From Anaerolineales bacterium (lineage in GTDB: Bacteria > Chloroflexota > Anaerolineae > B4-G1 > SLSP01): a DNA stretch of 37,469 bases. The stretch is taken from assembly GCA_046541755.1 (NCBI GenBank), contig JBKHCQ010000003.1, forward strand, positions 1 to 37,469, read 5' to 3'. The position numbers and the translations under genes were made by a program. Under the pieces are notes generated by a model, which did not search any database, was not told where the DNA came from, and worked only from the letters and a program-made list of their open reading frames with translations. The first letter of the stretch is position 1, and each line of letters opens with the position of its first letter. Shown here one piece after another: positions 1 to 37,469 of the stretch.

Positions 1-98
1 CGTAATCCCTCTGGAGCGGATCAAGGTGTGAGAGCGGGGCGGTTTTTCAAACCTTAACCGAAAATTTACTATCTTGCTTTAGTTCGGATGTTGTTTCG

Positions 99-107
99 TG
101 CTATAAT
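99..107 (+). promoter_or_regulatory. Putative sigma70-type extended -10 promoter element (TGcTATAAT)
   Basis: TG-n-TATAAT at 99-107 in an AT-rich intergenic stretch 31 nt before the ATG at 139. RBS-like GAGGTAGG at 130-137. No well-spaced -35 seen. Confidence 0.55.
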
Positions 108-138
108 TTAGTTAATTCAAAGTTATGATGAGGTAGGT

Positions 139-528
139 ATGGGAGCCAAAATTTTATATATTGAAGATAACTTTGCAAATCGGATGTTAGTTTCGCGAGT
201 TCTCATGGTTGAGGATTACGAGGTCTTCGAGGCTGAGGATGGCCCAACGGGCATCGAGTTGGCGCTTAGAGAGCAGCCGGATTTGATCTTGATGGATGTG
301 AACTTGCCCGACATTGACGGTTACGAATTGACCGCGAAGATGCGGGATATCCCAGAATTGGCCGGCACGCCCATCATCGCGATGACGGCCAATGTTATGC
401 AGGGGGATCGCGAGAAGAGCTTGGAGGCGGGCTGTGATGGTTACATCCCTAAGCCGATTGACGTCGATTCCTTGCCGGGCCAAATTGCTGATTTCCTGGA
501 GAAGCAGGCGCGAGGGGAGTTACGGTAG
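139..528 (+). CDS. Single-domain response regulator (REC, DivK-like)
   Basis: 129 aa with KILYIEDN, PDLILMDVNLP (phosphoacceptor Asp), PIIAMTA and GCDGYIPKPID. No output domain. Confidence 0.95.
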   Translation: MGAKILYIEDNFANRMLVSRVLMVEDYEVFEAEDGPTGIELALREQPDLILMDVNLPDIDGYELTAKMRDIPELAGTPIIAMTANVMQGDREKSLEAGCDGYIPKPIDVDSLPGQIADFLEKQARGELR

Positions 529-591
529 CTCAGGGCATCAAAAATAGTCTTCTCCACATACACTATTCGTAGTTTTTGAGGATGTGATTCA

Positions 592-1005
592 ATGGCGGGA
601 ACACCTCCCTCAGAGGCAACGATTCTAATCGTTGAGGATAACCTAAATAACTTTATCTTGATGACGCGCTTGCTGGCTTACTTGGGGGTCAAGCGGTGCG
701 AGTGGAAGGCCTCTGGATGGAAGGTGTTGGAATTCGCTGAGACGTTGGGTGATATTGATTTGATCCTGATGGATATTTTCCTGCCGGCGGCGGATGGATA
801 TGAGTCCCTGGCATCGCTGCGGACGCACCCGCGTTTCGAAAACGTGCCCATCGTCGCAGTGACCGCTGATGCTTCGGTGGAGAACTTGCAACGCGCGCGC
901 GCGGCCGGCTTCGATGGTTTTATTGGCAAGCCCTTAGACTCCGATCGTTTCCCCGAACAGGTGCGCCGGTTACTGAATGGTGATGAGGTATGGGAACGGG
1001 AGTGA
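592..1005 (+). CDS. Single-domain response regulator (REC, DivK/CheY-like)
   Basis: 137 aa with ILIVEDN, DLILMDIFLP, PIVAVTA and GFDGFIGKPLD. All canonical receiver residues are present and there is no output domain. Confidence 0.93.
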   Translation: MAGTPPSEATILIVEDNLNNFILMTRLLAYLGVKRCEWKASGWKVLEFAETLGDIDLILMDIFLPAADGYESLASLRTHPRFENVPIVAVTADASVENLQRARAAGFDGFIGKPLDSDRFPEQVRRLLNGDEVWERE

Positions 1006-3470
1006 CCCGCCAGGGTGAGGCTCCTGATGTCGCCCGAACGATTCCAACCACCGGCATGCGGGGCGGTTTAGGGCGCACGCTCCTCACCGCTTTCTTGATC
1101 CTGGCGATTGTGCCCTTGGGATTGATTGGTAGTTATGCTCTGCAACAAAATCGCAAGAATCTGCAATTAGAAGTGGAGCGTAAACTTCAGACCCTGGCTA
1201 TCTTGAAAGGGGAAGCGTTACGGCGTTGGTTTGAGGATTTACATACCTCGTTCCGTCTGACGCTTTCTCTATCTCAGACGCAATCGCTGTCCGCGTCGGA
1301 GTCCGCGCGTCGCGCGTGGTGGACGAATATGACAGCTCAGATGCCCGACCTGCGCGGTGTATGGGCTGTGGATCAAACCGGGCAGACGATATGGTTGCTG
1401 GGAACTTGTCCTCAAATCAATGATCACCTCCCCCCTGGTGTGACGCCCTCGGTGATAACCGCGCCATCATCTGTGCCATCTGAATGGCCATCTGAGCCGA
1501 TGATGTTTTCTATCTTTTATCCAGAAGCGTCGGAGACTGACGGGGCTATGGTGGCCCTGGCGCTTTCTTATGAGACCGAAAACGGGACCGAAAACGAGAC
1601 CGAAACCTATATCTTTTGCCTGGCGGCTGAGAGGCTCTGGGATGTGATCGGGGCGCAGCATGGGGAAAACGCAGCCAATAACTTCTTTTTGGTGCATCAC
1701 GATTGCCTGTGGGCGCGGCAAGGTGTATGCACCGCGCCGGCTGAGGAAAGTATCATTGGAGAGAATCTGGTCAGCGGATTTTACGAGAACCATCAGGGCG
1801 CGACTGTGTTGGGCGCCTACTATCCGATGCCGGCGCTGGACGCGGGCATCCTAGTGGAACAGAATCAGGCCGAGATGATGGCCTCCTCGGATCGAATGGC
1901 GGCGACCTTTATCGCGTTGGTGCTGGCGGGCGCGATTGCTACGACAGCCATCTCCGCCATCGTGATCCGGCAAATTACGCGCCCCGTGATTCAATTGACC
2001 GAGTCGGCGGTGGCGATGGCCGAGGGCGATTTGGATCAGTCCGTGGCCGTCACCTCGCGTGATGAGATTGGGATCTTGACCTACGTCTTCAACGAGATGG
2101 CTGCTGAGCTAAAGTCGCTCTACGAGGACCTGGAAGCGAAGGTCGCGGTGCGGACGCAAGAGCTTCAGCGCGCGAACTATCAGATCCAGCGCCGCGCGTT
2201 GCACTTTCAGGCCAGCCAGGAAGTGAGCCAGGCCATCACCTCGATTCGCGATCCGGAGTTGCTGCTCAGTCGCGTAGCCGACCTGATCCGCGATCACTTC
2301 GTCTACGCTTCCGTGGCGGTCTATCTAGTCGAACCGGGCGGCGGCGAGATTCGACGTCGCGCGCTCAGCCCGATGGCTGGGGAATGGCCGGAACGTTGCT
2401 ACCCCGGCGATGGCAGCGTTGTGGATCGCGCGGTTCGTAGTCGCGAAGCGCAAGTGATCGCCGAGACGTTGGGCGGCGAGGAGGAGGTCCCGTGGCATCA
2501 GCGGTTGCGATGTCAAGTGGCCGTCCCCTTTCGGATGTCGGCAATCAGCAGATCCTCGGATCTCCCGGCGGAGCGCGTCTTGGGCGCGATGGCCGTTAGC
2601 TCGACCGGGCGGGAGCGCATCCAGGAGGATGAAGTCACCGTCCTGGAGATCTTGGCCAATCAAGTGGCCATCGCGTTGGAGAACGCCGAGGCTTATGAGC
2701 GCGAACGGCAGGCCGCCGAGCAGTTGGAGGAGGCGGAGGCCTTCAAATCGCGCTTTTTGGCGAATATGTCGCATGAATTGCGCGAGCCGCTGAATACGAT
2801 TATCGGCTTCTCCCGCCTGATGCTCAAGGGCATCGATGGCCCGTTGAATGAGCGCCAGATTTTGGACTTGGAGCAGATTTACAACGACAGCAAACATCTC
2901 CTCTTCTTAATCAACGACATCCTGGCAATTTCGCAGATTCAGGCGGGCTTGATGGAGTTGAAATTACAGCCGGTCGATTTCCAAGAGATTGTCACCGGTG
3001 TGATGCCGACGGCCAGCGCGTTGGTGCGCGGCAGGGATATCGAGTTGGTGCGGGAGATCGCCGCTGATCTGCCGATGCTGCGGGTGGATCCCGCGCGATT
3101 CCGGCAGATCCTCGTGCATCTCTTCACCAACGCGGCGAAGTTTACCGAGGAGGGGCGCATCACCCTCCGGGCGTGGTATCCAGAGGGCGGGCCAGGGGAT
3201 CGGGTGTACATCAGCGTGAGCGATACCGGCATCGGCATCCCCGTGGAGGATCGGAATCGAATCTTTGTGAAATTTGAGAAAGGGCAGGATCGGCAGGCAA
3301 TCGAAATGGCGGAGCGGCGGCGCCCCGGGGCGGGATTGGGGCTAGCGTTATCCAAAGAATTTGTGGAGATGCACGGCGGTCAAATCTGGGTCGAAAGCGA
3401 AGTGGGGAAAGGCAGCACCTTCACCTTCTCGGTGCCTTGCTATCGAACCTCAGAGTCAGAGATAAGTTGA
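990..3470 (+). CDS. Membrane sensor histidine kinase (TM-Cache-like ectodomain-TM-HAMP-GAF-HisKA-HATPase_c)
   Basis: Two hydrophobic segments, HAMP (ITRPVIQL..DEIGILTYVFNEM), GAF (..VAVPF..LANQVAIALENA), H-box FLANMSHELREPL, N-box TNAAKFT, G1 DTGIGI, G2 GAGLGLA, and GGQIWVESEVGKGSTFTF. The start overlaps the upstream gene and could be slightly later. Confidence 0.95.
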   Translation: MGTGVTRQGEAPDVARTIPTTGMRGGLGRTLLTAFLILAIVPLGLIGSYALQQNRKNLQLEVERKLQTLAILKGEALRRWFEDLHTSFRLTLSLSQTQSLSASESARRAWWTNMTAQMPDLRGVWAVDQTGQTIWLLGTCPQINDHLPPGVTPSVITAPSSVPSEWPSEPMMFSIFYPEASETDGAMVALALSYETENGTENETETYIFCLAAERLWDVIGAQHGENAANNFFLVHHDCLWARQGVCTAPAEESIIGENLVSGFYENHQGATVLGAYYPMPALDAGILVEQNQAEMMASSDRMAATFIALVLAGAIATTAISAIVIRQITRPVIQLTESAVAMAEGDLDQSVAVTSRDEIGILTYVFNEMAAELKSLYEDLEAKVAVRTQELQRANYQIQRRALHFQASQEVSQAITSIRDPELLLSRVADLIRDHFVYASVAVYLVEPGGGEIRRRALSPMAGEWPERCYPGDGSVVDRAVRSREAQVIAETLGGEEEVPWHQRLRCQVAVPFRMSAISRSSDLPAERVLGAMAVSSTGRERIQEDEVTVLEILANQVAIALENAEAYERERQAAEQLEEAEAFKSRFLANMSHELREPLNTIIGFSRLMLKGIDGPLNERQILDLEQIYNDSKHLLFLINDILAISQIQAGLMELKLQPVDFQEIVTGVMPTASALVRGRDIELVREIAADLPMLRVDPARFRQILVHLFTNAAKFTEEGRITLRAWYPEGGPGDRVYISVSDTGIGIPVEDRNRIFVKFEKGQDRQAIEMAERRRPGAGLGLALSKEFVEMHGGQIWVESEVGKGSTFTFSVPCYRTSESEIS
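1572..1607 (+). repeat. 3 x 12-nt tandem repeat (G[A/G]GACCGAAA[A/C]C) in the kinase ectodomain
   Basis: gagaccgaaaac gggaccgaaaac gagaccgaaacc, encoding ETENGTENETET. Confidence 0.8.
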
Positions 3471-3506
3471 TTTTTTGACGCGCCCGTAGACCGCGGGGAG
3501 GCATGA

Positions 3507-5459
3507 GTGAGCGAAGAACAGAATACAACAGATAAAAACCTATACGACGTTGACAAGCGCGCGGAGCGGGCCGTCTTTAGTTGGCGTCAAACGTTGATCG
3601 ACCGGGCGTTAAAGATCCTCGCGCTCGTGCTGTTGCCCGTGGCCGTCGGCAGCTTCTACGTTCTCCAACAGGCTGGGATCGCCGGCATGCTCCCGATTGT
3701 GCTCCTCGCCTACCTGATATTGGCGCTCAGCGCGTTGCTCTCGCAGATCCCCTATCCCTGGCGCGTCCGGGGATTCTTGGCCGCGATCTATCTGGTCGGC
3801 GTCGGCGAGTTGATCTTTCTGGGCTGGGGGATGAACGCGCGCCTCTTATTGCTGGCCTTCCCGCTCTTCGCCATCATCTTTAACGGCGCGCGCGAGGGGT
3901 ACATCACCTTGGGCATCGCCAGCGCGACGTTGTGGGGCTTTATCGTGGGGGAACGGGCGGGCGGGCTGCCGATCGTCGGCGCTCAAGTCGCGGCGGGGCC
4001 GAGCGGATGGATCACATTGCTTGTTGGGTGGGGACTCTTCACCGTCTTAGGCGGGGGAGGCTTGGCTTCCTTGGATTATCTCTATCCGCGTATGTTGCGG
4101 GTCATTGATCACCTGCGAGATCGTGTTCAGGGGGTAGAGGCGGAGCGCGAGGAGCTACAGGAGCGGTTGCAGATGCTGCAGGCCTCGAACCTCACCTTTC
4201 AACGGCGCGCGATGTATTTGGAGGCCAGTTTGGAGGTCTCGCAGGTGCTTTCGACTTTGTTCGAAGTCGAACCGCTGTTGGATCGGGCGGTGAATTTAAT
4301 CACCCAGCACTTTGGATTCTACCACACCGGCATCTTCTTGATGGATGATGCCGGCGAGTGGGCCATCCTGCGGGCCGCATCCTCCGCCGGCGGGCGCCGG
4401 ATGTTGACCAAGGGGCATCGTCTGCGCCGAGGCAGCGATAGCATGGTTGGCTGGGTGGTGAAGCGCCGCCAGCCGCGCATCGCGGCGGATGTCGGCGCGG
4501 ACGCCGTTCACTTCGAGAACCCCGATCTGCCGGCGACGCGCTCGGAGATCGCGCTGCCCCTGATGGTCTCCGGGCGCGTGATCGGCGTGTTGGATGTGCA
4601 GAGCACGGAGGAGGCGGCCTTTGATCAGGATGATGTCCGCGCGCTGGAGGGGTTGGCGGGCCAGCTTTCGGTCGCGATCCACAACGCGCGGCGTTTGAGC
4701 GAGGAGGCGTCGCTGTTGGAGGCGACCAGCCCCTTCTATCGCCTGGCGCGCCGCTTGGCCACGGCCCGCACGGAGCGTGAAATCCACACAGCGATGTTGG
4801 GCGCGGCGCAGGATTTCAATCCGATGCGAAGCGTCATCGTGCGAGGCCGCTTGGAAGTTGGAGATCAGCAGCTTTCTGAATCTGCGCATCGCGCCCTCGT
4901 CATTGCAGCCGAGATGCGGCGCGGTAAATTGTACATCCCGGAGCAGCCGGTGTTGACGGCGGAGACGGCGGACTATTACACACACGTCATGCGCTTAGCT
5001 CGCGCCCAGGCGGAACCACTGCTCATTGCCGATCTCTCGGATCTGCCAGCGGCGCCCGCGTCGGAGGCGCTCCAGCAGGTCGTCGCGGAGAGCAGGGCCG
5101 CCGCCGAGGCGCGGAGCTTGGCCCTGATCCCCATTCGAGTTGAGGAGACGCTTTTGGGCGCTTTGATGGTCTTGTACGGCACGGTGCACGAGTTCGCGCC
5201 GTTGGAAGCGCGGCTCTATCGCGTGTTGGGCGATATGGGCGGCTTGGCGTTGGATAACGCCCGTCTCTTAGTCGCTGCGCAGGAGCGCGCGGAACGGGAA
5301 CAATTGACCTCCGAAATCTCGGCGCACGTCCAGGCGGCTGCTACCGACATCGATGAGGTGTTGCAGACGACCTTGCGGGAGTTGGGTGTGGCCCTGCAAG
5401 CGTCCGGGACAATTCTTCTCGGCTCCGGCGACCGTCAAAAAGATGGGGTGAGTAGGTAG
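3507..5459 (+). CDS. Receptor paralog 1: multi-TM - coiled coil - GAF - GAF - C-terminal tail; no catalytic output
   Basis: GTG start after GGGGAG. About 5-6 hydrophobic segments, GAF1 (FYHTGIFL..FENPDLPATRSEIALPL..LDVQS), a longer second GAF ending ALDNARLL, and the tail AEREQLTSEISAHVQAAATDIDEVLQTTLRELG. Confidence 0.9.
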   Translation: MSEEQNTTDKNLYDVDKRAERAVFSWRQTLIDRALKILALVLLPVAVGSFYVLQQAGIAGMLPIVLLAYLILALSALLSQIPYPWRVRGFLAAIYLVGVGELIFLGWGMNARLLLLAFPLFAIIFNGAREGYITLGIASATLWGFIVGERAGGLPIVGAQVAAGPSGWITLLVGWGLFTVLGGGGLASLDYLYPRMLRVIDHLRDRVQGVEAEREELQERLQMLQASNLTFQRRAMYLEASLEVSQVLSTLFEVEPLLDRAVNLITQHFGFYHTGIFLMDDAGEWAILRAASSAGGRRMLTKGHRLRRGSDSMVGWVVKRRQPRIAADVGADAVHFENPDLPATRSEIALPLMVSGRVIGVLDVQSTEEAAFDQDDVRALEGLAGQLSVAIHNARRLSEEASLLEATSPFYRLARRLATARTEREIHTAMLGAAQDFNPMRSVIVRGRLEVGDQQLSESAHRALVIAAEMRRGKLYIPEQPVLTAETADYYTHVMRLARAQAEPLLIADLSDLPAAPASEALQQVVAESRAAAEARSLALIPIRVEETLLGALMVLYGTVHEFAPLEARLYRVLGDMGGLALDNARLLVAAQERAEREQLTSEISAHVQAAATDIDEVLQTTLRELGVALQASGTILLGSGDRQKDGVSR

Positions 5460-5461
5460 AG

Positions 5462-7858
5462 GTGAGCGGTATGATTATGAGGAAAAACAGAGTTAGTATC
5501 CAGGAGCGGCCAGCGCTAAGAGTTTATCGGTGGGTAGCCGGGATGCTGTTGGCGTTGATGGTGATAGGCCTGGCGCCGCGATCCTCCTATGCGCAAGGTG
5601 TGCTATCCTCCGCTCGACCCGGAGATCGGAATGATGCGCCGGCCCGCTCGGCGGAGCTTCAGGAGCCGGATGGCGAGCGACGCGCGGTATGGATATTGAA
5701 TTCCTATCATCACGGGCTGTCGTGGACGGATGACATCGTGACGGTCATCGATGCGACGTTGACGGGGCCGGAAAGTGATGTGACGGATGAGGTGGAATTG
5801 TACATCGACTACATGGATACCAAACGGCTGCCCTTCGATGAGGCGTATGCGCGGGAACTCTACGAGATGTATCGGGAGAAATATCGCGATGTCGCGTTCG
5901 AGGTCATCATCGTCTCCGATAACTATGCCTATGACTTTATGCGTCAATACCATGACCAGCTTTTCCCGGAGGCGCCCGTCGTCTTCTGCGGCGTGAACTT
6001 CTTCCAGCCGCAGGATTTGGAGGGACACGAGATGTTCACCGGCGTCGTAGAAGAGGTGGACATCGATGCTACGTTGGAGGTCGCGTTAGCCTTGCATCCC
6101 CAGACTGAGCAAATCGTCGTGGTCAACGACGCGACGGCGACCGGCCAGTTGATCCAGGACGAATTTGAGCGAGTTCGCGGGCTTTATGAAGATCAGGTGG
6201 AGTTCGTCGTTTATCAGGGCTTATCGCTCGGAGAATTGCGGGCCGAGCTGAGCGAATTACCGGAGAACAGTTTAATCCTCCTTATCCTTTTTAATCGCGA
6301 CGGGGCGGGCCGATTTTTCACCTACGAGGAGAGCATCGAACATATTTACGCGGCCACCGATCGTCCTATCTACGGCCTGTGGGATTTCTACATAGGGTAC
6401 GGGCTGGTTGGCGGGATGTTGGCGAATGGCCCGGCGCAGGGTGAGGCGGGGGCCAAGTTGGCGGCGCGAATTTTGGAGGGAGAGTCGGTCCAATCGATCC
6501 CCGTGATGCGCGAGAGTCCTAATCGATATATGTTCGATTATGAACAGTTGGAGCGCTTGGGCATCTCGATTCAAGCGTTACCGGGCTATAATCCCAATCT
6601 ACCGGGTTTCAGCGTCATTATCAATCGGCCGCCGACCTTTGCGGAGCGTTTTGGACCTGGCTTGGTCATCGGGACTGTGGTGGTGATGATATTCGCGGGG
6701 ATTTCGGCCTTGCAGTTCAACAACTTGCACAAGCAGCGCGAGATCCAGGCCAAGTTGCGCGAAAGCAACCTGGCATTGGAAGCATCCCGCGAGGTGCTGG
6801 AGACGCGCGTCGCGGAGCGGACGACAGAGTTGCGACGTCGTTCGGAGCAACTCGAGGCGGCTGCTGTGGTGGCCCGCGATGCGGCGGCTATTCGCAGCAT
6901 TGACCAGTTGATGGAGACGATGGTCAATCTGATCTCCGAGCAGTTCGATTTTTATCACGCCGGCATCTTTTTGGTGGACGAATCGCGGGAATACGCCGTG
7001 TTGGAGGCCGCTTCCTCGGAAGGCGGGAAGCGGATGTTAGAGCGCGGCCATCGATTGCGCGTGGGCGAGGAGGCCAACGCCCAGGGCATCGTGGGCTACG
7101 TAGCGATGCACGGCGAGCCGCGCATCGCTTTAGATGTCGGTCAGGATGCGGTGTGGTTCGATAATCCCGATCTGCCAGAGACGCGCTCGGAGATGGGCCT
7201 CCCGTTGATGATCCGGGATGAGGTCATCGGGGTGCTGAACGTGCAATCGAAGCGCGAGGCGGCCTTCTCCGACGAGGACATCTCGGTATTGCAGACGATG
7301 GCGGATCAGCTAGCGTTGGCGATCCGCAACGCCCGCCTTTTGACGGAAAGTCAGCGCGCTTTGGAGCGCTTGGAGATGCTCTATGGCGAGCGTGCGCAGC
7401 ATGCGTGGCGCGAAGAGGTTAGGGCGCGTGGTTATCGTTATGATGGCATCGTGCTCTCGAAGCTCCGCGGCGCGGGCGCTGCGCGACCGGTTCCTGCGGA
7501 GACGCCCCTCGAAGATGTGCAGGAAAATGAGGCCGGTCAACTAGTCGTGCCCATCCTCTTGCACGATCAAGTCATTGGGCAGATTGTCCTGGAGCGCGCG
7601 GGCGCCGATGCTGCGTGGACGGAGAATGAGAAGGCGCTGGCGCGCACCATCGGCGCTCAGGCAGGCCTCGCTTTGGAGAGCGCCCGGCTCTTGCGGGCGT
7701 CCCAGGCGCAAGCGGTCCAGGATCGCCTGCTCAGCGATATCTCTGGTCGCGTGCGAGAGACACTGGATATTGATATGATGTTGCAGACGGCCGTGCGCGA
7801 AATTGGGCAAGTGTTGGATCTGGCAGAGGTCGAAGTGCGTCTGACGGGCGCCGAGTAG
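5462..7858 (+). CDS. Receptor paralog 2: ABC-type substrate-binding-like ectodomain - TM - GAF - partial GAF - tail
   Basis: N-terminal hydrophobic/signal segment. Motifs ILNSYH..W..D, YMDTKR, PVVFCGVN, TGVVE, GLVGG and YMFDY are typical of ABC_sub_bind-like sensor ectodomains fused to kinases. Then a TM, LETRVAERT, the conserved GAF1, and the tail ..VRETLDIDMMLQTAVREIG..VEVRL. Alternative starts at 5471/5477. Confidence 0.9.
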   Translation: MSGMIMRKNRVSIQERPALRVYRWVAGMLLALMVIGLAPRSSYAQGVLSSARPGDRNDAPARSAELQEPDGERRAVWILNSYHHGLSWTDDIVTVIDATLTGPESDVTDEVELYIDYMDTKRLPFDEAYARELYEMYREKYRDVAFEVIIVSDNYAYDFMRQYHDQLFPEAPVVFCGVNFFQPQDLEGHEMFTGVVEEVDIDATLEVALALHPQTEQIVVVNDATATGQLIQDEFERVRGLYEDQVEFVVYQGLSLGELRAELSELPENSLILLILFNRDGAGRFFTYEESIEHIYAATDRPIYGLWDFYIGYGLVGGMLANGPAQGEAGAKLAARILEGESVQSIPVMRESPNRYMFDYEQLERLGISIQALPGYNPNLPGFSVIINRPPTFAERFGPGLVIGTVVVMIFAGISALQFNNLHKQREIQAKLRESNLALEASREVLETRVAERTTELRRRSEQLEAAAVVARDAAAIRSIDQLMETMVNLISEQFDFYHAGIFLVDESREYAVLEAASSEGGKRMLERGHRLRVGEEANAQGIVGYVAMHGEPRIALDVGQDAVWFDNPDLPETRSEMGLPLMIRDEVIGVLNVQSKREAAFSDEDISVLQTMADQLALAIRNARLLTESQRALERLEMLYGERAQHAWREEVRARGYRYDGIVLSKLRGAGAARPVPAETPLEDVQENEAGQLVVPILLHDQVIGQIVLERAGADAAWTENEKALARTIGAQAGLALESARLLRASQAQAVQDRLLSDISGRVRETLDIDMMLQTAVREIGQVLDLAEVEVRLTGAE

Positions 7859-7893
7859 CGAATTTTAAGCGACGAGCGAATGATGAGGGTTCT

Positions 7894-10128
7894 ATGAAGT
7901 TTTGGACACAGAGCTTGATGGCTCGATTGGTCAGTTACTTCTTGGTGCTGTTGTTGCTGGTCATCGGCCTGGTGGGATATGTAGCGTTTGCGCAGGCGCG
8001 CTCCGCGTTGGAGGAAGCGGCGCTCGCGCGCCTGAATACCGCCGCGCACGTCAAAGAAGGCGAATTGAATCGCTGGATCGATACGCAAGCCGAAGATGTG
8101 CGTTTCGTCGCTGCCCTTCCTATCGTGCCGGAACAGTTGGCGGTGTTGATCCAGCGTGAGCCATCCGATGCCGAGGGCTTGGCGGCAGAGGCTTATCAAT
8201 CTGCCTATGACGTGCTCACCGCTTACTTAAACGCTGCACTCGCGCAGAAACCCGATTTTAATGAGATTGAGATCTTATCCGATGTCGGAGGGCGCGTGCT
8301 GGTCTCCACCAATAAAACGCAGGAGGGCGAATATCGCGTCGCTGATCAATACTACATCCAAGGTAAGGAAGACACCTTCGTGCAAAACGTTTACCCTTCG
8401 CCCGTCACCGGCGATCGGCGGATGACCATCGCCACGCCCATCCTCGCGGCCGATGGCGAGCGGTTAGGGGTGTTGGTCGTCCACTTGAACCTGGAGAAGA
8501 TGGATCGCATCGTCTTAGAGCGCGTCGGGTTGGGCGAGTCCGGCGAAGCCTATCTGGTGGATCGATTCAACGTCTTCGTCTCCAGTGAGCGCTTCGGGCC
8601 GGATGATTTCCCGCGCGGCGTCCACACCGTGGGCATCGACCGGGCCGTCCAGCAACAGCAAGATGGCAGCGCGCTCTACGTCAACTACGCCGGCACGCCC
8701 GTTTTAGGCGTCTATCGTTGGATCGAGGAGCGTGAAGTAGCGCTCTTGGTCGAGATGGCGCAAGAACAGGCTTTCGCCCCCGCGCGTCGATTGGCCGGCC
8801 TTTTGGGCTTGATCGGGCTGCCGTTGGCCGTGATCCTGGGCGGCACGGTCTACTGGCTCTCGCGACGCATCGCCCACCCCATTTTAGAGATCACAGACGC
8901 GGCGACGCGGGTGGTCGAGGGCGATTTGGAGGCGCGCGCGCCCGTCGCCACCGAGGATGAGGTCGGTCTGCTGGCGCGCACCTTCAATCAGATGACGCAA
9001 CAGTTGCGGCAGACCATCGGCAGCTTGGAGCAGCAGGTCGAGAGCCGTACCCGCGATCTGGAACGCCGCGCGACATATTTAGAGGCTTCGGCTGAGGTTG
9101 GACGGGCGGCCGCCTCGATCTTGGACACTGAGCAACTGATCCAGCAGATCGTGGCGTTGATCCGCGAGCGCTTCACACTCTACTACGTGGGGCTGTTCTT
9201 AATCGATGAGGCGGGGGAATGGGCCGTGCTCCGCACGGGCACCGGCGAGGCCGGTCAGGTCATGTTGGCGCGCGGGCACCGGTTGCGCGTGGCCGAGGAT
9301 TCGATGATCGGCTGGAGCATTGTCCATGCGCAGGCGCGAGTAGCCCAGCAGGCCGAATCGGATGAGGTGCGCGAGGCCACGAGCGAGTTGCCGGACACGC
9401 GCTCCGAGGCGGCGTTGCCGCTCCGGGCGCGCGGGCAAGTCATCGGCGCGTTGACCGTTCAGGATGATGTCCCCGGCGCCTTCGATCCGGCGACGATCAC
9501 GGTGCTCCAGACGATGGCCGATCAGGTCGCCGTCGCCCTGGATAACGCGCGCTTGTTCGCGGAAGCGCAGCAAGCGCTGCGAACCGCGCGGCAGGCCTAC
9601 GGCGAGTTGAGCCGCCAGGCGTGGATGGAGCTTCTGGAAGAGCGGCATGGTTTGGGCTATCGCTATCGGCAGGAGCGCGTCTTCGCGGCAACGGGCGATT
9701 GGCCGGAGGTGATGCAGCGCGCCTTGCAGACAGAGCAGAGCGTTCAACTCAGCGCCGAAGCTTCATCCGAGGGGCCGGTGTTGGCCATCCCCCTGCGCGT
9801 TCGCGGCGAACCGATTGGGGTGTTAAGATTCTGCAAGCGCGTTCCTTCGGACGCCGAGAGCGTACAAGCGGCGTGGACTGAGAGTGAGCAGACATTCTTG
9901 CAGGGCCTGGTTGATCAGTTGGGAGATGCGTTGGAAAGCGCGCGTCTCTTCCAAGAATCGCAGCGGCGGGCCGCGCGCGAGCAGTTGGCCAGTGAGATCA
10001 CGGCCCACATCCGCGAGTCGCTCGATATGGAGACGGTCGCCCGGCGCGCCATCCAGGAACTGGGCCATGCCTTGGATGCGGACGCTGTGACCCTCCAGTT
10101 GGGAGCGGTGGAGCATCTGTTGGACTAG
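7894..10128 (+). CDS. Receptor paralog 3: TM - dCache-like - TM - HAMP - GAF - partial GAF - tail
   Basis: Cache hallmarks (TIATPI..GVLVV, GLGESGEAYLVD, YVNYAGTPVLGVYRWI), HAMP DEVGLLARTFNQM, GAF1 YYVGLFL..LPDTRSEAALPL, and ALESARLFQESQRRAARE followed by the tail. Confidence 0.92.
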   Translation: MKFWTQSLMARLVSYFLVLLLLVIGLVGYVAFAQARSALEEAALARLNTAAHVKEGELNRWIDTQAEDVRFVAALPIVPEQLAVLIQREPSDAEGLAAEAYQSAYDVLTAYLNAALAQKPDFNEIEILSDVGGRVLVSTNKTQEGEYRVADQYYIQGKEDTFVQNVYPSPVTGDRRMTIATPILAADGERLGVLVVHLNLEKMDRIVLERVGLGESGEAYLVDRFNVFVSSERFGPDDFPRGVHTVGIDRAVQQQQDGSALYVNYAGTPVLGVYRWIEEREVALLVEMAQEQAFAPARRLAGLLGLIGLPLAVILGGTVYWLSRRIAHPILEITDAATRVVEGDLEARAPVATEDEVGLLARTFNQMTQQLRQTIGSLEQQVESRTRDLERRATYLEASAEVGRAAASILDTEQLIQQIVALIRERFTLYYVGLFLIDEAGEWAVLRTGTGEAGQVMLARGHRLRVAEDSMIGWSIVHAQARVAQQAESDEVREATSELPDTRSEAALPLRARGQVIGALTVQDDVPGAFDPATITVLQTMADQVAVALDNARLFAEAQQALRTARQAYGELSRQAWMELLEERHGLGYRYRQERVFAATGDWPEVMQRALQTEQSVQLSAEASSEGPVLAIPLRVRGEPIGVLRFCKRVPSDAESVQAAWTESEQTFLQGLVDQLGDALESARLFQESQRRAAREQLASEITAHIRESLDMETVARRAIQELGHALDADAVTLQLGAVEHLLD

Positions 10129-10179
10129 GTTTGTAGTCAGACACGTAATGAAAATGAGTATCAGTTTAGTTACATGAGC

Positions 10180-10287
10180 AGAGCAAGGTGCAACGCACTT
10201 AAACGGAAGGAAAGCCCACGCCTCATGCAGGACGTGCCTAGGGATAAGCCGAAAAGTGTGTTGCGCCTTACAAGACTAAGCGATTAC
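10180..10287. repeat. Dispersed ~108-bp REP/REPIN-like repeat, copy A
   Basis: About 80% identical by manual alignment to 25287-25392. Inverted arms aaggtgcaacgcactt (10185-10200) and aagtgtgttgcgcctt (10254-10269). Confidence 0.85.
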
Positions 10288-10335
10288 GAAAATGAAAACG
10301 AGAATGAGAATGAAAATGAAAATGAAAATGAGAAT
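10288..10335. repeat. Hexanucleotide microsatellite (GARAAY)8
   Basis: gaaaat gaaaac gagaat gagaat gaaaat gaaaat gaaaat gagaat. Confidence 0.9.
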
Positions 10336-10424
10336 GAAATGGACTGTCATAAAGCGCTACTTCGCTGTCGCTTCGTAGCTAACTACAAACCGTGCTAAAA
10401 GATAGCCGTCAGGAGAATCACATA

Positions 10425-12290
10425 ATGAGCGAACATCATATCGCGGAGATTGCAGAATCTCCTAATCCGCGCGTCCGACCGGGGCCGACCCCGCCGATGT
10501 CTGAGTTGGCGGTGGCCGACTTGCAACGTCGGCGCCAGCAGGTGCTCAATCTATTGCTAGGGATCGTGGTCGTCGGGGGATTTTTTGTGTTCCTCCCCTT
10601 CATGATGGAGATCGTGCAAGATCCGGGGCGAATTCTGGCGGAATGGCCGTACTTCGTTATCTATGCCGTGGTCGTGATGGCCTTCTTGATGCGCACCCTC
10701 CACTATCATCTGCGCTTGGCCGTGCTCGTGACCGTTGTTTATCTCTTCGGCGCTCTGAACGTGCAGGCCGCCGGCGTCGCCGGGCCGGGGGTCTGGTATC
10801 TGCTCGTGGGGCCGGCGCTGCTCTTCTCCTTGGGCGGTTGGCGCGCCGGGTTTTTCGCGCTCGCCTTCAGCGCCTTGGTCTACGTAGGGCTTGGCGTGGC
10901 TCATTATCAGGGCTGGATGTCTTTTCAACTGCCAGACCCCACGGAACTGGGATCGCTGCTCTCTTTTAGCGCGATGTACTTTCTGACGCTTGCCTTCATC
11001 GGGGTGGCGCAGGGGATGTTCAATCGCGCCCAAGAGGCGACGTTGCAGACGGCTTGGCAACGCGCGGAGGCGTTGGAGACATCGCGACAACAGAGCCAAC
11101 GCCAGGCCGATGAACTGGCCTCCGTTAACCGCCAGCTTCAGCGCCAATTGCGACAGTTCATCATCGCCGCCGAGGTGTTGGCGGCCACCCGCGGGATCAC
11201 GACGCTGGAGACATTTTTGGATCACGTAGTTGACCTGATTCACCAACGCCTGGCCGATATGGGCGTCACGAGCGTGGGACTCTACATGTACGAGACCGCA
11301 CTCACCGCCGAGCCGCAGACCGGCATGGGGCAGCGCCTGCGATTGCGCGCTGTTTCTGAGGATGGCGACACTTCGGAGGTAAGCGAGCATCGGATCCCAA
11401 GTTTGGTGAACACGGTATTATATTCGCAAGTGGGCCGGATCTCCCGTGAGAGCCAGAAAGGCATAAAGCAGTTGGCCCTTCCTTTACGCCTCCATCTGCA
11501 CCTCCATCCGCATGTCCCTTTGCACGATCAACCAGCGGCCTCTGAGGCGGAGCAAGCGGCGCGGGCGTCCCAGAATGTTAGGCAGGGCTTGCGGGCCGCG
11601 GGCGTCCTCTTTTTGCAGAGCGCGGCGCCTGAAGCTTTCCACGCGGAAGATTTGGATGTCTGGCAGGTGCTGGCCGATCAGCTATCCATCGCCATCCAGA
11701 ATATCTCTCTGCTCCAACAGACGCAACATCAGGTGCGCGAGTTGCAGCGCCGTTACCAGCGCTACGATCAGGAAATTTGGCAGCGCGAGGTGGGGCGGCG
11801 CAAGGTCTTCCGGTATGCGCAGGGCGAGGTTATTGAGGATGAGGATGGGGATGGGGAGGTTGAAAGCGCAGAACTTTCCAGGGCGACGCGCGCGGCTGTA
11901 CGGGAGCGACGTCTCGTGATAGATCGCGAGGCTCAAGATGGGGTCGCGCGCATCACCGTCCCCATCACCATGCGCGATGCCGTGATTGGCGTGATGCACA
12001 TCGAGAAATCTGGCGCGCGCGCCCGCTGGTCAGAAAGTCAAGTGGATTTAGTGCGGATGATCAATGAGCAGTTGGAGTTGGCCTTGGATAGCGCGCGTCT
12101 CTTCGAAAGCACGCAAATGCGCGCGGCCCGCGAGCGCTTGGTAGGCGATATCTCCTCCCAGATGCGGGCCGCGGTCAATTTGGAAGATATGTTGCGGACG
12201 GCCGTCCAAGAATTGGGGCAACGCCTCTCCTTGGATGAAGTGGTCTTAGAGATGATGGCGGAGCCAAGCGGTCAATCGCATGGCGAATGA
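10425..12290 (+). CDS. Receptor paralog 4: multi-TM - divergent GAF - partial GAF - tail
   Basis: ATG 10425 follows AGGAG (10411-10415); the track start at 10392 has no RBS. About 6 TM segments, a degenerate GAF1 with a His-rich insert, and ALDSARLFESTQMRAARERLVGDISSQMRAAVNLEDMLRTAVQELG. Confidence 0.88.
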   Translation: MSEHHIAEIAESPNPRVRPGPTPPMSELAVADLQRRRQQVLNLLLGIVVVGGFFVFLPFMMEIVQDPGRILAEWPYFVIYAVVVMAFLMRTLHYHLRLAVLVTVVYLFGALNVQAAGVAGPGVWYLLVGPALLFSLGGWRAGFFALAFSALVYVGLGVAHYQGWMSFQLPDPTELGSLLSFSAMYFLTLAFIGVAQGMFNRAQEATLQTAWQRAEALETSRQQSQRQADELASVNRQLQRQLRQFIIAAEVLAATRGITTLETFLDHVVDLIHQRLADMGVTSVGLYMYETALTAEPQTGMGQRLRLRAVSEDGDTSEVSEHRIPSLVNTVLYSQVGRISRESQKGIKQLALPLRLHLHLHPHVPLHDQPAASEAEQAARASQNVRQGLRAAGVLFLQSAAPEAFHAEDLDVWQVLADQLSIAIQNISLLQQTQHQVRELQRRYQRYDQEIWQREVGRRKVFRYAQGEVIEDEDGDGEVESAELSRATRAAVRERRLVIDREAQDGVARITVPITMRDAVIGVMHIEKSGARARWSESQVDLVRMINEQLELALDSARLFESTQMRAARERLVGDISSQMRAAVNLEDMLRTAVQELGQRLSLDEVVLEMMAEPSGQSHGE

Positions 12291-12314
12291 CGAACGCCGT
12301 AGGACGGAGTAACT

Positions 12315-14318
12315 ATGAGCAATTATGATCTGGAAGCCAAAGAACTAACCCATAGATCGCGATTATCGTTGCGGGCCAGCCTGTTGTTGGGCTTTGGCGC
12401 GATTATTCTGCTGCTGCTGGCATCGGCCGGGGTGATGGTTTATCAGCTCAATGTGATGTCGAGTGCTAACGAGCAATTAGAAGTGCAAAGCCGGCGGACG
12501 TTATCTGCCGAGGCCCTATCACGCGCCCGCTTAAATCTCCTCCTGGCGCTCGATGAGGGCATCTTCCGTGAGGATCGGGAGCTTTTTACCTCTGAGGTGC
12601 AGGCGCGCAGGGAGGAATTGAACGATCACTACGCTACCTTCGCCGCCACCTTCACGGAGCCGAATCTCACCTTGGATACTACCGTCGAAAACCTGAACCG
12701 CATAGTCACATATATGATAGATTCGGGGGAGCAGGAGGATTGGGTCGCGACGCGGCGGACGCGTATCTATGCGTTGGGAGATGAATTACAGCGCATTTCG
12801 GATACGGTGGATCAAGCGGTGCTGCGGGCGCAAGAGGAGCAGTTCGCGGCCTTGGAGCGCGCGACCGAGGCGCAACGCGCGGTTTCTCGGACGGTCTTTG
12901 GAGCATTTTTATTGGTGGTTGTGCTCAGCGGGGCGATGGCGTACACGATACTGCGCGCTTTCGGGCGCTCCGTGGGCGTGCTCGTCCAGGGCGCCGAGCG
13001 CTTGGCCTCCGGGGATTTAGAACATCGCGTGCAGGTCACAACGCAGGATGAGTTGGGGCGCTTGGCTCAAGCATTCAACCAGATGGCGCAAGAGTTGCAC
13101 GACCTCTACGCCGACTTGGAAGCGCGGATTGTGGAGCGGACGCAGGCGCTGGAATCGCTCACCGACCAGATGCGTATCTCCGCCGAAGTGGGGCGCGCGG
13201 CAACGACGGTCCTCGATCCAGAGGAGCTACAACAGTACGTTGTGCGCTTGGTCAGCGATCAATTTGGCTTTTATCACACCGGACTCTTTTTAGTGGATGA
13301 GAGTGAGCAGTATGCCATATTGCGGGCTGCTTCCAGTGAGGGCGGTGAGCGGATGCTGGAACGTCGGCATCAATTGCGCGTTGGCGAGGGCATTGTGGGG
13401 CGGGTAATCGAATCGGGCGAGCCTTACGTCGTCCTCGATACGACCCAAGACGCCATCCACTACGCCGCCCCGGATCTGCCGGAGACGCGCTCGGAGGCGG
13501 CGCTGCCCCTGCGCGCTCGCGGCCGCATCTTCGGCGCGCTGGACGTGCAGAGCGTCGAGGCGCAGGCCTTCACCGATGAGAACGTGACGGTCTTCCAAGC
13601 GTTGGCCGATCAGGTCGCCTTGGCCTTGGATAACGCGCGCTTGTATCAGGAGACTCAATCGCGGCTCCACGAGGTGGAACGCCTCTACGGCCAGTACAGT
13701 CGCGAGGCCTGGGCCAAGATCGCGCGCGCCGGCCTGCGCGGCTATCGCTTCACCCGCGAACAGGGTGTCAGCGATGAGCCGGTGTGGTACGAGGAGATGT
13801 CGGAGGCCTTAGCGGCGCAAGCGCCAATCCGAGGCGGCAAAGTCGCGGAGGATCAGGCCGGTGTGACCCCCGAAGGACACGCCTTGGCCATTCCCATCCG
13901 GGCGCGGAATCAGGTCGTCGGCGTCTTAGATCTGCGCAAATCGTCGGAGGCCGGCCCGTGGACATCGGACGAAATCTCATTGATCGAGACCCTGGTCGGG
14001 CAGACCGGCCCAACGTTGGAAAGCTCGCGTCTCTTCGCGGAAGCGCGCCGGCGCGCCTCTCGCGAGCGCGCGATCCGCGAGATCACCGATCAGATGGAGC
14101 GGGCGACGGACATCGCGTCGCTGTTGCGCATCACCACCGAGGAGTTGAGCAAGACGTTGGGCGGCTCGCGCGTCGCCGCCCGGATCGGCGCCCTCAATCG
14201 TGAAGCGCAAATCGCAGAAGAGAAGGGGCTGGCGGCAGATGAGGCGGCCGGTGAAGAAGGCGATGTGGGCGATGTGGGTGGTGTGGCAGGTGTAGAGGTT
14301 GAAGGAGGCGACGACTAA
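12315..14318 (+). CDS. Receptor paralog 5: TM - helical (4HB-like) ectodomain - TM - HAMP - GAF - partial GAF - tail
   Basis: RBS GGAG, a ~150 aa helical-looking ectodomain, HAMP DELGRLAQAFNQM, conserved GAF1, then LESSRLFAEARRRASRE and the tail with an acidic/Gly low-complexity end. Confidence 0.9.
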   Translation: MSNYDLEAKELTHRSRLSLRASLLLGFGAIILLLLASAGVMVYQLNVMSSANEQLEVQSRRTLSAEALSRARLNLLLALDEGIFREDRELFTSEVQARREELNDHYATFAATFTEPNLTLDTTVENLNRIVTYMIDSGEQEDWVATRRTRIYALGDELQRISDTVDQAVLRAQEEQFAALERATEAQRAVSRTVFGAFLLVVVLSGAMAYTILRAFGRSVGVLVQGAERLASGDLEHRVQVTTQDELGRLAQAFNQMAQELHDLYADLEARIVERTQALESLTDQMRISAEVGRAATTVLDPEELQQYVVRLVSDQFGFYHTGLFLVDESEQYAILRAASSEGGERMLERRHQLRVGEGIVGRVIESGEPYVVLDTTQDAIHYAAPDLPETRSEAALPLRARGRIFGALDVQSVEAQAFTDENVTVFQALADQVALALDNARLYQETQSRLHEVERLYGQYSREAWAKIARAGLRGYRFTREQGVSDEPVWYEEMSEALAAQAPIRGGKVAEDQAGVTPEGHALAIPIRARNQVVGVLDLRKSSEAGPWTSDEISLIETLVGQTGPTLESSRLFAEARRRASRERAIREITDQMERATDIASLLRITTEELSKTLGGSRVAARIGALNREAQIAEEKGLAADEAAGEEGDVGDVGGVAGVEVEGGDD

Positions 14319-17137
14319 TGGCCGGTAACGAAGACCGAATAACCCAACAGCGACCTACCGTCGGCCTCTTGACCTACGGCGGCGCCGATCCGACCAGCCA
14401 TGCTCTTTGGGCGGGCGTGAACGATGTCGTCCAAGCCCAGGGCGCGAATTTGATCGCCTTCGCCGGCGAGGCCTTGGAATCGAAAGAGAGCTTTATAGCG
14501 CAAGCCAACATCCTCTATGACCTGGTCACGCCGGATCTTGTGGATGGCCTGGTCATCTTTGGGGGGATGCTGGCGCACGAGATCGGCTCGGAGCGAGCGC
14601 GGGCCTTTATTAAGCGGTACTTGCCGCTGCCGATGGTCAATGTCTCCGAGGTGATGGCGGATATGCCCCATGTGCTGGTGGATAATTACCAGGGCATGCG
14701 CGCCGTCGTGACGCATCTGGTGGAAGCGCACGCCTATCGCCGCATCGCGTTCATTCGCGGGCCGGAGGGTCACATCGAGGCGGAGACGCGCTATCAAGCC
14801 TACGTCGATGTGCTGACCGAGCACGGCCTGCCGGTCGATCCGGCGTTGGTCGCGCCGGGCGGCTTTGGGCTGGATTTGGGCGAGCGCGCCATCGAAATCC
14901 TGCTGGACGAGCGGCAGGTCGCCTTGGATGCCGTCGTCGGCGTCAACGACTACCTGGCCATCCATGCGATGCAGGCCTTGCGCCAGCGAGGTTTTGAAAT
15001 CCCCGGCGATGTCGCCGTCGTAGGATTTGACGATCGTCCCGAGGCCAAGTTCCTCGATCCGCCCCTGACGACGGTCTCGCAGCCGTGGTATACAATCGGG
15101 CGGCGTGCCGGTGAGTTGCTGTTGGCGCAATTGCGCGCCGAGCCGGTCTCGGACGAAGTATTGGTCGCGCCGGAGTTGGTCGTGCGACGCTCCTGTGGCT
15201 GCCTTTCGCGGCAGTTGCAAGATGTCGTCGTATCCTACGAAACTATCGGCGCGGACGAGCGTGAAGGGCCGGCTGAGCGGGCCTGCGTCATCGATGAGGG
15301 CCGGTTGCTGCCGGCCGTGATGCCCCGGGTCACCGGCGTGGATCGGGGCCGGGTGCGCGCCTTGGTCGAGGCCTTTACCCAGGCAGTGGCAGCGGAGGGC
15401 GACCTCGACGAACAATTCCTCACGACCTTGGAGACGACCCTGCGGCAGGTAGTGGACGCGCGGGGTGAGGTTGGGGCCTGGCAGCACCTGATCTCGACCT
15501 TGCGTCGTCAAGCGGTGATGGGATGTGACTTCGAGGATGGCATTCAGGATGTCGCCACATTGGCGCGCGCGGAAAATCTGTGGCACCAGGCGCGGATTTT
15601 GATCGGCCGCTGGGAGAGCCGCGTAGAAGCCCAAGCGCGACTGCGAGATTTACAGCGCTTTACCCAACTCCAGGAGATGGGCGAGGGGATGCGGGCCACC
15701 GAGACGGCCTCGGAATTGATGGAGGTGCTCGTTAGTGATCTGCCGTCCTTAGACATCCCGCGCTGCTACCTTTCCCTCTACGAAGACCCCACATCCCCGA
15801 CGGCGTGGTCACATCTCCTATTGGCCTACGATGAGCAGGGACGCCGGGATCTGGGCCAGATCGACCGCCGCTTCCCATCACCGCATCTGATGCCGTCGGC
15901 GTTGCGTCCCGCCTCCTACAGCTTTGTCGTGGAGCCGCTCTACTTTCGGGATAACCAATTGGGGTTCGTGCTCTTTGAGGCCGATCCTTGGCAAGGGGCA
16001 ACCTACCACATCCTCCGGGGGCAGATCAGCAGCGCGCTGAAGGGCACGCTGCTGTTGGAAGAAATAGAGGAGCGCGCGTATCAGATCCAGGCCGCCGCCG
16101 AGGTCGCGCAGATCGTCAGCAGCTTCCTCGATCCCGATGCGCTGATGGATCGGGTGGTCGCGCTGGTGCGCGAGCGCTTTGATCTCTACTATGTGGGCCT
16201 CTTCTTAGTCGATGAGAGCGGCGATTGGACGGGCGAGCCGCGTCGCTGGGCTGTTCTCCGGGCCGGCGCCGGCGCGGCCGGCGAGGCGATGATGGCCGCC
16301 GGTCACAAACTCGAAGTCGGCGGCTCGTCGATGATCGGCCAGTGCGTGGCGAACCAGGAGGCGAGCATCGCGCTGGACGTGGGGCAGGCGGCGGTGCGCT
16401 TCGATAACCCCCATCTGCCCGACACGCACTCCGAGATGGCATTGCCATTGATCAGTCGCGGGCAAGCCATCGGCGCGCTGACCATCCAATCCACGGAGCG
16501 CGCGGCCTTTTCGGAGGAGGATATCACCGTCTTACAGACGATGGCGAGCCAGGTGGCCATCGCGATTGAGAACACGCGCTTGTTGGAGCAGGCGCAGGCG
16601 GCGTTGGCCGAGATGGAAGCGACGCAGCGGCGCTATATGCAGCGCGCGTGGTCGGAGTTCGAGCGCAGACTGGAGCGAACCCAGCACGAAGTCGCGCGCC
16701 CCGACGCCGCGCCGATCGACGCGAATCTCGCGGCGAAGATCCAGCAGGCGCTGGCGGCGCGCAAACCCCAAGTCGTCGAGCACGGCGATGACGAGGGAGC
16801 GGCGCGATCGGTGCTGGTCGCGCCCAGCCTATTGCGCGGCGAGGTGGTCGGCGGCGTGACGATTGCGGATGACAGCGGTGAGCGCGAATGGACGGACGAC
16901 GATATCGCGTTGGTCGAGGTCGTCGCCGAGCGCATGGCGATGATCGCCGAGAATATGCGCCTCTTGGATGAGACGCAGCGCCGCGCGGCCCGCGAGCGGC
17001 TCACGGGGGAGATTGCCTCGCAGATGCGCGAGACGTTAGATGTAAAATCCGTGCTCGAGACCGCGGCTCGCGAAATCGGTGATGCGTTGGGGCTGGCGGC
17101 TTTGGATGTGCGGTTGGATGTGGAGGAGGGAGCCTAA
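14318..17137 (+). CDS. Receptor paralog 6: soluble LacI/PBP1-type ligand-binding domain - GAF-like linker - GAF - partial GAF - tail
   Basis: VLVDNYQG..HL..IAFIRGP..R..Y, ND.LA..A.QAL..G.IPGDVAVVGFDD, PPLTTV.QP and PELVVRRSCGC. No N-terminal HTH and no TM. The stop/start overlap (TAATG) with the upstream gene supports the start. Confidence 0.9.
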   Translation: MAGNEDRITQQRPTVGLLTYGGADPTSHALWAGVNDVVQAQGANLIAFAGEALESKESFIAQANILYDLVTPDLVDGLVIFGGMLAHEIGSERARAFIKRYLPLPMVNVSEVMADMPHVLVDNYQGMRAVVTHLVEAHAYRRIAFIRGPEGHIEAETRYQAYVDVLTEHGLPVDPALVAPGGFGLDLGERAIEILLDERQVALDAVVGVNDYLAIHAMQALRQRGFEIPGDVAVVGFDDRPEAKFLDPPLTTVSQPWYTIGRRAGELLLAQLRAEPVSDEVLVAPELVVRRSCGCLSRQLQDVVVSYETIGADEREGPAERACVIDEGRLLPAVMPRVTGVDRGRVRALVEAFTQAVAAEGDLDEQFLTTLETTLRQVVDARGEVGAWQHLISTLRRQAVMGCDFEDGIQDVATLARAENLWHQARILIGRWESRVEAQARLRDLQRFTQLQEMGEGMRATETASELMEVLVSDLPSLDIPRCYLSLYEDPTSPTAWSHLLLAYDEQGRRDLGQIDRRFPSPHLMPSALRPASYSFVVEPLYFRDNQLGFVLFEADPWQGATYHILRGQISSALKGTLLLEEIEERAYQIQAAAEVAQIVSSFLDPDALMDRVVALVRERFDLYYVGLFLVDESGDWTGEPRRWAVLRAGAGAAGEAMMAAGHKLEVGGSSMIGQCVANQEASIALDVGQAAVRFDNPHLPDTHSEMALPLISRGQAIGALTIQSTERAAFSEEDITVLQTMASQVAIAIENTRLLEQAQAALAEMEATQRRYMQRAWSEFERRLERTQHEVARPDAAPIDANLAAKIQQALAARKPQVVEHGDDEGAARSVLVAPSLLRGEVVGGVTIADDSGEREWTDDDIALVEVVAERMAMIAENMRLLDETQRRAARERLTGEIASQMRETLDVKSVLETAAREIGDALGLAALDVRLDVEEGA

Positions 17138-17171
17138 CTAGGGCCTAACTATGGGACATACTAAGGAGCAG

Positions 17172-17268
17172 TTAAGGCCGATCCAAGAAAATAAATCTTC
17201 CCCAAACGAACCGTTTTTCGAGGAAAAAGCATCCGGTTGGGGAGGTTTTAATTCCTGGAACTACCTAA
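17172..17268. repeat. Imperfect long inverted repeat (MITE-like or terminator-like hairpin)
   Basis: tccaagaaaataaatcttccccaa (17182-17205) pairs imperfectly with ttggggaggttttaattcctgga (17237-17259), with an inner tttttc/gaaaaa hairpin. Confidence 0.6.
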
Positions 17269-17322
17269 GCAGCGGAGTTCTTGAACATGGCTAAAAATGA
17301 GGAAGCAATTGGAGAAGCAACG

Positions 17323-19008
17323 ATGAATCAGAAGCCGCGCGTCACGTTGGGGAGCGTCCGGGTTTGGCGACAGCAATTGATCCACCGCCTGCTGCGGGTG
17401 ATGATTATCTTTGGATTGCTGATGGTTGCGGCCGGCTCTTATTCTGCCTACCTTCGCGGCGCTGTGTGGGCCGTGGGGGCATACATAGCCGCCTACCTGG
17501 GATTGGTGTTCTTAACGCTGTGGCGGCGGGCGCCTTATGTATTACAGGTGGGGATTCTTCAGGTGCTGCTCTATGTTATCACGCTGGTCACATTTCTTAC
17601 CCGAGGGGTTGGCGATAGCAGTCGGATATACTTGTTGATGATGGTTTTCGTCTCCGCATTTTTCTGGGGATGGCGAGCGAGTCTCTTTACATTGGGTCTT
17701 CTTTTATTGACTATGGGCGGCATGTCATTCGGCTTTGCTGCCGGCTACATTACTAATTATCAAGAGGTCGTCTCGACTGATCTGAGTAGCTGGATCGCGC
17801 TGACCGTCGATCTGCTCAGTATGAGCGTTTTTATGGCGGTTCTGATACGCTATTTTATCTTTCGCTTTGATACTTATGTGGCTCAGAGTCGGAGACTGGC
17901 GCGAGAATTGGAGCAAAATCAGACCGCACTGGAAGCGCGGGTGGCAGAGCGAACGTCTGCTTTAGAGAAGCGCGGCGCGCAATTGGCGACGGCTTCTCAG
18001 GTGGCGCGGGAAGCGGCGGGTATTCGGGATATGAAGCAGTTATTGGAGCGAACGGTCAATCTTATCTCGGAACGCTTTGATTTTTATCATACCGGCATCT
18101 TTTTAATTGACGAAGCTGGTGAATACGCGGTCTTGCGGGCTGCTTCGTCGGAAGGTGGGCAGCGCATGCTGGCCCGTGAGCATCGATTGCGCGTAGGCGA
18201 GCAGGGCGTTGTCGGCTATGTTACAGGGCGCGGTGAGCACCGGATCGCGCTGGATGTGGGCGAAGATGCGGCCTACTTCGATAATCCCGATCTCCCGCGT
18301 ACCCGTTCTGAGGTAGCGTTGCCCTTGCAAGTGCGAGGGGAGATCATCGGGGCGCTGGATGTGCAAAGCGTCGCGTCGGAGGCGTTTACCTCAGAAGATG
18401 TGACCGTGTTGCAGACGCTGGCGGATCAGGTAGCCGTAGCCGTAGACAATGCGCGTCTCTTTGCGGAAAGTCAGGAGGCCCTGGAAGCGGCGCGGCGCGC
18501 TTACGGCGAGTTGAGCCAGAAAGGCTGGCAAGAGTTGTTTCGCACTCGAACTGAAGTTGGAGCGCGATATGATCCTCACGCCATACTGCCGCCCGATGGT
18601 CGCCAGCGCGAGAGCGTGAAAGCGGCGCTCCGGGAGAAAAAGCCCGTTGCGGATGCGGAGGGGAAGTTGCATACTCTCGCTATCCCTGTCGAGGTGCGCG
18701 GGCATGTGATCGGTGTGGTTGATGCGTATAAGCCCGACGAGGACGGCGCGTGGACGCAGGAAGAGATCGAGTTGCTGGAAACGCTGACGGCCCAATTGAG
18801 CCAGGCCCTGGAAAGCGCCCGCCTCTACGAGGATACCCAGCGCCAGGCGGCGTTCGAGCGCGTGACGGGAGAAATCGCCAGCCGCTTCCGTGAGTCGCTG
18901 GATGTGGATCGGATTTTGCAAACGGCGGCGAGTGAATTTCAAGAGGTTTTGAATCTGGATACGGTGGAAGTTCGGGTGGGGCCGGCGCCCTTATCCGACG
19001 AGATGTAA
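17323..19008 (+). CDS. Receptor paralog 7: multi-TM - GAF - partial GAF - tail
   Basis: ATG 17323 after GGAG (alternative ATG 17287). About 5-6 TM, LEARVAERT, GAF1 FYHTGIFL..YFDNPDLPRTRSEVALPL, and ALESARLYEDTQRQAAFERVTGEIASRFRESLDVDRILQTAASE..VEVRV. Confidence 0.9.
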   Translation: MNQKPRVTLGSVRVWRQQLIHRLLRVMIIFGLLMVAAGSYSAYLRGAVWAVGAYIAAYLGLVFLTLWRRAPYVLQVGILQVLLYVITLVTFLTRGVGDSSRIYLLMMVFVSAFFWGWRASLFTLGLLLLTMGGMSFGFAAGYITNYQEVVSTDLSSWIALTVDLLSMSVFMAVLIRYFIFRFDTYVAQSRRLARELEQNQTALEARVAERTSALEKRGAQLATASQVAREAAGIRDMKQLLERTVNLISERFDFYHTGIFLIDEAGEYAVLRAASSEGGQRMLAREHRLRVGEQGVVGYVTGRGEHRIALDVGEDAAYFDNPDLPRTRSEVALPLQVRGEIIGALDVQSVASEAFTSEDVTVLQTLADQVAVAVDNARLFAESQEALEAARRAYGELSQKGWQELFRTRTEVGARYDPHAILPPDGRQRESVKAALREKKPVADAEGKLHTLAIPVEVRGHVIGVVDAYKPDEDGAWTQEEIELLETLTAQLSQALESARLYEDTQRQAAFERVTGEIASRFRESLDVDRILQTAASEFQEVLNLDTVEVRVGPAPLSDEM

Positions 19009-19055
19009 TGCGATGCAATGCGATACAATGCGAAAATAGATTAGGAGGTCATACT

Positions 19056-20066
19056 GTGAGCAAGCAAATGTTTAGAGCCTGCGTGGGAGTCTTGATCTGT
19101 TTAGTGTTGGCTGCTTGTAGCGGCTCTGGATCCGAACCTGAACCGCAAGCGGATAAGGTGACCCTGCAATTACAGTGGACCACCCAGACACAATTTGCCG
19201 GCTATTATGTGGCGCTGTCGAAGGGCTGGTATGCTGAGGAAAACATTGACCTGACGATTAAGCCCGGCGGGCCTGATATTTTGTCGGTGGATCGGGTGAC
19301 CTCTGGCGTCGCGCAGTTTGGAACCGCCGTCTTGCCCGATCTTGTCGATGCCATCGAATCGGGCGACGATCTGGTCAGCATTGCCCAAATTCAACAGAGC
19401 AACGGGTTGCTCTTGTTGGCCAAAAAATCTTCGGGGATTAATGGCCCAGAGGATTTTGTCGGCAAGCGCGTGGGGGTATGGTTGGGCGGCTGGGAGACAC
19501 AATTCAATGCGCTCATCGCTCAGGAGGGCATCGACCCCGATTCGTTCGAACTGGTGGCGCAAGGCTTCAGCATGACGCCTTTCCTGGCAGGCGAACTCGA
19601 CGTCGCCTCGGCGATGATCTACAACGAGTACCTCACCGTGTTGCGGAGCGGTCTCTTCGAGGAGGAGTTGAACATCATCGACTATGCGGATTACGATTTA
19701 GATTTCCCCGGCGACCTGTTGTTCACCTCGCGCGACTTATTGGAGAGCAACCCCGATCTCTGTGTGCGGATGTTGCGCGCGTCGTTGCGGGGTTGGGAGT
19801 ACGCGATCAAGAACCCGCCGGAAGCGGCCGAGATTGTGATCGAATATGATCAGAGCGGCCTGCTGGAGTACAGACATCAGCTCGCGATGATGAAAGAGGT
19901 TGCTAAACTGGTGGCGCGCTCAGTGCGTCCGATTGGGTACACGGAGCGCAATGATGTGGTGCGGGTTATTGGCGCCCTCTCTACGTATGATGTTTTGGAA
20001 GGCGACCTACAACCGGAGGATGTCTACGATAGTGCTATATGGGAGCAGGCGATTGCTCAAGAGTAA
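19056..20066 (+). CDS. ABC-type substrate-binding lipoprotein, NMT1/THI5-like (SsuA/TauA/ThiY class)
   Basis: GTG 19056 after AGGAGG. Lipobox LAAC, VTLQLQW..Q.QFAGYYVA..KGWY.EE.IDL.I.PGG, DFVGKRVG and ASLRGWEYA..NP.EA. No permease or ATPase genes adjacent. Confidence 0.9.
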   Translation: MSKQMFRACVGVLICLVLAACSGSGSEPEPQADKVTLQLQWTTQTQFAGYYVALSKGWYAEENIDLTIKPGGPDILSVDRVTSGVAQFGTAVLPDLVDAIESGDDLVSIAQIQQSNGLLLLAKKSSGINGPEDFVGKRVGVWLGGWETQFNALIAQEGIDPDSFELVAQGFSMTPFLAGELDVASAMIYNEYLTVLRSGLFEEELNIIDYADYDLDFPGDLLFTSRDLLESNPDLCVRMLRASLRGWEYAIKNPPEAAEIVIEYDQSGLLEYRHQLAMMKEVAKLVARSVRPIGYTERNDVVRVIGALSTYDVLEGDLQPEDVYDSAIWEQAIAQE

Positions 20067-20075
20067 GGTGGTTGA

Positions 20076-21965
20076 ATGATGCAACGATTCCTTCGCAGGT
20101 TTTCCGTCCGGCAGCGGATCTTTGGCGGCCTGATGTTGCTGATTGTGTTTTTATTCCTTTCGATTCCGGTGTTGATTATGCAGCGGAATACGATGGACGA
20201 CACAATCATGCAGTTATTGGACGTGCGGGCGCGCGCCGATCGCTTGCTGCTCAGCGCTTCCGTGCGGATCCAACTCTCTCGCGTGGATCTGCTGCGTTAC
20301 ACTCAGGACTTAGTCGCGGCGCCTTATGAGGCCCTGGATAATATAAGTCAGGCCCAATCTCTGCTCGCAGAAACCGAGCCTTTGCTGATAGAACCGGATA
20401 TGCAGCAGAACTTGACAAAACTTCAAGACGCTCTTGTGACGTACGAAGGGCTCATCCATGATATCTTAGCCGCCCGTACGGCAGAAGATGGCGAAAGTTC
20501 GATCCAACTGGAGTTTCAAGCGCAGCGCCTGGGCCATGACATCGGATCGCTGATTGAGTTGCTGGTCAATCGCAACCAGGAGCGCCAAGCGGAAGCCGCC
20601 GCTGAATTCCGCAGGGCAGCGACCCAGCGCTTGAATTGGATCTTGCTGGGCTATGTCTTCGCCTTGGGCGTTGGCGTGGCGGTGGGGTGGTTGGTGCAGC
20701 AAAGTATTACGGAGCCGGTAGCCCAATTGCGTGAAGGCGCCGAGGCATTCAGCCGGGGGCAGATGGATGTGACGATTCCCGTCATCGGCGCGGATGAGTT
20801 GAGTGTCCTGGCGGAGACCTTCAACCGGATGTCAACGCAGATCTCCCAATCTTATCTTGAATTAGAAGAGCGCGTGATGGAGCGCACCCGCGATCTAGAA
20901 CGGCGTTCCGACTACCTGCGCGCGGCGGCTGAGGTGGGGCAAGCGACCAACGAAATTCTGGACCTTGACGAGTTGTTACGGCGCTCGGTCGAACTGATTC
21001 GCATTCACTTTAATCTCTATTACGTCGGCTTGTTCCTGGTGGACGAGGCAGGGGCATGGGCCATATTGCATGCCGGAACCGGCGAGGCGGGAGAGGCGAT
21101 GTTGGCGCGCGGCCACCGCATCCGCGTGGGCGAGGGGATGATCGGGTGGAGCGTGGAGCACGCTCAGGCTCGCGTAGCGGAGGACGTCGGGGGCGATGCG
21201 GTGCGCTTGGCGACCGCTGAACTGCCGGAGACCCGCTCTGAGGCGGCGATTCCTCTGCGGTCGCGGGGCAGCGTTCTCGGGGCGCTTACAGTCCAGGATA
21301 GCGAACCGCAGGCCTTCGACGAGGCCGCGCTTTCCATTCTTCAGATCGTGGCGGATCAACTGGCGGTGACGATCCGCAACACTCGTCTATTTGTGGCCAC
21401 TGAGGAGGCGCTCGAAGCCGAGCGCCGTGCTTACGGCGAAATTACCCGCGCCGCGTGGGCCGAATTCTCGCGGCGGCAGCAGGGATATATCGCCGGGATG
21501 GATCGTGAACCGGCGCCCGCGGCGGGGTCGTGGCGCGCGGATATGGTAGCGGCGCAACATGCCCGCGACGTGGTGCAGGTGGATGAGATGACCTTAGCGC
21601 TTCCGATCCAAGCCCGTGATGAAAGCATCGGCGCGGTGTATCTTCGCAAGCAAGATGGGGATGGAAAATGGAACTCCAGAGAATTGGCCTTGATATCGAA
21701 CCTGGTTGAGCAGTTGGGGATGGCCTTAGAGAGCGCCCGCCTCTATGAGGACACCCAGCGCCGCGCCGCCCGCGAGCGCGTGGTCGGCGAGGTGACGGCT
21801 AAAATACGAGAATCCTTGGATATAGAAAGTGTGATGCAGGCCGCCGTGCTCCAGATGCGCGAAGCGCTCGACATCGCCGAGGTGGAGATTCGATTGGAAC
21901 CGGGCGAAATCCAAACCGGTGAAGTCGAAACCGGTGAAGTTGAAACCGGTGAAGTTGAAAGATGA
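20076..21965 (+). CDS. Receptor paralog 8: TM - helical (4HB-like) ectodomain - TM - HAMP - GAF - partial GAF - tail
   Basis: HAMP DELSVLAETFNRM, LEERVMERT, GAF1 YYVGLFL..LPETRSEAAIPL, ALESARLYEDTQRRAARE, and a tail ending in (ETGEV)n. Confidence 0.9.
   Translation: MMQRFLRRFSVRQRIFGGLMLLIVFLFLSIPVLIMQRNTMDDTIMQLLDVRARADRLLLSASVRIQLSRVDLLRYTQDLVAAPYEALDNISQAQSLLAETEPLLIEPDMQQNLTKLQDALVTYEGLIHDILAARTAEDGESSIQLEFQAQRLGHDIGSLIELLVNRNQERQAEAAAEFRRAATQRLNWILLGYVFALGVGVAVGWLVQQSITEPVAQLREGAEAFSRGQMDVTIPVIGADELSVLAETFNRMSTQISQSYLELEERVMERTRDLERRSDYLRAAAEVGQATNEILDLDELLRRSVELIRIHFNLYYVGLFLVDEAGAWAILHAGTGEAGEAMLARGHRIRVGEGMIGWSVEHAQARVAEDVGGDAVRLATAELPETRSEAAIPLRSRGSVLGALTVQDSEPQAFDEAALSILQIVADQLAVTIRNTRLFVATEEALEAERRAYGEITRAAWAEFSRRQQGYIAGMDREPAPAAGSWRADMVAAQHARDVVQVDEMTLALPIQARDESIGAVYLRKQDGDGKWNSRELALISNLVEQLGMALESARLYEDTQRRAARERVVGEVTAKIRESLDIESVMQAAVLQMREALDIAEVEIRLEPGEIQTGEVETGEVETGEVER
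21913..21957 (+). repeat. 3 x 15-nt tandem repeat AAACCGGTGAAGTYG
   Basis: Direct reading; it encodes the C-terminal TGEVE repeats of paralog 8. Confidence 0.9.
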
Positions 21966-23911
21966 AACCCCCGATGGCCGGAAACTTGCGGAACAAGGAC
22001 AATAACGAGGCGTTTATGGATGAAGACCGACGCAGACACCCAAAACTCCAGACGAAATTAGGCGGCATTTTCGCGGCTTTGGCCGTGATCCTCGTGGCGC
22101 TGGCGCTGATCGCTTTATACATCGGCGCGCGGGACCGTATCCGCCAAAGCGTCCGCCGCCGCTTACACGATATCGTTGCCATTGCCGCGCAGCGGATCGA
22201 TGGCGATCTTCACGCCACCCTCACCGATCCCGAACAGGAGAGGAGCGCGGCCTACCTCCAGATCAAGCAGACACTCCAGGAGATTCGAGATATCGGCAGC
22301 GATCTCTATTTTGTCTACACGATGCGCGTGAATGAGGCCGGCGACATCTGGTTCGTGGTCGACGCTGAGGAAGATCCCGATGAAATCTCCCATCTGGGGG
22401 ATGTCTACGACGATGCCAGCGAGCTATTGCGCGCCAGCATCGTGACCCTCGACCAGCCCATCGTTGAGGAATCATTCTACACGGACCAGTGGGGCACCTG
22501 GCTCACCGGATACGCGCCTATCTATGATTCTGGAGGTAGACGGGTGGGCGTGTTGGGCATCGACATCAACGCCGAGCAGGTCAGGGCATACGAACGCGAG
22601 TTGCTCATCCGCGCATTGATTGTCTTGGGGGGCATCTTCCCCTTTGCCGTGTTGATAGGATGGTTGATCGGCCGGCGCATCGCCGCGCCCCTGGCGCAAC
22701 TTACCGAGGCGGCGACGGCCCTCGCGGCCGGCGATAGGATGCGCTCCATTCCCGCCAGCCAGCGAAATGATGAGCTTGGCATCCTGGCCCGGTCTTTTGG
22801 GCGGATGGCGGAGCGAATTCAAATGTTAATCCGCGAGCTTGAGCAGCGGGTCCAAATGCGGACTGACGATCTGGCTCAGCGCTCGCGATATTTGGAGACC
22901 TCGGCGGAGATTGGGCGGGCCGCCACCTCCATTTTGGATACTGACGAGTTAATGGACGCCGTGGTGGAGATGATCCGAGTGCAGTTTGACCTCTATTACG
23001 TGGGCCTATTCCTCCTCGATGAAACTGGCGAGTGGGCGGCGGCGCGGGCCGCCAGCGGGGCGGGCGGGCGCGCGATGCTGGAGCGCGGCTTTCGGATTCC
23101 GGTGAGCAAGGGCATGATCGGCTGGTGCATCCGGCACGCGCAAGCGCGGATCGCCGGCGTCGCCGAGCAGGATGAAGTGCGCGTGACCGTCGAGGAACTG
23201 GCGGGCGCCCGCTCCGAGGCCGCGCTGCCGTTGCGCTCGCGCGGGGAGGTGATCGGGGCGCTGTCGGTCGCGAGCGATCAGCCAGAAGCCTTCGATGCAG
23301 ATCTCATCACCGTGTTGCAGACCATGGCCGATCAGGTGGCTGTCGCGCTGGATAATGCGCAGCTTTATCAGGCCTCGCAAGCGGCCCTGGAGGCGCAGCG
23401 GCGCGCCTATGGGGAGGCCGGACGCGAGACGTGGCAGCAATTGATGCGGACCAGACAGCATCAAGGCTATCGCTGCGATCAATTGGGCCTCAGCCCCGTT
23501 CGAGGCGACTGGCGCCCGGAGATGCGACAAGCAATTGTGTCGGGGAATATCATCAAGGTACAAAAGCCCGCGGAGAGCGCCGAGAGCGAGAACATTGTTG
23601 CCGTTCCTATTCGCGTCCACGACCAGATTTTGGGGGTATTGCGCTTCCGCAAAGAAGAGGGCGAGTGGTTCGACGAGGAGATCAGCTTGCTGGAGACGCT
23701 GACGGATCGATTGAGCGCGGCCTTAGAAAGCGCCCGCCTCTACGAGGACACCCAGCGCCGCGCGGCCCGCGAGCAGATCGTAAGTGAGATCACCGGGCGG
23801 ATGCGGGAGACGTTGGATCTCGAGACCGTGTTAAAGACAGCCGCTGATGAGATGCGCCAGGCGTTGGAGTTGCCCGAAGTTTCTGTGCGCCTGATGCAGT
23901 TGGACGAGTGA
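21962..23911 (+). CDS. Receptor paralog 9: TM - single-Cache-like ectodomain - TM - HAMP - GAF - partial GAF - tail
   Basis: ATGA overlap with the upstream stop (alternative ATG 22016 after GAGG). FYTDQWGTWLTGYAPIYD..G..VGVLGID is Cache-like. HAMP DELGILARSFGRM, GAF1, ALESARLYEDTQRRAARE and the tail. Confidence 0.9.
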   Translation: MKPPMAGNLRNKDNNEAFMDEDRRRHPKLQTKLGGIFAALAVILVALALIALYIGARDRIRQSVRRRLHDIVAIAAQRIDGDLHATLTDPEQERSAAYLQIKQTLQEIRDIGSDLYFVYTMRVNEAGDIWFVVDAEEDPDEISHLGDVYDDASELLRASIVTLDQPIVEESFYTDQWGTWLTGYAPIYDSGGRRVGVLGIDINAEQVRAYERELLIRALIVLGGIFPFAVLIGWLIGRRIAAPLAQLTEAATALAAGDRMRSIPASQRNDELGILARSFGRMAERIQMLIRELEQRVQMRTDDLAQRSRYLETSAEIGRAATSILDTDELMDAVVEMIRVQFDLYYVGLFLLDETGEWAAARAASGAGGRAMLERGFRIPVSKGMIGWCIRHAQARIAGVAEQDEVRVTVEELAGARSEAALPLRSRGEVIGALSVASDQPEAFDADLITVLQTMADQVAVALDNAQLYQASQAALEAQRRAYGEAGRETWQQLMRTRQHQGYRCDQLGLSPVRGDWRPEMRQAIVSGNIIKVQKPAESAESENIVAVPIRVHDQILGVLRFRKEEGEWFDEEISLLETLTDRLSAALESARLYEDTQRRAAREQIVSEITGRMRETLDLETVLKTAADEMRQALELPEVSVRLMQLDE

Positions 23912-24005
23912 GATGTGTAACGTCAAGCGAGCGTATAGCCTTTCGCGGTGGCTCTTTGATTATCTCACTGTGGAGATGTGGAGAGTGGAAAGGAGAAAGC
24001 CTTTA

Positions 24006-24644
24006 ATGAGCGTTAGTTTGCGTTGGATAGCGTTAGTTGTGGTGATTCTGGCCTTGATTTTGGTCCCGTTTGCCATTTGGGGGGAACAAATTGAGGCGTG
24101 GACACATCATTTTATCGAGTCGGCCGAGGACAATGCCGGGTGGGTGATGGTGGTGCTCGGTGGTTTGCTGGCGTTGGACATTCTCTTACCGGTGCCTTCT
24201 AGCTTGGTCAGCACGGCTTGTGGATTTCTGTTGGGCTTTATGCCGGGGTTGTTGACCTCGCTTGCGGGGATGATCATTAGCAATGCCCTGGGCTTCACCA
24301 TGGGTGCGCGGTTAGGACGACCGTTTGCTCATAAGTTAGTCGGCAAGGTTGAATTGCAGCGTTTGGAGCAACTCAGCCAGCAGCTCGGTGATTGGGCCAT
24401 CATCGTCGCGCGTCCGGTGCCGGTGCTGGCCGAAGCCTCGGTGCTGTTTGCTGGGATGGGGCGTATGTCCATGCCGCGCTTTATGATATTGTCGGGATTA
24501 GCCAACTTGGGGATCTCGCTGGTTTACGCGGCGGTAGGGGCCTTCTCGGCCACCGAGGGATCATTTCTGTTGGCGTTCGCCGGCGCTATCCTCGTTCCTG
24601 GCCTGGCGATGCTCGTGTTCCGCAAGCACGATCCAGCGTCGTGA
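24006..24644 (+). CDS. DedA/VTT (SNARE_assoc/TVP38) family membrane protein
   Basis: ATG 24006 after AAGGAG. LDILLPVPSS, G..LGF..G and ARPVPVLAEAS..AG..RM...RF are DedA-like motifs, and the protein is hydrophobic throughout. Confidence 0.85.
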   Translation: MSVSLRWIALVVVILALILVPFAIWGEQIEAWTHHFIESAEDNAGWVMVVLGGLLALDILLPVPSSLVSTACGFLLGFMPGLLTSLAGMIISNALGFTMGARLGRPFAHKLVGKVELQRLEQLSQQLGDWAIIVARPVPVLAEASVLFAGMGRMSMPRFMILSGLANLGISLVYAAVGAFSATEGSFLLAFAGAILVPGLAMLVFRKHDPAS

Positions 24645-24664
24645 GGCGGTGATATGGTGATATT

Positions 24665-25237
24665 ATGAAAATGACATCTACTGAGCAATCTGTGATGAAC
24701 AGCCGGGTGCGCCACTGGTTCCAGGAACACTACGAGTTCGCGGTGCTACAGCGGCAGTTGCGGCGGAGTGGTGTGGACTTGCAGGGCAAGGTGCTGTTGG
24801 AGGCCGGGTGTGGCGCGGGGGCCAACCTACGTCTGTTGCAGCGCGCCTTCACGCCAGAAGCCATCTATGGCATCGACCTGTTGCCCGAAGAGGTCGCGCT
24901 CGCGCAGCAAAACGCGCCTGGCGCGCATATCACGGTCGGCGATCTCGCGGCTACCGGATTTCCAGACGCGCACTTCGACGCGGTTTTCGCGTTTGGCGTA
25001 TTTCATCATATTCCGCACTGGCCCACCGCACTCCAAGAGGTGCGCCGCATTCTCAAGCCGGATGGCCTGCTGGCGGGCGGTGAGATCAGGCAAGTTCGCA
25101 CGGTAGACTTCACCTGGCCTGGGTTTGTGCAGGACGTGCAGGCCGCCGGATTCAAAATGTTGGACAATCAGAAGATCTACTTCGGGTATTTCTACAGCTA
25201 CCTGTGCGCCACTTCCGATGGCATCGGGACGAGTTAA
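24665..25237 (+). CDS. Class I SAM-dependent methyltransferase (Methyltransf_11/25-like)
   Basis: Motif I LLEAGCGAG, GIDL, GD, FDAVF..GVFHHI..W..AL.EV.RILKPDG. Confidence 0.9.
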   Translation: MKMTSTEQSVMNSRVRHWFQEHYEFAVLQRQLRRSGVDLQGKVLLEAGCGAGANLRLLQRAFTPEAIYGIDLLPEEVALAQQNAPGAHITVGDLAATGFPDAHFDAVFAFGVFHHIPHWPTALQEVRRILKPDGLLAGGEIRQVRTVDFTWPGFVQDVQAAGFKMLDNQKIYFGYFYSYLCATSDGIGTS

Positions 25238-25286
25238 GGCGAGTGGGTCTTATGGATAGGGAAGGTAACGATTTAGTTTTAGGAGT

Positions 25287-25392
25287 AGAGCAAAGTGCAA
25301 CGCACTTGAACTGAAGGAAAGACAACGCCTCATGCAGTATATGCTTGGTGATAAGCTTAAAAGTGCGTTGCATCTCAAGACTAAACGGCTAC
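25287..25392. repeat. Dispersed ~106-bp REP/REPIN-like repeat, copy B
   Basis: Homologous to 10180-10287. Arms gtgcaacgcactt (25295-25307) and aagtgcgttgcat (25361-25373). aagtgc-aac-gcactt is itself a perfect mini-hairpin. Confidence 0.85.
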
Positions 25393-25408
25393 AAGGGAAA
25401 GGATAACT

Positions 25409-27088
25409 ATGTTGAATCGCATCAGGCAATGGTTGGCGCCGCCGGTATTTGAAGACGAGGGCCAGACGCGCTCCGCCGCGTTGCTCAATGGATTATTGCT
25501 GCTATTGCTGGCCGCGACGATTCTGGGGACGGCCATCGTGCTGCCGTTGGAGCCGGAAGAATGGATTTTCAACGCCATCTTCGGCGTGCTGTTGTCCGGA
25601 TTATTCCTCTGGTTCCGCCGCCTGGTGCGGCAGGGACGCTTGCGAGGCGTCAGCTACGTGCTGGCGTCGGTGCTGTGGGTGAGCGTCACCGTGCTGGTGC
25701 TGATGGGCCAAGGTCTGCGCGACTCCAGTGTGGTGGGATACTTCTTGGTCATCGCCTTTGCCAGTTTGTTGCTGGGGGGGGGCGGCGTGTGGATCTATGG
25801 CATCTTGAGCGTGATAGCCCTGACCGCCATGTACGTTGCCGAAATTGTGGGACTATTGGATGTCACACCCGCTGCCAGTGTCAGAGTTGCTGATTGGATG
25901 GTGATCAATCTGGTGTTGTTCTTGACGGCCTCGCTCTCGCGCTCAGCTGTGAACGCCCTCGATAGGACGGTGAGCCGCTTGCGCGAGAACGAAATCGCGC
26001 TGGCCGAGAGCAACCGCGCGTTGCAGGCGGAAAGCGCCAGACTGGAGGCCCGCACGAACCAATTAGAACATCGCACCAGCCAGTTGCGCGCTATCACCGA
26101 ACTCGGTCGCATCACCACCACCATTCATGAACAGGAGACCCTGTGCGCTATCGTGCCAAAGTTGATCGGCGAACGGCTGGAATTGGATTACGTTGAGCTG
26201 TTCCTGGTGGATGAGGCGCAAGCGCACCTAGTCTTACGCGGTGGCTATAGCTCATCCGGCACGGATCTACTCCTGGGCCGTGAGTTGCCGCTTCGGGCTG
26301 ACGATGTGGTCGCCACGACAGCCGTTACTGGAGAGGCGCGTCTGTTGGCAGAGACGGACGATGCCGCCTTCCCGGAGACTCACTCGCGGCTCGTGTTGCC
26401 GATTGCAGGGGGGGCGGATGTGTTGGGCGTCCTCGATCTGCATAGTGCATCCCCCGCTGCTTTCAATCAGCAGGATAGGGTTGCCTTGCAGGGTTTGGCG
26501 GATCAATTGGCCGTAGCGTTGGAGAGCGTGAAATTGTTTACGGAAACCCAAGAGACCTTGGAGATGGCACAACGCGCTTACGGTGAAATCAGTAGCCGAG
26601 CCTGGGGGGAAATGTTACGGAGCGCCGGATTCGCGGGCTTTCGCAGCCGGGAGCATGAAATGTCGCCGTTGGATGCGCGCCTCACGCCCGAGATCGAACA
26701 TGCCCTGCGGGAGAAACAATTGGTGCATATTCCCGGTGACGCGCAGAATGATCACCTTTTGGTGCTCCCTATCAAGGTCCGTGATAGAGTGATTGGCGTT
26801 GTGGATACTTATAAGCCGGGACATACCCCGGGGTGGACGGAGACAGAAATCGAGGTATTGCAGGAACTTTCGGAGCGGCTAGGGATGGCCTTAGAAAGCG
26901 CCCGCCTCTACCAGGATACGCAGCGCCGCGCGGCCCGCGAGCAGTTGACGGGTGAGGTTACCGCTCGCATCCGCGAGACGTTGGATGTGAACAAAGTCTT
27001 GCAGACGGCGACGCGCGAGATGCGCCGGGTGTTAGATCTCGCGGAGGTCGAAATTCGGATGGGCTTGGACGCCTCGGAGAGAGAGTAG
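25409..27088 (+). CDS. Receptor paralog 10: multi-TM - shortened GAF - partial GAF - tail
   Basis: WLAPPVFEDE..TR.A.LL N-terminus, ~6 TM, GAF1 with an internal deletion (AFPETHSRLVLPI), and ALESARLYQDTQRRAAREQLTGEVTARIRETLDV..VLQTA..VEIRM. Confidence 0.9.
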   Translation: MLNRIRQWLAPPVFEDEGQTRSAALLNGLLLLLLAATILGTAIVLPLEPEEWIFNAIFGVLLSGLFLWFRRLVRQGRLRGVSYVLASVLWVSVTVLVLMGQGLRDSSVVGYFLVIAFASLLLGGGGVWIYGILSVIALTAMYVAEIVGLLDVTPAASVRVADWMVINLVLFLTASLSRSAVNALDRTVSRLRENEIALAESNRALQAESARLEARTNQLEHRTSQLRAITELGRITTTIHEQETLCAIVPKLIGERLELDYVELFLVDEAQAHLVLRGGYSSSGTDLLLGRELPLRADDVVATTAVTGEARLLAETDDAAFPETHSRLVLPIAGGADVLGVLDLHSASPAAFNQQDRVALQGLADQLAVALESVKLFTETQETLEMAQRAYGEISSRAWGEMLRSAGFAGFRSREHEMSPLDARLTPEIEHALREKQLVHIPGDAQNDHLLVLPIKVRDRVIGVVDTYKPGHTPGWTETEIEVLQELSERLGMALESARLYQDTQRRAAREQLTGEVTARIRETLDVNKVLQTATREMRRVLDLAEVEIRMGLDASERE

Positions 27089-27092
27089 CATT

Positions 27093-28865
27093 ATGAAGAC
27101 GAAGCATCGAAATCAGAGAACCTATCGTGTGGGACGTATAGGGTGGGCCGTCGCGATCTGCCTGACCCTCATCCTTGCGCCCGTCGCCAACGGAATCGCG
27201 CTGGCCCAGGAGCCGGACGATTCCCTGGATGACGCCTACGAAGCGGCGGTGCAAAAATGGGCGGCGGAGTTCGAGATCTCGACTCTGACCGAGACGGAGC
27301 GGCAGGCGGAATTGCGCTGGTTCGCCGAGGCGGCGGCGCCCTTCCGGGGGCGCGCCATCCGGTCGGCGGCGGAGGATATTCGCACCCACTACTGGGAGAG
27401 CGAGGTCTTAGCCGAGGCCTTCGAAGAGATCACGGGCATCCGCGTCGAGCACGAGATCATCGGCGAAGGCTCCGTGGTGGAGAGCATCGCCGAGCAGCAG
27501 AGCACCGGGCGCCGCATCTACGATATTTACGTCAACGATGCTGATCTTGTCGGCACGCATCTCCGCAGCCAGGCGGTCGTGAATCTGACCGAGTATATGG
27601 CCGGTGAAGGGGCCGAGTTCACCAACCCCTATTTGGATCTGGCCGACTTTCTGAATTTGGAGTTTGGGCAGGATTACGATGGCCAACAATTGCAATTGCC
27701 CGATCAGCAGTTCGCCAATCTCTATTGGTTCCGCTACGATTGGTTCACCGACCCTGAGTTGCAAGCGGAGTTCCGGGCGACGTATGGCTATGACTTGGGT
27801 GTGCCCATCAATTGGGCCGCCTACGAGGACATCGCTGAGTTCTTCACCGGGCGCGAGATTGATGGCCGGCAGATCTACGGCCATCTGGATTACGGCAAGG
27901 AATCGCCCTCCCTGGGCTGGCGCTTCACAGATGCCTGGCTCTCCATCGCCGGCGTGGGGGATACGGGTTTGCCCAACGGCATCCCCGTCGACGAGTGGGG
28001 CATCCGCGTGGAGGATCGCGTGCCCGTCGGGGCCTCGATTGCGCGGGGTGGGGCGGCCAACAGTCCGGCGGCGATCTATGCCCTGGAGAAGTACCTGGAG
28101 TGGCTGGATAAGTACGCGCCGCCGGAGGCCCGGGAGTGGCGGTGGGTCGATGCCGGGCCGCAGGCCGCGCGCGGCGACATCGCCCAACGGATCTTCCAAT
28201 ATGTGACGTGGCTCTCGGATGACGCTTTCCACGAGCCGGGCAGCCCGGTGGTCGATGAAAACGGCGATCCCCTGTGGCGGGTCGCCCCCACGCCCCACGG
28301 GCGCTATTGGCAGGAAGGCATGAAAGTCGGCTATCAGGACGCGGGAAGTTGGACTATCCCCGCCAACATTCGTGGCCAGCGCCGCGCGATGGCGTGGCTG
28401 TGGGCGCAGTTCTGCGTCTCCAAGACCGTCTCGCTGCAGAAGTTCCTCGTCGGCGGCACGCCCGTCCGCAGCTCGACCGTCTTCGCCGATTATTTGACCG
28501 AGCGGCAGGCGGAGTGGGGCGGCCTGATCGAATTCTATCGTTCAGAGGAGCGCAAGAAATGGACCGACACCGGCCCGAATGTACCGCACTACCCCAAACT
28601 TTCGGCGGTGTGGTGGCCAAACATCGCCCACGCCATCGCCGGGAGGTTATCGCCACGCCAAGCGATGGACGCCATCGCTACGGAGATGGATGCCGCGATG
28701 GAGACGATGCGGATGGCGAAATATTCCCCGCAACTCAACCCCATGGTCGGCTCATCCCAGTGGCTATCAGCGCCGGGAGCGCCAAAGATGATCATCGTCG
28801 CCGAGGAAACGCCGGAGACCATCCCTTACGATGAACTGATCCAAATCTGGACCCAATCGGAGTGA
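27093..28865 (+). CDS. Carbohydrate/glycerol-type ABC substrate-binding protein (GlpV-like)
   Basis: Signal peptide ending ALA-Q. Motifs QLPDQQFANLYWFRYDWF, LGVPINWAAYEDIAEFF, YGHLDYGK..PSLGWRFTDAWLS and PHG.YW.EGMK.GYQD.GSW match my recollection of GlpV-type glycerol ABC binding proteins. No permease or ATPase in the window. Confidence 0.8.
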   Translation: MKTKHRNQRTYRVGRIGWAVAICLTLILAPVANGIALAQEPDDSLDDAYEAAVQKWAAEFEISTLTETERQAELRWFAEAAAPFRGRAIRSAAEDIRTHYWESEVLAEAFEEITGIRVEHEIIGEGSVVESIAEQQSTGRRIYDIYVNDADLVGTHLRSQAVVNLTEYMAGEGAEFTNPYLDLADFLNLEFGQDYDGQQLQLPDQQFANLYWFRYDWFTDPELQAEFRATYGYDLGVPINWAAYEDIAEFFTGREIDGRQIYGHLDYGKESPSLGWRFTDAWLSIAGVGDTGLPNGIPVDEWGIRVEDRVPVGASIARGGAANSPAAIYALEKYLEWLDKYAPPEAREWRWVDAGPQAARGDIAQRIFQYVTWLSDDAFHEPGSPVVDENGDPLWRVAPTPHGRYWQEGMKVGYQDAGSWTIPANIRGQRRAMAWLWAQFCVSKTVSLQKFLVGGTPVRSSTVFADYLTERQAEWGGLIEFYRSEERKKWTDTGPNVPHYPKLSAVWWPNIAHAIAGRLSPRQAMDAIATEMDAAMETMRMAKYSPQLNPMVGSSQWLSAPGAPKMIIVAEETPETIPYDELIQIWTQSE

Positions 28866-28906
28866 ATCATCCGAGCGCCGGGTAAATAGCGTAGGAGACG
28901 TTGACT

Positions 28907-31345
28907 ATGCCGAATTTGAGAATTGGACAAAAAATTACAATTGTGCTGGTGGTGATTTTGCTGCTCTTCACGGCTGGATTGTACAGCGTCATCGTGACCA
29001 CCAGCTCTGACAACTTGAGTCACATCAAGCTGGAGGAGCTGGGGCGAATGGCGCGCATTCTGGCGGGACGGGTCGGCGAGATGATCGAAAATGGCGAGCA
29101 GACCGTTCAAACCTTTGAGCGAAGTGAGCCAATCGTCAATCAGATCCATCTCTTGACCTACCTGGGGCCGTATTACGCGGATCCGGGCGCCTACTTTGGC
29201 GAGGACTTTATGCGCCCCGGCACGCCCATCGATGCGGCGGATCAAATTTACGTCTTGCAAGCCCAGTTAAACTTGATCCAGTTGTTGCGGGACGCGCAGC
29301 GGATCAACAACCTATCGTCCATCGCCTTCTATATGATCTCACCCTTCGATGTGGCGCCGGACGCCGAACCGGTGTTATCGTTCAAGATGAACATGGATGA
29401 CATCATCATCGCGCAATACACAGAGAAGACGAATCCGCAGGCCCGGACGCTATATCGAATCCCCGTGGAGAATTTTTCATTCCCCTCATCCGGGTATTTT
29501 GATGTCAGCACAGCTTATTCCGCTCCTCCCGCGCAGTTCTTTGAGGAATTAGGTTTTGAGCCGGTGCCGGTAGAGGAAGATTTCACCATCGAACCATTTG
29601 ATCAGATTTGGGAAGGCTTGGAGAGACCGCGCTCCGTCATTTTGATGAAGGCCGGCGTGCCGATGATCCGCTCCTGGTATCCCATCAGAATCACGGTGGC
29701 GGCGCCGGAAACGTGGCAAGAAGAATCCGTCCCGGTCGGCATCGCCGTGGTGGATCAGCAGTTGGATCAAGCCATCATCGATCGATTACAGAGCCGATTG
29801 GATGTTCACGTAGGCTTTGCGCAACAAGACATCCTGTTGAATTCTAGCTTGGATTTGGCAGAACGAGCGGCGTTGACCAACGAGCGGGTGACATTGGAGG
29901 GGCAGATGTATTTCTTCAAGCAAGAGACCATCTCCCTTTCCGGCGCTACGGGGGCGAATTTGCAAGCTGTAGCGCTCAGTCCGGTAGGGGAATTGGAGAT
30001 GCTGACAGAGCGCTTGCGCACTCAATTGGGGGTGACGACGCTGGTGGTCGGATTGGTGGTCATCGGCGTGGTTTATTTTAGCATTCAACGCCTCGTCAGC
30101 CGTCCCTTGGAGCAGATGACCGATCGCGTGCAACAGATCTCCTCTGGGGATCTCGATCAGCAGGTGCCGGTGCGCTCACAGGACGAGCTGGGCCAGTTGG
30201 CGATGGCCTTCAACAGCATGGCGGCCCAGTTGCGCGAAAGCTTCGCCTCGCTGGAGCGGCGGGTTGCCGAGCGCACGGAGGATTTGGAGCGGCGCGCGCA
30301 GGAACTGCGGGCCGCCGCCGAGGTCGGGCGCGCGGCGACGACACTTCGTGATTTAGACACCTTGCTTTCGCGGGTGACCTATCTAATCAGCGAACAATTC
30401 GGCTTTTATCACGTCGGCGTCTTTCTGTTAGATGAATCGGGAAATTACGCCGTGCTGCGCGCGGCCAACAGCACCGGCGGTCAGCAGATGTTGGAGCATG
30501 GACACCGCTTGCAGGTGGGCGCGCAGGGCATTGTAGGCTACGTCACCCGTGAGGGTAAGCCGCGCATCGCCTTAGATGTCGGCGAGGACGCGGTGCACTT
30601 CAAGAACCCCTACCTGCCGGACACCCACTCGGAGATGGCGCTCCCTTTGATGGCCGGCGATGAGATGTTGGGCGCGTTAGATGTTCAGAGCGTCGAGACG
30701 GAAGCCTTCACCGAGGAGGACATCGCGGTGTTGCGCCTCGTCGCGGATCAACTTGCCATTGCCATCGAAAACGCCAACCTGCTGTCCGAAGCTCAGGAGG
30801 CCTTGGCCGCGCAACGCCGCGCCTATGGTGAAGTCAGCCGCGAGGCGTGGCAGGAGTTGGTGGCGTCGCAAGCACTGGCCGGCTATACATGTGATGCCCA
30901 TGACAACATCGTGCCGGTTGCCACCGCGTGGCCGGCAGAGATGAAACACGCGGGCCGGCGCGGCGAGATGGTCCAGACGGAGGATGGCACGGTGATGATC
31001 CCCGTCCAAATTCGCGATCAGACCTTGGGCGTGGTGCGCTTGCGTAAATCGGAGACCCAACCGGCGTGGACGGCGGAGCAGTTGGAGTTGATGCAATCGC
31101 TGACCAATCAATTAGAGGTGGCTTTGGAGAGCGCGCGTCTCTATCAGGATTCACAGTGGCGCGCGGCCCGCGAGCAGTTGGTCGGCGAAATCACAGCGCA
31201 TATTCGCGAGAGCCTGGAGATCGACACCGTGCTCAAGACCGCCGTGCAGGAGATGCGGCGCGCCTTGGCCGTGCCGGAACTGACCATTCGCTTGGCCAAC
31301 GAGCCGGGAGCCGGCGAGGGCGAGAAGAACGGGGGAGCGGCATGA
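28907..31345 (+). CDS. Receptor paralog 11: TM - large (~340 aa) unassigned ectodomain - TM - HAMP - GAF - partial GAF - tail
   Basis: ATG 28907 after AGGAG. HAMP DELGQLAMAFNSM, LERRVAERT, GAF1 HFKNPYLPDTHSEMALPL, and ALESARLYQDSQWRAARE followed by the tail. Confidence 0.9.
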   Translation: MPNLRIGQKITIVLVVILLLFTAGLYSVIVTTSSDNLSHIKLEELGRMARILAGRVGEMIENGEQTVQTFERSEPIVNQIHLLTYLGPYYADPGAYFGEDFMRPGTPIDAADQIYVLQAQLNLIQLLRDAQRINNLSSIAFYMISPFDVAPDAEPVLSFKMNMDDIIIAQYTEKTNPQARTLYRIPVENFSFPSSGYFDVSTAYSAPPAQFFEELGFEPVPVEEDFTIEPFDQIWEGLERPRSVILMKAGVPMIRSWYPIRITVAAPETWQEESVPVGIAVVDQQLDQAIIDRLQSRLDVHVGFAQQDILLNSSLDLAERAALTNERVTLEGQMYFFKQETISLSGATGANLQAVALSPVGELEMLTERLRTQLGVTTLVVGLVVIGVVYFSIQRLVSRPLEQMTDRVQQISSGDLDQQVPVRSQDELGQLAMAFNSMAAQLRESFASLERRVAERTEDLERRAQELRAAAEVGRAATTLRDLDTLLSRVTYLISEQFGFYHVGVFLLDESGNYAVLRAANSTGGQQMLEHGHRLQVGAQGIVGYVTREGKPRIALDVGEDAVHFKNPYLPDTHSEMALPLMAGDEMLGALDVQSVETEAFTEEDIAVLRLVADQLAIAIENANLLSEAQEALAAQRRAYGEVSREAWQELVASQALAGYTCDAHDNIVPVATAWPAEMKHAGRRGEMVQTEDGTVMIPVQIRDQTLGVVRLRKSETQPAWTAEQLELMQSLTNQLEVALESARLYQDSQWRAAREQLVGEITAHIRESLEIDTVLKTAVQEMRRALAVPELTIRLANEPGAGEGEKNGGAA

Positions 31346-33057
31346 ATGCAATACGAGGATGGTTAAGAGGATGGTTCAATCGATATCTTGATGTGCCGGC
31401 GGAGGATGCGATTATCAGACAGCGACACCGCTCCTTCTTGATCCTCCTCTTGATCATAGCGGGCGCCTCTGTCGTAGGGGTGTTTCAGGTTTTAATCTTT
31501 TACCCGCACCTGGAATCGATGATCCTGATGGTTTTCGCCACTGTGTTGATCGTTGTCCTGGCGTGGTTCACACGGCGCCAACATCACTGGCCGCCTTACG
31601 TCTTTCTGATATTCTTGATGTTCGTCATTCATTACCAATTTGGGTGGGCCATTAACAGCCCGTTTGCTCTATTATTTGCCTTGCCGGTCATCAGCGCGCC
31701 ATTAATTGCCCCGCCGTGGACGGCGCTATTCGTGGCCGGCATTGAGGCCCTGATATTGTATGTCATCGGGGGAGAGGACGCCTTGGGACTTTTGCCCCTT
31801 ATGATCTTGGGGATTTTGGGAGGCGTGGCATGGATCTCCAGCGCGAGCCTGGTGCAATCCGTTACGCAGGCTCATGAGAATGCGGAATCGCTGGCGGAGA
31901 GCAACGAGGAATTGTTAGAAAGACAGGAAGAGCTGCGTCAACGCACGGCGGAACTGGAGCGCCGAACGCGCTATATGCAGGCGACGGTGACCGTGGCGCG
32001 GGCGGCGGCTTCCGTGTTGGATGTGCAGGAATTGCTGACGCGGGTCGTCAATCTGGTGAGCGAGCAGTTTGGCTTTTATCACGCCGGCCTGTTTTTGATC
32101 GATCGCGGTGGAGAGTGGGCGGTCTTGCAAGCGGCCTCCAGCGCGGGCGGCCAGCGGATGCTGGCGCGCGGCCATCGCCTCCGCGTGGGAGCGCAGGGTA
32201 CGGTGGGCTACGTCACCAAGCATGGCGAGGCGCGCATCGCCTTGGACGTGGGCGAGGACGCGGTCTTCTTCGATAACCCCGATTTGCCGAACACCCACTC
32301 GGCGGTGACCTTGCCCCTGCGCGCGCGCGGCGAAATCATCGGCGCGCTGGATGTGCAGAGCGGCGAGCCGGCCGCCTTCACCCAGGAAGAGGCCGCGGTA
32401 TTGCAGGCGCTGGCCGATCAGGTCGCCCTGGCCATCAGCAACGCGCGCCTCTTCGCGCAGGCGCAGGAGAGCTTGGAGGCGGAGCGCCGCGCCTACGGCG
32501 AGATGGGGCGGGAGGCTTGGACGGAATTATTACAGCTTCGCCGCGAACTGGCCTATCGCGGCGATGAGGAAGGCGTCGCCGCGGCGGAAGACGATTGGCG
32601 GCCTGAGACGAAGCGCGCGTGGCAGGAAGCCGCCGTGACCGTGCATCAGGATGAGGGCACGGGCGAGGCGTCGTTGGCCGTGCCAATCCAAGCCTCTGGC
32701 CGGGTGATCGGCGTCATCGATACCTACAAGCCGGCCGGGGCGGGGGATTGGAGCCGGGAGGAAATCCGACTGGTAGAGAATCTCGCGGAGCAATTGAGCG
32801 TCGCATTGGAGAGCGCGCGTTTCTACGAGGACATCCAGCGCCGCGCGGCCCGCGAGCGCTTAACTCGTGAAATCACGGATCACATTCGTCAGGCATCGGA
32901 TATAGAGACCTTGATCAAGACCACGGTGCAGGAAATCACAGACGTATTGCAGACCTCTTCCACCTTTGTTAAATTACATCCATCAGAAGAGACGCCAGAA
33001 GAGACGCCGGCGGCGAGTGATGCGCCTGATGCCGCAATCCCGAGGGAGGAGCTATGA
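31342..33057 (+). CDS. Receptor paralog 12: multi-TM - GAF - partial GAF - tail
   Basis: ATG 31342 overlaps the upstream TGA (ATGA) after GGGGGAG. About 5-6 TM, GAF1 FFDNPDLPNTHSAVTLPL, and ALESARFYEDIQRRAARERLTREITDHIRQASDIETLIKTTVQEI. Confidence 0.9.
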   Translation: MNAIRGWLRGWFNRYLDVPAEDAIIRQRHRSFLILLLIIAGASVVGVFQVLIFYPHLESMILMVFATVLIVVLAWFTRRQHHWPPYVFLIFLMFVIHYQFGWAINSPFALLFALPVISAPLIAPPWTALFVAGIEALILYVIGGEDALGLLPLMILGILGGVAWISSASLVQSVTQAHENAESLAESNEELLERQEELRQRTAELERRTRYMQATVTVARAAASVLDVQELLTRVVNLVSEQFGFYHAGLFLIDRGGEWAVLQAASSAGGQRMLARGHRLRVGAQGTVGYVTKHGEARIALDVGEDAVFFDNPDLPNTHSAVTLPLRARGEIIGALDVQSGEPAAFTQEEAAVLQALADQVALAISNARLFAQAQESLEAERRAYGEMGREAWTELLQLRRELAYRGDEEGVAAAEDDWRPETKRAWQEAAVTVHQDEGTGEASLAVPIQASGRVIGVIDTYKPAGAGDWSREEIRLVENLAEQLSVALESARFYEDIQRRAARERLTREITDHIRQASDIETLIKTTVQEITDVLQTSSTFVKLHPSEETPEETPAASDAPDAAIPREEL

Positions 33058-33083
33058 TAGCAGCGCAAAGGCGATGGCAAATT

Positions 33084-33113
33084 TGAGGGGGATGAGGGGG
33101 ATGAGGAGGATGA
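33084..33113. repeat. Intergenic 9-nt tandem repeat (TGAGG[G/A]GGA)3
   Basis: tgaggggga tgaggggga tgaggagga tga; it creates several Shine-Dalgarno-like words upstream of 33137. Confidence 0.75.
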
Positions 33114-33136
33114 TGTTAGGAGTGGAGGCTTAACGT

Positions 33137-35467
33137 ATGGCGGATAAAAGAGCTGCCGGAGGAAAACCGTCGGTAATCAGTGGATCTTCTGATCTACTAC
33201 TTGGCACATCCATTGGGCGCCGATTGAGTCGCAGAATTCTGCTGTTGAGCATCATCACCGTGATCGTGATGTTGGGAACAATGTACCTGGGGGTGGGGAG
33301 CGTCTTGAATGCATCCAGCCGAGGGCTTTTGACAGCGCGCGGGGAGGCCGAGCAGATTTTCACGCGATTTTTGGAAGGTATCTTCCAGGATTTGCGCGCC
33401 ACCAGTGATGCGCTGGCTGTGGGGGACGATCCTGATGCGCTCTTCCGTCAGGCCTTAGATCGTCAGACCGCCTACGTCGACATCCGCCTGATCGCCCCAC
33501 GCGGGGAGGTGCTCGCGAGCCGGCGACGTTCGGGGGTCGCCCCCGCCTCGGTGGCGACCCAACCATGGTTGACGACGATGGTCGTCGGCGAGATTTATTT
33601 TGGCTCGGTGGATTATGAGGAATACGGCGCGCCGATTGTCGCCATCGCTGTCCCGGTGGAGGATGAAGCGGGCAATTTCTACGCTTCGTTGGTCGCGCAA
33701 GTGGATCTGACCGCGCTATGGGATATCGTCGCCGGCTTCAACGTCGGCGACGAGGGCCATGTCTACGTCTCCAGTTGGAGCGGCATGGTGATCCTGCATC
33801 AGGATTTAGATTTCGTGCAGAAAAAAATATCTGGAGATCCGAATACGGGAGAGTTGTTCCCTATGCCTAACCCGCGCGAGATTGCCGAAGAGGACTATAT
33901 GTTTTATAGAGGGCATCGCGACGAATGGGTCTTTGCCTCGGCCGCGCCGATTATCCCGGATGTGACGCACTGGTATGTGGTGGTGGAGCGGCCCGTCGCT
34001 GAAATCTTCCGTCCGTTGATCACCGAGGGCGTGATCATTCTGATCTTGTTTATTGGCATTGTGGGCGGCGTGTTGGACATCTTGAACTTCACGCGCCGGC
34101 GCATCGTTTATCCCCTGCGCGTTTTGCATAAGAATGTCCTGGCGTTGGGCGAAGGAGATCTAGAGCGGCGTATCCCACTGGAGATAGATGATGAGTTCGG
34201 CGTGTTGGCCGCGACGTTGAACACCCTGGCGTCTCAGTTGCAAGAGATCATCAATACGCTGGAACATCGGATTGCAGAGCGCACGCGCGGCTTGCGGGCG
34301 GCGGCGGATATCTCACGCGCGACGACCACCGTGTTGGACCCCGATGAGTTGCAGCGCGAGACCGTGGACTTGATCCGCGAGCGTTTTGATCTCTACTACG
34401 TCGGCCTCTTCTTGGTGGATGAGACGGAGGCGTATGCAGTATTGCGCGCCGGCACCGGGGAAGCGGGTCGGAAGATGTTGGAGAGTGACCACCGGCTGCG
34501 CGTCGGCGGCGCGACGATGATTGGACAGTGTGTGTCGACCGGCGAAGGGCGGATTGCGCTCGACGTGGGGGAGGAGGCCTCGCGCTTTGATAATCCCCTG
34601 TTGCCCGAGACTCACTCGGAGATGGCCCTGCCGCTCCAAGCGCGCGGGCGCATCATCGGCGCGTTGAGTGTGCAGAGCAAGGAAATCGCTGCATTCGACG
34701 AGGCCGACATCGCCGTGATGCAGACGATGGCCGACCAAGTGGCCGTGGCCATCGACAACGCGCGGCTCTTCACTGAATCGCAGGCGGCCCTGGAGGAGAT
34801 GGAAGAAATCCAGCGCCGCTACACGGAACAGGCGTGGGGCGCCTTCACCCGTAAACGAGCCATCAAAGGCTACGAGCAGACAGCGACGGGCCTGCGGCCC
34901 TTGGACGAAGCGGCCCATCAGAATGAAATCCAAACGGTATTTTCCGCCCTGCGCACCGGCGAACCGAGCGCGCGATCACTGGTGTTTGGGGAGGGCGGGG
35001 AACGCTCCTCACAGATAGCCAGCAAAATCCTGGCCCCCATCTTGCAACGCGAGCGCCCCATCGGCGTTTTGGGCTGTGAGGCTCACGCTGAAGGGCGTCG
35101 CTGGAGCAAAGACCAAGTCGCTTTGGTCGAGACCATCGCCGAGCAATTTGCCATCGCGGCGGAGAACCTGCGGCTCTTGGATGAAACGCAGCGCCGCGCG
35201 GCCCGCGAGCAGGCCGTGACGGAGGTCACCGCCAAGATCCGGGCGGAGGTCGAGATCGAAGCGATGTTGCAGGAGGCCCTCACGGAGCTGGGGCAGGTGC
35301 TGGGCGCTGATCGTGGCCTCGCCCACCTCGCGCTGGGAGAGGAGAGCCTGCTGGAAGAGGAAGAGACGGAGCGGCCTGCAAGTGGCCCCGTAAGTGAAGA
35401 AGACGGTGCCGGCCTTCAAGCGCAGCAGGACGGAAACGGAAACGAAAACGGAAACGAAAACGGATAG
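33137..35467 (+). CDS. Receptor paralog 13: TM - dCache-like - TM - HAMP - GAF - partial GAF - tail
   Basis: RBS GGAGG. PIVAIAVPV, GDEGHVYV and HWYVVVERP are Cache-like. HAMP DEFGVLAATLN, GAF1 RFDNPLLPETHSEMALPL, AENLRLLDETQRRAARE, and an acidic tail ending GNGNENGNENG. Confidence 0.9.
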   Translation: MADKRAAGGKPSVISGSSDLLLGTSIGRRLSRRILLLSIITVIVMLGTMYLGVGSVLNASSRGLLTARGEAEQIFTRFLEGIFQDLRATSDALAVGDDPDALFRQALDRQTAYVDIRLIAPRGEVLASRRRSGVAPASVATQPWLTTMVVGEIYFGSVDYEEYGAPIVAIAVPVEDEAGNFYASLVAQVDLTALWDIVAGFNVGDEGHVYVSSWSGMVILHQDLDFVQKKISGDPNTGELFPMPNPREIAEEDYMFYRGHRDEWVFASAAPIIPDVTHWYVVVERPVAEIFRPLITEGVIILILFIGIVGGVLDILNFTRRRIVYPLRVLHKNVLALGEGDLERRIPLEIDDEFGVLAATLNTLASQLQEIINTLEHRIAERTRGLRAAADISRATTTVLDPDELQRETVDLIRERFDLYYVGLFLVDETEAYAVLRAGTGEAGRKMLESDHRLRVGGATMIGQCVSTGEGRIALDVGEEASRFDNPLLPETHSEMALPLQARGRIIGALSVQSKEIAAFDEADIAVMQTMADQVAVAIDNARLFTESQAALEEMEEIQRRYTEQAWGAFTRKRAIKGYEQTATGLRPLDEAAHQNEIQTVFSALRTGEPSARSLVFGEGGERSSQIASKILAPILQRERPIGVLGCEAHAEGRRWSKDQVALVETIAEQFAIAAENLRLLDETQRRAAREQAVTEVTAKIRAEVEIEAMLQEALTELGQVLGADRGLAHLALGEESLLEEEETERPASGPVSEEDGAGLQAQQDGNGNENGNENG
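35430..35464. repeat. Hexamer repeat (ACG[G/A]AA)~6 at the 3' end of paralog 13
   Basis: acggaa acggaa acgaaa acggaa acgaaa acgga. Confidence 0.8.
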
Positions 35468-35480
35468 GATGGAGACCGAT

Positions 35481-37313
35481 ATGAACGAACAACTCGATAA
35501 CAAACCCGGGGCTGGGGCGTTCGAGACCCTGATAGCCGATGGTGAGGCCCAGAAAATCACCCTTGCCGGCATCTGGCGCTCGTTAGTATCCGCAGAAATT
35601 TACGAGAGCGAGGAAACCGCGCGGGTTGCTCGTCTGTTCAATAACTTGATGATCGTAGGCGGGATCCTTACGCTCCTCTTTATCGGAATCTTTATGATCG
35701 CCCAGGCCAGAGGACTGTTCCTGCGGCCGTTCGAGGGCTGGCTTGGCGCGACGTTCCCGGCGTCGTTGTTCCTGATCGCGGCCTTTGCTATCTGGCAGGT
35801 GAAGGCGGGCCACCTAGAGACGATGATCAAATTCTACATCTGGAGCGTATTTGTGGGCCTTCTGCTGGCCGTTGTGCTCTACGATGGCGCGCGTTCTGCC
35901 GCCTGGTTTCTCTTCTTCTGGCCCGTGATGTTAGCGGGCACCTTTATGGAGCCGGATGATGCGTTACGGATGGCGCTGGGCCTCTTTATATCCTATGGCC
36001 TGGTGTACTTACTGGAAGCTTGGGAAATTTACGCGCCGCCTATCATCCTTACCGAAGCGGCCTATCGTTTTATCAGCTTGGCTTTTGGCCTCTTGATGAT
36101 CGGGGCCACCACCGGCGTGGTTAACTTTATCAACATGCGCAGTTTGCGGCAGGCGATAGCGAAAATGCGGCAGACGGAGCAAACATTGCAGGAGACGCGG
36201 CGTTCACTGGAGCAGCGCGTCGAGGAGCGCACCGCCGAGTTGAAAAAGCAGGCCACCCAGCTCGAGACCATCACCCAATTGAACCGGATGGTCGCGACCT
36301 TGCCCGACCTCCAGAGTGTGCTCGATACCTCCGCTCAACTGATCTCCGAGCGGTTGGGATATTATCACGCTGGCATCTTCCTGTTGGGGCCGGAGCGCAA
36401 ATGGGCCGTGCTCCAGGCTGCATCGTCGGAAGGGGGGCAGAAGATGTTGGCGCGCGGCCATCGCCTGCGTGTGGGCGAAGAGGGCGTAGTGGGCTACGTC
36501 GCGCACACCGGCCTCCCCCGGATCGCTTTAGACGTCGGCGAGGATGTCATGTGGTTCGATAACCCAGATCTTCCCAACACCCGCTCCGAAATCGCCTTGC
36601 CCTTGGTCGCGCGCGGCCAAATCTTAGGCGTGCTGGATATCCAGACCGAAGAGCGCGAAGCCTTCATAGAGGACGATATCAAAGTCCTGCGCGTCTTGGC
36701 GCGCGGCACAGCCATCGCCATCGATAATGTGCGGACATTAGAAGAGATGCGCGATACATTAGATCGCTTGGCCCGTTATCAGGAGCGCGATGCGTTACAA
36801 GCGTGGCGACACGCTCTCGCCCGCCGGAATATGCAGGTGGACTTATCCTACGTCGCCGGCCTGACCCGCGAGGCCGACCCGCAAGAGGTGGCCGCCATCC
36901 AGACCCATGCGCCGGCCACCCTCGCGGAGATGACCACACTGGAGACGCCTTCGGGCACGCATCGGCTGCTGGCCCCGATTTACGTGCAGGGCCGTTCCTT
37001 GGGCGTGTTGGCCTTTGATAAATCCGAACCGTGGCAACCGGAGGAACTGCAACTCTCGCGGGCGGTGGTGACGCAGTTGGAACTGGCGTTGGAGAACGCG
37101 CGTCTGCTGGAGGAGACGCGGCTCCGCGCATCTCAGGAGCGCGCGCGCGGCGAGATCGTGTCCAAAGTCCGCTCGATGGGCTCCGTCGATGCGATTTTGC
37201 GCAGCGCCGCCGAGGAGTTAGGGCAAGCGCTCCGCGTGGAGCGCAGCCGGATCCAGTTGATGCCCCCTGGCGAGGAAGCGCGCCCGTCGCGCGTAGGCGA
37301 ACCTTCGGAATAA
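35481..37313 (+). CDS. Receptor paralog 14: multi-TM - GAF - partial GAF - tail
   Basis: ATG 35481 after GGAG (alternative 35469). About 6 TM, LEQRVEERT, GAF1 WFDNPDLPNTRSEIALPL, and ALENARLLEETRLRASQERARGEIVSKVRSMGSVDAILRSAAEELG..SRIQL. Confidence 0.9.
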   Translation: MNEQLDNKPGAGAFETLIADGEAQKITLAGIWRSLVSAEIYESEETARVARLFNNLMIVGGILTLLFIGIFMIAQARGLFLRPFEGWLGATFPASLFLIAAFAIWQVKAGHLETMIKFYIWSVFVGLLLAVVLYDGARSAAWFLFFWPVMLAGTFMEPDDALRMALGLFISYGLVYLLEAWEIYAPPIILTEAAYRFISLAFGLLMIGATTGVVNFINMRSLRQAIAKMRQTEQTLQETRRSLEQRVEERTAELKKQATQLETITQLNRMVATLPDLQSVLDTSAQLISERLGYYHAGIFLLGPERKWAVLQAASSEGGQKMLARGHRLRVGEEGVVGYVAHTGLPRIALDVGEDVMWFDNPDLPNTRSEIALPLVARGQILGVLDIQTEEREAFIEDDIKVLRVLARGTAIAIDNVRTLEEMRDTLDRLARYQERDALQAWRHALARRNMQVDLSYVAGLTREADPQEVAAIQTHAPATLAEMTTLETPSGTHRLLAPIYVQGRSLGVLAFDKSEPWQPEELQLSRAVVTQLELALENARLLEETRLRASQERARGEIVSKVRSMGSVDAILRSAAEELGQALRVERSRIQLMPPGEEARPSRVGEPSE

Positions 37314-37469
37314 GAAAGCAGCCAGAGGGTCGGCGCAGGCTGACTTCGTAGGCGTTGCCGCGACTTCGGTCGCCAGGCTCCCATTACCAAGTTAAGGGAT
37401 TTTAGAAATTAAAAGCTTCCCCTGAAAAAAGGTCAAAAATCCGATTTTTACGCACGCAACCTACTACAT

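Follow-up and report, generated by a model that had tools for sequence, protein, structure and literature searches.

A stretch of 37,469 nucleotides from an Anaerolineales bacterium (assembly GCA_046541755.1, contig JBKHCQ010000003.1; the whole stretch is called the window here) forms an entire MAG contig. It carries genes for two receivers, for one histidine kinase of the HAMP-GAF type and for 14 paralogous receptors that share one orientation and have variable inputs. The window covers the 5' three-quarters of a signalling island of about 50 kb that is conserved in Chloroflexota of the Anaerolineae type, and the conserved gene order of this island points to many sensors acting on a single phosphorylation relay. 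The kinase end of the island lies in this genome on a second contig (C31), which holds one more tail-bearing sensor and then a solute-binding protein and a 2417-aa hybrid kinase, which brings the island to 15 sensors (14 of them in the window) that have neither an enzymatic nor a DNA-binding output. The analysis established the architecture of these sensors, the homology of their tails, purifying selection and conserved gene linkage; the kinase-less sensors probably converge on one phosphorelay through predicted protein contacts.

Chemotaxis is the only case in which it is well understood how bacteria integrate many signals to reach one decision; the island would add a second solution of independent origin, made from GAF modules. 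It occurs across whole families of Anaerolineae, most members here being known as MAGs; Anaerolineae are common in sediments and wastewater sludge. No description of such a system was found in the searched literature, and the tail homology, the extent of the family, the RR1-RR2/array/hybrid-kinase island, its continuation on C31 and two kinase fusions are newly found. They provide a hypothesis, at the level of function, for at least 1402 database proteins that so far bear no label beyond 'GAF domain-containing protein' (the named members come from Chloroflexota/Anaerolineae), a short C-terminal signature by which members can be recognised, and the hybrid kinase, HK826, RR1 and RR2 as candidate partners. 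The conserved cut inside a GAF domain is moreover an oddity of protein evolution that may reveal a new trans domain coupling.

Gene content of the island

The original prediction, made from the letters alone, had described 14 co-oriented paralogs behind two receivers and one kinase. All 14 receptor ORFs do lie on the + strand and each start named there is ATG or GTG (longer upstream options are also open at 10392, 17281, 28901, 31066 and 35394), and Pfam agrees on the two receivers and the HAMP-GAF-HisKA-HATPase kinase. The genes are as follows (tail E values are those of the tail HMM described below, and dN/dS is against the congener G001).

139..528, + strand: RR1, stand-alone receiver of 129 aa (Pfam Response_reg E 3.8e-26); dN/dS 0.055
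592..1005, + strand: RR2, stand-alone receiver of 137 aa (Pfam Response_reg E 4.4e-19); dN/dS 0.027
990..3470, + strand: HK826, membrane sensor kinase with 2 TM, HAMP, signalling helix, GAF, HisKA and HATPase_c (Pfam); TM-like segments 30-48 and 308-326
3507..5459, + strand: receptor 1, with MASE11, GAF, insert, mini-GAF and tail (Pfam; tail E 4.5e-16), the tail ending 14 aa before the C-terminus; G001 ortholog 86% identical; dN/dS 0.19
5462..7858, + strand: receptor 2, with TM, periplasmic ABC_sub_bind-like part (19.5 bits, under the Pfam cut-off of 25.9), TM, GAF, mini-GAF and tail (Pfam; tail E 7.9e-20); dN/dS 0.15
7894..10128, + strand: receptor 3, with dCache_1, HAMP, GAF, mini-GAF and tail (Pfam; tail E 2.3e-20); dN/dS 0.17
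10425..12290 (alternative start 10392), + strand: receptor 4, with MASE11, divergent GAF with a His-rich insert, mini-GAF and tail (Pfam; tail E 3.9e-20); dN/dS 0.27, the maximum among the 14
12315..14318, + strand: receptor 5, with 2 TM, HAMP, GAF, mini-GAF, tail and acidic extension (Pfam; tail E 6.8e-16), the tail ending 42 aa before the C-terminus; dN/dS 0.15
14318..17137, + strand: receptor 6, soluble (no TM-like segment), with LacI-type Peripla_BP (Pfam Peripla_BP_3 E 3.2e-33), GAF, mini-GAF and tail (tail E 1.1e-20); dN/dS 0.15
17323..19008 (alternative start 17281), + strand: receptor 7, with MASE11, GAF, mini-GAF and tail (Pfam; tail E 5.4e-21); its stop overlaps the start of the next gene
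19008..20066, + strand: NMT1/SsuA-like solute-binding protein with an N-terminal hydrophobic segment (Pfam NMT1 E 2.4e-49)
20076..21965, + strand: receptor 8, with 2 TM, HAMP, GAF, mini-GAF and tail (Pfam; tail E 2.8e-20); dN/dS 0.12
21962..23911, + strand: receptor 9, with 2 TM, weak Cache-like match, HAMP, GAF, mini-GAF and tail (Pfam; tail E 2.8e-22)
23913..24644, + strand: VTT/DedA-family membrane protein, a passenger gene with a G001 ortholog (Pfam VTT_dom E 2.6e-19)
24665..25237, + strand: class I SAM methyltransferase, a passenger gene (Pfam Methyltransf_11 E 1e-23), with no match in the syntenic G001 island
25409..27088, + strand: receptor 10, with polytopic N-terminus, GAF, mini-GAF and tail (Pfam, TM segments; tail E 2.3e-22)
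27093..28865, + strand: SBP_bac_1-type solute-binding protein (Pfam E 4.7e-6); G001 ortholog 91% identical; dN/dS 0.10
28907..31345 (alternative start 28901), + strand: receptor 11, with 2 TM, large periplasmic part, HAMP, GAF, mini-GAF and tail (Pfam; tail E 1.8e-22); dN/dS 0.12
31342..33057, + strand: receptor 12, with polytopic N-terminus, GAF, mini-GAF and tail (Pfam; tail E 2.0e-20); dN/dS 0.10
33137..35467, + strand: receptor 13, with dCache_1, HAMP, GAF, mini-GAF, tail and low-complexity extension (Pfam; tail E 6.3e-18), the tail ending 45 aa before the C-terminus
35481..37313 (alternative start 35394), + strand: receptor 14, with polytopic N-terminus, GAF, mini-GAF and tail (Pfam; tail E 3.3e-16)

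Gene spacing is -16 to +41 nt at 14 of the 20 junctions, which fits co-transcription, and the ortholog of receptor 14 in G001 directly precedes the genes that are found on C31 in this genome. Several receptors adjoin solute-binding proteins, and the NMT1/SsuA-like one (orthologs of 86% identity in G001 and 59% in the G008 island) is likely a ligand-presenting partner of a neighbouring receptor; a Pfam scan found no ABC permease or ATPase genes in the window.

Thirteen of the 14 receptors are membrane proteins. Their N-terminal domains, as assigned by Pfam, comprise MASE11 (3), dCache_1 with HAMP (2), Peripla_BP (1) and the ABC_sub_bind-like part below cut-off (1), and the remaining N-termini are either HAMP with an unnamed periplasmic part (4, one with the weak Cache match) or polytopic and unnamed (3). 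Behind these inputs a GAF domain is found in all 14 (Pfam, whole-protein E 1e-9 to 1e-29), with a second GAF stretch detected by Pfam in 11. Neither HisKA, HATPase, GGDEF, EAL, PP2C, cyclase, HTH nor MCPsignal was found in any of the 14 (Pfam, E <= 0.01), the last of them being free of such output domains even at E <= 10, and no NCBIfam family scored above its curated cut-off in the six receptors scanned. Pfam and the HMMs thus bear out the predicted design of diverse inputs on a common C-terminal module, without a listed output motif, in 14/14 proteins.

The constant C-terminal module

The common C-terminus runs in the order signalling helix, GAF (GAF1), a compact mini-GAF and a 49-residue tail. 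The HMM of the full module matches all 14 receptors (domain E 9e-39 to 1e-65), as does the mini-GAF part of it, and, among the 18,690 ORFs read from the genome in six frames, an HMM of the 49 tail columns matches exactly 15, namely the 14 of the window and one on C31 (E 2e-22 to 3e-11, the next best being 0.16), with the tail ending 3-45 aa from the C-terminus in all 15. Receptor 9 served as the reference protein for models and searches, and its module is divided as follows.

22937..23353, + strand: GAF1, residues 326-464 (Pfam GAF_2 E 4.2e-27; Foldseek)
23459..23737, + strand: mini-GAF, about residues 500-592 (AF2 model residues 214-303; hhalign)
23750..23896, + strand: tail of 49 residues, with a junction helix, a helix and a strand-like end (tail HMM)

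Both GAF1 and the mini-GAF belong to the GAF superfamily. GAF1, which is strongly conserved among the paralogs, has only GAF domains as its top Foldseek matches (E about 2e-10). The stretch described earlier as a partial GAF is indeed GAF-related; it is, however, rather a compact mini-GAF, for which the AF2 model of the last 360 aa of receptor 9 (pLDDT 84.8) shows a sheet of five strands, a short helix and, at the C-terminal end, a long one. It matches the C-terminal half of GAF1 (hhalign probability 97.9%, E 4.8e-13), its coupled columns fit an antiparallel sheet, and in three C-terminal fragments it covers about positions 57-133 of the 133 of the Pfam GAF profile (E about 1e-8 to 1e-9).

The tail, also noticed in the original prediction and present in all 14 receptors, turned out to be more than a terminal extension, namely the N-terminal helix-plus-strand piece of a further GAF. 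In 12 hybrid kinases its profile aligns with the beginning of the kinase-proximal GAF (hhalign probability 92.9%, E 3.6e-7), and it likewise fits the N-terminal ends of GAF domains with solved structures. The tail is homologous to the opening 49 positions of the GAF lying directly before the DHp in the island's hybrid kinases, and is a retained copy of the junction helix, the first helix and the first strand of that domain. The cut point is constant, since 399 of 418 modules with a known stop end within 60 aa, and the tail is conserved across orders. The C-terminus yielded no fold of a catalytic or DNA-binding kind, as the prediction of an output-less module would have it.

Other readings of the tail were considered. 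That it is a DHp was rejected (probability 0.3%, E 0.21 against the DHp profile); a histidine occurs in the tail helix of 4/14 receptors and, in a reading of the alignment, is out of register with the kinase H-box, and neither a DHp with a phospho-acceptor histidine nor HATPase_c, the features of sensor histidine kinases, was found in the 14. Nor does the module appear to be a circularly permuted GAF in which the tail packs on the mini-GAF sheet in place of the missing first helix: in a direct-coupling analysis of 406 distinct modules (Neff 359) one of the 50 strongest pairs links tail and body and about 27 are internal to the tail, an exclusion that is not strong given a coupling analysis without coordinates. 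AF2 places the tail at the end of a straight helix, and in this model its strand-like end needs a pairing partner.

Kinases and receivers

The single kinase of the original prediction holds for the window and not for the locus, since C31 adds the hybrid kinase, a soluble multi-GAF protein ending in HisKA-HATPase-REC-REC; the suggestion that a partner might be encoded outside the window fared well, as the universally linked hybrid kinase is the one on C31. An ortholog of HK826 follows RR2 in 7/7 loci of the window's own order and in 0/5 loci of families f4 and f13, so that HK826 cannot be a universal partner. It and the receptors have HAMP, signalling helix and GAF in common, with 26-33% identity over these parts. 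The giant kinases of the window's order hold an internal copy of the mini-GAF module, and the f4 hybrid kinases are PAS-PAS-GAF-HisKA proteins without a mini-GAF. The DHp of the hybrid kinases is almost invariant across orders, which together with the dN/dS of RR2 fits heavily constrained shared partners; conservation of the GAF adjacent to it is low from one order to another (34-37% overall identity, mostly in the DHp).

In two genomes the terminal kinase is a fusion with the receptor module, its kinase core standing where the tail would be expected: a gene of G023 encodes dCache-HAMP-GAF-mini-GAF-GAF-HisKA-HATPase-REC-REC, and one of G045 joins the receptor module to GAF-HisKA-HATPase-REC. 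The receptors are homologous to the N-terminal parts of the island's own kinases. No Hpt domain was found in the island (the sole Hpt of this 81%-complete genome is in CheA) and the islands of this order contain no output regulator, so the relay is incomplete as seen.

Conservation and selection

In all 12 islands that were fetched in full, the RR1 and RR2 orthologs (53-94% identity for RR1, which stands at the head of the relatives' islands) are followed by 9-33 tail-bearing genes, on one strand in each island, and then by the hybrid kinase; 165 of the 166 tail matches are C-terminal. Within a phylum sample of 300 genomes the receptor family occurs in 24 and a single RR2 ortholog (54-60% identity, E <= 1e-49) also in 24, with both in 23. 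In 22 of these 23, RR2 shares contig and strand with the array and precedes it on the 5' side, and in 22/24 the best hybrid-kinase match follows the array 3' with the same strand, although the sampled relatives are kin and not independent, so that such counts overstate the number of independent observations. The genes upstream of RR1 vary among genomes (xanthine dehydrogenase, DNA ligase, CLC channel), which makes the linkage specific to the island. One genome (G280) has RR2 and the hybrid kinase with no family match at the threshold used, and another (G240) has a strong hybrid-kinase match alone; the kinase module is thus able to exist without receptors. The arrays occur across orders and also in family f13, placed by the sampler outside the window's class.

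All 14 receptors have 1:1 orthologs in G001, in the same order and with 73-89% identity, and they are under purifying selection, with dN/dS of 0.10-0.27 in N- and C-terminal parts alike. The homologs are therefore neither scattered singletons nor drifting at a dN/dS near 1, and conserved partners, which the original prediction had proposed to look for, flank the arrays on both sides. A ParA/MinD-like ATPase gene (Pfam AAA_31, E 2.8e-51) is located inside the island in 4/4 f4 loci and in G023, i.e., in 5 of the 12 fetched islands; it is not in the island of this genome, where the best ParA-like match is 36% identical and lies on contig C242.

Comparison with known systems

The island resembles the chemosensory pathway in having many variable-input receptors with one constant non-enzymatic cytoplasmic module and, alongside, a kinase and single-domain receivers; in its proposed logic it is comparable to many MCPs working on one CheA, or to NreA working on NreB. 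Some chemosensory clusters hold a ParA-like ATPase, as do some islands here. Unlike in that pathway, the constant module is GAF-based and homologous to the sensor part of the kinase itself, the receptors have no MCPsignal domain (PF00015, E <= 0.01; the single match of the genome is on contig C481), the kinases are of the HisKA+HATPase_c type and not CheA, and neither CheA nor CheW is encoded in the island; the MCP, CheW and CheA genes of this genome are on other contigs (CheW and Hpt matches on C222 and C452). The predicted non-homology holds with respect to MCPs only, and not with respect to the island's kinases, to whose N-terminal parts the receptors are related.

In the stressosome, one kinase, RsbT, is held by paralogous RsbR sensors whose N-termini vary and whose C-terminal domain is constant. 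The island has paralogous sensors of the same general plan; in contrast, Pfam detected neither a STAS domain nor an RsbT-type kinase in any protein of the window. Sda- or KipI-type proteins inhibit sporulation kinases, and they offer the likeness of a short helical element that may act on the DHp: the two helices of the tail are of similar size, with no sequence relation claimed, but the tail is tethered to a sensor and GAF-derived. NarX/NarQ-type kinases (sensor, TM, HAMP, signalling helix, GAF-like, DHp, CA) have the identical module order up to the GAF, and the complete form of multi-GAF/HAMP-GAF kinases is seen in the fused kinases of G023 and G045, whereas the island receptors stop 49 residues into the kinase-proximal GAF, without DHp and CA. 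A reduced GAF-like transmitter domain is described for NarQ (PMC8199190). A precedent is offered by the NreA-NreB-NreC system of staphylococci, in which the kinase-less GAF protein NreA inhibits the histidine kinase NreB by binding to it directly (PMC8139620). The island genes likewise encode GAF proteins without output domain beside a histidine kinase. NreA differs in that it consists of one small soluble GAF and binds nitrate itself, whereas an island has 9-33 multi-domain sensors, most of them membrane-bound and all with a dedicated tail, besides a hybrid kinase, two stand-alone receivers and a contact that is only predicted.

Proposed mechanism and alternative explanations

The sensors would have been derived from a sensor kinase of the island by loss of the kinase part. 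Each would detect a ligand through its own input module and pass the ligand state by protein-protein contact, via the constant C-terminal module and most likely the tail, to a shared phosphorelay (the hybrid kinase, HK826 and RR1/RR2), so that many inputs would be integrated on one kinase output. The constant non-enzymatic module behind variable inputs in 14/14 proteins argues for such convergence, as do the specificity of the tail and its homology to the kinase-proximal GAF, the island structure and linkage in relatives, the two fusions, the constrained DHp and RR2, the selected 1:1 orthologs, the close gene spacing and the NreA-NreB precedent; gene linkage leaves the binding protein of the tail, if any, unspecified. 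With a poorly conserved DHp-adjacent GAF and a conserved tail, the docking site of the tail on that GAF would be structural and not sequence-specific, or would lie elsewhere. A bolder and decidedly speculative form of the idea is that the tail is a detachable GAF-fold piece that docks in trans on the kinase-proximal GAF (by strand/helix complementation) or on the invariant DHp of the hybrid kinase, so that up to 33 membrane sensors might plug into one soluble kinase; this would be a many-to-one receptor-kinase assembly built of GAF domains, independent of chemoreceptor arrays and possibly positioned by the island's ParA-like ATPase.

Alternatively, the receptors might act as dominant-negative or modulatory heterodimers unable to autophosphorylate in trans, pairing by signalling helix and GAF with HK826 or by GAF/mini-GAF with the same unit of the giant hybrid kinase, the tail being only a coiled-coil cap. 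Kinase-kinase heteromers such as RetS-GacS are known, and both the parts shared with HK826 and the internal module copy in the giant kinases of this order speak for such pairing; it is nevertheless an unlikely account, because tail-bearing arrays are conserved in f4 and f13 islands where HK826 is absent (0/5), the f4 hybrid kinases have no mini-GAF, and a mere cap would not require 49 residues conserved across orders. Lower still in probability is that the receptors work outside the phosphorelay, on neighbouring transport or binding proteins or via a small-molecule messenger bound by the GAF, and that the kinase linkage reflects common descent only, by tandem duplication from the terminal kinase gene. 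Tandem duplicates do remain linked by default, solute-binding proteins are interspersed in the arrays, and the strong conservation of GAF1 is what a common ligand would lead one to expect. Against this, the paralogs are old (1:1 orthologs in the genus, arrays common to orders and f13), the receiver pair, array and kinase keep order and strand while the flanks outside the island do not, and the window is devoid of ABC permease or ATPase genes.

The preferred convergence on a phosphorelay also has to be set against a tail that serves as a clustering or positioning signal, directed to other receptors or to a ParA/MinD-type ATPase, with an indirect link to the kinase. ParA-like proteins position chemoreceptor clusters in other bacteria, the ATPase gene lies within the f4 and G023 islands, and the strand-like end of the tail calls for a partner; but with that gene in only 5/12 fetched islands and outside the island of this genome, and with a tail homologous to a piece of the kinase-proximal GAF, this seems very improbable. 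The notion that the receptor genes are functionless, decaying remnants of truncated sensor kinases has their resemblance to kinases cut within a GAF domain in its favour, and is close to refuted by the intact reading frames, by the purifying selection on both halves of all 14 genes, and by the same cut point in 399/418 modules of a family with at least 1402 database relatives.

Gene content of the array

The 37,469-base window spans an entire contig (C3) from a MAG of 3.62 Mb (483 contigs, 81% complete). All genes of the window are co-oriented, with every long ORF on the + strand; GC content lies between 54 and 64%, and all 2-kb bins show a positive GC skew. Pfam assigns the following genes:

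139-528, +, stand-alone receiver RR1
592-1005, +, stand-alone receiver RR2
990-3470, +, membrane kinase HK826 (HAMP, GAF, HisKA, HATPase_c)
within the window, +, 14 GAF proteins (receptors 1-14)
19008-20066, +, NMT1/SsuA-like solute-binding protein
23913-24644, +, VTT/DedA membrane protein
24665-25237, +, class I SAM methyltransferase (Methyltransf_11)
27093-28865, +, SBP_bac_1 solute-binding protein

Each of the receptor starts called in the original prediction proved to be an ATG or GTG codon. The intergenic spacing is -16 to +41 nt at 14 of the 20 junctions between neighbouring genes, the widest gaps being 296, 185 and 171 nt. Two scans returned 8 and 3 promoter-like and 15 and 17 terminator-like sites, all within shuffle expectation.

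The N-terminal parts of the receptors are diverse. According to Pfam, three of the 14 begin with MASE11 and two with dCache_1 and HAMP; four show two transmembrane (TM) segments, an unnamed periplasmic part and HAMP, three a polytopic N-terminus without a Pfam name, one an ABC_sub_bind-like periplasmic part that scores under the Pfam cut-off, and one is a soluble receptor with a LacI-type Peripla_BP domain. TM-like segments were found in 13 of the 14. No output domain was detected by Pfam in the 14 receptors at E <= 0.01 (in receptor 14, none at E <= 10), and for the six receptors scanned against NCBIfam no family exceeded its cut-off.

Genes for solute-binding proteins that carry an N-terminal hydrophobic segment lie between the receptor genes (19008-20066, 27093-28865 and, on the fetched locus L015, 185-1438); in some cases the stop and start codons of neighbours overlap. 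These proteins could present ligands to the periplasmic domains of adjoining receptors. A methyltransferase gene (24665-25237) is also embedded in the array. A role analogous to that of CheR was ruled out: the protein is a generic member of Methyltransf_11, and its gene looks like a passenger, being absent from the island of the congener G001, which is syntenic in other respects.

The constant C-terminal module

The C-terminal ~340 residues of the 14 receptors align end to end, the other 13 paralogs being 29-51% identical to receptor 9 (21962-23911; module alignment A2, rows 2-14). The module opens with an L-E-x-R-V-x-E-R-T helix, which we take to be the S-helix signature, followed by a canonical GAF domain (GAF1), a long helix in which a Y-G-E...A-W stretch is conserved, and a small alpha/beta domain. 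Behind this domain come a strongly conserved helix (T-Q-R-R-A-A-R-E...), another helix and, last, a short strand-like segment. An AlphaFold2 model of the last 360 residues of receptor 9, built on a 75-row alignment (pLDDT 84.8, pTM 0.58), contains a complete GAF1, then a 54-residue helix and a domain of five strands and one helix, which continues into a helix of 46 residues; a further helix of 16 residues precedes the last 14, to which no structure is assigned. Its top Foldseek matches in the PDB are exclusively GAF proteins (fRMsr, Lcd1, PtsP-GAF, PDE tandem GAFs; E ~2e-10). The small domain matches the C-terminal half of a GAF (hhalign probability 97.9%, E 4.8e-13) and is, as judged from these profiles, a reduced "mini-GAF" without the usual first helix. 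A search of the ESM Atlas with residues 560-649 of receptor 9 returned nothing beyond the same Chloroflexota GAF clusters.

The module closes with a 49-residue tail that marks the family. A 49-column tail HMM found 15 ORFs in the whole genome, the 14 of the window and a 1323-aa HAMP-multi-GAF protein on contig C31; in all 15 the match ends 3-45 residues before the C-terminus. Among all other ORFs the best E-value is 0.16. Full modules were also pooled from database proteins and fetched loci (420 in all, 418 with a known stop); the stop lies within 20 residues of the module in 335 of 418, within 60 in 399 and further off in 19. The tail consensus is kept in the window's own order and in the related families f4 and f13.

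Origin of the tail

Among solved GAF domains, the tail matches N-terminal segments such as residues 10-53 of 8w26 (independent E 1.4e-5) and residues 108-181 of 6oap (2.5e-10), the latter stretch including part of the preceding helix. A further match is to aligned positions 1-49 of the kinase-proximal GAF in 12 hybrid kinases (probability 92.9%, E 3.6e-7). A degenerate DHp had been considered because MAFFT placed the kinase H-box under the tail; this reading was ruled out by the profile comparison, in which the tail scored E 0.21 against DHp versus 3.6e-7 against the GAF N-terminus. A histidine is present in the tail helix of four of the 14 receptors (1, 3, 11 and 12), by our reading of the alignment one position out of the H-box register; it is unlikely to be a phospho-acceptor because the remaining ten tails carry R, Q or K there. 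Another candidate, prompted by hhalign, was a circularly permuted GAF in which the tail folds back to complete the mini-GAF. Direct-coupling analysis of 406 distinct modules (Neff 359) gave many coupled pairs inside the mini-GAF, fitting a sheet, and many inside the tail; two tail-body pairs seen at Neff 187 were gone at Neff 359, where one of the 50 strongest pairs joins tail and body, which leaves the permutation unsupported.

Hybrid kinases of the window's order hold an internal copy of the mini-GAF module, and in two relatives (G023 and G045) the terminal gene of the island is a complete sensor with input, HAMP, GAF, mini-GAF, GAF, HisKA, HATPase and receiver(s). The simplest history suggested by these sequences is that such a kinase would have been duplicated and that the copies which became the receptors lost all that lies beyond the first strand of the kinase-proximal GAF.

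Selection and turnover of the receptors

All 14 receptors have their own ortholog in the same order in G001, with 73-89% identity. Nei-Gojobori dN/dS between the two genomes is 0.10-0.27 for the receptors overall, 0.13-0.38 for their N-terminal parts and 0.065-0.19 for the last 340 codons; the values for HK826, RR1 and RR2 are 0.13, 0.055 and 0.027. Given the one-to-one orthologs in conserved order and the low dN/dS, the paralogs are therefore old and individually maintained. Receptor 4 (10425-12290), whose GAF1 is divergent with an insert rich in His and Leu, has the highest dN/dS of the set (0.27 overall, and 0.38 for the N-terminal part). Array size varies even within the genus, because G001 has ~5 kb of additional genes separating the receptor 10 and SBP_bac_1 orthologs (contig C5) and 17 tail-bearing genes in all.

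Organization of the island

Contig C31 directly follows the window, as indicated by gene-for-gene synteny with G001, and carries the 3' end of the island (coordinates on locus L015):

185-1438, ABC_sub_bind-type solute-binding protein
1438-5409, HAMP-multi-GAF protein, 1323 aa
5707-12960, hybrid kinase, 2417 aa

Seven relatives of the window's order were picked solely for long arrays on long contigs, and their flanks were fetched blind. An HK826 ortholog lies directly 5' of the array in all seven (sensor part 31-79% identical). RR2 precedes it in 6/6 loci for which that region was fetched (72-97% identical), and RR1 is complete in five of those six, being cut at the fetch edge in G018; the G017 fetch begins inside the kinase and was excluded from this tally. 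The genes 5' of RR1 vary by genome (xanthine dehydrogenase subunits, DNA ligase, CLC channel). At the 3' end, a homolog of the C31 solute-binding protein was found in six of the seven islands, with none in G023, followed by a HAMP-multi-GAF protein of 1000-1500 aa, and the last gene in all seven islands encodes a 1360-2400-aa hybrid kinase that combines HisKA, HATPase_c and two receivers.

Five more distant loci, four from f4 and one from f13, lack HK826, which cannot be the universal partner; in these the tail-bearing proteins come immediately after RR1-RR2 (53-58% identical). The 3' end is again a hybrid kinase, in f4 of the type PAS-PAS-GAF-HisKA-HATPase-REC-REC. The RR2 genes of G288 and G045 were located through an RR2 search of a 300-genome phylum sample. 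A fusion of a PLP-dependent enzyme with a receiver and an EamA transporter lie 3' of the hybrid kinase in 5/5 of these loci, and a ParA/MinD-like ATPase is present within the island in 4/4 f4 loci, where it precedes the hybrid kinase, and in G023:

L025 12999-14651, -, PLP-dependent enzyme-receiver fusion (PALP+Response_reg), ~550 aa
L031 4079-5749, +, PLP-dependent enzyme-receiver fusion (PALP+Response_reg), ~550 aa
L025 17785-18573, -, ParA/MinD-like ATPase (Pfam AAA_31), with equivalents in L027, L029, L033 and L014

Homologs of the fusion in the present genome lie on C213 (53% identity) and on C92, the latter adjoining a second hybrid-kinase-like gene (E 6e-81 with the hybrid-kinase GAF-DHp profile A4). 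The ATPase is not in this genome's island, and its best match in the genome is 36% identical (C242). The 12 islands fetched end to end hold 17, 17, 33, 10, 14, 13, 9, 10, 10, 11, 11 and 11 tail-bearing genes, all on one strand within each island, and 165 of the 166 tail matches are C-terminal. RR1, RR2 and the hybrid kinase, by contrast with the many tails, each occur once per island. Neither an output regulator in the islands of the window's order nor an Hpt domain in the island was found, the only Hpt detected in the genome being that of CheA on C452.

Distribution and co-occurrence

With the last 180 residues of receptor 9 as query, at least 1402 database proteins matched at E <= 1e-5 among 5463 candidates. 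The 120 relatives listed carry only sensor-type Pfam domains, HAMP and GAF, several of the accessions being presumably sensor domains; those with a name are annotated as "GAF domain-containing protein" and come from Chloroflexi/Anaerolineae MAGs, taxon names being the labels given to homologs by the sources. Query coverage reaches at least 91% in six of 36 matches to longer proteins; of the six, five have no output domain and one is a kinase. A profile of the mini-GAF and tail (A3) gave 102,174 matches to protein representatives at E <= 0.001, which is not a family size because the profile there catches generic GAF repeats; the 150 listed are giant multi-GAF proteins. The module is present at E <= 1e-15 in 30 of 31 genomes (30 close relatives and this genome). 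In the phylum sample, where 11 candidates per genome were scored and per-genome counts thus read as "at least", 24 of 300 relatives have the module at E <= 1e-25, with a concentration in f4 (19/19) and f13 (2/2). Two genomes of the sample, G073 and G288, are assembled as a single contig. A literature search, with most subscription journals outside its scope, returned no description of the receptor family or the island in the texts it covered.

Exactly one strong RR2 ortholog (E <= 1e-49) was found in 24 of the 300 relatives, 23 of which are family-positive; such counts are descriptive, because related genomes are not independent observations. The exception, G280, has RR2 and a hybrid kinase with no family match at E <= 1e-25 (11 of 108 candidates scored), its RR2 ortholog lying 6.5 kb upstream of a 1344-aa hybrid-kinase match (C148, 9322-17019). 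G220 (58% complete) has one weak family match and no RR2, and G240 has a strong hybrid-kinase match (C1, 229451-230224; E 4e-95) without RR2 or family. The G280 and G240 loci might represent the island in a minimal or ancestral state. Eleven further genomes have weaker RR2-like matches only (E 1e-32 to 1e-37, 41-50% identity) and no family match. In 22/23 genomes RR2 shares contig and strand with the array and lies on its 5' side (G032 is fragmented); the best A4 match has the array's strand and is located 3' to it in 22/24, the positions in G036 and G220 being unresolved.

Proposed mechanism and relation to known systems

The linkage of the receptors to RR1-RR2 and the hybrid kinase is tight and order-preserving, and the DHp of the hybrid kinases is nearly invariant. 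From these features, together with the variable inputs, the constant non-enzymatic transmitter, the conserved cut point and the purifying selection, we infer that the receptors are probably linked functionally to the RR1-RR2/hybrid-kinase phosphorelay. They would pass their signal to it by contact through the constant module, and contact of all receptors with one relay would merge many signals on one kinase. It seems rather unlikely that the tail docks on the kinase itself. A complex prediction with two hybrid-kinase GAF-DHp segments and the mini-GAF and tail, run without controls, scored 0.00 against a mark of 0.32, which counts neither for nor against docking. A stoichiometric arrangement, with one receptor per GAF of the giant kinase, was rejected: this genome has 15 tail proteins versus about 12 GAF units, G023 has nine versus a kinase with three GAF matches, and a single GAF is present in the f4 kinases.

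The NreA-NreB pair offers a precedent: NreA, a GAF protein without a kinase domain of its own, binds and inhibits a histidine kinase (PMC8139620). The sensor-HAMP-signalling helix-GAF-like layout of the receptors is shared with NarX/NarQ, where a reduced GAF acts as a pure transmitter (PMC8199190). The logic of the island is similar to that of chemoreceptors with CheA/CheY; it is not a chemoreceptor system, because MCPsignal, CheA and CheW are all absent from it, and it is not a stressosome, because it has no STAS domain. The island fits best under two-component signalling, with kinase-less sensors as accessory components. A separate chemosensory set exists in this genome, with one MCPsignal match, three CheW-domain matches and a CheA with Hpt (C481, C222 and C452), so that one MCPsignal match stands against 15 tail-bearing GAF sensors.
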